64,000 nt of DNA from Chiloscyllium plagiosum (lineage: Eukaryota). The stretch covers positions 903,805-967,804 of the forward strand of contig NC_057756.1 of assembly GCF_004010195.1 (NCBI RefSeq). Reading direction: 5' to 3'. How positions within the stretch are numbered: the stretch's first letter is position 1; each line of letters starts with the position of its first letter. Of this stretch, positions 1 to 64,000 are shown piece by piece. The notes below the pieces were generated by a model, which saw only the letters and a program-made list of their open reading frames with translations, searched no databases and had not been told where the DNA came from. The translations under genes and the position numbers were made by a program.

Positions 1-94
1 GTAATCACTCAAATGTCTGTCAATGCAGAATTGGGAGGATCTCCACCAATTCCAGAAAATTATTCGTCAAACAAAGGGAACACAGATCAAAGAA

Positions 95-2975
95 AATTAC
101 AGCACAGGAACAGGTTTTTCGGCCCTCCAAGCCTGTACCGATCCAGATTCTCCATCTAAATCTGATCTCTCTGCTCCCTACTCATTCATGCATCTGTCGA
201 GATACATCTTAAACGACGCTATCGTGCCTGCCTCTACCACTCCCTCACGGAATATGTTCCAGGTCCCTACCATCCTCTTTCCAAAGAAGTTTCCAAGCAT
301 ATCTCTCCTAAACTTCCCCTCTCTCACTTTGAAATCGTCAGCCCCAGTAATTGAATCCCACACTCTGGTAAAAATGCTTCTTAGTACCTACCTTATCTAT
401 ACCTCTCATGATTTTGTAGACCTTCTTGTACTCAATATCTCGAAGGAAAGCATGTCACATGCCTTCGTGAACACTCTATTAACCTATGTTGGCACGTTTA
501 GTGAACAATGAACCTGAACACGCAGAGCTCACTGCACATTAATCTTCCTAAGGATATTGCAGTTTAATGTATAGTGTGCTCTTTAATTGAATCTTCCAAA
601 TGTGTCACTTCACATTTACCGGGCTGAACTCCATCTCCCATTTCTCCGCCTAGCTCTCCAATCTATCTATGTTCTGCTGTATTTTTTAGTTTAGATTCCC
701 TACAGTGTGGAAATAGGCCCTTCGGCCCAACCAGTCCACACCAACCCTCCAAAGAGTAACCCACCCAGACCCATTTCACTCTGACTAATGCACCTAACAC
801 TAGGGATAATTGAACATGGCCAATTAATTTGCCCTGCACATGTTTGGACTGTGGGGGGAAACCGGAGCACCCGGGGAAAACCCACGCACACAGGAGGAGA
901 ATGTGCAAACTCCACACAGACAGTCACCTGTGGCTAGAATTGAACCTGGGACCCTGATGCTGTGCTGCCCCTAATCTCACCCATTTACTCTGACTTCACG
1001 CATAACCTTCCTCCTTTTCCCTTGAGTGGGCGAACCCGTTCTCTAGCTACCCTCTTGCCCCTTATTTATGAATAAAAGTCTTTAGGCTTTTCTTAACACT
1101 GCTTGCTAAATATATCACAAGACCCCTTTCAGCCTCTTAATTCTTCGTTTCAGATTGGTCCTACATTCCCAATATTCTTCCAAAGCTTCATCTGTCTTCA
1201 GTCGCCAGAACTTATGTAACCTTCCTTTTTCCTCTGAGCCAGGCTCACAAATTAACCTGTCATCCGTGGTTCCCTATCTTGCCATTTCTATCCGTCATTT
1301 TCACTAGAACAAGTCTCTCCTGCACTCTAATCATCATCTCTTTAAAAGCCTTCCACCGATCAAATGTGGATTTACCTTCAGATAGCTGCTCCCAATCTAC
1401 ATTCCCAAATTCCTGCCGAATTTTTTTATATTTGTCTTCCCCCAGTTTAGCATTCTTCCTTTCGGACCACTCTTGCCTTTGTCCATGAATATTCTAAAAC
1501 TTACACAATTGTAAACACTATTCCCAAAGTATTCCACAATTGAAATGTCAACCACCTGACCGGGTTCATTGCCAACACCAGGTCCAGTATGGCCCCTTCC
1601 CGATTTGGACTATTAACATACTGCTCTAGAAAACACTCTTGGACGCTCCTTACAAATTCTGCTCCATCTAGACCTCTAACAATAAGTGATTCCTCGTCAA
1701 TGTTTGGAAACTTAAAATCTCCTATCACTGCCACACTGTTGCTCCTACATTATTCCATAATCTGTTCACACATTTGTACCTCTATCTCACAGTCGCTGTT
1801 GGGTGGCCTGTAGTACAGCCCCGAACATTGTTACCATACCCTTCCTATTTCTGAGCTCTGCCCCATATTGCCTCCACTGGAGTCCTCCATCGTGGCCTTT
1901 TTTGGCACAGCTGTTATATCCTTTCTTACCAGTCCTGCAACTCCTCCATCCTCTTTACCTCTCTCTCCATCTCATTTGAAGCAACAATATCCTGGATTAT
2001 TTAGTTGCCAGTCAAGCCCTTTCCCATAACCAAGTCTCAATATTAGCAATGGAATCATACTCCCAGGTGCTAATCCAAGCCCTACGATCATCTGCCTTAC
2101 CTCCTGCACTTCTTGCATTCAAACAAGTGCACCTCAGATCACGAGTCCCTTTGTGTTCTTCATCTGCTCCCTGCCTAATCTTCCCTTAGTCACGCGGATT
2201 TTGTTGTCTAGTTCGTTCCAGGTTTTAGTTTCTACCTCCTTACTGTCCACTAAGCTCCGCATTTTGTCCCCAGCACCCTGCCGCCTTTGTTTCAACCGTC
2301 CCAAACAGCTTAAACAAAAGCATCCCACGGCTGTCAAATCCGGCCCAGGTGTAGATTGTCTAATTTGTGATAGTCTCAGCTCCCCAGAACCAGCCCCAAT
2401 GTCCGAAAAATCTGAACCCCTCCCTCTTACACCTTCCCTCAAGCCACACATTCATCCTACCCCTTTTGACATTTCTACTCTGACTAGCACATGGCACTGG
2501 TAGATTGCTACCTCTGTGGTCCTACTTTTTAACTTGTATCCTAACTCCGTAATAGCTGCTTGAAGGACCTCATCCCGATTTTTACTTAATTCATTGGGGC
2601 TTATATGCACCATGACAACTGGCTATTTACCCTCCCCATTCAGAATGTTCTGCAGCCGATCTGAGATATCCCTGATCCATGCATCTGGGAGGCAACATAA
2701 CATTTGGGAGTCTCATTTTCGACCGTGGAATACCTATCCACTCCCATTACAATTAAATAACCTCTGACGATAGATCTTCCAAACTTTTTCCTACCCTTCG
2801 ATACAGCAGAGCCAGCCACCATGCCATGAACCTGGCGACTGCTGCCTTCCCCTGGTGAGTCATCTCCCCTAACAGTATCCAATCAGTATACCTGTTTTGG
2901 AGGAAGATGACCACAGGGGTTACCTGCACTGCCTTCCAGCTCCTTTTCTGTCTTTTTGGTCACCCAGTCTCTTTC
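95..2975 (-). mobile_element. Decayed CR1-clade LINE with internal deletions (ORF1 esterase-like, endonuclease and ORF2 C-terminal remnants), interrupted by a SINE
   Basis: Minus-strand ORF pieces: 178-363 (FKVREGKFRRD...VVEAGTIASFKMYLD, CR1 ORF2 end), 1501-1734 (VIGDFKFPNID...PNREGAILDLVL, endonuclease), 2640-2882 (ORF1-like). Confidence 0.85.
689..972 (-). mobile_element. HE1-like / V-SINE
   Basis: Conserved core tttggactgtgggggaaaccggagcacccgg...gagaatgtgcaaactccacacagacagtc, shared with other copies in the window. Confidence 0.85.
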
Positions 2976-4227
2976 TCCCTCAGCAATCCTACTCAATATT
3001 ACTATTTACTTTACTTTTACGTTCATGTAATGTACGATTGTATATGCTAATATGCGTTGCACCTACCTGGATTCATTCTGGGATTAATTTGTAGGATCAC
3101 ACAGATCTCTAGTCATCAGCATTCTCTTTTGTGTCCACTATTCAAAGTTTCTACTTTTATGTTTTGGACCCATCCATTAATTGGGATAATTATATCATTA
3201 GTCATTTTATTTGGCTGACTACTTTAAGTAGTTGTCATTATCAATTCCACAATTTATTGCAACGATTTCAACCTTTAACTTTTAAATGTCCATTTAAAAT
3301 TGAGATATGATTGCAAATTTTCTGTCCTCGCCAAAGGACATAAACATACATAATGTAACATTCGTGATGATGATTATCTAGTTTGCTCATGGGGTACACA
3401 TTTTCAATGCGCTGAAGAAACAAATCTGAAAGGGGGCGGATTGTCATAAGTGTTAGCTATGAACTGATTTTCATTCACCATTGAAACCTAACGTTATTAG
3501 AGTTGCACCTGCTCCTCAGCGCCAATGATCTGACATTGTCATGGTTATTCATATCACCAGAAGACCCAGAACCAGCTATAATAGCATTTAATCCTTACAA
3601 ATAACCTTGAAACACAGACCCGAGCTTCCTACTGGCTTCTTGTCTCTGGATTTATCGCCACACAGAAAATACCTTGACATTTCTTCTCATTCAATCCATG
3701 ATATGAGCATTTTACATTGAAGTCATTAGTGCTTCATGGCCTCATTTATAACTATTACTCCGCTGCCAATGATTCCGTGTAATGCTTTCTTTCTCACAAT
3801 TTTCCAGACAGAGTTGCTATGTCAGAGCGACTTAAATTTTTTTTACATTTCTCGAGGTATTTTAATGCTGCAATTCAACAATTGAATTTGCTGGTAAAAT
3901 TTCAATGTTAGCCTTGATTATGGACATGAATCATTTTGACTGTAACCCTACCACTTCTTTTCTACTTATTTTATCAAATGCAAATGTGTTAAACTTTCCA
4001 CAAATCAAATTACACTGCATTGATCACTTGTCCTGTCATTGTTATTACCAATCGTATTTATACAGGTGAGCTTATGAATTATTTTCTTAACACTAGTTGT
4101 AATGACGTTTCTGCGAATAAGATAGCCACCTGGAAATATATCAATTGCGTTAACATTGAAATTCTGATTATGGAATTATTAGCATTATTAGTACTGTTAT
4201 TACATGTTTGTTTCATTTTATTCAAAG

Positions 4228-4254
4228 AGGAAAAGCTAAATGGGGAATTAAAAG
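4228..4254 (+). CDS. 27-nt micro-exon (EEKLNGELK)
   Basis: tttcattttattcaaag|AGGAAAAGCTAAATGGGGAATTAAAAG|gtattt; phase 1-1. Confidence 0.8.
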
Positions 4255-7200
4255 GTATTTGCAACAAACTGTCACAGATATTAGATCTTCTTTTATATGT
4301 TAATGATGCTCGAAAATGTCAAATCTTGAAGTGTTTTCGTTATTTTATTTCTGAGTCTTGTTTAGAAGGAAATGTGTGGCACGAGATCTGCCTGTCTATA
4401 AAGGGAAGTTGCAGTTCATGATACAAAAACAGAAGTAACTGGGGAATCTGAACAGCACATGTGGGAAAATAACAGGTTAACGTTTTGAATGCAGTGACCT
4501 CCTTCAGAAATGACAAGGGTAACTGGATTTAAAACATTAACATTATTCTCTGTTCCCAGATGCCACCATACAGGCAGTATTTATCCATCATTTTCTGTTT
4601 TTGCCTCAGATCTTCAGCCTTCGGACATCTTTTTTTCAAATAATTGCAGTTCATGATTTTGCTCTGGCTCTTCAATTTACGTTCATGGCTATGTTAGCTC
4701 TGGCATTTGCCTGAATTTCAGACAGGAAAACCCATCTTCGTTGGCACATGTTTCATAATTATTGATATTTTCTCTCTTATCTTCAAATATATTCATACGC
4801 TTATATCAAAGTTAATAGTTTGTCAAATATAGAAACTGTACATGAGGAAGAAGCCATGTTGTAAAACATTTATTTCTGTTTTTGCATTAACAATGTTGGA
4901 GATGAATTTATTTTCAGTTCATGGTAAGACAAAGCTTACACCTCTCCAAAGATTCTTTCTACATTTGTGAACAACCTTGATATGAAGAACTCTAACGTTC
5001 AAAATGCAGGTTTTATCTTTAACTAGCGAGAACAATGTACTGGTAACAAATCTAAAAAGAAATAATGAGATTAGTTTCTGAGATATACATACATCGCATA
5101 ATTGAATGCATTTCAAGTTATCTGCATGCTTCCTGAAGGTCCAAGGGATGTGTGATAACATTTTCAAATATATTAGATTATGGCAAATCTTGTCATGATG
5201 CACATTAAGGGGTAGTACCTGGCTGATAAGCAGAGTTAACTAGTGTTCTTTGGATGAAATTTCCGACATCTAAAATATTGAAAAAAAAGTGTTTTTAATC
5301 AAATAGTTTTATATTTGTTACATATCCTATTATTATGAGTTGCAGATATCCCACCATTGAATATAATTAAACATGAAACAGACACAGTTTGCTTTAAAGA
5401 AGGAAAAAATAGTGTTATAGAGAGCGAATTGTAAAATGGAGTTGAGGTTGAAGATTTTCCTTCATTACAGTGAGTGTCACAGCTCTGACAAAGAACGTTT
5501 AATTCTTCTTCTGTCCTTATTTACTATACTGCCAATTGTTTTTGTTTTATATTTGACAATTTAACCAGTGATTAAAACATTGGTTTTAATGGTTTGAAGT
5601 TAGACTGTCTTGAAACTGTTTCTTTTAAAAAAAGAAGTCTTGTATGAGTTGCATTCAATTCCCAGAAATAGCAACTTATGAATATACTGATGACCTTTGT
5701 CCATTATAGCAAAATAATGCTTCGTATCACTTCCCTTTTGCTGTACCTTCAAAGCTACTAACAACCCGACAAGGAACTATGCAGAGGAAGAAAGTAAGAT
5801 GCGGTAAAAAAAAAGACTGTGACCACCATTTCAAGTGCTTCTCTTAAGAAGAGCTTGCTACAGTAAAACCTCTATCATAAAAACATAGCAAAAATGTAAT
5901 TTGTGCCAAAGCCAATCCCTTTGCAAGTTGCAAATTTTCACCTGTTTGCTGTTTTGAATACTGAAGGTCTCAAAGATATATCAAGTCGATCTCAGTATTT
6001 CACAGAAACATAACAACTTTTATCGGCTAGCCTGCTCAGAATACATTAAGATTTTTGCCTGGGCACTAGTTTTTTTCCCCTTGTTTTTAAACCATAATAT
6101 AAAGTGTTTTGTTGCAGATGAAATTCTACTACAGAAACTACTTGACAAACTAACAATTTATTTAAACATCCCAGTTAAAATGCAACAAAATAACCAAGAA
6201 CGAATACCTTAATTCTACTGGAAAACTTAACAGAATATTAGATGCACTAACTTATACTGATAAACTGTTCCAATATGATATCATCCCATAAACAAACCTG
6301 TTAGCAAAAAGACAAATGCCAACAAATGCCAACATCCACTTTTCTCATATACAATTCAGCAGCAGCTAGAGAGAAAAATGAACCAAGTGAAAACTCAGAG
6401 AGGACCAACAAGGAAATATTTGGTGCAACCTCCAGCCCTGTTGAGACTCCATGAGCAGATGGTAAATCTAAATGCGATAAAACTATACAAAACACGAAAT
6501 TCTGATCCGTGAGAACTGGCCACACCTGTTCACTCTACTTCTGTTATTTCAACGTTTTAACAAAAACCGTAAACTCTTTACTACAGAATGGTTGCGATCT
6601 TTTATACCATCTTTCTCTTAAAAGAACCAAAGGGCAAAATAAATTTCAACGCTACAACATCGTTACAATATTGTCAAGACTAAAACATTCATCGTTGTTT
6701 GTATGGCTGATGATTATTCTTACATTTGTATTTTTTTCAAGTCCTTCATCTCCTCAAACTCTCTTCACTGGACTTTAAACAATTCTTGGTGTCAGTACTT
6801 CCATGATTGGCTGCAGTGCTTCCTATTCTATAAATTGAAAACGTGAAATTTACTCACTATTTATCCATGCATCTCTCTTCTGTTCAAAACTGTTTACAAA
6901 CAACATTTTTATTAACGTTAATTCATCACTTAATTGAAACGTTGGTAGTTGTTTTTAAAAAAAATCCTTTCACGTTTTTTTGTTCTAATACTTTCCAAAT
7001 ATAATACGGCACGCAATAATTCAATCTCGATGTGCTTTCGTTTCAGAAATAGAAAAACTGAAAGGTCAACTTGAAGACGTAGGTGCGTACAAATGATAGA
7101 AATTCGTGTTTCAGCTAGGTTTCTTGTGGCAGCCTATTTTTTTTTGAGTATCCGTTTTTCTTGAATACGTTGTATAGGTGGTTCTCCTGTTTTCCGAAGT

Positions 7201-10200
7201 TTGTGCTGCAGTGTGTGGTGGCTCGTTGGAATAGTGTTCTGAGACAGCTTCTTTTGTGTGTATTGTGTGTGTTACACTGACCAAATACTTAACTGCACAA
7301 GGAACCATCCCAAAACACGCAAACGAAGCTATATCAGAAAACTATTCCAACGAGCCACCACACACTGCAGCACAGACAAACTTCGGAAAACAGAGGAGAA
7401 CCACCTATACAACGTATTCAAGAAGAACGGATACTCAAAAAATACAGTCCGCAGATTCCTCAAGAACAAACCACGACAAGCAGACCAAACACAGCCAGAA
7501 ATCCTAACCACCTTATCATACATCAAAGAAGTTTCAGAAATGACAGCCAGACTACTAAGACCCTTCGGAATCCGAGTAGCACACAAACCGACCAACACTC
7601 TCAAACAAACGTAAAAGACTCAGTACAACCCATGGACAAAACCAATGTCGTCTACAAAATTCCACGCAAGGACTGCCACAAAGATTACGTAGGACAAAAA
7701 GGAAGAAAGTTAGCCACCAGGATACACGAACACCAGCCAGCCACAAAAAGACACGACCTTCTCTCCCTCATAGCCCTACACATGGATGAAAAAAAAGCAC
7801 CAATTCGACTGGGACAACACATCTATCCTGGGACAGGCTAAGCAAAGACATAGCAGAGAATTCCTAGAGGCCTGGCACTCCAACCACAACGCCATAAACA
7901 AACACATAGATCTAGATGCCATCTATCAACCCCTCAGAAAACGAACAGGAAATGACATCACCACAATCCCAGGAACACCATCCATGACAAAAAAAAAACA
8001 TATAAATTGAAAGCAGGAGACAACAGCTTCGCTTCACTTGGAGGTCGCCACTGATGATGTTACCTAGCCAGGTAAAGAAACGTCTGGGTATCAAACCTAC
8101 AGCTCTGCGAGCAATCCTACACCCAAAACCTCAACCTGAGCTACAAACCTTCACATATTTGATGTGTGTTCGTGGAACAAAATAAGTTGTGCAACTTCAA
8201 TCAACGACAACTCCACATATTTTCATATAACTTCTCTTAAAATGATCTATTATTGCATATTATGGAGGCATTGTTATCTTGTTACACCATTTTTCATATT
8301 GGCAGTTGTGACTTTACATTTTGCTGAGGATAGGTTCAGTGGGCGGTGCCAGATGCGGGTGGTGTGGTGAGGGCTGAGAACTCAGACCATTATTTAGTTG
8401 GAATCTTTATTGTCCAGTTGGATTGCTGCGACTTTGCCCAATGGCAGTGCCTTCGGAGTCATCGTTATCTAGAGCCTCAAATTGCCCTCTACGTCAGTTA
8501 AAATATATTGGCATTTACCTTCAAACTCTGAACGAGAGTTGTGGCTGTGGGTACCAAATACATAATTGTTTTTTTTCATGTAGAATAGCTCCTTGAACTA
8601 CGAATGCACTTGTTCATGGGTAAAAAAAGAAGTGTGCACAGAGACTTCGGTTGGGACACTGTTATGACTTGGCTCTGTTGACCAGGAACTGCTTCTGTTC
8701 TTAGTAATTCTCATGCACATATCGGCTCCCTTTCAATATGAAGAACCATTGTATTGTAAAATTTCTTTCTGCATCTTGTGCGGCCATCAGTTCACAGTGT
8801 GAGAGATTAAGTTCCGATGCAGCAAGCAGGATATTTTCACTATGCCACCAGACCTCCAAACACATCTCTCGAATATGAAGAGAACAAAATCGGATTNNNN
8901 NNNNNNNNNNNNNNNNNNNNNNNNNNNNNNNNNNNNNNNNNNNNNNNNNNNNNNNNNNNNNNNNNNNNNNNNNNNNNNNNNNNNNNNNNNNNNNNNNNNN
9001 NNNNNNNNNNNNNNNNNNNNNNNNNNNNNNNNNNNNNNNNNNNNNNNNNNNNNNNNNNNNNNNNNNNNNNNNNNNNNNNNNNNNNNNNNNNNNNNNNNNN
9101 NNNNNNNNNNNNNNNNNNNNNNNNNNNNNNNNNNNNNNNNNNNNNNNNNNNNNNNNNNNNNNNNNNNNNNNNNNNNNNNNNNNNNNNNNNNNNNNNNNNN
9201 NNNNNNNNNNNNNNNNNNNNNNNNNNNNNNNNNNNNNNNNNNNNNNNNNNNNNNNNNNNNNNNNNNNNNNNNNNNNNNNNNNNNNNNNNNNNNNNNNNNN
9301 NNNNNNNNNNNNNNNNNNNNNNNNNNNNNNNNNNNNNNNNNNNNNNNNNNNNNNNNNNNNNNNNNNNNNNNNNNNNNNNNNNNNNNNNNNNNNNNNAGAT
9401 TTAATCAGGAGGCGAGACCCGCATGGATGTAATTGAATTTTATTGGAAACGCCTTGAAATTCTTCTAAATTTGAGCGAGAAGAGGGATGGGTGAAACATA
9501 TCAGCAATGCTAACCTCCAATGCAAGAATACGGTTATGAATATTCTTCATCTTCAAAACATAATTTTGTCAGCTGAGCCTAGAGATACTTACTCAACAAA
9601 AATACTCATGCTGATGACAGAAACTACCTGGACTCTCAGCAACTTTGCATTGAATCAAGTCGAACCGGTTACAAATTGAAATAATTTCAAAGTTATGTCA
9701 TGCTTGTATGAAATCCTGCTGCAAATTAAAATGCTTGTGCAGGATGAATCGTTATATTCAATAAACATTCAATGAGAAGGAGATAAATGCTGGTGCAAAT
9801 TGGGATAACGTAAGTAGCAAACCAATTTGAACTATGATGACGAAAAGAAATTAAACAGAAGCTTGATCCTTTACACAGTTTCTAAAATACCAAAACATTC
9901 CAGCACAAAACAAAGGTTGTGCAGCATACAAACATTGTCTGATACCCAGGAAGCAATGCAAATCAAAAATTGCCAGCTGATGAAGATTTTCATGGAAGAA
10001 AATCAAAACATCGCTCATGCCTCTAACCCAGTCTTCACGTGCATTGGGGCATTCATCACCACTGCTGAACTTAATAATAATCATCCTGGTTGTTATGAAA
10101 ATAAAAATATCATAGGCTGGCAATGACTGAAAAGTACTTTGAATGAAGAAACTGTTCATAATATTCATGAAAATAATGTTCAAAAAGAATATGAAGGCAG

Positions 10201-13200
10201 AAAGAGAATAGTTTTGCCATGATTGCCTCAGCATTAAATTATTCTAATTACACCTAGTTGTTGGAAAGATAATAAGCATACTCTGAGTATTGCACTTATT
10301 ATGTAGACTAAACAGGAATTTCTAAAAGTGAAGTTATCCAGGACCAATAACATAGAAACCATAACATGAGCAAGAAGGAGTAAAAACTTTTCATTAAATT
10401 GTGTTGGAGGCCGAACTGAATGAATACTTATGAAAGTATTTGAGAAAGAGATAAATACCATTTGATTTAATTTATCTATGAGCCACAAACAAAATGAAAT
10501 AACATTGTGTTTAGAATCTCAATGTGAAATGAGGAAGCATGTTATGTTCGAAAAAAGTTTAACAATAAAATAAAAAGAGAAACAATTCTTTATGATCTAT
10601 TCTATCAACGTGCACTGTTGTAATGATTACCAGTTTGTGAAACTTGGTTGATATGTCGACATAGTGCTACAATTCTTGGTCATTCAACTCTTTGTCTATT
10701 GTTTCATTGACACTTCTCTTGCCATACACTGAATAAATCACAGGAACTCGCTGTTTTGAAAAAGAAAACCTCATAGCATTTTTGTTCATGTTCTTTATCA
10801 ATTTATGTTTATGTCCAATCTGTGTGCAGTTTTCTGACGTTAGAAATGTCTTTTTGTTTCTTTTGCTTACAATATCGCAATCCTTTGGCATGCTAAATTC
10901 CCCTTCAAATTTCCACGTAATAAATTATTTCTCGAGGGAGAATAATCCTAGCTCGCCAACCACTTTCCATAATCAGGATGATCGAACACAGTAACGTTGA
11001 AATTGAATCCTACTATATTCTTCCTAAGTTTGAATACATTGCATCAGTATGGCACCCATAACTGAGTGACAGCTACGTTTTCCGTGGACGGTTTACACTT
11101 TCAGCGAAGGGGTTTATGGTTTTTTGAGTGATCATACTCAAAGATAAATGCTCTAACTAATTTAATAAATTTTTGCTATGAAGTGAATGTGTCATGATGT
11201 ACAGATACAAATTTAGGGAATGAGTCAATAATGATGCAATTGTAAATTGTACATAATAATTAAATTACTGGAGAAACCCTGCCGATTTTGCAGGATCTGT
11301 GAAGAAAAATCAACGTTAAAGTTTCGAATTTACTGAGTCTTCTTCTGAACAATTGATTGTTTATGATCTTGGCACTCGTTCCTTTATATTATTGTGATGT
11401 AATTGTATACTGGAAAGTTTCAAGGAGCGGAATGGATCATTTTGTTTTACATCCTCGTCGTAATGCACTTTTATTTTTGTTATTTCATTTGACAGATATG
11501 GATAAACTGAAAAAGAACTGCAAAGAAATTGGTCAGTAGAATGGTATTTCGTGAATTTTAAAACCGTATTTTCAACATCTTACTGTATTCATAAATATAA
11601 GTTTCAAAGTCAATCGCGGTTGGAACTCCTACAACGAAAATTAAAAAGAAATGTAACAAATAGGGAAATGTGTGTTAATTGTGCAGACACAGGTGTTTAC
11701 CATGGAAATTCAGGCGAAACTGTGAAGTGTGAAATTTTGTTTAACTATAGATTTCAGGACAAACCTGTTGATTCTGATTTGACAGCATTTTACCATAGGA
11801 ATTTTAGTGCAGGTTTCACAACCCATCACTTCAATTATTTCGGTTGTCACATTACTACGTGACTGAAGTAGTTGCAAACTTGGGTAGCAATGTCCTCCAC
11901 CTCTCCTTCAGAGAAAGAGATAGATGTTGATTTTTGATGAAACTGCTGTAAGTTATTTCATCACAAAACATTTTTGAAACATCTATAGTAATCTATTATG
12001 ATTATATTGCACGCTAAGGAGTCTGGAGATAATTCAGAGAAAGAGATAGATGTTGATTTTTGATGAAACTGCTGTAAGTTATTTCATCACGAGACTAGGT
12101 AATATTCATTTGATTTGCAGACACAAAATTCATTGCTGCAATGATCGAACCAGTTAAAGCAACATAATTCACCGAATGTTTTTACAAGTAATTACATTAA
12201 TTGCATGGCAAAGTTTAAGCCTCAGTAAAATCAGCCACCTGGGTGCTACTGGAATTATTATTTTCTTGGAACTGTACATATTCCAGAAAAATCCAAATGT
12301 GTGCTGAAGAGTAACAAACGTGAACGATTTCCTGCTCCTTTGTCATTCTTTAATCAATGAATAATATTTCTATCTCATAGTAAAACTCTAATAGTTAAGT
12401 TCTGATCTATTGTGCAAATGCCACTAAATCCTTGCCACACACTGCCCAACGGTTTTCCACAAAACTGAAAATTGTGAAATGCATATGTGTTGATCTGATA
12501 CACAGTACTTGGGGAATACAAATATACATCTGTATGCTTTTTTGTCGAAATGCCAGCAGTGAATTGAGCCTTCAGATTCCGAATCACCCGCTTAAATCTC
12601 TCTGCTACTCCTCTTAAGACACAATTGAAAACATATTGTTTTGTCGAAGCATTTGGCATTTTAGACAAATATTTCTTTATCAAGTCTGTAACAGTATCTT
12701 AATAAAAGAAGCACAATTGTTAGTTTTTTATACAGTCTCAGAATATGAATATCTGCGATTTATGTTCCTTCTGTATTTTTTTTTTCGAATCATTGTAATA
12801 ATAGAAGTGGAGATCATACAGAAAAATGAAGGTAAAGACGATCATGGAGTTTATATTCATAATCTTTCAGTTCGAACGATATCTGAATTCAACCAACACG
12901 TGGACTTCCAATACATATCTATTTTAGTAATATAATACTGATATCATTTACACACACACACAAACGCACACACAATATATATGATATATATATTTATATA
13001 TAAGCTTCTTGTTCTGTGATCCTGATTCTTTTTATTGCTTACAGAAATAGAGAAATTGAAAAATCGTATTACAACTTGTGGTGAGTGGATTTAATTGATT
13101 CGGATTCTGAATTCACTGGCAAAACATTTTTGAAACATCTATAGTAATCTATTATGATTATATTGCACGCTAAGGAGTCTGGAGATAATTCAAAAGAGTG

Positions 13201-16200
13201 TTTGAATTGGTTAGTTGAATACTTTGATTACTTACCATCTCAGGAATGAGAACATTCAGGAATATTAAACATCACACATCATCTTCAGGAGTTAGTATGC
13301 AATCATTAATATGGACATTTAGACTGAACAGAAGAACAGCCAAATAGAATGGTCGACAATTGCTTCTTACAATGAGCTCCAGGACACATTGATTGCGACT
13401 AAAGAGGTTTGTAGTAAGCCTTAGCATTTTCCATGAGTGTTAGAGCAGCAACTGACCATGGTAAACTCCAACCACGGCTGACTGTCTGGGTTCGTTGGAT
13501 TGTCCATGCTAAATTGTTCATAGTATCCAGGGAGGTATGGGCCAAGTGGATTAGACATGGGAACCTCAGTATTTGAGGAATATGGTCTGGTTTAGATACT
13601 TTTTAGAATGTCAGTGTAGACCCGATGGGCAGAATGGCCAACTTCCACTTTATAGGAACTCAATGTTTTCATAGACTCACAAAATGAAATAATCTATGGA
13701 TCCCAAAGCGGCAATTACTGAATATTTTGTAATAAGCATACGAGCAGAGGTTGAAGTGGGGAATCAGAAAGTTATAGCTTCATGAATCAGTAAACAACTT
13801 ATGCAATAACATGATGATTCTATTTGCCAGTAGTTAGGAAGTGTGACATTGGGAATGGATAGATACTTGCAATGCGACAGTAAACTAAATCCAATCTATT
13901 TCTACAGTTAGATTTGATAGCATACCTTTTAGCCCCAGTTGTAGAGTCATACAGGATGAAACAGACCATTCAGTCAAAATAGTCCATGCTATCTGGAAGC
14001 AGGGAAGACAAATTCTCCCTCATGTCCAGGCTACCGAATTCCTTTGCTCCAAACCTGACCACCCACTTCTTGGAGTTTGATATAAGTAGATTGCCTATCA
14101 TGCTTCGAAATTAATAACTTTGAGCCACGTCAAGATAACCTCATTGAAAGTATAATAGAACTAGAAGAATCAAAACAGAATTAAAATATTCTTTGTTGTC
14201 ATGTGTACTCATGTACAGAATTACAGTAGTGCAGTGAAAAGTTTGCAAAGTCGCCCTTATGACGAAGGTACTTCTTTAACAAGGTTATGCAGTCCTTGCC
14301 TTTTTTTAAGGGAGGTCGCAAACAACATAAATTTTGAAAGGTCTCAGATTGTAGCGTTTTAAGGCCAATTCGATAATAACTACAAGATACTGCCTCAGAC
14401 AGAAGGCTTTCAATTTAGAAAAAATAAACACTTGTTCAACGAATTGGGAGAGGCCAGTTCTTCCAACTCAGCGTTACTCTTTTTTTTAGTAGTGCAAAAA
14501 AACTTGCTGGAGTCAAAGAAGCAGGTCTGGGCTGATACTCTCTCTCTCACACTTTTTTCCTGTAAGAACCTGTGTTTGATTTTGTCTTTTGTGCCAAGGG
14601 GGTTTATGGGGACTGTTGCAATTATTTGGAACAGCATCATTAATTTGGGATGTTCTTTTGCCTTTTTGGATAGTTTAAGTTATTTGGCATTCTACTCAAT
14701 TTTATTTGTGTTTCATTCGGTAGTTGTTTAAATAAGTTACGTTTTGTTTAAAACGAAGTGGTTTTACCATCTGATTGTCTCCGGGAATGTCCACTTACAC
14801 CTGCTTAAAATAACTATCAACGTTAGGATCTGAGCTACCTTTTTGAAATGTTTTGAGGAGTCTGGCCCTGTTCCATAACACCATAACATAGGAGTGGAAG
14901 TAAGGCCATTCGGCCCATCGAGTCCACTCCGCCATTTAATCATGGCTGATGGGCATTTCAACTCCACTTACCAGCATTCTCCCCGTAGCCCTTAATTTCT
15001 TGTGATATCAAGAATTTATCAATCTCGGCCTTGAAGCCATTTAGCGTCCTGGCCCCCACTGCACTCCACGGCAATGAATTCCACAGGCCCACCACTCTCT
15101 GGCTGAAGAAATGTCTCCCCATTTCTGTTATGAATTTATCCCTCTAATTCTAAGGCTATGCCCACGGGTCCTAGTCTCTTCGCCTAACAGAAACAATTTC
15201 TTAGCGTCCACCCTTTCCAAGCCATGTATTATCTTGTAAGTTTCTACTAGATCTCCCCTTAACCTTCTAAACTCCAATGAATACAATCCCAGGATCCTCA
15301 GCCGTTCCTCTTATGTTAAATATACCATACACCCTATATGACACCATCGTGGATATATAATATAGGTATAAAATATAGAAATAAAGAGAAAAAGAAAGGA
15401 AAACCGCTACATTACTTAAAGTTGGTCATAGCAAAAGTTAGAAAAATGAAAATAAGTTAAAACTACGAACAGTACAGTCTTTCAGCAGATCAGCACAGGG
15501 GGCTTCCACACGTGGTTTGCCCATGGTTGTAAGCCACTGACCGTCTGCACCAGTCCACCAACCGTCCAATATGTTCGATCGTCCAGTAGAACAGTTATGT
15601 GATGACATGAACAGAAAAAAACATGATAAAATTAAGTTTTTCTTTCTCTGCGGAACTGTAACTCAAGTTAGTATTTTTTATTAATTTGCAGCAAACTCTG
15701 CATCAGTATAGAATTAAGTATTTATTCCATTTTTGGATGAGATATTTTCCGCTGCATACTGCATTGATTAATCAAAGGTTGACATATATAATGTAACCAG
15801 CATAATTTTACACATCCAAAAGGCATACGCATTTCAATTACTTTGACAGTTTTTGATGAGCTCTTCCCTGCAATTCCGATGCTTTTCCAAAACAAAATTG
15901 AAAATAATTCCACTCACTTCCATTCTTTTTTCTGATCTTTACTATTTCAAAACTGCTCAATTCTGTTATTTTCCTTTTGAATTTAATTATTTTAATTCAT
16001 ACATATTTTCTTTATTTTTAGAGGAAGACCTGACCAAGAAACAGAAGGGTATGTTCACAACGTTCCACCCCCACCCCCGCCAAAAAAAAAGAAAATCAAA
16101 GGGCTCCATATGTCTCGCCAGTTAAACACAATACAATATCCAGTTTGGTGACTTTAACATAATTGAATACCGGCCTCGCATTGTAAATGGTGCAAAATGC

Positions 16201-19200
16201 AGACAAATTTTATTTGTTTTATTGTTCCGTACTAATTCCATGCTAAATTCTGTACTAATAATGGTTCTCAAGATTGATTTCTTTCTCGCAAATTGTATCC
16301 TTAAAATTTTATGATAATATGGCCAAATTTCTGGAAGTGCCATATTGAAGGTGATGAAGCTGAAGCTAAAACTTTAAAATGAGAGCAAACAACATCTATT
16401 TGAGTATTTCCCTGAATGTTTCTGCAACAGTTGACTAGTTTTTAGAATTAGTTGACCAAGACATCTCATGACATGCCCACTCTGAATGAAAGTTCCTTTG
16501 CTGTGTTTGCATAACCCTACTTCTGAGTAATATTGGTGCACATTGCCAGCAGACCATCAAGGGAAATTTAATACAAGACCTATCATAGTCAAGCAAGGAG
16601 AGTAATTCAGACATATAGAAAAAAAAGTCTTGAAGAGAGGGATGACACAAAATTCAACTTTTTTAAAATGACAAATCTGAATAGAACTCAATTTCTAAAT
16701 TCTGAAAGGGGTCAAATATGACGTTACAGATCTTAACCCACAGATTGTCATAAATTGCTATGTCGGCACCATAATAGGTAGGTGTGACGTAGTATATGTT
16801 GTTTTGGAAATAATGAAGGCCGTAAATTCGTTGCAGAAAAGAAAAAAAGCGAGGAAAAGAACAATGTTATGTATGCACGTACACACTCATATGCATATCT
16901 AATGCACACACACCAATCTAGTTTGCTAAGATCATTTATAAATCATAAAGATGGAATTTTATTTTTGGTTTGACAGGATTGACAGAGTGGTTATGGGAGA
17001 ATTGTTTTGATTCTTATTTCGTTAATGCTCTATCCTGTTGGCAAAATTTGTTGTTGTTTCACTTTCTTATGAACCTTGAATTACTGCATATTATCTGTAC
17101 ATTGTTGGAACAATATGGAGCCACTAAAGAAAGCGTGGATGCAATTGATAATATACCTTAAGCAAGCAAATGGTCGTTTGGATCTTGTCTTTTTGGAGTG
17201 AAACCTCTCAGCTTACATCACAGTGTATTTAAAATTACCAAATAATTTTCACCTAATTATCAAGAAAAAAAGTTTTTTTTCTTCTCGTAGTAAAGGAAAA
17301 CATTAGTAGAGACAAACAACGAAAAATATGTGCCAATGAAAATAAATAATACAATTAAGATTATGACTATTTCGGGAGAAAAAGCTTGTAGTGTAAAAGA
17401 TGACACTATCTTTAAGTTGTGGCTTATTACGTATAATTCTTTAAAGGGCACTGAATCAACGGTTATGATGATCGAGTTACAGAAGGAACATTAATGTTGT
17501 GAGTGCCATTTCAAATGGGAATAAGCTGTTCATGTGACATTTGTTGAATGTAATTCTTAGATAATCGCTCACTGTGATATTTCAGCAATTAAGACAATTT
17601 TTTCACATCTATCCATTTCTATTTTATCTTAGACTTAGAGTCTCCATTCCTGCAGATAAACTTAGATCTGCAAATTCAGCCCCTTTGAATGCATTCTTTA
17701 CAAAATTCATAATCTCATCTTCTTTCGGAATCTGTATATTGAAGACGTTCATTCCAAATGACAATTACGTGAATCTCCTTTCACAATCACTAAAATCTTT
17801 CCCTGAAGGACAATACATGGAAGTATACATGGCAAGTATACAAGTCAAAGCAATGAGTCATAATCATTCCAATCATTTCATGTAATAATATTTGTTTATC
17901 TATAGAAATACTGAAAATGAAAGGTGCATACTCCGAATGTGGTGAGTGACAAAATATCATGTTGCTTTTGTTATCTACCAAACACATTGTTCCTTCTTTT
18001 TTTTTCCTTTTGCGCAGTTATTTGTGCTATTCTAGGCCAATTCAGATCTATCCGGTTAAAAAAGCATTAAGCACAGTGCACAGTTTACTTACTGAGCAGC
18101 TTAAATGTACTGTATTATGCAGCTGGCAGTGCTCGCACATTCATCTTTGCAATAGAATAAACTACGTTCATTTGCCACTTTAGGCATTTGAGCTCTACAA
18201 TCCTGTTAAGTGCTGATATGTTTGGTACATAGTGATGCCTGTATAGATGAAAGGTCATATTGTCTCTTGGGTGCACTGGATATATCTCAAGTCTCTTATT
18301 AAAAGGACAGTAAAATCTGGTCTGCATAGGTATTGGGCACTCATCCTCAATATTCAAACCCAACAGACATTATCAACTACATTTGTCTTATTTATCTGGA
18401 AAGCATCTTGCTCTGGACAAGTAGATTTTCTGCGCCCTTCATTAGGGCAGTAATTGCAATTTAAATATTCATAACTAGCTATGAGGTGTTTTGTGATAGC
18501 TTGCAAACAAATTTCATATTGTTCAAGAAAGGAATAGAGACAACCCTGGAAATTATAGGCCTGTGAACTTACTTCAGTTGTGGGTAAAGTGTTATAAGGG
18601 ATAGGATTTATAATCATCTAGAGAGGAATAAGTTGATTAGAGATAGTCAACACGGTTTTGTGAGGGTAGGGCTTGTCTCACAAACCTTATTGAGTTTTTT
18701 ATGAAGGTGATCAAACAGGTGGATGAGAGTAATGCGTTATATTTCAGTAAGGTGTTTGACAATGTTCCCCACAATAGGCTATTGCACTAAATAAGGATGC
18801 ATGGGATTGACAGTGATTTAGCGGTTTGGATCAGAAATTGTCGCTTTAAAAGAAGACAGAGGTTGGTGGTTGATGGTAAATATTCATATTGGAGTTCAGT
18901 TATTAGTGGGGTACTGCAAGGATCTGTTTTGTGTCCACTACTGTTTATCATGTATATAAATGACGTGGATGAGGGCATAGAAAGATGGGTTACTAAATTT
19001 GCAGATGAAACTAAGGTCAGTAGAGTTATGGATAGTGACAAAGAATGTTATGGGTTACAGAGAGACATAGATAAGCTGCAAAGCTGGACTGAGAGGTTCC
19101 AAATGGAGTTTAATGTGAAAACGTGTGAGTTTTGTTTTTAGATTTCAATTAGATTCCCTACAGTGTGGAAACAGGGCCTTCAGGCCCATAAGTCCAAACC

Positions 19201-22200
19201 GACCCTTCAAAGAATAACCAAGCCAGATCTATTTTACTCTGACTAATGCGCCTAACCACTGTGGGCAATTTGGCTTGGCAAATTTAACTGACCTACACAT
19301 CTTTGGACTGTGGGAGGAAACCGGAGCACCCAAACGAAACCCATGCAGACACAGGGAGAATGTGCAATCTCTACACAGACAGTCGCTCGATGCTGGAATC
19401 AAACCTAGTTCCCTGGCTCTGTGAGCCACCGTGCCACCTCTTACTTTGTGCAAAGTGAAGGTGATTCACTTTGGAAGGAGTAATAGGAATGCAGAGTCCT
19501 GGGCTAATGATAAGATTCTTGATCGCGGAGACCAGAGAGATCTCAGCGTCCAGGTACATAGATCCTTGAATGTTTCCACCCAGATTGAACAGTTTGTTAA
19601 TAAGGTATGTAGTGTGTTAGCTTTTATTGGTAGAGAGATTGAGTTTTGGAACCACAAGATCATGCTGCAGCTGTACTAAACTCTGGTGTGGCTACATTTG
19701 AAATATTGTGTATAGTTCTGGTCACCACATTATCGGAATGATGTGGAAGTTTTGGAAAGGGTACAAAGGAGATTTACTAGGATGTTGCCTGTCATGGAGG
19801 GAAGGTTTCATGTGGAAAGGCTGAGGGACTTCACGCTGTGCTCGTTAGAGAGAATGTTGAGAGACGCCTTACTTGAGACATATAGATAATCAGAGGGTTA
19901 GGTAAGTTGGACAGTGAGAATGTTTTTCCTCAGAAGGTGAAAGCTAGCATGAGGGGACATAGTTTTAAAATGAGGGCTGGTAGATATAGGACAAATGTCA
20001 GAGGTAGTTTCTTTACTCAGAGAGTAGTATGGGCATAGAACGCATTACCTGCAACAATAGTAGACTCGCCAACTTTAAGGCCATTTAAATTATCATAGGA
20101 TAGGCACATAGACAAGAATGGAATAGTGTACGTTAGATGGCTTCACATTGGTCCCACAGGTTGGCGTGACATCGAGGGCCAAAGGGCTTGTACTGAGTTG
20201 GCATGTTCTATTGTTTAAATATAACGGGAAACAAAAAAAAAACGTGTTATTTGCAAACAGTTGGAGCATCCTGATTTGTTTTGGCTAACATTTACACAAC
20301 ATCGTTCATGACAGGAGAATCAATTATTTTATCATCCATTATTCACAATTCTATACCACAATCAGCAATACCATAATGGCTGTGAAATTGCCTATTTATT
20401 TTATAAAGCTTGGTGTTTTATATTTCCTGGAGAAGCAACACCATGAGATGTTTTTCGCAGTCACAATCTGTATAGATGTTTTGGAAGGGTAAATGGTATC
20501 ATGCACATATACAGAGACTCATCACCAGGCTTTGCAAACATTGAAGTCAATTACAGATTGAAATCAGTTTTACTGAACTTGAACATGAACTACATTCTAT
20601 TCATTCAAGAGGATCCAGCAGTCAAATATGGTGTAGCTTGTTTGCATATGGCCTTCTCTTTTGTGATATATAAAAATGCTGCTTCTTTGTTTTGCTTCCT
20701 TGGACTTGCAAAGATGCCATTCATTGCAATCTCCACACCAAACAGACTTTTTGATGTATAAACCAATATTAGGCTGCGACTAATTTCAATCCTTATGTTA
20801 ATAATTGTTGCAATGCCATTGCTTACAGAGGAAAAGATAAAGGCTAAGCAGAAAGGTGAGTATCAATGTTTTGTGTCTGTGAAGATAAAAGAAAACAGCG
20901 AGTATTGAGAAGTTTTGTAGCTCAGGTTGAGGTTCTGCATGTAGGCTTGGTCGCCGAGCTAGAAGGTTCGTTTTCAGACGTTTTGTCTTCATACTCGGTA
21001 ACATCATGTGTTAGCCTCCAGATGAACCCCTGGTTTTATGGCCTGCTTTCTGTTTATGTGTTTAGGTTTCCTTGGGTTGGTGATGGCATTTCGTGTGGTG
21101 ACGGCATTTCCTGTGGTGATGTCCTTTCCAGTTCTTTTTCTCAGGGGGTGGTAAATGGGATCCAAGTCACTGTGTTTGTTGATAGATTTGTGTTTGGAAT
21201 GCCATGCCTGTAAGAATTCTCGTGTATGTCTCTGTTTAGATTGCTCTAGGTTGATGTGTTGTCCCAGTCGAAGTATCCTTATATCCTCATCTGCATATAA
21301 GGATACTAGTGACAGTGGGTCATGTCTTTTTGTGGCTAGTAGATGTTCATGTATCCTGGTGGCTAGTTTGTTGCCTATTTGTGCAATGTAGTGTCTGTTA
21401 CAATTCTTGCAAGGTATTTTGTAAATGGCATTAATTTTCCTTGTTGTCTGTATTAGAACATTTTTTTCAATGAGCCACCACACACTGCACCATAGTGGAA
21501 GTACGAAGAGCAAAGGAAAATCACCTTCACGGTGTATTCAAAAAGACTGGGTACAATGAACATAATCCTCTGATCTCTCAGCAACAAACCCAAACAAGCA
21601 GAGAAAGAAAACACGTCCAGAATCCCTAGCTACTCTCCCCACATCAAGGACATCTTGCAATTGACTGCCAGAGTACTCAAACATCTTGGCATCATGATCA
21701 CCCACAAACCCACCAACACACTAAAACAGCAGCTTATGAATTTTAAAGACCCTATACAGAAAACAGCAAAACTAAATCATTTACAAAATACCTGACAAGA
21801 ACTGTAACAAACACATCACTATGCAAACAGGCGGAAAACTAGCCAGCAGGATTTATGAACATGAACCAGCCACAAAAAGACATGACCCACTCTCACTAGT
21901 ATCATTTCATACAAATGAGGAAGGACAGCACTTCGACTGGGGCAACACATCCATCCTAGGACAATCCAAAATCGAAAATTAGTTAGGCAATGAATTCAAC
22001 GCACGTGAATTCCTATAAGCATGGCATTCCAACCGGATCTCTATCAACAAGCGCATTGTCTTGGATCCCATTTACCACCCCTGAGAAAAAGAACAGGAAA
22101 TAACATTACCACGGGAAATGACGAGCCACAAGAAATGACATCACCAACCCAAGGAAATCTAAACACATAAATAGAAAGCAGGCCATACCACCAGTGCTTC

Positions 22201-25200
22201 ATCTCGAGGCTCACTGATGATGCTACCTGGTATGGTGATGAAACATCTGAAAATCCAACTTAAAGCTCAGCGAGCAAACCTACATCAATAAAAGAAAATA
22301 TTTAAAAGACACTAACAGAATTAAAACATTGTAACTACACAAATTTGTGAGTAACTACGAAATTTCCGTTTGCTTTCTAATAATACTTGCTAAATTACAG
22401 GCAAACGACAAATAATATGACATTTATGAAACAGTGCAGCTTGGTATCAATGCGAAACAAATACAATACCTGAAATATCAAAAAGCAAAATGGCTTTTCA
22501 CCTGGAGACACTTTCATCTGGATTTGCATGTTTATTGATGTTGCAAGGTGACAACCAAAGTTGAAAATGTTTTGTAAACTGCATTCAATAAAATAGGACC
22601 AGCTAAACATTTCTAACATTCAAAACTTCATGCCCGAACCTAATGCGTTCTGTTATGTTACAAGCAACTTCCCAACTACTTTGACATTATATGCCATGGA
22701 AGCAAAGTAATGGAGCGAAAATATTTCCAACAAGCTTATTCCTATATGCAAGAAAATGCTCTTTTTTCTCTGAACTTTTGAATTTGATTCACAACTCATG
22801 GAAACATTCAGAAAGCCTCCATCATCACTTCTACGGATCTATATTTTCACTATTTCACAGCTTATGAGTTCTAAGAATTTCTAATTAGCCAACTGCTATT
22901 CAAATTAGGCAATTTATGTTGTGCCAAACTGCATTTACTATTACTAATTTACCTTAAGAAAGTGGTGATGACCTACTTTTTCAAGCTACTACGGATAAGG
23001 TAGTGTTGGCAGATCGAAAATTAGTTCGGCAATGAGTTCCAAAATACTGACTCAGCCAAACTGAAGGAAATAGGAGAATGTGAGGAATGCAGATGCTGGA
23101 GCTCAGAGTTGAATGTGTGTTGGTGGATAAGCACAGCAGGTCAGGCAACATTCGAGGAGCAGGAGATTCAACGGTTCGGGCATCAGCACTTCATCAGGAA
23201 GGGCTTATGCCCGAAATGTTGATTCTCCTGCTCCTCAAATGCTGAAATGCTGTGTGTATCCAGCACCACATTCTCAAACTGAAGGAACAACAACAGATTT
23301 CCAAGTCAGGCCCATGAGAGGCTTGGAGAACAGCAAGGATATTATGGAGCCATTGAGTTGTAGTTGCAAGCAGGGCAGTTAGGAAGACAACAGCCAGCCT
23401 TCATGCTGACAGAATGATACATTTCCTTCCAATGTATTGAAGACAACTCATATGACAGTTTAAAACAAAAATAAACATTTCCATATTCTGCAATGCCAAC
23501 CATCATTCATCTGGACTTAATCTGAACAGTACGCTGGCTTCATCAAACCATTCACAAATGTACGTGGAGTAGTTTCATTGATCAATTCGTCAATGCCAGA
23601 CACCACAATCACCAATCCCAAACACACGCGTGTCCATTCAGATATCACAATGTCTCTCCTTTACTTGACAGAAATAAATACACTGAAAACCGATTTAGAA
23701 ACTTCTGGTAAGTGAAAGCATGCTGAATACTTTATTTCTCCTTTCAAGTCATGGAAATCAATTAATGCAATTTTGTTAGGGAATTAATTGAAATGTGGGT
23801 TATGTAATTCACAGTGTGGAAGCAGGGCATTGAGCCCATCAAGTTCACAGCAGACTGCTGAACAGCATCCCACCTAAACCCCCCTCTGCACTCCATCCCT
23901 CTAACCCAGTATTTTTCACCTCTAATTCCCCTTGCCTGCTCACCCGTGAACACTATGGACAATTTAGCATAGCCAATCAACCTAAGCTCCCCATAATTTT
24001 ACTGGGAGACAACCGGAACAATTGGAGGAAACCCAGGCAGAAACAGGGAGAATATGCAAACTCCACAGCGACTGTTGCTCAATGCTGGGATCAAACCCGC
24101 GACCCTGGCATCGTAAAACAGTCGTGCTAACTAGTATATTTGATATAAACATTTCAGCTCACTGATCATGTTGGACTGTTTCTCCTCCCAAATCTCTTAC
24201 GTGAAATACGTTGGCTACCTTATCTAAGTCTACCAAGTATTTCCTTCCACATTCACATATCTGTGTCCTTGTTTATTCCTTACAAAAATAAGCTTATGCA
24301 CTTCAACTTTTCTAAGTTATTAACAAGTACAATATCTTCATCAGGCGCAAGACTGTAAAGGAAGGTCTTATCATCATTCAGTACTTTGTGACTGATTTAC
24401 CACCATGGTAATTAGATTAGCACACTCCAGCTAACTGAAGTTCATCCAGCCAATTCTTCATTGTTTCCCTCTATTAAACTGATTAATCTTCCAGTTGACA
24501 TGTACAGAGACCAAAAATACAATCTTGATACGCGTTGCTTTACAGTCTTTTATTTATGGAGTGGAAAAGAAAGTAAAGTGTAGGATCACATAACATGTTC
24601 TAAATATTTGATAGTGTGTATTAATGGATGATGAAACGTTTGGATTTGTATGAACAGCAATTCAATTATGTTGTTTGTAAATCACAGGATTCTGTACAGG
24701 AGACTATTTGGGCAACTGTTCCTCCAGCATTAATGAAGATTATCTCGTTGAATCTTCTACAATTTTTCCCTTAATTTGCCCTGAAATAGTTTTTAAAAAT
24801 CACGAAGAATATGTAAACGAAAAGTGAGCATGGCCTTTTCTCAAAGCCTTTCTACCATTCATTAGAACTGACTGACTGACGACTTAAGTCTACAGTCACA
24901 GCAATGACTATTGATAATTAATTATTTGGAATATGAATAAAGGGACAGAAAACAAAATAATTGGTAGATTTAATTTACATATATCTTGAAGTCGACAGAA
25001 TTCTCATAGAATCTCTATCGTGTTTAAGGAGGCCATTTGGTCCACTAAACACACACAGACCCTCTGAAGAGCAGTCCACCAAGGGACACCCCTATGCTAT
25101 CCCTGTAAACTTCCATTTTTCAAGCAAATCCACCTAGCCTACACATAGCTGGATGATTAGGGCAATTTTGCATGGCTAATGCACCAAGCCTGCTGATCTC

Positions 25201-28200
25201 TGGGCTGTGTGACAAAACCAGAGCACCTTGAGGAAACCCACACAGACACGGGGAGAATATGCCAACTCTACAGAAGTCTCCTAGAATGGAATCAAACCCA
25301 TTTCCTTTACGCTGTGAATCTTCTTGACACACCATTAAGTTTCACGTGTTATTACATAAATCATTTTATTGTTTGTTACAGAACAAAAGTTTACCAACAA
25401 ACAGAAGTGTAAGTTCTAACTAATCTTCATACTAGTAGATTTTTGTTGTAAAAATGAACTACTGTTCAACGAACTTTCTGGTAATAGGAAAAGGAAATAT
25501 GAAGCTGTCATTTATTTAAATCTTTACACAAACCACATTCAAGGATAACAGTTGCTGTACTCGAGGGAAAGCAGAATTGAACATTGCTATCGATGGCACG
25601 ATCTTCAAGATGTCGGGGTGCCAGTGCTGCATTGGGGTGGATAAAGTTAAAATCACATAACACCAGGTTATAGTACAACAGGTTTATATGGAAGTCCAAG
25701 CTTTCGGAGTGCTGCTCCTTTGTCAGATAGCTAGCTAGCTACCTGACAAAGCAACAGCATTCAGAAAACTTGTACATTCTACTAAACCTATTGGACTATA
25801 ACGTGATCTTGTTTGTCCAGGATGCATCAAGGCACAATTTCCTTTTCATTTATTGACGTTTACATAAATATATATCTATCTTGCAATTATAATCATCTTT
25901 TCCCTGCCAGCACTTACTCGATATAGAAATACCCTCCCTGAAAATGTTATCTCTTTTTCTTAGTGGACACTTGCCCAAGTGTCATTTCGTTATGTATTGA
26001 AACGACATCAGGAATTGGGCTTACCAAAGTCGTTCTGTGAAAAGCCTAGTAGCTTAATGGTGCAGTATAAATTAACATTTGTGCTGTAAGCGCACTGGAG
26101 TCCATTATAACTATTTATGTCCCAATGCGCTGAAGTTTGTATGCATCAATTACATACACAGTATCCTTATTTCGCACATAACCTTCCAACAATAAAGTCA
26201 ATAATCAAGTTCTTCAGAATCCCAAGGAGTGAGAATCAAGCAGGGAGTAAGGTACCATTGGCATACCTTACTAATTAATGTATTGCGAGGTATTCACCTC
26301 TCAAACTCGATGCCTTATGAACTGAAATGCGCTACTTGCTTGAAGTTTTGAAGCAACTCTGTCCCTTACCTCAACGAGTAATCTCTGTAAGGCATTGTTT
26401 ATCAACTTCTGCTGGGCTACTGGACTTTACAGTCTCACTATCAACAATCCCAGTAAATATTATTTCCATTTTTGCATTCCGTATGGTTTCATTCAGATTT
26501 ACTAATAAGTTAAGCAATTATTATGTTACTTCCCTTCTAGCAAATGTTGACTGCTCTGTCAGCAGATATTTCATCGGCCATTTTCTTATTATTTTACAGC
26601 TATCGATAAGCTGAAAGACACTCTTAATGAACTAGGTGGGTGAAAAGTATGTTGTAATGGTCTAAAATCACAACTGAATAACGCACCACTTGGAAGCCAA
26701 TTCCTGTTTGGCACTTTTTAAGTTTCCTGCTTCTGAGAATTATGGTAATTGTTTAATTCAAATTCAGAGGTATCTCATACTGTCATGTATAAGGGATCAT
26801 TTGGAACTTCTCTGCTTTTCTGAGGTTATTCTTGAATGTGTTTTTGAAGTTTTTTTTGAACGTGTTAATCAACTGATGAAACCAGTTAGATTGGGTCAGA
26901 CCATGCTAAATACATACCTGAGGTTTCCGTCATGAGTTGATTGCATACTTGCAACTTTAGCATGTGCCAGCATGTGCCTGATAACTCAGTGCTGACCTAC
27001 GAGTTATTATACTCCAAATCATTTCTTGGATCGAAGGGCAGTGCATCAAGATAAGGAAATTGACACTGCCTCTTGACCTGCCGCTACATATTACAAATGT
27101 GTGCAATGAGTGTCAGGTTAATTGTTTCTTGAAACCTATATAAATAACTACAATTTCTTGATTTTTAAATAGTTCTTTCTCGTTTTAGATCACAATTTAA
27201 ACAACAATGCAAAAACACAATAACACAGTCTAGCACCATTTACTTGATTTTCTCCAGCCTCGAATTTGTAAATGTTGTCACATTAGAAGGCATTCTTGAA
27301 AAAACCTTGGTGATTTGCTGCAGTAGATAATATGCAGTACAATTTGCTGCTAATGTATAACAGGGGAGGAGGGATTATACTTTCAAGATGGTGCATCGCA
27401 TGCTGCTTTAAACATTCTGTTTTGTCTTGGTGGTTTGGAGTTTCCTGATTTTTGGTGGAACTACGCTCTTTGTGGTAATTCGGACAGATTCTTTTTTTTT
27501 TTATTTAAGCCTTGGAGTTGTTGGGCAGGCGTTGGCAAACTGCAGTTGAGTTACTGCAAAATTGCCGAAATCTAACAGGCTCTTGCAGCTGCAGTATTCA
27601 CATCTATAAAACTATATGATTGATTCATCACTTCTATTTTACACTTCGGAGCATTTATGAGGAAAAAGTCTTGCTTTCTGCAGTTTCTTGTTTTGCATTC
27701 ACTAACACAGTAGCAAGAATACAAAATCTCTAAAGAACAATAATCTATAGAGAAAAAGAAAATGGATACCAATTGAATGGCTCTTGGATTCTGAGGACCA
27801 CGGATAACATGAAGGGAAGATAGTTTAACCATGACTTTGTTATGCCTAAAGTCGTTAGCGGCATCCTAAGAGATCTGGATCAATCTCTACCACTTTGAAT
27901 CAGGTCTGTGCAAGATAGTACCGCGGAGAGAATGGAAATGTTCAGGAAATTATTCGAAATATCCAAGAAGAGAGCAAATACCTTCAAAATCACAATAGAG
28001 TTGCGTTCTTGTGACGAATCAACAAAGAAAAATCTGATTACAAACTGCAATAGAGAATGGCAATACTGTGCCAGCAAATGCAGAAGTGAAATGGAGACGT
28101 CAGGGAGAATGCATAAGTCTATATGGATACCACCCTACCACTCCCCGCCCCTACAAAAGATTTCAAAATTATCCATCTTGCATTGGAAGATATGCGAATC

Positions 28201-31200
28201 ATGCATGAGACAGTAGAGCCTCCTCAGGTCCCAAAGAACAGGTTGAAATAAGTTATCCATGATAACAACATGCCAATTGAAGACGAAGATGGTTACAACA
28301 GCTTGTTTTGTACAAATTTGTGTCTCGTTTGCTACATTATAATAGTGATGAGCTTTCAAAACACGTAATTAATTTGTAAAATATTTTGTAAGGTCATGAT
28401 CTCAGGAAACATTTTGTGGAAGTAAACAAGACACAATTTTGTCTCTATTCAGTCTTTAATACATTCTTTCACTGCTTCATTTGTTCACTTTTCACCCTTA
28501 ACATTGTATTTTTTATATATTTCCTGACTTCATTTTTTTTATTATTCTATTATGGAGCAGATCAGAGACACTCAATATACTGTATGAAGTTAGCCTAGAC
28601 CGTAACCTTTTCTTATTAAAAGACCAGTGTGTGGTTTAATGTTTCAAATGCACTGCAACTAGTAAAACTACTCGATGATGAACAAAATTCAATTTATTTA
28701 AATACTACAGTTAAAATAAAACAAAACGAAAAGGAATTGAGAATGACTTGTCTATTGGATAGCACATACGAATAATATATATGGTACCTATTATTAATTC
28801 ACAATAGCAATATTGTAGCATTGCATAATCACTCCCTTTGCAAAAAAGCAAATTTAGACACCAGTTCTTACATGTGGTTCTCCATTTCAAGATGGAGAAT
28901 TATAAAAATAAAGTTCAGACAGTGTAGTTGCTAAGAGCGATTCTCTGAAGCCTATCACTCAATTGAGACTCGATACACCTTCTGGTCCTAAAGCTAAAAG
29001 AACAACTAGAAAGCCTAATTTATGAAAGGTAGCCGTTTCCAAGCTGTTTCCATTGTTCCAACGTTAAAAAAAACCGCAATGCCTCACAAATTGTTTACTT
29101 TGGTCGCTTTCAATATTTCGTTCGGTGATTCTGCCTTACAAACTCTCTTCAAAAAAGGAAAACCAGGACAAAATAGCATGTTAATGTGACAACATCATCA
29201 CAACCCCTTCTGCTTTTATTTTTTGATAAGGAACAATCATTGGCAAGCATTTTTACATGCATGCGGTTATTCCCTTTCATTGTGTTTCATTTAGAAACAA
29301 AGTTAAATCAGAAGGCTACTGGTAAGTGTTTGAATAAAGCTTATTTTCTTGAATGAAACAAGAACATTTATACTAAAAAACAATTTACATTTCCACCCAA
29401 GTCTACCTGATTAGGCATGCATCAATAAGGTCATGCATCATTTAGAGAGACTAGTATCACCTCGTTTGTCTATTTTCTTTATGTTAGAGTCATAGAGTCA
29501 CATAGATGTACAGCATGGAAAAAGACCCTTCGGTCCAACCTGTCCATGCCGACCAGATATCCCAACCCAATCTAGTCCCACCTGCCAGCACCCAGCCCAC
29601 ATCTCTCCAAACCCTTCATATTCATATACACATCCAATGCCTCCTAAATGTTGCAATTGTACCAGCCTCCACTACTTTCTCTAGAATCTCATTCCATACA
29701 CGTGCCAGCCTCAGTGTGACTAGGTTGCCCCTTAGGTCCCTTTTATTTCTTTTCCCTCTCACCCTAAACCTATGCCCTCTACTTCTGGACTCGCCCACAC
29801 CAGGGAAAATACTTTGTAAATTTACACTATCTATGTCCCTCATAATTTTGTACACCTCTATACAGTCACCCCATAATCTCCGATGCTTCAGGGAAAACAG
29901 CCCCAGCTTGTTCAGCCTTTCACTATAGCTCAAAACCTCAAACCCCGGCAACATTCTTATAAATCTTTTCTTAATGCTTTCAAGTTTCACAACATCTTTC
30001 CGGTAGGAAGAAGACCAGAATTGCACTCAATATTCCAACAGTGGTCTAACCAATATCCTGTACAGCCGCAACAAGACCTCCCAACTCTGTACTCAATACT
30101 CTGACCAATAAACGAAAGCATAGTAAACGCCTTCTTCACTATGCTTTCTACATGCGACTCCCCTTTCAAGGAGCTATGAACCTGTACTCCAAAGTCTCTT
30201 TGTTCAGCAACACTACCTAGCACCTTACCATTAAGTGCATACGTCCTGCTAAGATTTGCTTTCCCATAATGCAGCACGTCACATTTATCTGAAATAATGT
30301 CCATCTCTCATTCTCAGCCCATTGGCCCATCGGGTCAAGGTCTTCTTGTAATCTGAGATAACCCTCTTCACTGTCCACTACACCTCCAATTTTGGTCTCA
30401 TCTGCAAACTTACTCACTCTACCTCTTATGCTCACATAGAAATCATTCATATAAATGACAATAAGTAGTGGACCCAGGACCGATCCTTATGACACTCCAC
30501 TGGACACAGGCCTACCCTCCACCACCATCCTCTGTCTTCTACCTTTGAGCCAGTTCTGTCTCCAAATGGCTAGTTCTCGGTGTATTCTATCAAGACATGA
30601 TTTCCCACGCACACAGCCATGTTGACTGTTCCTAATCAGTCATTGCCTTTCCAAATATATGTACATCCTTTCCCTCAGGATTCCCACCAACATTTTGCCC
30701 ACCATTGACGTCACGCTCATTCGTCAATAGTTCCCTGGCTTGTCCTTACCACCCTTCTTAAACAGTGGCACCACGTTAGCCAACGTCCAGTCTTCTGGCA
30801 CCTCACTATCGATGATACAAATATCTCAGCAAGAGTCCCAGCAATCACTTTTCTAGCTTCCCACAGAGTTCTAGTGTACACCTGATCAGATCCTGTGATT
30901 TATCCACTTTTATGCGTTTCAAGACATCCAGCAATTCCTCCTCTGTAATTTGGACATTTTGCAAGGTGTCACCATCTATTTCCTTACAGTCTGTACTTTC
31001 CATATCCTTTTCCATAGTAAATACTGATGCAAAGTACTGGTTTAATATCTCCCCCTTTTTCTGTGGCTTCACACAAAAGCCACCTTGCTGATCTTTGACG
31101 GGCCCTATTTTCTCCTTAGTTATGCTTTTGTCCTTAACATATTTGTAAAAATCCTTTGGATTCACCTTAATTCTATTTGCTAAAGTTATCTCATGTCCCT

Positions 31201-34200
31201 TTTTTGCCGTCCTGATTTCCTTACTCCTACTGCCTTTATACTCTTCTAAGGATTCACTCGATCTATCCTGTCTATACCTGACATATGCTTCCTTCTTTTC
31301 TTAACCAAACCCTTAATTTCATCACCTGCCCTGCCTTATTTCCCAATAGTAGGTCAAGTTTTGCAACTCTCTAGTAGATGCATCCACATATTGAATCAGA
31401 AAATTTTCTTGTACACACTTAACAAATTCCTCTCCAATTAAACTCGAAACACTATGTCTCCCTTCAGGCTCTCAACCTTTTCCCTTCCTATGTCGTTGGT
31501 TCTAATGTGGACAATGACCTCTTGCTGGCCCCTCTCCCCCGTGAGAACATTCTGCATCCTGTCTGAGACATCCTTGATTCTGGCACTATGGAAGCAACGC
31601 ACCATTCCGATTTTTCGCTGCTGGCCACAGAAACGTTTGTCTATACCTCGGGCTAGAGATCCCCTAACAAAATGGATCTCTTGGATCCCGACGTACTCCT
31701 CGTTGCATTAGAGCCAGTCTCAATACCAGAAACTTGGCTGTTCGTGCTACATTCCCCTGAGAATCCACCACCTGTACATTTTCCAAAACAGCATACTTGT
31801 TTTTAATGTGTACAGCCACCAAAGACTCCTGCACTACTGCCTACCTCTCTTGCCTTTCATGGAGTTAACCCATCCATGTGACTGTATCTGTGACTTTCCT
31901 CCATTCCTATAACTGCTATCCATCACATCCTGTTGCTGTTGCAAATAACTCATGGCTTCTAACTGTCTCTCCAACCGATCCATGCGATCTGATAAAATTC
32001 GCAATCAACAGCATTTATGGCAGATGTAATCCGCTGTAATCCTTAAACTCTGTTTAAACTCTTTTCTTTCTTAATAGAAAATCAAAAGTTTATCCAAAGG
32101 ATCTACTACAGTTGTAATACAAAACCATACAAAAAGTATTTTACCAACAATTAAATCTAAGCATGTTCATCTGGCGTCAAATGTATCGCTGCAAATCTTA
32201 AAATGTTGCCATACATTGTGCTGTTAGTTGAATTGCAGTAGCCCACAAACTATGTCAATTAATTGCACAAGCATTATGTCCAACTATTGCTTACTCCCCA
32301 GAATGCGAAAACTTAAAGGAAAATGTTGAATCTAAAGGTACACTTTTCACGATATTTTCATTTCATCACTGTTCTTATCAAGTTCGAGACTCTATATTGC
32401 CTGCAATAGTAACTTCGCTGAAATGCTAACAACAGTGAGTTTCAATTACAATACCGTAGAATTAGCAGGGATGAAATATTCATTGAACCTATTTTTGAAT
32501 TTATGGCGCAAATTTGTGTTCACTAAGTTGAAAAAAATTGAGAGGTTGTTGTGTTGGAGAACATGTTACTGATCTAAAATGTTTTTATTTGAGTCCACTT
32601 GTCTAAATGGCAGAATAGCCTCGGCACCTTCATCATGACTGTTTGTTCAACATGATATTTTGAGTGTATATGTTAACTTAACGCTTAAAATGCCAGAGTC
32701 AAAAAGTGTGGTGCTGAAAACACAGCCAGTTTGACATCATCTGAACAGCAGCAGAGCCGACGTTTCGAGCATCAGCACTTCATCAAGAATGTTTTGTTGG
32801 GTGGGTGGGGGGTGGGGGGTTGAACGGCTGCCTTGGTGGGCAACGGCGCGGAGGCATTAATGGGCGGGGACTTGGGCTGGGTCATAGCTACATAAGAATG
32901 CGATAGGTAGATGAATGTGGGCCACGATTTTCCACAGCTTTGCTTTTCCCACCTTCATCTACCTATCACATTTCCAGCTATCAAAACTCCCAGCACGAAT
33001 CCCTCCCATTTATCTCTCAGCCCAGTTGCACCCCCCCCCCCAACACACACACACACTGCCCACATCGCTGATGAAGACTTTATGCTCGAAACGTTAACTC
33101 TCTTGCACCTCAGATGCTGCTTGACCAACTGTGCTTATCCAGCGTCACACTTTTGACTCTGATCTCCAACACCTGCAGTCCTTACTTTCTTCGACCTAAA
33201 TGGCAGAAAAAGATAATTTCCCGGTCGTCAGATCAAATATTTTCCACTCCTCTGGATGTTTCCAGCGCCAAAACGGAAGCAAGACATGGTACAGCGAACA
33301 ATATAAAGTTTCACTCTTGATCAGCATGATAACCAACACCCTAAGTACTCATTGGTTCAACTCCAGAAAATAACAGTAATGTAATCATCTAAAGGATGCA
33401 CCATAACAAATCAACAAGAGTTATTGCAAAAAGAAACACATAAATCTGTAACTTCGACAATCCAAACGAGCTGATTCTGTGCCTAAGCATTTCTCACCAT
33501 TATGGAGTTCTATGTATGTCACTGTTCCTGTGTTAATGTAGTTCAAAAATAGAATCTTCTTGTCTACAAGTTCCCGGTTTGCAAGTCTATGCATCAGCAA
33601 CAGTGATTGAGTAAGTCCGCTCATCGTCATCTTCATTTTAGGCAATTGGGGATTGACACGAAAACGGAACTTCACTAAAATCTTCAAAAGAATTAGTAAA
33701 GATGACACTTGATATGTTGCATAGGCATAGGTTTTCAGTACCACTTGTGTCGTTCAGAATTGGAGAAATGATCAGCGTTTGTATCAGTATGCTACTGAAC
33801 ATCATAAATTAGTGTCAGACAACATGCAAACGAGTATTCTCAGATAGAACGGGAAACAAAAAGAAACAACTAAGGCAATACGTTATTCTCCAAAAAGAGA
33901 GGAGTCATTGTCAAAAGTAAAAAAAAAAATCCATTATATTATTCAGATTGAATGAGTTTAAAAGAATGGTCTAACAAATATGACAGAAAAATCCAAATAT
34001 ACGTAACGTAGTCACGAAGAAATTAAGAGAATTTCGAGTGGAACTGTTTGTTTTATCAGGTAATAGTGGGAGATTGCTGATTTTCAACAAATTGGACTAA
34101 TTGAAACATATAGCCCAGAAGGGGAGCGAGGTAAACCCATGTTTGTGAAATTATTAGATCATAGCATACATTGAGAAGCTTCAGTCTGAGTTGGAAGGTA

Positions 34201-37200
34201 ATGAACGCCATGAATAGCAGTATACACACGTTATGCTGGGTTAAGGGTAAAAAAGGGAAGATTTTGGTTAAACTCATCAGCTTCACTTTAAACCTTGAGA
34301 ATTAATTTATTGATGGAGAGAGCATTCAAAAATGGAATGAGCTAATGTCGCAGAATCTGTTTTAAATTGCTCTGCTGTCTCTGCTTCATCATGGTTTCAC
34401 AAGCTCCTTTCCCCTCATATTTATTTAATACAAATAAATGCATTAAAAATTTCATATTTAGCTTATTGTTGGTTGATGCATTGTAGCCTCCACATAAGTA
34501 CGTTTAATTCGGTGCTCAGCAGACAGAATCACTGCTTTTCTCATATTTTCATAAAACTGGTTATGCATACCTTTCCTCCACATATCGTCGACATTTTAAC
34601 AGGAATCTAACAGGAATCAAAAGCAAGCTGTAAACAAAACATCAAATGATTTATAAGGTATAAGCATAATTCAAAGTATGTTCGATTGTTTCATCATATA
34701 AACATACATGTAACTATCCGCCTCAGGTGAACAGAAAATGCTCCATGTGTGGATGACATCAAATACATTTATCACATATTGTTAAATTGATTAAGATGTT
34801 TAATTGTCCTAGACCAAGCATTAGCAAAGAAAGATAAGGGTGAGAAATTTCATTTCATTTCCTAACATTTTCTTAGTAGGAACTTTGTTTGAGTTTTAGT
34901 TTTTTTCTTTCTTCCTCTTATGGAACGTGAAGATTTCTGGAAAGGTCACACTTTGTTCCCCATTTCTATTGTAAGAAAACAATCTTAACATGAACCTGGA
35001 GGACATATATGCCAAGGTTATTCGCGAAGGCAGATGTCCATCTCCCCAGAACATTTGTGATGCAGATACATTTTTTTTGTTGTGATTGATATTTTACAAA
35101 TACGAGCTTTCCAAATGTTCTAGTTATCATGGCGTGATTTCCAACTACAACTGCAGAACTAATTTATATTTCTTTGTCGATAGCCGACCAGCATTATAAG
35201 AAAATCGTCATGTTCTGGTTATGACCCATCTCATCAAGTTGTAAGGCCCAATATATCATCTTTCATGCCGCCGTTTAAGTTTCTCTGTTCATGCAGAAAC
35301 AGAGTTGGAAGTGTGGTGCTGGAAAAACACAGCAGCTCAGGCAGCATGCGGGGAGCAGGAAATTTGACGTTTTGGGCATAATCCCTTCATCAAGAATCTG
35401 ATTCCTGATGAAGGGCTTTTACCCGTAACGTCGATTTTCCTGCTCCTTGGATGCTGCCTGACCTGTTGTGCGTTTCTATCACCACACTTTGGACTCTAAA
35501 CTCCAGTATCTGAGCCAGCAGTTACTCATTTTTTTTATTTCAACCAGACTGTGAAGCCTCTTCCAGTGATGCCGACCTTGAAGATGTTCTCCTCCTCTGT
35601 CGACAAGGATCTTAGTGAGACTCTCTCTCACTGCTATACCAGGTCATTTCCTCAGCCCTGAAGACCACTAGCCACGTCCTGAAGTAGACTCGCCACCACA
35701 GCCACATCACCTTCCTCAGTGCCTGTCTATGGGACCGACTAATCTTGCATGGACTCCAGAATACATTCAGCCCAACACGGTTTGGACCTGAACAGAACGA
35801 CCAGTATATACTACAAATTCAGAACATTTAGAAACGGTTCTCTTTCTGGATTCTCCACTCCACATTCGTAGCCATGCGCCACTATCTAATCTCCCTGCAA
35901 TAACCGTGGCGCAGCTCTCCCAGACCTGCAATGGATCTCTGCTGTTTTACATCCTCAGAAGAATTCACACTCTCAACAAACAAATTCCTGGCGAAGGGCC
36001 TATGCCTTAAATGTCGTTTATCCTACTCCTCGGATGTTGCCTGACCAACTGTGCTTTTCCAGCACACGCTCGACTCTGATCTCCAGCCTCTGCAGTCCTC
36101 ACTATCTCCCTCTTACAAGAGCAGTCCATGTTCATTACTTCATGTTTTAAAATCATACACAACTCTAAATGACTACCGTGACTTGAAATGGGGAATCAAA
36201 ATGAACCTGTACTTTACTTCCTTGCAAAATGTTGACCTTAATGAACGGTTCTTTTTTGGTAATATGCTGCGGTGTTAAAGTATGATCCATTATGCCAGTT
36301 GAAGTTCTGAAGATGATTTTCAAAAATGCATAACTACTGATTCGCACTAATTTTAGAATAATAGATTTATGTTGGTAAAACAAATATTAGAAAGTTATAT
36401 TTGTTTTGCAAGGAGTGGAGCGCGCTTTTGTTAACGCTGTTCTGAACTTAAAAAAAGAGGCAAATTTGTTTTCTGATGAATTTTATGTTTTTTGCAATAA
36501 GTGAGGCTATGATGGCCTACGTGCCAAGAACATTAATAACAATATCCATTTTGCATTTGCCCATGATTATAGCTTACAATATCCCACTCATTTTAATCCA
36601 GAGTTAGAATGCATCATTCCCTAACGTAACTACGTTTTTGTCAATTTATTTCTATGATAAATCCTTTCCTCTGACATTGATTTGCATATACTCTTCATCA
36701 GTGGTAACGGTTTTGCTCTGTGACCAAAGCTGAGTGAACACAATGATCGAATCGTTGTAAAAAACTAAACACCTGTAAGTTCTGGAAATCAAGAACAAAA
36801 ACAGAAATAGCTGGAAACGTTCAACTGTGGTGGCACGATACGTGGAGAAAATCAGAGTTACCATTTCGGGTCCAGTGACCCTTTGTCTCTAAGCAAGGCC
36901 TGCTGAACTTTCCCAGCTATTTATGTGGCATAAAATTGTATGGAGACAGATAGCATTTGGCTCATTGCATTCATATCAGGTCTCTGGATCACCACTGTTA
37001 AAATATGCAATTTCATGCCTTTATTATCCATAACGTCTTCCCCGAAGTTTAATTTAATCTAACCTAATTAATTTAATTTAATTTAATTTCATGTTTAAAG
37101 AAGAAGTGTGCCTCAGTCAAACTTCCAGGAAGTGTTTTTCAGACAGTAACTAGTCTTTGTGAGAAAAGTTTGTTTTTATTTTCTGATATCACGTTCTTCA

Positions 37201-40200
37201 ATTTGCAAACTACATTCTCTCTGTATTTGCATCTTGTACGTAAGTCAACAGATTCTTCTTATCCACTCTGCTCAGCTCTTCCTGGACATTGAACAATATT
37301 ATCAGATGTGATCTTTATAGCTAAGATTTCGTAAGCCATTGTTAAATGCTGTACAAACTATTGTCATCGTTGTAAATGATATTACAAAGTTTATGTGCAA
37401 TACTCCAATTGAAAAATAAAAATGTATTTTGCTGGATCACACAACCTCAATATGCCTGTACACTCTGCCTCTGGTAATGCATCCTTGGATACTGCATGCA
37501 TTGTCAAATAATTGTTATTTGTGCATGACCACTTTAATTGAACTTTATGTGGACATACACATTCATATCTCTGTGTGCCTGTCATCCATTTAGATCATCA
37601 CCATGTACTTTATGCTATTTCATTTGTAGTTGCACAAAAGACAGCTTACACTTCTCTGCACTGAACTTCATTTATCATTTTCAACTAATACTACTAGATT
37701 AACAATGCCCTTTACATTTTTTTTTGTTATTCTGCTGCAAGTTTGGAAGAGGAATTTAACATGCTCAAACTTACAAATTTATCCTTGCACACTAAGATCT
37801 AGATCAGATACATATACATCAGAAAAGGCAAGCATCCCAAAATTCATATTGAGAACATCGAGATTTTGTTATTTTGGCAGAAATCTTAACCCATTCAAAT
37901 ATTTTCACAATCTGAGGTCAGCAATACGTTCTTCCTTCATTTTACCGCACTTTCAAAAATTCACTGACCTCTGCTATTTTTAGTCACATTTGCAAAAAGA
38001 AAATGTGTTATCTTTTGTTCTTACACCTCTGAATGGATTCTAAGTTCTAATTGAAAATAGGAGAACTGAATATTTCAAGTGCCACTTAATGTGCAAAATC
38101 GAATTCTGGGTATTTAAAAAGTCTGACCCATATCAATAAATTCATTGACATTCTTTTAACAGTTTATTTTTTTCTTTTACCTAATTTGAAAATATGCCAA
38201 GAATTACTTCATAATAATTTGTCTCGTTGCGCCATCAGAATTAGAGAAACAGAAAAAAACTAATATTGACTGTGGTGAGTGCAATTATCATTGCAGTTCT
38301 TTAAATCTCATCGCTGAACGAGCTCTTTTGGCAGTCTTAACAGATGACTTCCCTTCCAGTTTATGTCTTACTCCTCGGATAATTTGTGAACCTCGTCGAA
38401 TTATGTATTGTTTCATTGATGTTTCATGATCCAAGTTCTCAAGGACTCGTGCAATAACGATGCCGATCTTAGGAGTTTAGATATTCACACTTGCGAAGTA
38501 GAGTAAAATAAAGTGGTGTGTGTTTCAAAGCACACATCCTTTGATTATCTCTATGAAAAAGAAATTATACTTTGAATGACAATAGTAAAGTTACCTAACC
38601 ATGTAATAAGTATTCAGATGACCTGGTGATAGGTTTTGGTCTGCGCACCAGGGAAAAACAGCTGCGTTGAGTAACAATGTACTGATGATGTCAGGCTTGA
38701 ATCTACATATGTTTGAACATGAGGCATAGCTTTTGAGGATGACATGGCACAATAACACATACTGCACTCTTTCAGCCAATAAGATCAAAAAAGAAGATAT
38801 AGTTAGATAAAGGGAGTTAAGAAGGCAAGGAAAATGCAAACAAAACTCTATTTCATATGGAAAAGGTCGTAAACACGACATTATTTACAGCCAAGTGAGA
38901 ACCAAATCTGAAAGGTAACAGGAGAACAGAAGTGTTCTATCATGAAAAACACAATTATCTTGTCTTTGTTTCCTGGACAATTTAGTTGCCAGAATAAGTG
39001 TTTGCAGCATTCATAACTTAGCAAAGCTGTAAATGTATAGAACTAAAGGAAGACTATCTATGTTTTGTGGAGATTAAAATCGGAATTCAGCAAGATAAGG
39101 TAGTCATTGCATATTTTATAGGCAGTCATCAGAAATTCAATTCAATAGTCAGATTGGGGACGTATATAAATTTAACAGCTAACAGGTCATCTATACCACA
39201 CTCTTCCATGAAATTACGTAGTATGGAAACACACCCTTCGTTCCAAAAAGCCCATACCAAACATAATCCCAAACTAAACAGTTTCACCTCCCTTTTCTAG
39301 CCCATACATCTCCAAATCGTTACTATTCATGCACTAATCCAAATATCTTTTAAACGTTTCCTCAAGACGTTTATTCCAAATGTGCAAGACCCTCTTGTGT
39401 GAATAAATTTTCTCTCATGTCTCGTCTTAAACTACCTTCTCTCACCTGAAGAAAATGCCGTCGAGTCTGAACATTCCCCCCAATTATAGGGAAAAGGGGA
39501 ACAACCAATTAACTTTATCTATACTTCTCATCGTTTTATAAACTTCAATGAGGTCGCCTCTGTAACTCCTACACTCTAATGAAAGTTGTCCCATCCTTTT
39601 CAGCTTTTCTTCATAACTCAAACCTTCCATACCTGACAAGGTCATGGTGACTCTTTTCTGAATTCTCTCCAGCGTAATAATGTCTGTCCTATATTGGGCG
39701 ACAAGAACTGGATGCAATATTCCAAAAGAAGCCTCGTCAATATCCTGTGCAACCTCAACATAACTTCACAACTCTCATACTTAAAAGACTGAGGAATGAA
39801 GGCAAGCGCGTCAAATGTATTTTTAAACACTTCCATACGTGAGACAAACGTCAAAGATTTATTTAAGAGTTATGATGCTATTATAATATAAATGATGTGC
39901 GTACTTTATACAAAATCTAACTTTATGTGTTGATTGCATTAAATGCATGATTAAGTAACATGGATTATATATGTTTAATAATATTTATAGTATAATATCA
40001 TTTATGCCTAACATTAATTGTAATAAGCAATGAGACACTGTCTAAGAACACATCTTCACAGATGTACAAGAGAAAAATATCATTAGATTGAGTAGAGGTT
40101 AGTCGTTGTGGTTCGTTAATTGTCAGCCTTGAGCTCTTAGATCGAGTTGTTTCATCATGTAAGTTAGTAATAGGTATTTATTAAAACTTTATCCACAGAA

Positions 40201-43200
40201 AAAGTTACAATCAAAGTGCTGTTACCTTTTCAAACGATTGATTGTGCAGCAAAATTCATTACATTTCTAAGGGGTAATAATTAAAAAGAAAATTACTCCA
40301 TATATTTTGCAGAAGAAAGACTGAGCACAGAAGCAAAAGGTGACTATGTTTCCAGAAATGCACGGAATTTCTGCTAATCAGATTACTTAGCCATTATTAT
40401 TTTTAACTGAAATAGAATCAACATATCACAGTATTGAAAGCAAGTTGCAGCGGTCCCTGGTCTTCTCTGTCTCTCTCTCGATATGGGAGCATATTTTTCT
40501 ATAGTTCTTCATTGACTACTTTTCAAAATTCTTTCTTCTTCCAAAGCACATCTTACCCTGAAAATTCCAGATTTTCCCCATAATCTGCACTAAAAAAAAG
40601 GTCCCTTGAGAATCGCCGTTCTAAACATGTAATTTGTGTTTTGGTGTTATTGCATCATTATATAATGGGAACGTCTTTTCTTTCTGTTTTTTTTTAGGTG
40701 AACCTTCGAGCAATATACTATTAACAGAAAGGCGTAATCCTAATACGACATTCATAGCTGTGTTATGGACCAGGCCAGACCCCTCAAAACATTTCATGAA
40801 GGTAGCCCAGACCCTAAGTTAAGTGAGTGGGTAAACAAGTTGCAGATATAGTACTTCATGACTAAATATGACGTTATACACTTCAGTGTGACAGACAGGC
40901 AGAATTTTATATAATTTGTGACACATTTCGATAGGGGGATGTACAATGAGAGCTGTGTGCCCTTGCACACCAATCAACCAAAGTAGACATGTAGTTGCAG
41001 CAAACGATTAGGAATGTACTTGACCGATTTACTTGATTGATTTCAGAATTAAGGATGTCTCAATGTAGTTAGTCAGGGCCTCGGCAAGACTGAGCTGGAG
41101 TATTGACCGCCATTTTGGTCCCACTGTCTAAGAACGTATATACTTGTCATCGAGGGACTGGCAACAAATATTACCTCGGCTCTTAACAGGAACAGAAGGA
41201 ATGTCAATCCACGAGGAGAAATTGGTTTAAATGGGCCAGCATTCAAAAGAGTTCAGAATGGTGATTGGGTATCTGATGGAAACGCATATGTTTCCAAAAC
41301 GGCTAAAGTTAGAAAACGCATAGTGGGTTTTTCCACCAGCTTGCACATTGTCCAAACAAGTGACACATACTCAACATACGACTTTGACAATTTTGTACTG
41401 AGATGTGAAAATATTTCTTCACTCTGAATAATAACTCTTTGGAATTATCTGCAAAAAAATCTGTGGAATCCACATCATTGAACATATTAAATAAAATTTA
41501 TATTTCCTTTAGATTCTAAAGTTATGGAAACATTTGTTGAGAGCTTTAATATGGCATTGGGATAGAAGATAAGCGTATTCATATTGAATTAGAGGTGACT
41601 CGAAGGATCAACTGCAATAATCATGCTCATGGAAACATGAAGTAAACCAATTGGAGCAAGCTATCATGCTTACCCCACCACTGAATATGATCATGGCTAG
41701 TTATGCAACTTCATACCGGTTCCCATTTTCTCTTCAGCATGCTTTATTCATTTAAAAAATCTACATCATTCTTAAAGTCTAAAATGATTTGCCCTCAAGA
41801 GTTTCCTGTACCAGAGCTCCAAAGACTCGCCACTCCGTGAGTGGAAAACATTCCCCTTATCGTTGTCTTAAAATGCTTATCCTACTGCTTAGACTGTGAT
41901 CCCTCTTTCTGAACTCTACAGTCCTCACAAAGATCCTTTACATCTACTCTGCCTAATTTCTTCTTTGCATTTTCTGTTATCTCAGTTGCCCTTTCAAAGA
42001 AGGTGACCGTTGTTTTGTACTGCTGCAGTTGATTTCATACAGATACTGAGAAATGAATACTTGAAAAAAACATTGCAGCGCTTTTCATAGATTTGGGAAG
42101 TACAGCACAGTTCCCTGTACAGCCGTTTCTTGGCTTTGTTGGGAAGGATCACATGGCAGTCCAATGTGTCTACTGCTCTTATTGTATTTTTGTGGCAGAG
42201 GTCACAGGCCCTGAATCTTCTGCTGAAAGAATCATGATGATTGCACGCACTGCATTTTATGGATACTCTAGTTATTACATCATCGATACATGCCTTGTGA
42301 GATTCGAACTTTTATTCCCCCTTTGTTCATCTGAACGAGAGAATTACCTTACCAAGAGGATGCCGGAATATAAAAGAATAAAAGGACATTACAAAAGGAA
42401 ATACGAACAACCATGAAAGAAAAAGTGTTTAATGGAGTAAACTACAAACGTCTGTAAAAGATTCAAACACACCACCAACAACAATTTCACAAAAAAACAC
42501 AACTGTCAGTGAACAGTTACCCTGAGGAGTCCTGCATTTATCTGATACCAGTCTGCTTTTAGCAAAATTCTCTGTCGTGGCTAAATATGTTTGCCTTTCA
42601 GCTAATATCTTTCAAATGGATAACTCAAACAATCACCAAACTAAATTGACTTTGATGATACTTTCAGAACATCTTAAACGTTACATAAACTTTGTGTTCA
42701 AGAATTCTGAATATTGGTTGCACACCTTTCTGGTGAATGTTTTCTTTGGAGTGTTCTACATAGCTTTTTATACTCAAAAACCTGTCGTTAACTAACAAAA
42801 GAACTTTTTTTTCTCTCTTTACTATTTCTTCCCAACGTATTGAACTCTTAAATTCAAAGGCTTATAAATGGATTATTGACATCCTGGGGGCCGATCCATT
42901 CTTATTTTATGTCACTGTCTCTATCCACGCACCTCTACAAGTTCCTTCCCCCAAATCTCCTTTGGTGGTGATGGCATTTTCTCGGAAAATGCCTGACATG
43001 ATAGATTCAAGACACAATGAATAGGTCTAGCTTTCAATCATATGTTTTCTTTCTCACAAATGTCTTTGCATTCACTCCGAAAGAATTATAGTGACTTGAT
43101 GATTTTGTAGCATTCCCTCCGTTGAACACAAGGGTTTGCATGTTGCGTTAGCAGTTTATCTCGCTCGTTTAAAGCTTTATTGCACTACACTGGAGTAAAA

Positions 43201-46200
43201 CGTGCTGCGTACAAAGTAACGTTTATGATGGAAGTTGATATTCTGCGCTGAAAGGATGATAATATTTGACCCTATGCGTTGTGGGCGTAGATTTTCCATT
43301 TCATTTTGTAACATCCCTCATAAAACATTAATCCCGATTAAATTAAAAATAATTACTATTTTCGGATAATATCCCAGGTGACCAACTCTATTCACTTGTT
43401 CATCAAAATAATTTTAAACATCCAGCTCCAAGTTACTCATTGCATTTCTACGTGAATCTGATATTAACTCCTTAACATTGCTTGATAGATCAGTGACAAT
43501 TTCATCATGTAACTCTTCTTTCACATGTTTTTGCTTTTTCGTACTGCTCAATTTTGTAATTTCTGTTTAATTTCTATTCGGTTTATCTTTGTTCTGTAGA
43601 AGTTCAGAAAATGAAAACCAAATACAATGATCAAGGTGAGTTGAAACGTGTTCACTGTGCATTTGAGGCTGCTTAACAACCTCAATATGTCTCGTCTTTC
43701 AAAAGGCAGATTGTCATTACTTTAGTCTTCAGTATCACACTGTAGAAATATTAGAATCGTGTTATTTCACTTTATTTCTGAACACTTAAAAAACATAAAT
43801 GTTGATCTGTGGAAAAGGATGTTTAGACTGGACAAGGAATGGTGAAAAGAGATAATTTACAGCTGGGTGGACATTTTCATGTAAAACGCAAGTTGTAACA
43901 TAAACCAGGTTGATGTAGAGTTCGAAGAGTAGACGTAACAAAGACTATTTCATGGCTGATTGTTGCAAAATCCCTGTGAATTTATCACTTTTTGTTTGGA
44001 ATGCGAATGTACATTTTTGCCCTTCAGTGCATGGTTGAAAATTCGCTCTGCAATAATCGATTTTACTTCAAAATATTTCACTTACGAGGATTTGAAATAT
44101 GCTTTCATATAGCTTTACAGTTAATTTATAAATTACAAGCGTTCATGCCAAATACATTAGGGTTTTTTTTCTGCTTTGCAGAAGCCATATCCCATCAGCC
44201 TTTTTCTAAGTCAATACAAATACATCTGTAATGTATTAACTTCATGCAGATCAAATGTATCTTTTCTATTGTTCTCAAAACCAAATAGGTAGGACACTTT
44301 CATAACACGGTGCATTAGGAATGTTTAGTTAGTGAGGGCAGAAATAGGAGGATAGAGCAGATGACTGTATGGCTGAGGAGCCGGTGTATGGGGGAAGGAT
44401 TCACATTTTGGATCATCCGAATATCTTTTGGGGTGGTAGTGACCTGCTCAAGAAGACCGGATTGTAGCTAAATTGGAAGGAGACTAGTATACTTGCAGGA
44501 GATTTGCTAGAGCTGCTCGTGAGGATTTAAACTAGTAAGGTGCGGGGGAGGGGTGGTGNNNNNNNNNNNNGAATGCAGAGCATTGTTAGAAACATGGAAC
44601 TGGGATTTCATAGTAGTTACAGAAACATGGCTCAGGGATGGACTGGCAGCTTAATGTTCCAGGATACAAATGCTACAGGAAGGATAGAACAGGAGGCAAA
44701 AGACAAGGGAGAGTGGCGTTTTTGATAAAGGAGAGCACACAGCTATACGGAAGAAGAATATTCCCAGAAATACATCCACGGAAGTTTTGTTTGGGTGGAA
44801 CTGAGAAATAAGAAAGGGATTATCACATTATTGTGATTGTATTATAGACCCCCTAATAGTCAGAGGGAAATTGAGAAACAAATTTTTAAGGAGATCTCAG
44901 CTATCTGTAAGAATAATAGAGTGGCTATGGTAAGGGATTTTAACCTTCCAAACATACACTGGGACTGCCATAGTGTTAAGGATTTAGATGAAGAGTGTTA
45001 AGTGTGTACAAGAAAATGTTGCGATTCAGTATGTACCTACTAGAGAAGGTGCAAAACCTGACCAACTATTGGGAAATAAGACAAGACAGGTGACTGAGGT
45101 GTCAGTGGGGGAGCACTTTGGGCCACCGACTATAATTCCATTTAATTAAAATAGCGATAGAAGAGGATGGACCAGATCTAAAAGTTGAAGTGTTAAATTG
45201 GACAAAGGCCAATTTTGACTGTATTTGGCAAGAACATTCAAAATCTGACTGGGGGCAGATGTTCGCAGGTAAAGGGAAAGCTGGAAAATGGGAAACCTTT
45301 AGACATGAGCTGATGAGAGTCCAGGGAATGTGTACTCCTGTTAGGGTGAAAGGAAAAGCTGGTAGGTATAGATAATAATGGATGACTAAAGAAATTGAGG
45401 GTTTGGTTCAGAAAAAGAAGGAAATATACGTCAGGTATAGACAGTATAGATCGAGTGATTCCTTAGAAGAGTACAAAGGCAGTAGGAGTATACTTAAGAG
45501 GGAAATCAGGAGGGCAAAAAGGGGACATGCGACAGATTTGGCAGATAGATTTAAGGAGAATCCAAAAAGTTTTTAAAAATACATTAAGGACAAAAGGGTA
45601 ACTAAGGAGAGAATAGACCCCTCAAAGATCAGCAAGGCGGCCTTTTTATGAAGCCGCATGAAGTGGGGGAGATACTAAACGAGTACTTAGCATCAGTATT
45701 TACTGTGGAAAAGAACATGGAAGATATAGAATGTCGGGAAATAGATGGTGACATCTTGAAAAATGTCCATATTACATATGAAGGAGTACTGCATGTCTTG
45801 AAACACATAAAAGTGGATAAATCCAGAGGGCCTGATTAGGTGTACACAAGAACTTTGTGGGACGCTAGGGAAGTGATTGTTATGCCTCTTGCTGAGATAT
45901 TTGTTTCATCGATATTCATAGGTGAGGTGCCAAAAGGTGGGAGGCTGGCTAACGTGGTGCCACTGTTTAAGAAATGTAGTAAGGTCAAGCCAGGGAACTA
46001 TAAACCAGTGAGCCTGACATCAGTGGTGAGCAAGTTTTTGGAGGGAATCCTGAGGGACAGGATGTGCATGTATGTGGAACGACAAGGACTGATTAGGGAT
46101 ATCCAACATGGCTTTGTTCGTGGGAAATCGTGTCTCACAAACTTGACTGAGTTTTTTGAAGAAGTAACAAAGAGGATTGATGAGGGCAGAGCAGTGGATG

Positions 46201-49200
46201 TGATCTATACGGACATCAGTAAGGCATTTGACAAGGATTCCCCTTGGGAGACTGGTTGGCAAGATTAAATCTCATGGAATACAGGGAGAACTAGTATTTG
46301 GATGCAGAACTGGCTCAAATGTAGAAGACAAGGATGGTGGTGGAGGTTTGTTTTTCAGAGGGAGGCTTGTGACCAGTGGAGTGTCACAAGGATCAGTGCT
46401 GGGACCACGACTTTTTGTCATTTATTTAAGTGATTTCGATATGAGCATAAGAGGTTTAGTAAGTAAGTTTGCAGACAACACCAAAATTGGAGGTGTAGTG
46501 GACAGCAAAGAAGGTTACTTCAGATTACAAAGGGATCTTGATCACATGGGCCAATGGGCTGAGATGTGGCAGATGGGGTTTCATTCGGATAAATGCGAGC
46601 TGCTGCATTTTGGGAAAGCAAATCTTAGCAGGACTTATACACTTAATGGTAAGGTCCGAAGGAGTGTTGCTGAATTAAGAGAATTTGGAGTGCACGTTCA
46701 TAGCTCCTTGAAAGTGGAGTCACAGGTAGATAGGATAGTGAAGAAGGCATTTGGTATGCTTTCCTTTATTGGTTAGAGTTTGAGTACAGGAGTTGCGAGG
46801 TCGCGTTGCAGCTGTACAGGACATTGGTTAGGCCGCTGTTGGAATATTCTGTGCAATTCAGGTTTCCTTCCACTTGGAAAGGTAATTTGAAACTTGAAAG
46901 GTATCAGAAAAGAGTTACAAGGATGTTACCAGGGTTGGAGGATTTTAGCTATAGGGAGAGGCTGAACAGGCTGGGACTGTTGTCCATGAAGCGTTGGAGT
47001 CTGAGGGGTGACCTTATAGAAGTTTGCAAAATTATGAGGGGAATAGGTTAGATAAATAGACAAAGTCTTTTCCCTGGTGTGGGGGAGTCTATAACTAGAT
47101 GGCATGGTTTTGGGATGAGAGGAGAACGATATAAAAGAGAATTATGGGGCAAAGTTTTCATGCAGAGGATGGTAGATGTATGGAATGAGCTGTCAGAGGA
47201 AGTGGTGGAGGCTCGTACAATTGCAACATTTAAAATATATTAGAATGGGTATATGAATAAGAAGGGTTTGGAGAGATATTGGCCGGGTGCTGGAAGGTGC
47301 AGTTAGATTCGATTGGGATATCTGGTTGGCATGGACAGGTTGGACCGAAGTGTTTGTTTTCGTGCTATACATCTTTGTGACTCTATGACTCTACTTAGTC
47401 AATGAATTAACGATCAAGGTATCTTTTGAAAATTGATTTTGAGTTCTAAGGTTATTTTTCTAAACATATGTGACTTTTTCTCTGTACTATTCGGTGAAAT
47501 CAGTTACAATGCGAAACACTTGGCACAGTGGCTAAGTGGGTGACACTGCTGCCTCACAGCACCCAGAACAGTGGTTCGAATCCAGCCTCGGGTGACTGTC
47601 TGTGTGGCGATTTCGTGTTCACTCAGTGTTTGCATTGGTTTGCTCTATTTTCTGACACAATCCAAAGATGTGCAAGTTCGGTCAATTGTTCATGCTGAAT
47701 TGCCCACCGTGTTCAGGAATGTGTGGGTTAGGTGCATTAATCAGAGGTAAACGAAAGATAGGAGGAATTGATCTAGGTGGATTATTCTTCAGACCGTTGG
47801 TGTAGACTTTATCGGTTGAATGGCCTGTTTGAGCACTGTTGGGATTCTGTGACATCCATCTTCTCAACTGAATCTCCAGTGTATTTTGGAATACATCATT
47901 TTCTATCGAAAGTGAGACATATTAGAGTCAGGGAGACAAAGAAATAAACAGCACGGAAACAGACCCCTCCATCCAGCTCGTCCAAGGATATCAGAAATCC
48001 GAAATAATTGTTATCCCATTTGCCAGCATTTGTCCCATATCCCTCTAAACTCTTTCCATTCAAATACGTATCCAGCTGCCTTTTAAATGTTGCAATTGTA
48101 CCAGACTCCACCACTTCATCCAACAGCTCATTCCATACGTGCACCCTCTTTTTGCATGAAAATGTTGCCTCTAAAGTCCCCTTTAAATTTTTCTCCGCTC
48201 CCTACATCCTTGAGTTTTTGGAATCACGCACTTCGGTCAAAAACCTTGTGTATTTATCCAATCCATGCCCCTCAGGATTTTATAAACTTCTATGAGGTCA
48301 CCCCTCAGCCTCTGACGCTGCAGCGAATGTAGGCCCAGGCTATTCAGCCTTTTCCTTTGGTTAAACCTCTCCAACCCTGGCAATTTCCTAGCAATTGTTT
48401 TTGAACCTTTCAAGTTTCACAACATCATTCTTATAGCAGAGAAACCAGAACTGCACTCAGTATTCCAATGGTGGTCTAACCAAAGTTCTGTATAGCTGCA
48501 ACAAGACATCCCAACTCCTATAATAAATGCACTGACAAATAATAAAACACATACAGAATGTTTTCTTCACTATCCTATCTACTTGTCATTCCACTTTCGA
48601 AGAAATATGAGTCTGCACTAGAAGCTCTCTTTTTTCAGCAACAGACTCCAGAATCTTGTCAGGAAACAGACATTTCCCACCCTGATTTGTCTTTCCAAAA
48701 TGCAGCAATTCACATTTATCTGAATTAAACTCTATCTGCCATCCCTTTGACAATTGGCCCATTTGATCAATGTCCTGATGTATTCTGAAGTAGCCTTCTT
48801 CGCTGTTCACTGCAACTTCAGCTTTGGTAGAATGTGTAAATTAATAACCAGACCTCCTATTTCATTTCCAAATCATTTACATAAACAAAGGACCCAGCAC
48901 CGATCCATTCAGCACACAGCTGGTCACCGGCCTCCAGTCTAAAAAGCAATCCTCCACGAGAAATACTCTTCTACCTTTGAGCCAGTGCTGTATTCAAATA
49001 ATTAATTTTCTCTCTATTCTGTTTGATATAACATTGCTAACCAGTCTACCATGAGGAATCTTGTGAAACACCTTACTGAAGTCCATATAAATCACGTTCT
49101 CCATTCTCAAATCATCAATCTCTTAGCTACCGCTTCAAAAAATTCAATTAAACTACTGAGACACAGTTTTCCACGCACAAAGGAATGCTGACCACTACCA

Positions 49201-52200
49201 ATGCCAGGCTTACCTGTCTATCATTCACTTGCATTTCCTTGCCATATTTCCTAAATAATGGCACCACATTAGCTAAACACCAGCCTTCAAGCACTTCCCC
49301 AGTAGCTATTGATGGTGCAAATATCTCACCAAGGGTCACAGCAATCACTTCCTTAGCTAACCATAGAGTGTTAGGGTTCGCCTGATCAGGTCACGAGGTT
49401 TGATCCACCTTTATGCCTTTTAAGACGTCCAGCACCTTCTCCTCTGTAATATGGACATTTTTCAAGATGTTGTTATTTATTTTAGTTTTGGCAAAACATT
49501 TTCGAATGCATTTTTGTCTGAAGGCTTAGCATTCTTGTTCGTTACTTAAAACAAATTAAAATATAGAGAGAAACTGTGCAAAATTTGCCAATTTTAATCT
49601 AGCCATCATATTTGAGCATTGCTTCATTTTTTTTGCCGACCAAGTATGTGAATAACTCTGAGATCCAACAATGAGCTGCATTCCTCCACAACGATATACC
49701 AGTCTCAGTTACAATATGCTTGTCATCATTCAAGTATGAGCCTTTATTATAATATTGCATTGTCATGATATTCAGGGCAACTTTTAATATGAGAATAACT
49801 AATGAGGTTAAACTTCTTTCATACAATGATTATTGCAGTGCATTAATCCATTTGTGTCCCTGTTAGAACAACAAATGAACAAGAAAGACAGAGGTAATGA
49901 TATTCAGCTATGCCGTAATTCTTCACTTCTTAACAGTGGATAATCTGAAGTAATCTAAGGATTTGGAGCGTATGACAAAATATTCCATCCAACGTTGATA
50001 TGGTTATTAAGTAAATGCAATTGTAAGAGAAACCTCGGTCATCTGCCTTTCAAAGGAGAATTGAATTTAATGTTAAATCAAAATTGAGAGATGATTTGAA
50101 ATGACCATTATGAGACGTTTAACTCAAAACTGCATATGAAGGAAATAGTTGAACTGGTGAAAAGTTGGTTGTCATAGTGTATTTCTTTTTAAGTTTATTG
50201 CCAAAAAAAAACAAGATCATATCCATTCCTGTTTTCTTCTGTGGAATATACCACCAAAACCGAGATACTGAGACAATCAGTAATAACATTTGAAGTGTAT
50301 GCAGCTTACCTTGTAGAAGTAGAAATGGAAGTCAGAAACAAATCATTTAATGTGTTTTTCTATTATTCTGTTAATTCGTTTTGGAAGTAATCCAATAAAC
50401 AACTCTGTATCAACATTTTTTCTGCGGTGCGCGAGGTGTTTTATTTTCTCTGTATCTATCCTGTGGAATGCACAGATAGAAGGCACATTTTCATTAACCT
50501 GCAGTTAACATTAACCCTCTGTTTTGTTCTACATCCACCGTTAGAACTGGAAAAGTTAAGGAAGAAGCTTCAAGATTGTGGTGAGAATGGATTTGCTTTA
50601 AAGCATGCTGCTTCTTTTTTCGTCTTGAACTCTAAATATTATTGTAATTATTTTTGGGCTAATTCATCAATTTCTTCTTGCCTGAAGTATAATGATGCGA
50701 GAAATATGAAACTGCTCTAGTCAGGAGCCAGTGCCAATCTAGTCTGCAATGTAAAGTTTCAATCCATTTAAAGTTCTATTAAAGTGATCTGAAGTTAATG
50801 TCTGGTGCCAAAATGACACCAATTCACCAACGGTTTTGCTTCAGGCTATAGACATCCCAGATGAACTGAATACAAAACTGCTGACATTAGCGGATGAAAA
50901 TGTGAATTTAAACGTTAAAAAGCATTAGATATATAAGTTCAATTTAAAAAGATAGATTTCACAGACTTCTCTCCCACTTCCGTGATAGTTGATCTAATTG
51001 TGGTTTTTCAGAAAATTTGAAAATTTCACAAGTTGATCGATTATATGAGGAGAAAGTGAGGTCTGCAGATGCTGGAGATCAGAGCTGGAAATGTGTTGCT
51101 GGAAAAGCGCAGCAGGTCAGGCAGCATCCAGGGAACAGGAGAATCGACGTTTCGGGCATAAGAAGGGCTTATGCCCGAAACGTCGATTCTCCTGTTCCCT
51201 GGATGCTGCCTGACCTGCTGCGCTTTTCCAGCAACACATTTCCAGATCGATTATATGAGTCAGCTTTACTATTCAGAAGGGGACACAATGTATCTTGTTC
51301 TGGCAATCAGTCATATAAAGTAAAATGATAAATTTTGCAAAACTAACACGTTGTAAAATCAATCATAATTCAGCTAACTTTCACTAAACTTTATTAATCT
51401 GCTGTCGCCTTCTTTGTCCAATGGTGTTCCTCCTTAAGCAATTGGACAATGTTTTTTGATTTTTGATTTCATGTCACGCAAATGCCTTTTCCCAGCCTAC
51501 CTCGATAATATCTTTAAGCTACATAGTTAACCAAGGTACCTACTTCAAAATCACTTGAGAGCAGTTTAATTGTGAAGCAACTGGAAATCTTCTGTTTAGT
51601 TCTGCAGTTAACAAATATGAAATGTTATCTACAAGAGTTTCTGATCCACAGCCTCTCCTTTACTGATGACAATGTTCATTCAAACATGTCAAATTGACCA
51701 ATATGTTGTTATATAAGCTGACGTGGCTCGTAGTTAAATTATATTTACTACTTCCTCCTGTGGACCTTGAATACTTAATTTTATTTAAGAAAAACTATGT
51801 AGCCATAAGTTTTATTGGAATTGACTTCAGTATCAATAATATCCCTCTTAGAACAGAAATTAATTTCAGATGAGAAAGGTAAGTGTGTGCATCAATTTAA
51901 TTCTTTAACTGATTTGAAACCCTCAGAATCTTCCAAAACTGGATGGATAAGCAGTTGAAATGTCATATAATTAAAGGCTAAGGACCACGTGCTGCAAAAT
52001 GGGTCTGGTGTGGATTATTCTCCCTCCTTATTGGAACTTGCTTTCTGATCAAATATTCATTTACAGTTTCCAGGTTTTTTCTTGTTTGCGCCATAAAACT
52101 GCATATTATAACTATAGCGGATAATCCATTAGATTGATCTGAAGCTTATGCACCAAAGAAGAATAGATTACTTCGATATTTGTCGCAATTATTACTCATG

Positions 52201-55200
52201 AACACTGATGTTGTTAAATGGTGGTTAAATCAATCTTCACCAATGCATTGTTTTGCAAATGCTGCAGCCGTTTACCGTTCTGCATGTCTGATAGTAAGCT
52301 TCATCTAGTAACGTTTCCTTCCGTGAAGATGTTCTAGGTCCGAAGTATCAAGATGGTTATACAACACTCCTTTCTATCTATACAAAGAAAAGCATAGATC
52401 TTCATTTGGGGATGCCACGAGTACACATCAAACTATACATAAACGCAACGTGTTTACCTACCAGCAACAATACAATTGAATAAAACCCTGGGAAATATTT
52501 ACGTGCATTGACTGAAATTCGTTCAAACATAAAATGGAATTGACATAAGTGCTTGAAAATATGTCTCCTTTTCTTTCTCCTCCACACAACGTCATCTCAG
52601 TTATCCCATATGGATGCCGAAATTACTGACAAACTTTTAAATTATAAGTAAAATGATCAACATGCGATTAATTTGATAAATCTGTCAAGAATGTCATGAC
52701 AGCATTATGATAGGAACATGTTTCCACTTGTCTGTTGCATGCAATTATTCTATAATAACGTCCAGAAGTAGATCCACATTAATTTCACAATATATTTCCT
52801 TTGAGAAATATCCTTATACGACTCTTGGAACCCTTGATAAGGAGCACGATCTTTTGTATACCCCCTAAAAGTATATTCTACTTCACTACATACTAAATAT
52901 AATATCTCTGTGGATCAAGAATGCCTCTGATCACACCTTCAGAAAAAAAACTGTTAGAAAACAATGAGATCAAGCGGCTTCCTTTCACTTGTTCATCTCC
53001 TTGCTTACATTTACCGTTAAGATACTTCAGTGATGACCCTACTACCAGCCAATCCTGCACCCAGGCAATTAGAATGGTTATTGTATTCAGGAAAAATGGC
53101 GTTACAAAACCCTGTGAAATGAGTATTCCACTATTGTCGAAACATTTTTAATTCAGGACTTACGATTAATAATAGAGCCCTGGGCAGTGTTGTTAGAGAC
53201 CTAGAGTTTCAGGTATACAGTTCCTTGGAAGTGGAGTCACACATAAAAGAGGATGGTGCTGAAGGCATTGCCATGCTTGCCTTCATTGCTCAGAACATTA
53301 AGTATAGGAATTGGGGTGTCAGGTTTCGGTTCTACACTACATTTCTCAGGTCGCATTAACAGTAGTGTGCACAGTTCTTGTCATCTTGCTATAGGAAATG
53401 TATTCTTTATTGGAAGGAATGCAGGAAAGATTTACATGGACGTCACCAGGACTGGAGAGCTTCAGAACTAACGCGGGACTGGATAGGCTGGGACCTTTTT
53501 TTTGGTCAGGAGCATAGAAGATTAAGAGGCGAACTTAAAGATGTTTATAAAATCATGAGGGGCAGATATGATATAAATAGCGAAAGTTCTTTTATGTTTT
53601 CCCTGCGGGTAGGGAGTTCAAATCTATAGGGCATAATTTTGACGAAGTTTTTAAAGGGGACCTGTGAGGCAACATTTTCACACAGAGTGTGGTTGTATGT
53701 GTATAAACTGCCGGTGGAAGTGGGTGATGCACGGACAGTTCCGAGATTTCAAAGACATTTGGGCAGGTATTCGAATAGGAACGTTGTGAGAGTACAGGCC
53801 AAACGTAGAGTAATGGGAGTAGTTTAGTTTGGAAATCTGATCGGCATGGACAAGTTGGACTGAAGGATATGTTTCCTTGCTGTAGGACTTAATGAATTGA
53901 AACTAATCTTCTGTTCACCTCTGTCATCTTTGTCTATCCATGAGGCGCTGTTGAAACTTCTGTTTTACAGAGACATTCATGGAAAATTGCTGTCTTACAT
54001 GTTTTGTTTTAAACATGTTCATTGAGTGCAGATTGATAAAATGGTAAAATGTTAGCTTGAATTTGTCTTGCTTTATTGTATGCAATGAAACGTCTGTGAG
54101 GAGTGTTTTGCACTGTTTGGTACATGTCAGCGCTGGTAAATCGGTCAGTATAGACACAAAAAGGCTCTTTCCACAGCATTGAAAAAATTGAGCACCAAAG
54201 TTAAGTTACGAGATAAGTGGTTGCTGACTGTCAAATTGGGAGGTATATTTATTGAAATGGAATGATATGTTTAGAAGTCTGCAGCTTGATGTTTGGAACT
54301 ATATCTAAGTTTCAGAAAAATAATGAAGCTGACTTTTGGCTTTTTTCGGGTGCTGGGTCAAGTAGGCCAGACCATGTAAGAATAGCAGATTGTATTTCCA
54401 GAAGTGAACCACATGAGTCCGTAGAAAAATTATTGATCATGGTCACAATCATTAATAATCATTTCTGCTTGTTCTTGTTTTAAACGACTGAAGGTGGTTT
54501 AAAGTTGGAATGAATTTCAAATACAATATGATCTCATTTCGTTGGATAATATTATCATAAGATATTATTAAGTGGAAGTGTTGAACTACAAAAGTAAAAT
54601 TTAGGTTAATTTTATACTGGATGTAGAACACAAGCAAGGCTTTCCATTCTTGAATTTATTCAGCTCCCTGCTAATGGCGTACAGAGAGTTAGTACATTGC
54701 AAAATAAAATAATTCTTTACAGGGTCTCGTGACTCTCTTGGCTGTAAAGAAAAGCTTCACTAATAGTATTAACGACTTCAATTATGTCTTTCAATTTTAT
54801 GACGATGAACGTTTACTGTTAAATCTAGGAATGAAGACTCTTAACGAAACGAAAGGTCTGTCTGTGTTTTGTTTGCAAAAAATCAGTATATTTGATCATT
54901 AAACACAATTGCTTTTCATTGAGTTTCAGTGCCAGCATCTGCAGATTTGATTTGAAAAAGTGGCTCTTCCTGGTCAACCAGGCTGTTGTGTCTGATACCT
55001 AAGTCGTACTTACAGTGCAATATGCTGCAGCATGGCAATAATGGAAGGTACCATGTGTTAATCATTAGAGTCGAGAGCAATACTTTTGACCATAACTATT
55101 TTTCATTTTCTTTAATCAGTACGTTTAAGCAGTGTAAATAAAACCTGTCACAGTGCAGTTCATTACATTATAATAAGCATCAACTATTAGTTGCAGTGAC

Positions 55201-58200
55201 CAATTTATTAAATTGCTTGCACCCAAAAGATATGTTTTCCGGATTGCCAGATTTTTCTCTCATCTGCTCTAAGCACTGATCTTAAATCAATGCCCCCGGA
55301 CTTAAAATCCTCCTTCCTGTTAATCCTGTCCCATTTCAATTTTCTCTCCTTTATGGAAGACAAATCCCATCAGTCCAATCTCTCTTCGTAACTGGAACTG
55401 TCCTTCACAGACGACATTTTAATAAATCGCCTGTGCACCTTCTCCAGTGCTATCCCAACCCTCCAAACAATGTGACTTCCAGCACTGCACAGAATGCTTC
55501 AACTGTGGTGGAGCTAACGTTGTCTACAGTTCCAGTATAGCCTTGTAGTTCACAGACTCCTTGCCTCAGAGAATAAAGGAAAGTCTTCCATATTTCTTCT
55601 TAATGATGATAACGTCCTATCTTGAACTTTAAGGAACTGCTTTAGATAAAAAGAAACTAAGTTTTCTGTATTCTTCGCAGTTTCCCAGGGCATTAATATT
55701 AAGCATACATTCTCTTATCTTTCTCTTTCCAGCTAAAGTGCATCGGCTCATATTGATCTCGATTGAATTCTGTTTTCCACTGATTAGCACGTTTTATTAG
55801 TCCGAATTTTGTTATTTGTTTGCTGTGTCGTCCAAATAGTCGTCCTTTGCCTTTAGTTTTACCTTTCCAAGGAATCCAGTTCAAATATGTCCGCACATTC
55901 TTGTGTTTGCAAAGTACCTTTCATTCAATTAACGTTTTGGCTGCAATGTTTTATTTCAATTTACTACAGCAAAATGTCATCTCAGTCAATTAAACTTGAC
56001 ACTAAGCCAATTACATTATTGATATTTATGGGGTGTTCATTTCATGTTTCTTTTAACCAATGCAACCTAATCGTTTGTGCTTTTGCATCTAAGAATGTTA
56101 CTTCATTTAAATCGGTTACAATCATTTTAAATAGACGATCAACTGTATAAGTTACAGCGTGGTAAGCACCACTTTCTCTTTGAAGTCTGAATATGCTGTA
56201 GCAAGCAAATTGACTTCTTGATAATATATTGTCTAACTAAAATGAATTACTAAATGTCATGGTAGTTGTGAATGAAATTAGTAAGGTGCTCATTTATCTC
56301 AAAGTAAACAAGCATACAAACAAACTCGGAGTTTAATCATAGTTGCCATAATGCCTGTTCTGTAATAGCTGAGAACTTCAGAACTTTGAAACATACCAAA
56401 GGGAGTGCAGCAGAGCTTCACTAGGTTCATTCATTAGAAACCAAGACTTTTCTAGGAACGAAGCTTATTGCAACAGGACCTGGTTTTACGACACTTTACA
56501 AGGATGAGACAGTACAAGGATGAGACTGTAGATTCGAAGCAACAAGATCATTTCCCTGGTTGTACAATCTAGGACTGTGAATGCATTCTCAGGAAAAGAT
56601 GTAGGCCAGGTTGAAACTGAGAAAGGAGGACACAAGAGCAGAGAATTAAATAAAAAGAGAGAAAGCAACTTTAAGGCAACTCATTTAAGTGCACCAGAAC
56701 TTCTGGATTGTAATATAAAAGAATGATGGGTTATTAAATCAATTATTGATTACAAATATATAACTGAAAATAAATAATTGTAAAACAAGCAGGCAGCTAA
56801 TAGCATTCCAACATTGAGAACAGAGGGAAATAGACAGGAGCTTAGCCCTTGAAAGTCAAAGCTGGAGGAAAACATGTTTGGTGCATCATGTGATTTTTTT
56901 TTCTTCAACTAAAACCAGGAGAAAAGCATTCCAGTAACGGGGAAAGTGAGCAAGAAACTATTCTGATTTAACAACCCATTCCCCTCTTCTCACATATGGA
57001 AGCACGGTCACTCAGTGGTTAGCACTTATGCCTCACAGTGCCAGGCACCAGGAGTAATCCCACTGTTGATTGACTGTCATGGAGTTTGCACATTTTCCCC
57101 ATGGCTGTGTAGGCCTTCGGTGGAGGTTCTGGTTCCCTCCCAGAATCTAAAGAAGTGTAGGTCTGTTAGATTGGCCATGCTAATCTTTCCGTAGTGTGCA
57201 CGGATGTACAAATCAGACGGATTAGCTATGGTGAGTACAGTGTTACGGAGTTAAGGTGGTAGTCTCATGGGATGCTGCTTGGGCAATTGTTTCAGAATCA
57301 ATGGACAGAATAACCTCTCTCCACTCTATTGGGATCCTATGCTGCCCTAAACTTCTTATTATCCACAACAGGCTCTGAATGTAAAAAGTCGATTGAGTAC
57401 GCAGCAAATTGATCTGGTGGTGATTAGTTGTTAAAAAAAAAACAAAAAAAATGGCTTCCAGTGATTTGATGAAGAGACAAACAACAGCCATTCAGTCGTG
57501 TTCGAGAGTTCTTCTATATACTTTTTTCAAAAGAACAACAAAATCAAGTTGGCTATTAAAAATTCCAGGTAGTGTGCTACGGAGACTGTCATTGCTGGTG
57601 AATATCAACAGCTCTTCAATGGCTATGCTTGTGCCCGGGTGTCCTTCAACAACTAGCATGCGGTCGCCACCAAGACTCTTGGTGCCTTTAGACAAAGGTG
57701 GACCCCATAGCAGATGGAGTACTTTATCTCTCTGTCCAACTCCATCTTGATTTAGCTCCCTCTCCCCTCCCACCTCTCTACCTCTGCCTCTCGCGTTATA
57801 ATTTGCGCTGACCTTAATGGACTTTGCACATTAGTTACATAATTGCAAATAAAATGATTTCGTGATGGGCATTAAATTATAAAGGAGAAAAAAAGCACCA
57901 GTGATTTTGCGATTAAAAAAATACAGATTGTCTAAAAAAAAGTAAAGGATAAACATAAATCTGGAAAGATTAAGACATTTTGTCAAATAACATTAAATAC
58001 TTCAATAACCTATCACCCACGGAAACAATAAGTGAAGAAATCAGCAGCATTAAATCATGGGCAAAAATGGTGGAATAGGTTGGAAATGAGAAAGGCATAT
58101 GATGCATGCTTACTTCATAATTTTTAATGGTGTTTGAAAAAAAGCATGAGCAGGGTAAATGTTAGTGAAAGCGTAGAAAGGAGAGGCAATGGATGGAGTA

Positions 58201-61013
58201 AACGATGAGGCAAGGTATGGGGAAATGCTGGCTAAGACCATGTTGGATGAAACCTCCTACTCAGGTGGCTCACACCTACATTTGGCAAAGGGATTGGTTT
58301 GGTAAAAGCAGGAAGTTTTCTTATAAAGTCAATACATTTCAAAGTTACTACGGGCTGCGGGTGAACATTGCTCATTGAAACATTAGATAACCGAAGCTCC
58401 AAAAAGAAAGGACAGGACAATCCAAAAGTGTTAAGAATTAGAGATCATTCATTTTGTCCTCAGTTTCATGCGAGAATTTTTTTTTTTAGAAAAAATGAGT
58501 TAAAGCTTAACATTTATTTGGAGAACGTTGAGTTGATGAAGAATACAAAGATTTGAACTGTAAAAGTTATTTCTTTCTTAATTAGCTCAGTTGATTTTTT
58601 TTTATTTACCCTAACTATATTGACATCATAGACGATGCTTACATGGATCTGAAAAAGAATATATTTAGTGCAGTTATTCATAAGAGGTTAATTAACAATG
58701 CACTTCGGGATTTTCGCAGAGACCGGAAGTTGTAGCTTATCAACCATATTAATATTGTGATCTTTGGAGAGTAATTCATTTCCTGAATATACCACCGTTC
58801 CATCAATTCACGTGGGCAAGATGCCTGGAGCTCTCTTTAAAAGCATTGAGGGTGCCCCAATCAAATAATTCTCCAGTTGTTGACTCATGGGGTTGGCGAT
58901 GCAGAGACTGCTTAGATTTAAGTAAACTCGTGGATTTAGACAAAGATGGACCCCACTTGCGAAAGTTTCACCCTATTTATAATTACAGATTAACAGTCTG
59001 TAATTTAGCTGTTTGGTCATGATCAAGTTAAGAGACCAAGACAGTTCAAATTGCTTTGCCCAGTGCATTGTCAGTGTTTCTTAAATCTTCCTAATCTAAC
59101 TCAATGTCAATGCCTTCATTGCATCAGAAAGCGAATCCCTGAAAAAGAAGATTCAACTTTTAGGTAAGGAAATGTTTGGAACTTCTTTGGTCTATGTTAC
59201 AAACCAATTAACGTAAATGGATTAAAAAAGGAAATGTCACTTCTAAAAGCTTGGTTTGTGAATGTCATTCTTGGAGATTTTCTGGTAGATCTTATTTGGA
59301 AAGTAACAAATGGTGTACAAATGTTATAATAACAGAATACTATTGAAATTCTGTGCCAACATCAGAAGAGAAACTGAAAGAGAAAGAGAAAGGTAAATGA
59401 AAAGATGCAGTTGCATTCCGTGCTCTCTTCCATCTGAATTTCGACGATTGCTTAAACACTCCTGTAATTGTGCTTTAGAAATTAAAGCTAAAGTCTCAGA
59501 TGATGGTGAGTAGGAATTAATTATGAAGGAAAACATGTACTGACACCGATGGTAATCACAATTCAACTGAAAATTAAACATCATGCTGGAAGTTTCCACA
59601 CTTCAAGAATATTGAAAGTGAAAGAATGCTTTGCGGTGTGCCTCACTAAAAGCTTCCTGGCTCTGATAAAGTAATGATTACTCTTTTTTGGTCAGATTCA
59701 TTAATCCACAAGTATTCAGGAGCGATTCTTCGAAGTTACACCTGATGAAATGTTAACCACAACAAAGAGTCTAACGTTGGAGCAAATAACTGCAGATGCT
59801 AGAATTTGTACCGAAAGCAAAAATAAATACAAGAGTTCACAGCGGGGCAGGCAGCATCCTTCGAGAGAGAGCAAGCTGACGTTTTGAGTCTGGGTGACTC
59901 TTCATCAGAGTTGAACTGAAGTATGGAGGAGGCAGCACTTATGCAATACTGGTGAGGGAATTGGAGTGTTGGGGGAGAAAGGATGTTAACAGTTCAGATT
60001 TAGTGATCGAAATGTAAGAAGGGCAGAACAACGGTGTCTCTAACTGCCAGACTGGCAAGAATATGCCGTCCCACTGGAGTGGGGGAAGGGAAGAGGGGCA
60101 TGGTTACAGAGAATGTAACAAGCAAAGCTGAAGGAAGGGGAACGAATGTTTTCAGAATCTGAAGGCGTTCAACTCAATGTTTAGACCAGAAGGTTGTAAA
60201 GTGTTTTGCTGGAGCATTTCAAGAAGAGACAAGTTGCATGAGCGCAGAACACTGTATTACATTGACTGGCATTGGGACGATCACAGTTATGCTTGCATAC
60301 AGACTGGAGGTGTTCTGCAAACGGGTCATCCAGTATGTGTTTCGTTTCTGCAATGAAAGTCGGATGATTGGGTGCAGCGAATCCAATACAAAAATTGGAG
60401 AAGGTGTAGTTGAAATGGTGCATCACCCAGAAACATTGTTTGGGGCATTGGATTGTGAGCAGGGAGGATGTGAAAGAGCAGTTGTTGTACCTTCTGCGAT
60501 TATATGAGAAGATGCTGTGGGAAGGGGTGGGATTGTTGGTCGAGGAGTTGACACCTAATGTTAAAGTATTATCCACAAGGTTGTATTTCTACAGGTTGTA
60601 GGAATCACTGACTCCTTCCCTCCAAAGTTAATCTTTCCTACTGACTGTATAGCAGTTCCTTAGTAGTGCAATATATTTTACATCTGAATTCTTGATCCCA
60701 AGGCAGGTCAAATGAACTAACATTTTTTTTATGTCAGAGGCCAGTGTATGAAAGCGTGATCCATACTTGACAATATGTATGTTACAATGAATTGTTGCAT
60801 TTATGTAAAGGTTGGATCAATAAAGTATGGATAATACAGTAGAAAGATAAAAGGAACGGAAGGTCTGTGTGGAAACAACGGTATATCAGCAAATGTTTTC
60901 CTAATTTTTGCTTCTATGGTTGTTGTTGACATGTCGGAATGTGAAGTTCACCTCAACGTATTATATTTCACTTTGTCAATTTGCAGGAGAGGCGCTACGT
61001 GAAAAGAACTCAG
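4228..61013 (+). CDS. Internal portion of an unidentified multi-exon gene: 22 alternating 27/36-nt phase-1 micro-exons encoding a long coiled coil (about 231 aa; 5' and 3' ends outside the window)
   Basis: Every exon is flanked by AG (usually after a pyrimidine-rich tract) and GT. Lengths are only 27 or 36 nt. The spliced frame is stop-free: EEKLNGELK/EIEKLKGQLEDV/DMDKLKKNCKEI/EVEIIQKNE/EIEKLKNRITTC/EEDLTKKQK/EILKMKGAYSEC/EEKIKAKQK/EINTLKTDLETS/EQKFTNKQK/SIDKLKDTLNEL/ETKLNQKAT/ECENLKENVESK/DQALAKKDK/ELEKQKKTNIDC/EERLSTEAK/EVQKMKTKYNDQ/EQQMNKKDR/ELEKLRKKLQDC/EQKLISDEK/ESESLKKKIQLL/GEALREKNS. The first residue assumes an upstream G. Confidence 0.9.
4420..4625. repeat. Decayed Penelope-derived hairpin repeat
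   Basis: Imperfect inverted arms (aaaaacagaa...ttaacgtttt / aaaacattaa...ttctgttttt), similar to 36775-36925. Confidence 0.5.
7047..7082 (+). CDS. 36-nt micro-exon (EIEKLKGQLEDV)
   Basis: gctttcgtttcag|AAATAGAAAAACTGAAAGGTCAACTTGAAGACGTAG|gtgcgt. Confidence 0.9.
7111..8155 (+). mobile_element. Penelope-like element: GIY-YIG 3' part with an inverted 5' duplication
   Basis: ORF fragments TNVVYKIPRKDCHKDYVGQKGRKLATRIHEH (GIY-YIG) and HQFDWDNTSILG...REFLEAWHS; about 7141-7255 is the reverse complement of about 7322-7443. Confidence 0.9.
8048..8087 (+). ncRNA. Minimal hammerhead ribozyme motif in the Penelope 3' terminal region
   Basis: cca-CTGATGA-tgttacct agcc aggtaaa-GAAAC-GTC-tgg: conserved core, stem II ttacct/aggtaa, stem I cca/tgg. 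Confidence 0.7.
8897..9396. other. Assembly gap (500 N)
   Basis: N run. Confidence 1.
10515..10541 (+). other. Candidate 27-nt exon with a non-canonical donor (ESQCEMRKH); decayed exon or sequence error
   Basis: ttgtgtttag|AATCTCAATGTGAAATGAGGAAGCATG|ttatgt. It lies in the only interval where a 27-nt exon is missing, and the donor reads TT instead of GT. Confidence 0.4.
11496..11531 (+). CDS. 36-nt micro-exon (DMDKLKKNCKEI)
   Basis: tttcatttgacag|ATATGGATAAACTGAAAAAGAACTGCAAAGAAATTG|gtcagt. Confidence 0.88.
11907..12090 (+). repeat. 58-nt perfect direct repeat flanking a segment identical to 13120-13192
   Basis: 11907-11964 = 12033-12090; 11964-12036 = 13120-13192. Confidence 0.9.
12805..12831 (+). 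CDS. 27-nt micro-exon (EVEIIQKNE)
   Basis: ttgtaataatag|AAGTGGAGATCATACAGAAAAATGAAG|gtaaag; weaker acceptor, with a T-tract a little upstream; fits the alternation. Confidence 0.72.
13045..13080 (+). CDS. 36-nt micro-exon (EIEKLKNRITTC)
   Basis: ttttattgcttacag|AAATAGAGAAATTGAAAAATCGTATTACAACTTGTG|gtgagt. Confidence 0.92.
13478..13665 (+). mobile_element. Decayed HE1-like SINE fragment
   Basis: ggattgtccatgctaaattg...gtcagtgtagacccgatgggcagaatggcc resembles the other SINE copies. Confidence 0.55.
14257..14880. mobile_element. LTR-like interspersed repeat
   Basis: Ends ...ccataaca; its end matches, in reverse complement, the fragment tgttatggaccaggccagacccctcaaaacatttc at about 40761-40818. 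Confidence 0.5.
14881..15330 (-). mobile_element. CR1-clade LINE 3' end
   Basis: Tail cataacataggagtggaagtaaggccattcggcccatcgag followed by ORF2 C-terminal-like sequence on the minus strand. Confidence 0.75.
16022..16048 (+). CDS. 27-nt micro-exon (EEDLTKKQK)
   Basis: ttttctttatttttag|AGGAAGACCTGACCAAGAAACAGAAGG|gtatgt. Confidence 0.9.
17906..17941 (+). CDS. 36-nt micro-exon (EILKMKGAYSEC)
   Basis: tttgtttatctatag|AAATACTGAAAATGAAAGGTGCATACTCCGAATGTG|gtgagt. Confidence 0.9.
18520..20212 (+). mobile_element. 5'-truncated CR1 LINE (RT to 3' end), interrupted by a SINE
   Basis: ORF 18797-19141 SGVLQGSVLCPLLFIMYINDVD...KFADETKV (RT motifs); continues in ORF 19431-19679. Confidence 0.92.
19138..19440 (-). 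mobile_element. HE1-like / V-SINE nested in CR1
   Basis: Same core as 689-972. Confidence 0.85.
20829..20855 (+). CDS. 27-nt micro-exon (EEKIKAKQK)
   Basis: ccattgcttacag|AGGAAAAGATAAAGGCTAAGCAGAAAG|gtgagt. Confidence 0.9.
20896..22287. mobile_element. Penelope-like element: two GIY-YIG/3' segments in inverted orientation
   Basis: Minus ORF 21004-21513 AIYKIPCKNCNRHYIAQIGNKLATRIHEH, with a homologous + copy at about 21470-22287. A possible 11-nt TSD, ataaaagaaaa, lies at 20885-20895 and 22288-22298. A CTGATGA...GAAAC motif lies at about 22214-22244. Confidence 0.9.
23072..23278. repeat. Penelope-derived hairpin repeat
   Basis: Inverted arms; same family as 51050-51245. Confidence 0.75.
23672..23707 (+). 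CDS. 36-nt micro-exon (EINTLKTDLETS)
   Basis: ctcctttacttgacag|AAATAAATACACTGAAAACCGATTTAGAAACTTCTG|gtaagt. Confidence 0.92.
23805..24135 (-). mobile_element. HE1-like SINE
   Basis: ggaggaaacccaggcagaaacagggagaatatgcaaactccacag core. Confidence 0.8.
25000..25330 (-). mobile_element. HE1-like SINE
   Basis: gaggaaacccacacagacacggggagaatatgccaactctacag core. Confidence 0.8.
25382..25408 (+). CDS. 27-nt micro-exon (EQKFTNKQK)
   Basis: ttattgtttgttacag|AACAAAAGTTTACCAACAAACAGAAGT|gtaagt; the only exon ending in T. Confidence 0.9.
25640..25810. repeat. Second family of Penelope-derived hairpin repeat
   Basis: Arms ttatagtacaacaggttta...tttgtcag / ctgacaaa...taaacctattggactataa around a gctagctagc centre; decayed hammerhead-like ctgacaaaggagcagcactccgaaagct on the minus strand. 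Confidence 0.6.
26600..26635 (+). CDS. 36-nt micro-exon (SIDKLKDTLNEL)
   Basis: ttcttattattttacag|CTATCGATAAGCTGAAAGACACTCTTAATGAACTAG|gtgggt. Confidence 0.9.
29295..29321 (+). CDS. 27-nt micro-exon (ETKLNQKAT)
   Basis: tgtgtttcatttag|AAACAAAGTTAAATCAGAAGGCTACTG|gtaagt. Confidence 0.9.
29487..32060 (-). mobile_element. CR1 LINE with internal deletions (ORF2 pieces plus an ORF1-like remnant)
   Basis: Minus ORFs 29622-30026, 29987-30304, 30217-30450 (SKFADETKIGG) and 30845-31165; catagagt tail at about 29487. Confidence 0.92.
32302..32337 (+). CDS. 36-nt micro-exon (ECENLKENVESK)
   Basis: ttgcttactccccag|AATGCGAAAACTTAAAGGAAAATGTTGAATCTAAAG|gtacac. Confidence 0.85.
32695..33192. repeat. Penelope-derived inverted-repeat element
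   Basis: Arms agagtcaaaaagtgtgg...cttcatca / ctgatgaag...cacactttttgactct. Confidence 0.7.
34813..34839 (+). CDS. 27-nt micro-exon (DQALAKKDK)
   Basis: tttaattgtcctag|ACCAAGCATTAGCAAAGAAAGATAAGG|gtgaga. Confidence 0.83.
35295..36110. mobile_element. Penelope-derived element: hairpin plus internal fragment plus terminal repeat
   Basis: Hairpin at about 35300-35497 containing ctgatgaagggcttttacccgtaacgtc; a third terminal copy at about 35985-36110. Confidence 0.7.
36775..36925. repeat. Short Penelope-derived repeat fragment
   Basis: aacaaaaacagaaatagctggaaac...cagagttaccatttcgggtccagtgaccc, then cctgctgaacttttcccagctattt. Confidence 0.5.
38239..38274 (+). CDS. 36-nt micro-exon (ELEKQKKTNIDC)
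   Basis: ctcgttgcgccatcag|AATTAGAGAAACAGAAAAAAACTAATATTGACTGTG|gtgagt. Confidence 0.9.
39210..39860 (-). mobile_element. CR1 LINE 3' fragment
   Basis: Minus ORFs 39484-39717 (LERIQKRVT...GLSYEEKL...RGDLIEVYK) and 39642-39854. Confidence 0.85.
40313..40339 (+). CDS. 27-nt micro-exon (EERLSTEAK)
   Basis: catatattttgcag|AAGAAAGACTGAGCACAGAAGCAAAAG|gtgact. Confidence 0.87.
40820..41960. mobile_element. Old, heavily decayed CR1-like fragments (+ then -)
   Basis: Recognisable remnants such as gttaagtgagtggg...gttatacacttc...ctggagtattg...ttttggtccc; no long ORF. Confidence 0.5.
43600..43635 (+). CDS. 36-nt micro-exon (EVQKMKTKYNDQ)
   Basis: tctttgttctgtag|AAGTTCAGAAAATGAAAACCAAATACAATGATCAAG|gtgagt. 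Confidence 0.92.
44330..47395 (+). mobile_element. Near-complete CR1 LINE ORF2 (endonuclease + RT), disrupted by frameshifts and stops; 12-N gap at 44559-44570
   Basis: ORFs 45840-46268 (ANVVPLFKK...PGNYKPVSLTSVV...QHGFVRGKSCLTNL), 46228-46776 (SGVSQGSVLGP...SKFADNTKIGG) and 46806-47051; ctctatgactct tail. Confidence 0.95.
47520..47850 (+). mobile_element. HE1-like SINE with a tRNA-derived head
   Basis: ggcacagtggctaagtgg...ctgctgcctcacagc...ggttcgaatccagcc (A/B-box-like) followed by the V-SINE core. Confidence 0.8.
47925..49470 (-). mobile_element. CR1 LINE fragment
   Basis: Minus ORFs 47896-48144 (VWNELLDEVVESGTIATFKRQLD), 48586-48810 and 49148-49348 (LANVVPLFRK). Confidence 0.9.
49867..49893 (+). 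CDS. 27-nt micro-exon (EQQMNKKDR)
   Basis: tttgtgtccctgttag|AACAACAAATGAACAAGAAAGACAGAG|gtaatg. Confidence 0.87.
50545..50580 (+). CDS. 36-nt micro-exon (ELEKLRKKLQDC)
   Basis: ctacatccaccgttag|AACTGGAAAAGTTAAGGAAGAAGCTTCAAGATTGTG|gtgaga. Confidence 0.92.
51050..51245. mobile_element. Young non-autonomous Penelope-derived hairpin insertion with a 15-nt TSD
   Basis: Perfect 78-bp inverted repeat 51085-51162 / 51168-51245; direct repeat gatcgattatatgag at 51035-51049 and 51245-51259. Confidence 0.9.
51852..51878 (+). CDS. 27-nt micro-exon (EQKLISDEK)
   Basis: atccctcttag|AACAGAAATTAATTTCAGATGAGAAAG|gtaagt. Confidence 0.9.
53150..53890 (+). mobile_element. CR1 LINE 3' fragment
   Basis: EHRRLRGELKDVYKIMRG in ORF 53378-53629; 3' end similar to the other CR1 copies. 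Confidence 0.85.
56996..57340 (+). mobile_element. HE1-like SINE
   Basis: gcacggtcactcagtggttagcact...cctcacagtgccagg...ggagtttgcacattttcccc. Confidence 0.8.
59128..59163 (+). CDS. 36-nt micro-exon (ESESLKKKIQLL)
   Basis: ccttcattgcatcag|AAAGCGAATCCCTGAAAAAGAAGATTCAACTTTTAG|gtaagg. Confidence 0.9.
59780..60545 (-). mobile_element. Decayed Penelope-like fragment (GIY-YIG end plus terminal region)
   Basis: Minus ORF 60181-60576 IAETKHILDDPFAEHLQSV; terminal tgcagatgct...gacgttttgagt...cttcatcag, as in the hairpin families. Confidence 0.65.
60987..61013 (+). CDS. 27-nt micro-exon (GEALREKNS)
   Basis: ctttgtcaatttgcag|GAGAGGCGCTACGTGAAAAGAACTCAG|gtaagt. Confidence 0.88.
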
Positions 61014-61041
61014 GTAAGTTATTGACCGATTGAGTTCTGAT

Positions 61042-61712
61042 TGTTATGACACGAGGTAAAACCGTCTGCTAATTTAAACCAGACACACTGAAAATCTCAC
61101 TTCACCTCATAATTTGTTAAACTACAGGTGACAGAAATCTAGCAAAATTCCCCTATTTAAAGAAAAAAAATCAACAATTTATCCTTTAACTCCAAAAACG
61201 AACATTAAATAACAACTATCTACACTTTATCCTTTGTGTGATAAATTAATCTACCTCCTACTCGAAAACAATATGCTGATCCGATAAAATCCCCGATCTA
61301 CCCTTTGTATATTCCTGGATCTTTCCTTTGGTCTTCTGCTGCTCAGGTGTTTCATATGAAAAGGTACCTTTCAGAGAGTGGGTCTGCGGGCAGTCTGATT
61401 GCTGCTCTTTGTCTCACTCTGGCTAATTGTTCAAAATGCCTGATTTTTATACCCAAAACATTGGATGTTCTCATTCGTATAATATCACCAAAATACTAAA
61501 ATTCTAATTCGATTGGGTTTTAGTATCTTGGACATAATTTAAACTAATTGGCTAAATTCAAATTGTTGTGTAACATAGCAACTCAGCTCAATTATTTGTT
61601 TCACAGCTAAATGTCATATTTTCATATTTTCCAGCACACTTTCTGCCTGTTAGGTCCTTTGCGAGCTTTCACACTCTCTTAAAGATACAGTACACGTCTG
61701 TATATCATAACA
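61042..61712. mobile_element. Solo LTR-like element (671 nt)
   Basis: Termini TGTTATGA...TCATAACA (8-bp inverted, TG..CA), flanked by ctgat / ctgaa (5-nt TSD with one mismatch). Confidence 0.7.
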
Positions 61713-62739
61713 CTGAATTGGAGTTCCTGACAGCTAAATAGATATTTGCTAAATAATCACTTTGTTGAATGGAATCCACCACCATATATTTTTTGGATAC
61801 TTAACATCCGAATCAAATTACTTTTCTGGCTACCAGGACTTTATATTTAAAGTAGATGAAAGTGTGATCAAGTTACTTACTAAATGAATACAATCATAAG
61901 ATTTCACGGCATTGAACATTTTAATATAATAATTATTAAGCACCATTAATTTTAATATACACCAACAGAACAACGTAAGAAACGACAATATATAAATAAA
62001 GTGTATTGTAGCACCTCAGATTGTATAGCAGACTAATACAACAGACAAACAATTGTCCTATGCTTCACTTAATGGATGCAACAGAATTCTAAATACAGTC
62101 TCACATCACTAACCCAGAATGGCTACCCAGCCTCTACGAACACTCCCAACCTCCTACCTCCAAACAAATACATAATCACACGCAGAACTCTATGACATTA
62201 GTGAAATTGTCGTTCACCAAATCGCATTATAAATTTGTGAAAGAATCAGATGCTGTTAAATTGTCACTGTGTCATAATGACATAGAACCTGTAACAATAT
62301 TCTTTAATGTTTGCAACAAGAGACTTCCAAAATCAAAAGGCATAATTTAGGAATTAGGGGTAATCATGCAGAAATAACATCAGAGACATTTCCCTTACTC
62401 AGAGAGATGTGACTTTCTTTTCAATTCCTAACCCTGATGGTATTTGAGGATTCATTATTGTGCATGTGTCACAGAAAGATTAACACACTTCTCTGATAAG
62501 GATCAGACAATTGATAACAACAACAGATTATCTATTAAATACACAACGTGATTTTAAATTTTATGCTTTTTTTCAGCAGCAGAGCCTTTTTTTGTCGGGA
62601 TGACGTTGGCTTCTGTCATTCTCTGTTTTGCAACTTCAATACAACGTAATCCAGCAATTGTTCTTTAATGACATGTGAACATTTTCAAATTATCTAATTA
62701 TACGTTTGTACCATGCCTGACTATCGTTGCAGATGGATA

Positions 62740-63480
62740 ATTAGCATGTAAGATTTGAGGCCCAGACATACTAGGCAATGACTGCCTCCAGCAAGGTGAA
62801 TGTAGCCATCAGCACTGAACATTCAGTGGCATCAACAGTCAATCACTAACATCACACTGCAGATCACATTCACAAGACACTGGAACAGATTGTTAATACA
62901 ATTGCTGTTCCTATAAAATGAGGTCAAAGATTTGGAGTCTTGAAGAGAGTACTTCTCACTGAATCTAAAATGTTCATCTATCGTCTACAGTGTACAAATC
63001 AGGAATGTGATGGATGAATCTGCTCTTGCTTGCTTGAATTTATTTCCAGCAACGGGGAAGTCTGACATCATCCAAGACAAAGCGACTGCTTGATTAACAT
63101 CAAATATGCAAGCATTGACTCTGTCCACCATGAACGCTCAGTAATAGCAGCAGTGTTTACTGTCTACATAATGTAGTGCACAAATAAACCAATGCTTTTT
63201 AGAAAGCGTCTCCTAAACACATCATCACGACCCTCTTGAAAGACAGGGCCAGTGGATAGATGCGAACACCATGAACTGCGAAGTTTCATCCAAATTTGTT
63301 AACATTTCGATTTGTAGTTCATCAGCATTGCTTAAGTGTTGTTCAATCGAAACTTTCCAATGACCTTGTAGGTCTACACTCAGGAAATATCCCACAGCGC
63401 TTCAAGAACACTGGTCACCATACATATTCAATCACAACTGAAGATTGGCAATAAACGTGGACCAGCCAGAAACGTCCCTA
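62740..63480 (+). mobile_element. Old decayed LINE 3' fragment
   Basis: Remnant motifs (ctacagtgtacaaatcaggaatgtgatgga...catccaagacaaagc...gcagcagtgtttactgtctaca); related minus-strand relics at about 27270-27560 and 41960-42300. Confidence 0.5.
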
Positions 63481-63569
63481 TTCTGTCAATGATATTGCTT
63501 TTTTTTCGTTATTTTAAATGCAAATTAACTAGGAATGGAATCAAACTACGACACTTACTTGGAGATGCC

Positions 63570-64000
63570 AATCTCTGAGTATTATGTAGACAGGCCTACA
63601 AAGGGCGAAGTCACTTTAGATTTAGTACTGGGTAATGAACCTGGCCAGGTGTTAGATGTGGAAGTAGGTGAGCACTTTGGAGACAGCGATCACAATTCTG
63701 TCAAGTTTACTTTAGTGATGGAAAGGGATAGGAGTACGCCACAGCAAGAGTTACAGCTGAGGGAAGGGAAATTACGATGCAATTAAGAAAGATTTAGGAA
63801 GTGTAGAATGGCGAAGGAAACTGCAGGGGATGAGCACATTAAAAATGTGGAGCTTATTCAAGGAAAAGCACCTGTGTGTCCTGGATAAGTATGTACCTGT
63901 CAGACAGGGAGGAAGATATAGAACGTGTGAGCCGCGGTTCACTAAGGAAGTGAAACCCCTGGTCAAGAAGAAGAAGAAGGCTTATGTTAGGACAAAATGT
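63570..64000 (+). mobile_element. CR1 LINE endonuclease-region fragment (runs off the window)
   Basis: YVDRPTKGEVTLDLVLGNEPGQV...GEHFGDSDHNSV in ORF 63535-63786. Confidence 0.9.

Follow-up and report, generated by a model that had tools for sequence, protein, structure and literature searches.

Coiled-coil segments encoded by runs of very small exons are known from the butyrophilin family and from the BG genes of the chicken. Excerpts of two reports describe BG genes with 27-37 exons of 21 nt and a few of 18 or 24 nt (PMC5938342, PMC4046983). In the first of these sources the micro-exons share a split-codon phase, one base of the codon coming from the previous exon and two from the next, and the transcripts display extensive splicing variation in the tails made of 21-nt exons (PMC5938342). 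According to the same excerpts, the BG tail consists of heptad exons, after which comes a 3'UTR exon, and the tails of mammalian butyrophilins typically end in a B30.2 domain (PMC5938342, PMC4046983), a few heptad micro-exons being followed in the latter by a single B30.2 exon (PMC4046983). In TRIM proteins, too, a B30.2 domain stands at the C-terminus, after a coiled coil, which is short and encoded in a few ordinary exons. The stalk of CD23 (FCER2) consists of a 21-residue repeat.

The locus considered here lies in a stretch of 64,000 nt from the shark Chiloscyllium plagiosum (NC_057756.1, positions 903,805 to 967,804 of the forward strand; hereafter the window), on a 10.7-Mb contig, C47, that represents 0.3% of the genome. 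A first-pass annotation claimed 22 AG/GT-flanked exons in it, 11 of 36 nt and 11 of 27 nt, joined in a stop-free 693-nt frame. All 22 are present at their positions, their 230 joined codons contain no stop, and the phase-1 frame alone is open, the other two frames having many stops. It is likely, in our assessment, that these exons, probably 23-24 in number, represent the coding middle of one giant plus-strand coiled-coil gene that ends in a B30.2 domain. The features of the window are given below, together with the score of each exon against a leave-one-out position weight matrix (PWM), built in each case from the other 10 exons of the same length class.

4228..4254, plus strand: 27-nt phase 1-1 micro-exon EKLNGELK; AG/GT, open in phase 1; leave-one-out PWM 18.4, unmatched on either strand
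7047..7082, plus strand: 36-nt micro-exon IEKLKGQLEDV; PWM 36.8; also an exact genome-wide pattern match
8897..9396, no strand: 500-N assembly gap between two 36-nt exons; may hide a missing 27-nt exon
11496..11531, plus strand: 36-nt micro-exon MDKLKKNCKEI; PWM 32.1
12805..12831, plus strand: candidate 23rd exon, 27 nt, VEIIQKNE; would restore the 36/27 alternation; AG/GT, open; PWM 11.1; exon score 15.1 against a cut-off of 16
13045..13080, plus strand: 36-nt micro-exon IEKLKNRITTC; PWM 38.1; exact genome-wide pattern match
16022..16048, plus strand: 27-nt micro-exon EDLTKKQK; PWM 36.5; contained in an unbroken DNA contig of run X1
17906..17941, plus strand: 36-nt micro-exon ILKMKGAYSEC; PWM 22.5
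20829..20855, plus strand: 27-nt micro-exon EKIKAKQK; PWM 22.0
23672..23707, plus strand: 36-nt micro-exon INTLKTDLETS; PWM 31.2
25382..25408, plus strand: 27-nt micro-exon QKFTNKQK; the sole one of the 22 with final T, not G; PWM 29.0
26600..26635, plus strand: 36-nt micro-exon IDKLKDTLNEL; PWM 33.8
29295..29321, plus strand: 27-nt micro-exon TKLNQKAT; PWM 20.2
32302..32337, plus strand: 36-nt micro-exon CENLKENVESK, the weakest 36-nt exon; PWM 6.5, equalled by 2 other plus-strand positions; exon score 22.0
34813..34839, plus strand: 27-nt micro-exon QALAKKDK; PWM 10.3, equalled by 1 other plus-strand position
38239..38274, plus strand: 36-nt micro-exon LEKQKKTNIDC; PWM 31.7
40313..40339, plus strand: 27-nt micro-exon ERLSTEAK; PWM 23.1
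43600..43635, plus strand: 36-nt micro-exon VQKMKTKYNDQ; PWM 22.1
49867..49893, plus strand: 27-nt micro-exon QQMNKKDR; PWM 23.7
50545..50580, plus strand: 36-nt micro-exon LEKLRKKLQDC; PWM 21.5; no second copy in the genome
51852..51878, plus strand: 27-nt micro-exon QKLISDEK; PWM 26.3; no second copy in the genome
54177..54212, plus strand: probable dead 36-nt exon copy LKKLSTKVKLR in the 7249-nt intron; AG acceptor, AT in place of the GT donor; PWM 14.9
59128..59163, plus strand: 36-nt micro-exon SESLKKKIQLL; PWM 13.3, equalled by 1 other plus-strand position
59366..59392, plus strand: 27-nt micro-exon EKLKEKEK; PWM 26.4; exact genome-wide pattern match
59479..59505, plus strand: 27-nt candidate exon IKAKVSDD, 86 nt past the preceding exon, to which it may be an addition or an alternative; outside the first-pass set; AG/GT, open; exon score 20.9
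60987..61013, plus strand: 27-nt micro-exon EALREKNS; PWM 9.5, equalled by 1 other plus-strand position; exon score 24.6

Two details of the first-pass annotation have to be amended. The longest intron is 7249 nt, as claimed, and the shortest measures 202 nt (59164-59365), not 213 nt. The strict alternation of the two exon sizes, said to fail at one interval, fails at three (7047->11496, 11496->13045 and 59366->60987), the first of which contains the assembly gap and the second the candidate 23rd exon. The window contains no match to Rfam.

Exons of this size call for caution, since an A-rich genome offers AG...GT pairs in plenty and Lys/Glu/Asn-rich open frames are easily found in it. The bare AG-N27/36-GT motif is indeed common, with 421 sites on the plus strand of the window and 435 on the minus strand, and a crude filter on composition tells the strands apart only to a modest degree (17 phase-1 sites on the plus strand versus 4-10 in the other five frame and strand combinations). 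Against a chance origin stand the leave-one-out profiles, in which 18 of the 22 exons score above all other positions of the window, whichever the strand; the remaining four are equalled by one or two other plus-strand positions, and none of the 22 is matched on the minus strand. A scan of 314 kb with the full matrices (at least 8 bits) returned 56 positions on the plus strand versus 9 on the minus strand, a single one of the 56 (37881) having an in-frame stop, even though an open frame is no requirement of the scan. The strands part more sharply with a length-free exon score that admits every length between 15 and 99 nt in steps of 3 (cut-off 16): across 334 kb it yields 74 non-overlapping predicted exons on the plus strand versus 4 on the minus strand, and 63 of the 74 are 27 or 36 nt long. 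This score was trained on the exons of the window itself, so that exon numbers beyond the window are estimates, and the minus-strand rate suggests about 5% of false positives. Raw matches to it number 104 in the 261 kb that close with the B30.2 exon described below, versus none in the next 72.8 kb.

The exons also bear the mark of coding constraint. Identity between exons is 0.51-0.52, versus 0.27-0.31 in the intron flanks (0.26 by chance), and it falls from codon position 2 through position 1 to position 3 in the two exon classes (0.59/0.52/0.42 and 0.66/0.51/0.38), the third position being the least conserved in both. Moreover, exact matches to the exon patterns are concentrated on the one 10.7-Mb contig. 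The probability left to a chance origin is, in our view, close to nil: as far as sequence statistics reach, the controls refute it, and on that footing the 22 micro-exons are true protein-coding exons.

A coiled coil arising from a duplicated two-exon module was proposed at the outset, and three observations bear it out. Each 36+27 pair encodes 21 residues, that is, three heptads; the joined peptide as a whole has a hydrophobic periodicity power of 3.6 at 3.5 residues, versus at most 1.2 at eight other periods; and the 36-then-27 pairing recurs upstream of the window and in a paralogue. In the 21-residue consensus, hydrophobic residues occupy positions 2, 5, 9, 12 and 16, and position 12, a core position, is a cysteine in 4 of the 10 modules of the window. 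Upstream of the window, 36-nt exons encode an L-x-x-C-Q motif (LTNCQ, LNNCQ, LIDCQ, LSTCQ, LIECQ, LSDCQ, LEKCQ). The final base is G in 21 of the 22 window exons and the first bases are AA or AG in most, so that, given the phase-1 symmetry, nearly every junction codon reads Glu. Such junctions between symmetrical exons would leave the heptad register unbroken and produce one continuous alpha-helical coiled-coil rod. With their A+G content of 71%, the micro-exons probably serve as their own splicing enhancers, which would render 27-nt exons recognisable among introns several kb long.

The array reaches far beyond the window. Counted from the window start, similar exons begin at least 206 kb upstream and continue to 88 kb downstream, and the gene would span at least C47:697,491-995,036 (about 298 kb) on the plus strand, the array continuing for at least 36 kb upstream of the 170 kb that were read. 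Introns measure 0.2-7 kb in the window and gaps between predicted exons reach about 11.6 kb outside it, so that about 1% of the roughly 300-kb gene is coding. We assume that all of this forms one transcription unit, though it may contain internal promoters or represent several genes in series.

Extension of the window in search of domain exons, as had been recommended, disclosed a B30.2 domain, one of those named beforehand, in matching splice phase. At its 3' end the array passes into a series of three 21-nt exons, followed by one of 36 nt and lastly by the B30.2 exon (L021:6715-7232), a single open reading frame that has a phase-1 acceptor and runs to a stop. The corresponding ORF (L021:6618-7232) matches Pfam SPRY (PF00622) at E 1.7e-16 and 60.8 bits (cut-off 26.3), and its residues 33-193 match the B30.2 domain of BTN3A1, the best match among solved structures (E 1.5e-22); the PRY part is visible through this PDB alignment alone, without a separate Pfam match. 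The B30.2 domains of TRIM58, pyrin and TRIM21 score close to BTN3A1 (E 1e-21 to 1e-20), so this exon alone does not place the gene in the butyrophilin family. Another 21-nt copy, at window coordinate 89160, is dead (CT donor), the three of the terminal series being intact; together with the probably dead copy at 54177 (AT donor) it suggests that part of the array may be decaying.

The contig also carries two paralogues with like exon types, their B30.2 exons 43-58% identical. Three exact exon patterns have 12 of 20, 3 of 6 and 8 of 9 of their genome-wide matches on C47, and every one of those on C47 lies upstream of a B30.2 exon and on its strand, the three B30.2 exons concerned being related. 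With one mismatch allowed the search carries no information, giving 309 matches in the genome versus 784 for a control pattern, in a listing that ends before C47.

The guess that the locus belongs to an elasmobranch fits, the terminal exon being 98% identical to a protein of the bamboo shark Chiloscyllium punctatum. In that species the annotation calls the B30.2 exon alone, as a 178-aa hypothetical protein. The best single-domain B30.2 matches among 1.84 billion representatives are, as far as they are named, all chondrichthyan (skate, catshark, elephant shark, numbfish), with 41-51% identity, and the C-terminus ...ISIV is common to the shark gene and proteins P0051, P0152 and P0007. Automatic NCBI names for these relatives include TRIM69-like (skate), TRIM39-like (catshark) and 'zinc-binding protein A33-like' (numbfish). 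The B30.2 ORF matched nothing at E <= 0.001 among longer proteins (471 candidates), and the Callorhinchus B30.2 region, searched against proteins of 933-2970 aa, matched the two Callorhinchus models and nothing else.

Those two models of Callorhinchus milii, XP_042192744.1 (1697 aa, 'nuclear-pore anchor-like') and XP_007898089.1 (1722 aa, 'myosin-2 heavy chain-like'), are the closest relatives by architecture, although they are automatic models that owe their names to coiled-coil composition. Both comprise a hydrophobic N-terminus, a coil of about 1450 aa and a B30.2 domain that is 41% identical to that of the shark gene over the matched part, and they share with it the 12-residue blocks bearing L-x-x-C-Q (the expression L..C[QKE] occurs 8 times in P0051). 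The I/L-E-K-L-K...C module of the window, by contrast, is not recognisable in them: the joined peptide of the window has no significant match to the Callorhinchus coil, and its sole match among 151 proteins is a composition-biased one to a catfish protein. The Callorhinchus protein, compared with the shark's own genome, matches only B30.2 exons and unrelated repeats. The case for homology to these models is therefore made by the B30.2 exon, by the L-x-x-C-Q motif of the upstream exons and by the exon grammar. The two differ from each other at 13 places, nine of which are pure indels (four of 9 aa, five of 12 aa) and one a swap of a 9-residue for a 12-residue block; that most differences are blocks of 9 or 12 residues implies 27- and 36-nt exons there too. 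The 36-nt exon ahead of the B30.2 exon (HSDWRDVKRNK) also resembles the residues that precede B30.2 in the skate model (ASDWDTIKNNK). In a grouping of our own, not a curated one, defined by a hydrophobic N-terminus, a long coil and a B30.2 domain, the shark gene would fit by its B30.2 domain and by its coil of 9- and 12-residue blocks.

These block differences raise the possibility that the exons, though real, are mostly cassettes, each mRNA carrying a subset and the array representing a reservoir of rod lengths and sequences for alternative splicing instead of one 100-nm rod. Since all exons are phase-1 symmetrical, any subset would preserve the frame and, for the most part, the heptad register. 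Subsets of this kind would be suggested by the short models of skate (295 aa) and catshark (358 aa), and the splicing variation of the BG tails cited above would be a precedent. However, the Callorhinchus records may be successive automatic models and not observed isoforms, and the models of catshark and bamboo shark appear to result from failed annotation, the former seeming to begin in unrelated sequence and P0163 having five residues ahead of the B30.2 exon. Furthermore, the skipping of one 27- or 36-nt exon would put the heptads 2 or 5 positions out of register. We regard this version as rather unlikely, while granting it a substantial share of the probability, and retain the single long rod as the working model.

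The upstream end of the gene was approached through domain searches. No Ig-type Pfam match occurs in 128 plus-strand ORFs of at least 80 aa over 150 kb (window -150,000 to -1), nor in 93 ORFs of at least 75 aa from the window plus the stretch -170 to -150 kb, and lectin or other extracellular domains are equally absent from both sets. Neither a transmembrane exon nor a zf-RING or B-box match was found within the 170 kb upstream; for all these searches, the array reaches at least 36 kb farther. Downstream, 118 plus-strand ORFs of at least 60 aa (window coordinates 64,001-124,000) contain no Lectin_C, Ig or other extracellular domain. The relatives are in line with this: SPRY is the sole Pfam domain of the Callorhinchus and skate proteins, which are without Ig, and no RING or B-box appears in the relatives.

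The locus has also been compared to an extracellular stalk, either of a type II lectin-like receptor such as CD23 or of a surface protein that bears an Ig or lectin domain as its head. It shares with CD23 the 21-residue repeat period, its core-position cysteines could form inter-chain disulfides outside the cell, and the N-terminal hydrophobic stretch of the relatives (13-16 residues) could be a signal peptide. Nevertheless, the in-phase domain at the 3' terminus is a B30.2 domain and not a C-type lectin or Ig domain, each 21-residue unit is split over two exons, unlike in CD23, and the ORFs just described and the SPRY-only relatives display no extracellular domain. An extracellular stalk thus seems highly improbable. 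Our preferred reading remains a coil ending in B30.2, and for that design the comparison with butyrophilins and BG genes made in the first-pass annotation was the right one.

Like chicken BG genes, the shark gene would encode a long coiled-coil tail by many tiny exons of the same split-codon phase, in a number that varies between BG genes (PMC5938342, PMC4046983, in excerpt), and it too has 21-nt exons, three of them intact, near its 3' end. It departs from them in its unit, a 36+27 two-exon module of three heptads and not one 21-nt heptad exon, and in comprising at least about 74 exons over about 300 kb, ending in B30.2 and having no Ig V found in the 170 kb upstream or in relatives. With butyrophilins of the BTN3A1/BTN2A1 type it shares heptad micro-exons followed by one terminal B30.2 exon; mammalian butyrophilins have Ig ectodomains and only a few heptads, however, and the shark coil exceeds theirs in exon count by two orders of magnitude. 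Of the features that define the butyrophilin/BG design, then, the locus has the tiny phase-1 heptad exons and the single terminal B30.2 exon, and Ig and transmembrane exons are lacking from the 170 kb upstream. TRIM proteins resemble it in the order of coil and B30.2 and differ by the RING and B-box, which the 170 kb upstream of the window and the relatives do not contain. The further claim that the 36+27 module belongs to no described gene calls for a qualification: literature searches, mostly at the level of abstracts, returned no description of such a gene or of the Callorhinchus models, but two elephant-shark gene models, not in print, imply the same exon sizes.

Four sequencing runs (X1-X4) mapped on window 13000-32400 are contiguous across introns at even, low depth, which identifies them as genomic DNA. 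The read joints listed in them lie in high-copy repeats and not at exon borders, and their contigs span exons together with introns, so the assembly is sound. Among 40 listed differences (of 80), none falls in the 9 exons of that interval, where about 0.6 would be expected, so that the absence carries no information. Of the listed runs that carry the B30.2 exon plus its 3' flank, none is recorded as RNA. This last observation, the dead copies at 54177 and 89160, and the bamboo-shark annotation of B30.2 alone would be compatible with a relic, in which the coil is unexpressed or decaying and at most the B30.2 end is in use. We consider a relic improbable: AG, GT and the open frame are kept in all 22 exons, third codon positions are the least conserved, introns lie at chance level and exons do not, a single one of the 56 matrix matches has an in-frame stop, and two paralogues retain the same exon types.

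The model that we favor can be set out as follows. The N-terminus would be a short hydrophobic segment, acting as a signal anchor or signal peptide, without Ig, RING or B-box, as in the elephant-shark and skate relatives. About 74 or more phase 1-1 micro-exons would make up the body, most of them 36 or 27 nt long and arranged as 36+27 pairs. The exons predicted in 334 kb give at least about 730 residues. Residues of a coiled coil rise by about 0.15 nm each, and the rod would be on the order of 100 nm long. It would end in the three 21-nt heptad exons, the 36-nt exon and the large PRY-SPRY (B30.2) exon. Most likely the protein would associate with itself by way of the coil and keep its B30.2 ligand-binding heads far from a membrane anchor. 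Cassette-like exons would allow the length of the rod to change in evolution, and possibly by alternative splicing, with frame and register preserved. What the data themselves show is the exon anatomy, the coding-type constraint, how far the array reaches, the terminal B30.2 exon, the paralogues and the relatives; in this scheme we infer the homologous N-terminus, the single transcript, oligomerisation, topology and function.

More tentatively still, and with the odds in our estimate against it, the locus may represent a family of very large cartilaginous-fish genes, undescribed to date (about 150-300 kb each, three of them on C47), each with about 100 cassette exons of 27 or 36 nt, a rod of at least 100 nm and a B30.2 sensor. 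The butyrophilin/BG cassette of heptad micro-exons and B30.2 might then descend from this Ig-less form or have a common origin with it, and exon duplication, exon loss and alternative splicing would adjust the length and surface of the rod and so diversify innate recognition. If so, these genes would contain some of the longest runs of consecutive micro-exons with kb-scale introns in any gene, and would provide a test case for micro-exon definition. If the gene of the window is transcribed as predicted, it would be an extreme case missed by standard annotation, which in C. punctatum calls the last exon alone, and a natural system in which to study the recognition of 27-nt exons amid introns several kb in length. 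Mounted on a rod some 100 nm long, B30.2 would be in an unusual architecture next to the TRIM, pyrin and butyrophilin contexts of this recognition domain. Under the same condition, the design that joins heptad micro-exons to B30.2 would be placed in cartilaginous fishes, with no visible Ig and with another repeat unit (36+27 nt), which would bear on the origin of the butyrophilin tail.

The best-supported reading of this locus is a single predicted gene of at least 298 kb, in which at least about 74 micro-exons would encode an unbroken coiled coil, at least about 730 residues long, closed by a terminal B30.2 (PRY-SPRY) domain. The window (forward strand of contig C47, 903,805-967,804, within a 3.56-Gb assembly) holds two N runs, at 8897-9396 and 44559-44570. 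A motif scan of both strands returned 421 AG-N27-GT or AG-N36-GT sites on the forward strand and 435 on the reverse, and the bare motif is therefore common. Twenty-two forward-strand sites are conspicuous: their phase-1 translations are rich in K, E and L, and their splice signals are good. Eleven are of 27 nt and eleven of 36 nt, all preceded by AG and followed by GT, and they join into 693 nt whose sole open frame is that of phase 1-1 exons (split codons at both ends). The exons and stop-free frame described in the first-pass annotation are thus all borne out in place. Its longest intron, 7249 nt, also stands, while the shortest measures 202 rather than 213 nt, and the alternation of 36 and 27 nt, said to fail once, breaks at three places: 7047 to 11496 (across a 500-N gap), 11496 to 13045, and 59366 to 60987.

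Further exon features of the window
12805-12831, forward strand: plausible extra 27-nt exon within the alternation break from 11496 to 13045
59479-59505, forward strand: further 27-nt candidate exon, from the exon score described below
54,177, forward strand: dead exon, in which exon loss is visible

Each exon was compared with a leave-one-out position weight matrix covering 15 nt upstream, the exon and 6 nt downstream, derived from the ten remaining members of its class and scored at every position of both window strands. Eighteen of the 22 score above every other window position; one or two other forward-strand positions do as well as those at 32302, 34813, 59128 and 60987, and no reverse-strand position in the window reaches the score of any of the 22. 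Pairwise nucleotide identity is 0.51-0.52 among exons against 0.27-0.31 in the intron flanks beyond the splice signals (chance, 0.26), and it peaks at codon position 2 and is lowest at position 3 in both exon classes, a pattern that ancient duplicates under selection on the protein would be expected to show. Self-comparison of the window gave no exon-to-exon DNA match at E 1e-3, and a genome search with 50400-52000, which contains two exons, found no further copy except an interspersed repeat, so that the exons are not part of a mobile element. DNA contigs from four public runs span exons and adjoining introns alike, so the arrangement does not stem from faulty assembly. In all four runs, segments 14294-15587, 18176-20116, 20764-25939 and 29175-32400 reach contig depth sums of 10^4-10^5, against 5-40 in unique parts, and represent very high-copy repeats occupying much of the introns. 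A palindromic repeat of about 200 bp at 51040-51250 matches itself on both strands and 87 genome pieces, about 40 of which, scattered over many contigs, are copies with 92-100% identity across some 200 bp; neither a hammerhead nor any other family emerged from an Rfam gathering scan of the window. GC skew is -0.28 to -0.30 at 1-4000 and 28001-32000, +0.31 at 44001-48000 and about 0 elsewhere; the strong stretches probably reflect oriented repeats, the last overlapping a reverse-transcriptase fragment.

The last base is G in 21 of the 22 exons and the first is A in 20, and the split codon is therefore Glu at nearly every junction. One 36-nt exon and the 27-nt exon after it together make a 21-residue unit, with the consensus E-[ILMV]-E-K-L-K-x-x-[LIY]-x-[ED]-[CL]-E-[EQ]-K-[LI]-x-x-K-x-K. 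Its hydrophobic residues, at 2, 5, 9, 12 and 16, occupy a/d sites in the three heptads; at 19, the sixth site of the core, Lys is usual. The joined peptide has a sharp hydrophobic periodicity of 3.5 residues (power 3.6, against at most 1.2 at other periods tested), which, with the a/d placement, indicates that the heptad register runs continuously across modules, as expected for a coiled coil. Purines make up 71% of the exons and 49% of the window. The earlier proposal of a coiled coil built by duplication of a two-exon module is supported, at the level of sequence, by the three-heptad unit, its period and the recurrence of 36-then-27 pairs upstream and in a paralogue.

Flanks of 170 kb upstream and 100 kb downstream were then covered with an exon score combining splice-site matrices and residue composition, both learned from the 22 window exons, and applied to AG...GT intervals of 15-99 nt that are multiples of 3 and open in phase 1. 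At a cut-off of 16, window and flanks yield 74 non-overlapping matches on the forward strand (2184 nt in total) and 4 on the reverse; with length left free, 36 of the 74 are of 27 nt and 27 are of 36 nt. These predicted exons range from window coordinate -168,990 to +88,180. All 104 raw matches fall within the 261 kb that close with the B30.2 exon; the 72.8 kb past it contain none. Upstream 36-nt exons mostly read L-x-x-C-Q-x-x-L-K-x-L, and in several modules there the 27-nt exon follows 0.3-1 kb after the 36-nt one. Exact genome-wide patterns for three exon types add members at C47:712,486, 732,505 and 697,491, the last placing the start of the array at least 206 kb before the window.

Extension of the window in search of Ig, TM, B30.2 or lectin exons, as the first-pass annotation had suggested, met a B30.2 exon downstream. 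One of 118 downstream forward-strand ORFs, at 6618-7232 of the flanking stretch L021 (window 90,618-91,232), matches Pfam SPRY with E 1.7e-16; among solved structures it is closest to the BTN3A1 B30.2 domain (E 1.5e-22), with TRIM58, pyrin and TRIM21 close behind. The acceptor, ttttgcag|TG..., is followed by two bases that finish a split codon, which puts this exon in phase 1, like the micro-exons. Among the listed runs containing it, none is recorded as RNA, and the four of unrecorded kind are genomic DNA.

Features preceding the B30.2 exon (window coordinates)
85,963-89,790 (L021:1963-5790): four ~1-kb units in tandem, sharing 78-84% identity, with one 21-nt exon apiece
86,016, 87,015 and 88,180: intact 21-nt exons of the tandem units, AG/GT kept
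89,160: dead 21-nt exon of the fourth unit, with CT at the donor
89,897, forward strand: 36-nt exon whose translation matches residues ahead of the B30.2 domain in a skate model

The 21-nt exon-like block of these units reads x-S-K/Q-E-K-E/V-S, and the units are a recent exon-plus-intron duplication, whereas the window's modules are ancient. A domain scan of 128 forward-strand ORFs of at least 80 aa from the 150 kb upstream (-150,000 to -1), and of 93 ORFs of at least 75 aa from the window and -170 to -150 kb, showed no Ig, RING, B-box or lectin domain or any other, apart from reverse-transcriptase and integrase fragments of intronic transposons. These include RVT_1 fragments at window 45840-46773 and 18791-19138 (both forward) and integrase fragments upstream (L018:6876-7717). 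Downstream stretches hold reverse-transcriptase fragments (L020:6886-7272, L021:1373-1618) and a Myb/SANT-like ORF (L023:3097-3714).

With the B30.2 exon as query, HMMER returned 2697 matches among 1.84 billion representatives, the closest single-domain ones being 41-51% identical and, where named, all from cartilaginous fishes. Their automatic names include TRIM69-like (skate, 295 aa), TRIM39-like (catshark) and zinc-binding protein A33-like (numbfish). Also among the matches is Callorhinchus XP_042192744.1 ('nuclear-pore anchor-like', 1697 aa), of which XP_007898089.1 ('myosin-2 heavy chain-like', 1722 aa) is an older model of the same gene. Both begin with Met, two residues and a hydrophobic stretch of 13-16 residues, continue with about 1450 residues of coil bearing repeated L-x-x-C-Q blocks, and finish in a B30.2 domain with the ...ISIV end of our gene; Pfam finds only SPRY in them. 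Their alignment departs from identity at 2 mismatches and 13 blocks; nine of the blocks are pure indels of 9 (four) or 12 residues (five), and one swaps a 9- for a 12-residue block. The simplest reading would be that the elephant-shark gene also consists of 27- and 36-nt exons, the two models taking different subsets. The sole near-identical protein in a 90%-identity collection, 'hypothetical protein chiPu_0007878' (178 aa) of Chiloscyllium punctatum, is 98% identical over the B30.2 exon and carries only five residues before it; the source of the window is thus closely related to that bamboo shark, in which the micro-exon array is without annotation. Scyliorhinus canicula XP_038668997.1 (358 aa) has a B30.2 domain and a LAILRQKY block, which resembles a 27-nt candidate of our gene at window coordinate 77,361 (LEILRQKY, with a weak donor and a score of 9.0). 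The first ~135 residues of the catshark model resemble those of no relative and look transposon-derived; the model probably represents a similar gene but is truncated or starts at the wrong place.

A genome search for paralogues, likewise foreseen, gave two close relatives of the B30.2 exon on the same contig.

Paralogous genes on C47
4,329,139-4,578,016, forward strand: same 27/36-nt exon types, B30.2 exon (4,577,465) 58% identical
1,296,632-1,445,171, reverse strand: same exon types over at least 148 kb, B30.2 exon (1,296,632) 43% identical

The three exact patterns match 20, 6 and 9 times in the 3.56 Gb, against 12, 2 and 6 for reversed-pattern controls, and C47, 0.3% of the genome, receives 12/20, 3/6 and 8/9. 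All C47 matches precede one of the three B30.2 exons on its own strand. Our gene accounts for six, two and six of them, the gene ending at 4.58 Mb for five, one and two, over about 250 kb, and the minus-strand gene ending at 1.30 Mb for a single one, 148 kb upstream. The 4.58-Mb gene shares the 36+27 module, since a 36-nt L-x-x-C-Q exon (4,382,608) is followed 1.9 kb on by a 27-nt E-K-L exon (4,384,574). A very large, more distant B30.2 cluster occupies another contig, C37, with more than 100 mostly open, dense exons of ~26-39% identity to ours, mainly at ~27.5-34.4 Mb and in smaller groups at 9.1-9.5, 14.3-18.9 and 20.7-25.7 Mb. It looks like a large TRIM/BTN-like expansion, and two exon-pattern matches there (21.59 and 22.07 Mb, reverse strand) may mark another micro-exon gene.

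The closest design to that of the predicted gene is found in the cytoplasmic tails of chicken BG and in mammalian butyrophilins. The 21-nt exons of BG genes number 27-37 and split codons in the same way (PMC5938342; PMC4046983), and mammalian butyrophilins place a few heptad exons before B30.2, as the micro-exons precede it here. Unlike in these genes, two exons (36+27 nt) together form each three-heptad repeat, exons are far more numerous, and introns are kb-scale, so that only ~1% of the locus is coding. In the sequence read, which stops short of the 5' end, neither the Ig domain of a butyrophilin nor the RING/B-box of a TRIM protein is apparent, and the predicted gene groups with unnamed chondrichthyan gene models. 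Searches of an open-access full-text library yielded no description of such a gene or of the 36+27 module; the structure is striking and the family appears undescribed, while automatic elephant-shark models already imply the same exon sizes. At the level of sequence, the finding is real and larger than first described. Heptad micro-exon tails with B30.2 are the known kind here, and our gene would be a variation on that design.

By analogy with the elephant-shark and skate relatives, the N-terminus is probably a short hydrophobic segment, with no Ig, RING or B-box domain. In Callorhinchus this segment is followed by a Lys/Arg-rich stretch, which would point to a coil and B30.2 domain in the cytosol; the cysteines that recur in the core would fit a disulfide-linked rod outside the cell. 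The favoured function is that of a membrane-anchored, self-associating rod, which would hold B30.2 domains at a distance. The length of this rod could be altered by exon duplication, visible at the locus in the recent 1-kb tandem units, and by exon loss, visible at 54,177 and 89,160, where the exons are dead; cassette splicing may alter it too.

Follow-up and report, generated by a model that had tools for sequence, protein, structure and literature searches.

Guinea pig enterophilins consist of a long leucine zipper or heptad rod followed by a B30.2 domain; they are mammalian and far shorter than the shark product described here, and we liken the two in architecture. Enterophilin-1 is linked to SNX1/EGFR in an excerpt of PMC13749957. 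A search of the open-access literature for enterophilin together with B30.2 gave no match.

According to excerpts of two papers (PMC5938342, PMC4046983), the long coiled-coil tail of chicken BG is encoded by numerous very small exons, the first codon of each being split. These exons are of 21 nt (a few are of 18 or 24 nt), each corresponds to one heptad, and the true heptad spans two exons; there are 13-36 exons per gene. The same excerpts describe an Ig-V domain and a transmembrane segment, with no B30.2 end, and a soluble form of the tail that regulates actin-myosin. Butyrophilins possess Ig domains, a transmembrane segment and a few heptads, after which comes a C-terminal B30.2 domain (excerpts of PMC4046983 and PMC12841164).

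As with the chicken BG of those excerpts, the coiled coil of the bamboo-shark gene is predicted to be encoded by many tiny phase-1 exons, and the heptad runs across exons. The shark gene differs from BG in possessing two alternating exon classes, about 150 exons and a terminal B30.2 domain. Its exons are mostly of 27 or 36 nt and not of 21 nt, the size that marks a BG tail, and no Ig-V or transmembrane exon was found in scans that reached N gaps upstream. The order of heptad repeats and then a C-terminal B30.2 domain is shared with butyrophilins, but the shark B30.2 falls outside the butyrophilin group, in a separate clade (support 100/100, branch length 0.83). TRIM proteins carry RING and B-box before the coiled coil; for the shark gene, neither motif was detected in the 864 kb examined, which has gaps within it. 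By analogy, the shark gene may work like the BG and butyrophilin tails, although exon size and B30.2 clade place it outside these groups. No description of the family was found in searches of the open-access literature, a scope that leaves subscription journals outside.

Predicted gene and its terminal B30.2 exon

The window, that is, the whole 64,000-nt stretch of DNA that was analyzed (1..64000, plus strand; G000:C47:903805-967804), lies wholly inside one predicted gene. Both ends of the gene are outside the window, the first micro-exon being at C47:457564 and the terminal B30.2/SPRY exon at C47:994519-995039. Gene positions beyond the window are given below as window coordinates extended past both ends. 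On this scale, the micro-exon array runs from -446240 to +88200 and the terminal exon is at +90715. The gene spans 537 kb, and its B30.2 exon lies 27 kb beyond the window.

When 591 kb was scanned, 144 exon candidates with a score >19 were found on the gene strand versus one on the opposite strand. Their sizes were 27 nt (77 candidates), 36 nt (55), 15 nt (6), 21 nt (5) and 33 nt (1). We retained 151 exons: among 157 candidates with a score >15, seven weak or repeat-like ones were dropped by hand, and one exon was added. The median intron across the predicted array is 2.3 kb. No stop occurs in the 1,491 joined codons ahead of the B30.2 domain, and the frame runs into the B30.2 exon, which is preceded by three 21-nt exons.

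The terminal exon comprises 173 codons and a stop, and corresponds to a B30.2/SPRY domain. Pfam SPRY was detected above the cut-off (E 6.6e-07) on a 129-aa part of the exon, and a comparison with PDB gave 91 sequences at E<=0.001, of which BTN3A1 was the best (E 2.4e-22). Chiloscyllium punctatum chiPu_0007878 (GCC29436.1, 178 aa) shares 98% identity with the domain, whose exon is the single B30.2 exon within the 864 kb examined. Four runs labelled or guessed as RNA were compared with the last exons and the B30.2 exon, and the coverage was of repeats only or none; the comparison took in about 2% and 6% of two raw-read runs, and a blank in it is no verdict. Judged from these sequence features, the 537-kb locus is probably one gene with roughly 151 predicted micro-exons, encoding a coiled-coil rod and a B30.2 domain. 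Its product of ~1,490 residues would be about 220 nm long if it formed one continuous helix.

Micro-exons, exon classes and heptad register

In the span covered by the initial annotation (7047-61013), the splice-site scan detected 11 exons of 36 nt and 12 well-scored exons of 27 nt. The predicted micro-exons of the window are AG..GT segments on the plus strand, all of phase 1 and stop-free, and the 36- and 27-nt segments of the initial annotation were borne out by the scan. They are listed below with their class (X or Y, defined after the list). All exons are from the exon scan except 56135, and the matches in paralogue A, another locus of the same genome, are from the paralogue comparison.

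4228..4254, plus strand: 27-nt Y-class exon, just 5' of the span 7047-61013
7047..7082, plus strand: 36-nt X-class exon
8897..9396, no strand: 500-N assembly gap, seen in the sequence; the heptad register jumps by +5 here
11496..11531, plus strand: 36-nt X-class exon
12805..12831, plus strand: 27-nt Y-class exon, weak acceptor
13045..13080, plus strand: 36-nt X-class exon
16022..16048, plus strand: 27-nt Y-class exon
17906..17941, plus strand: 36-nt X-class exon
20829..20855, plus strand: 27-nt Y-class exon
23672..23707, plus strand: 36-nt X-class exon, collinear match in paralogue A
25382..25408, plus strand: 27-nt Y-class exon, collinear match in paralogue A
26600..26635, plus strand: 36-nt X-class exon, collinear match in paralogue A
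29295..29321, plus strand: 27-nt Y-class exon
32302..32337, plus strand: 36-nt X-class exon, weak donor, collinear match in paralogue A
34813..34839, plus strand: 27-nt Y-class exon, collinear match in paralogue A
38239..38274, plus strand: 36-nt X-class exon, collinear match in paralogue A
40313..40339, plus strand: 27-nt Y-class exon
43600..43635, plus strand: 36-nt X-class exon
49867..49893, plus strand: 27-nt Y-class exon
50545..50580, plus strand: 36-nt X-class exon, collinear match in paralogue A
51852..51878, plus strand: 27-nt Y-class exon
56135..56161, plus strand: possible orphan 27-nt Y-class exon (acceptor score 0.4, donor 10.9), resembling an exon of paralogue A
59128..59163, plus strand: 36-nt X-class exon
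59366..59392, plus strand: 27-nt Y-class exon
59479..59505, plus strand: 27-nt X-class exon, classed by clustering; forms with 60987 an 18-residue (stutter) unit
60987..61013, plus strand: 27-nt Y-class exon

A Y exon is likely hidden in the gap at 8897-9396, between 7047 and 11496, and an X exon is predicted in a second gap, at 64212-66460. Two further segments were considered as exons and ruled out, 37881 by a stop codon and 57195 by its poor fit. Tandem Repeats Finder detected no relevant repeat in the window.

The strict alternation of 36- and 27-nt exons that had been claimed for the span fails. The exons at 59366, 59479 and 60987 are three successive 27-nt exons, and those at 7047 and 11496 are both of 36 nt, with the 500-N gap in between.

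The 83 27-nt peptides were clustered unsupervised and position-blind. A hydrophobic residue at residue 4 characterized 57 of them (class Y), and the other 26 (class X) mostly resembled the start of a 36-nt exon. The 36-nt exons were called X, and the 15- and 21-nt exons were put in Y by hand. X exons (36 nt, sometimes 27 nt) start at heptad position g with Glu or Asp, and the next, a-position residue is hydrophobic. Y exons, of 27 nt and occasionally of 15 or 21 nt, start at position e; their a position is occupied by Leu and their d position by either Lys or Cys. The two classes alternated at 126 of 143 junctions, as compared with a mean of 71 and a maximum of 91 in 10,000 shuffles, whereas the lengths 36 and 27 alternated at only 89 of the 143 junctions gene-wide. 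In the regular part of the array (-265171 to +70822), 98 of 100 junctions alternate in class, and both breaks span N gaps, at 8897-9396 and 64212-66460. Of all 17 non-alternating junctions, 15 are in the 5' third, an irregular part of the gene that includes Gly/Pro linker exons.

An exon pair was said to equal exactly three heptads. This stood for 34 of the 49 paired units in the regular part (21 residues; about 70%), and did not stand for the rest, which have 18 (seven units), 17 (four), 14 (two) or 19 residues (two). Pairs of 21 or 14 residues are in register, those of 18 are stutters and those of 17 are stammers, and 47 of the 49 units belong to the +0, +3 or +4 register class. With a heptad model trained on 36+27 units only, 13 register jumps were detected (10 at a higher penalty): six of +4 at or beside 18-residue units, three of +3 at 17-residue units, and two of +5 at 19-residue units. 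The remaining two jumps, one of +5 and one of +2, coincide with the N gaps.

In an excerpt of PMC4786415, a +4 insertion is a stutter and a +3 insertion a stammer, and both are helix-compatible; +1 and +5 insertions are more demanding, and +2 and +6 insertions break helices, the +2 shift being described as the most strained. The 18/5- and 17-residue units of the shark gene match the +4 and +3 insertions of this excerpt, which concerns protein geometry and not gene structure; in the shark gene, the discontinuity is an exon-length variant. The two 19-residue units (+5) are of the demanding type. By arithmetic, the loss of one 36-nt exon gives +2 and that of one 27-nt Y exon gives +5. The earlier view that a single exon shifts the heptad register thus holds, in the broader form of an alternation of classes.

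Hydrophobic residues had been noted at positions 2, 5, 9, 12 and 16 of the 36+27 unit. In the 10 complete units within 7047-61013, L/I/V/M/F/C were indeed present at these positions in 9, 9, 7, 7 and 10 units, respectively. The other positions are hydrophobic in at most two of the 10 units, and position 19 in none. From the 3-4-3-4 spacing, positions 2, 9 and 16 are assigned to a, and positions 5, 12 and 19 to d. A spectral peak was observed at period 3.50 with a power of 31.9 for the 210 residues from 11496 to 59392, with the 56135 candidate left out. This power was matched by none of 1000 shuffles of exon order (mean 2.3, maximum 17.7), and shuffles of residues reached a maximum of 5.9. The heptad (3.5) periodicity of hydrophobic residues, as required of a coiled coil, is present.

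For position 19, Lys, Glu or Asp was reported in all 11 of the 27-nt exons. The exons number 12, and K/E/D occurs in 11 of them, the lone exception being Ser at residue 7 of the exon at 59479. Since K/E/D make up 53% of all residues in the 27-nt exons of the span, Lys, and not K/E/D, is the informative fact at this position. Gene-wide, position 19 (residue 7 of Y exons) is Lys in 39 and Cys in 8 of 57 cases. All eight Cys are in the 5' third of the gene, and their presence supports the assignment of this site to the core. The proposal of the initial annotation that the charged residue in the core may set oligomer state or flexibility is, for this lysine, a conjecture. In the whole predicted protein, 37 of 49 cysteines are at d positions. 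Among 137 g-e' pairs, 46 are attractive and 11 repulsive, position g being partly fixed as Glu or Asp by the split codon; this charge pattern is as expected for a parallel in-register bundle.

Relatives, paralogues and changes of the array

In a tree of B30.2 domains, one branch comprises the query gene, four more loci and sequences of catshark, basking shark, electric ray, skate and chimaera. This cartilaginous-fish branch, with the support and length given above, is apart from the sampled butyrophilin and TRIM domains (16 butyrophilin-type and 20 TRIM domains, in rows picked by likeness to the query; midpoint root). With a family profile run over 402 proteins, 22 scored >140, namely the query, 19 proteins from cartilaginous fishes and two unnamed ones. 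The relatives include catshark XP_038671249.1, XP_038668997.1 and XP_038672306.1, Narcine XP_069775384.1 and XP_069797409.1, skate XP_055510696.1, Callorhinchus XP_042191566.1 and Chiloscyllium punctatum GCC29436.1. These cartilaginous-fish models belong to the same B30.2 clade as the query gene, but fall far short of it in length, and at least one of them is truncated at the 5' end. They are named 'TRIM39/58/69-like' or 'A33-like', yet no RING or B-box is listed for them; their domain listings contain PF00622 alone.

The bamboo-shark genome possesses five family members: the query gene and two other loci on C47, and two loci on C37. All four paralogues bear an array of phase-1 27- and 36-nt exons. 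For two of them, the sequence upstream of the B30.2 exon was read over ~320 kb and 400 kb, in which the 5' ends were not reached. The classes alternate at 26 of 34 junctions in paralogue A (p 0.0012) and at 27 of 38 in paralogue B (p 0.0097). In a C37 paralogue, 37 of 40 predicted exons, chosen by hand out of 46 candidates, match the database model catshark XP_038671249.1 in order and mostly abutting, so that the same 9- and 12-residue modules follow each other in both. This match lends independent support to such exon calls as real coding exons, and suggests that the exon number is stable between distant sharks.

Between 23672 and 59392, the window is collinear with paralogue A (C47:4577501), whose B30.2 is 59% identical to that of the query gene; paralogue A has one X27+Y27 pair in addition. 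Of this pair, the Y member alone seems to survive in the window (56135, with its poor acceptor), and a remnant of the X member may perhaps lie near 55732. The orphan alignments are weak (58 versus 53 for the control, and 41 versus 33). Contigs of two other individuals bridge the 56135 site without insertion or deletion. If the 56135 candidate is counted as an exon, it gives a Y-Y junction. The candidate would be either a counter-example to the alternation or an orphan under silencing. The mostly even-numbered indels between the gene and paralogue A were rejected as evidence, because the matching of X to X and Y to Y forces them.

Only three exon sets keep intron-level similarity. One is a 36+27 pair duplicated in the rod, at -275 and -265 kb. 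Another is an 81-nt block of three 27-nt exons, one of them a Gly/Pro linker, which is duplicated within the irregular 5' third (-347 and -333 kb). The third consists of the three 21-nt exons of the linker before B30.2, which are single-exon duplicates. High intron scores between exons <300 bases apart are overlap artefacts. The exons of the window are without intron similarity, and therefore they are old.

Proposed selection on the rod, possible location of the product and splicing

The explanation that we favor, and consider to have a good chance of being correct as a whole, is a single gene for a rod and B30.2 domain in which selection keeps the alternation. The rod of ~1,490 residues would likely be a parallel coiled coil with B30.2 at its tip. 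Selection on the protein would eliminate any duplication or loss that spoils the hydrophobic seam, and this is the likely cause of the alternation. The array would have grown through old tandem duplications of even-numbered exon blocks. The micro-exons would mostly be spliced constitutively, and the length of the rod (the 220 nm given above, if continuous) would be set in the genome and not by splicing. As for its location, we lean slightly, by analogy with the tail of chicken BG or butyrophilin, toward a much elongated cytoplasmic rod that acts as a tether or spacer. Paired B30.2 heads might thereby be held away from an N-terminal anchor. Several observations speak against the explanation, namely the irregular 5' third with its 81-nt duplication, the two 19-residue units of the demanding type and, if it is an exon, the candidate at 56135; nor did the scans reveal the first coding exon.

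The same exon logic would also apply to a membrane-anchored receptor like butyrophilin or BG, whose Ig and transmembrane exons were missed, or to a secreted fibre stapled by d-d' disulfides. This possibility is a tentative one. The 37 of 49 cysteines at d would suit an extracellular protein, but no Ig, RING or B-box motif was detected in the motif scan, and tblastn matches to butyrophilin and TRIM were confined to the B30.2 exon in the 864 kb examined. The skate model XP_055510696.1 opens with a hydrophobic, signal-like stretch; in the shark gene, no convincing signal or transmembrane exon was found from -520 kb to the first micro-exon, and this micro-exon (-446240) carries an in-frame ATG in good context. 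Motif, tblastn and exon scans ahead of the array together yielded no RING, B-box, Ig, signal or transmembrane exon, with N gaps present upstream at -484390 and -501138. The database models are cut at the 5' end, and the C37 array extends about 78 kb upstream of the start of the catshark model; the lack of a signal peptide in the relatives' models is therefore weak evidence. Short-peptide tblastn with the N-termini of the relatives gave nothing credible.

A signal-like exon at -549841 was considered as the start of the gene and rejected, the exons that follow it being Cys-rich and belonging to a neighbour that we take to be Ly6/uPAR-like.

The array itself was proposed in the initial annotation to be tuned by splicing, with X and Y exons skipped together so that the rod changes by steps of three heptads (about 3.1 nm). 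We regard this as unlikely. All exons are symmetric, of phase 1, the register arithmetic favors pairs, and alternative isoforms do exist in relatives. However, in four sets of relatives (14 database sequences), none of the six distinct internal deletions is a pair, their lengths being 9, 9, 9, 9, 7 and 6 residues. Two of the six are the last segment before B30.2 and none is clearly in the regular 36/27 run, so that pairwise skipping is not refuted for the rod itself. Thus, single-exon skipping appears to occur in the database models of the family, and pairwise skipping is not seen in them. Moreover, kilobases of intron (median 2.3 kb) separate the two members of a pair as well as neighbouring pairs, nothing was found by which two exons could be coupled, and 15 of 49 units are other than 21 residues. 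Selection on the protein, acting on genomic duplications, would suffice for the alternation, and a splicing mechanism is therefore not needed to explain it.

A more elaborate proposal, which we hold to be just as unlikely, is an exon-level grammar. In this proposal, exons starting at g and e would alternate, their length variants would be heptad, stutter and stammer modules, and coupled splicing of pairs would tune a ruler of up to about 220 nm that carries B30.2. If this were true, unwinding and overwinding modules would be placed so as to roughly cancel, and a partnerless exon (56135) would be silenced through decay of its acceptor.

More doubtful still is the idea that the alternation is a neutral relic of one duplicated ancestral 36+27 cassette, kept without selection. 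One tandem duplication of a pair is seen and paralogue A is collinear with the window, as such a relic would have it, but block duplications or deletions with their ends in random introns should involve an odd number of exons in about half of the cases, and 98 of 100 junctions in the regular part alternate. The introns around most exons are without similarity, which indicates that there was time enough for odd-numbered events. The length variants, too, are mostly in the tolerated classes (+0, +3 and +4 in 47 of 49 units). The least probable reading, and a very unlikely one, is that the locus is a pseudogene or several shorter genes instead of one transcript, for although a close relative is annotated with the B30.2 exon alone (chiPu_0007878, 178 aa), the 1,491 joined codons have no stop, splice sites are canonical throughout, only one B30.2 exon occurs in the 864 kb examined, and the exons of the paralogue match the catshark protein model in order.

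Any biological role given to the rod and its B30.2 domain, including that of a tether, is a guess from the predicted architecture. The predicted gene suggests that cartilaginous fishes possess a family of very large genes, which are represented in databases by short, misnamed models only. It would extend the one-heptad-per-exon design of BG and butyrophilins to a scheme of two classes, in which exon length sets the geometry of the helix. With about 100 successive junctions under one register rule, the array would offer a clear natural experiment on the way in which protein structure selects among duplications and losses of exons.

Genes flanking the locus

Coordinates beyond the ends of the window are given as its extended coordinates.

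-549841 to -536170 (G000:C47 ~354,000-367,600): adjacent gene in which one exon is of signal-peptide type and others are Cys-rich
-515 kb (- strand), -496 kb (+ strand) and +153 to +155 kb: GPCR genes on both sides of the locus

We take the Cys-rich exons to be Ly6/uPAR-like and the flanking GPCR genes to be GPR139-like. Upstream, first-exon-like and second-exon-like pieces lie on opposite strands and are separated by an N gap; a local misassembly is possible.

Candidate exon remnant and repeated exons

Two features were located in the window.

56135-56161: candidate orphan Y exon (the 27-nt class) with a decayed acceptor
~7300-8150: decayed retroelement fragment within an intron

The segment at 56135-56161 is possibly an orphan Y exon whose acceptor has decayed. 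Its X partner is present in paralogue A (the related B30.2 array on the same contig) but was not found in the window, where a possible remnant of it lies at ~55732. Two further individuals share this state. The fragment at ~7300-8150 resembles the GIY-YIG endonuclease of Penelope-type elements, as judged by eye.

In paralogue A, two 27-nt exons (G000:C47:4420004 and 4444791) possess an identical peptide and identical scores. They are 25 kb apart with N gaps in between, and represent either a recent duplication or an assembly artefact.

Another unusual arrangement, a hydrophobic segment followed by a coiled coil and B30.2, was observed in Amia ocellicauda protein P0277, which falls outside the cartilaginous-fish coiled-coil-B30.2 clade by profile score.

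Register and acceptors in the rod

At -154079 to -17242, six stutter units (18-residue exon pairs) are interspersed with four stammer units (17-residue pairs), so that little net drift in register results. A weak resemblance between exons separated by 16 places in this region hints at an old 16-exon duplication.

In the whole gene, 29 of the 151 exons (24 of them 27-nt Y exons) start with NAG. These are tandem acceptors, and one residue could be dropped by their use.
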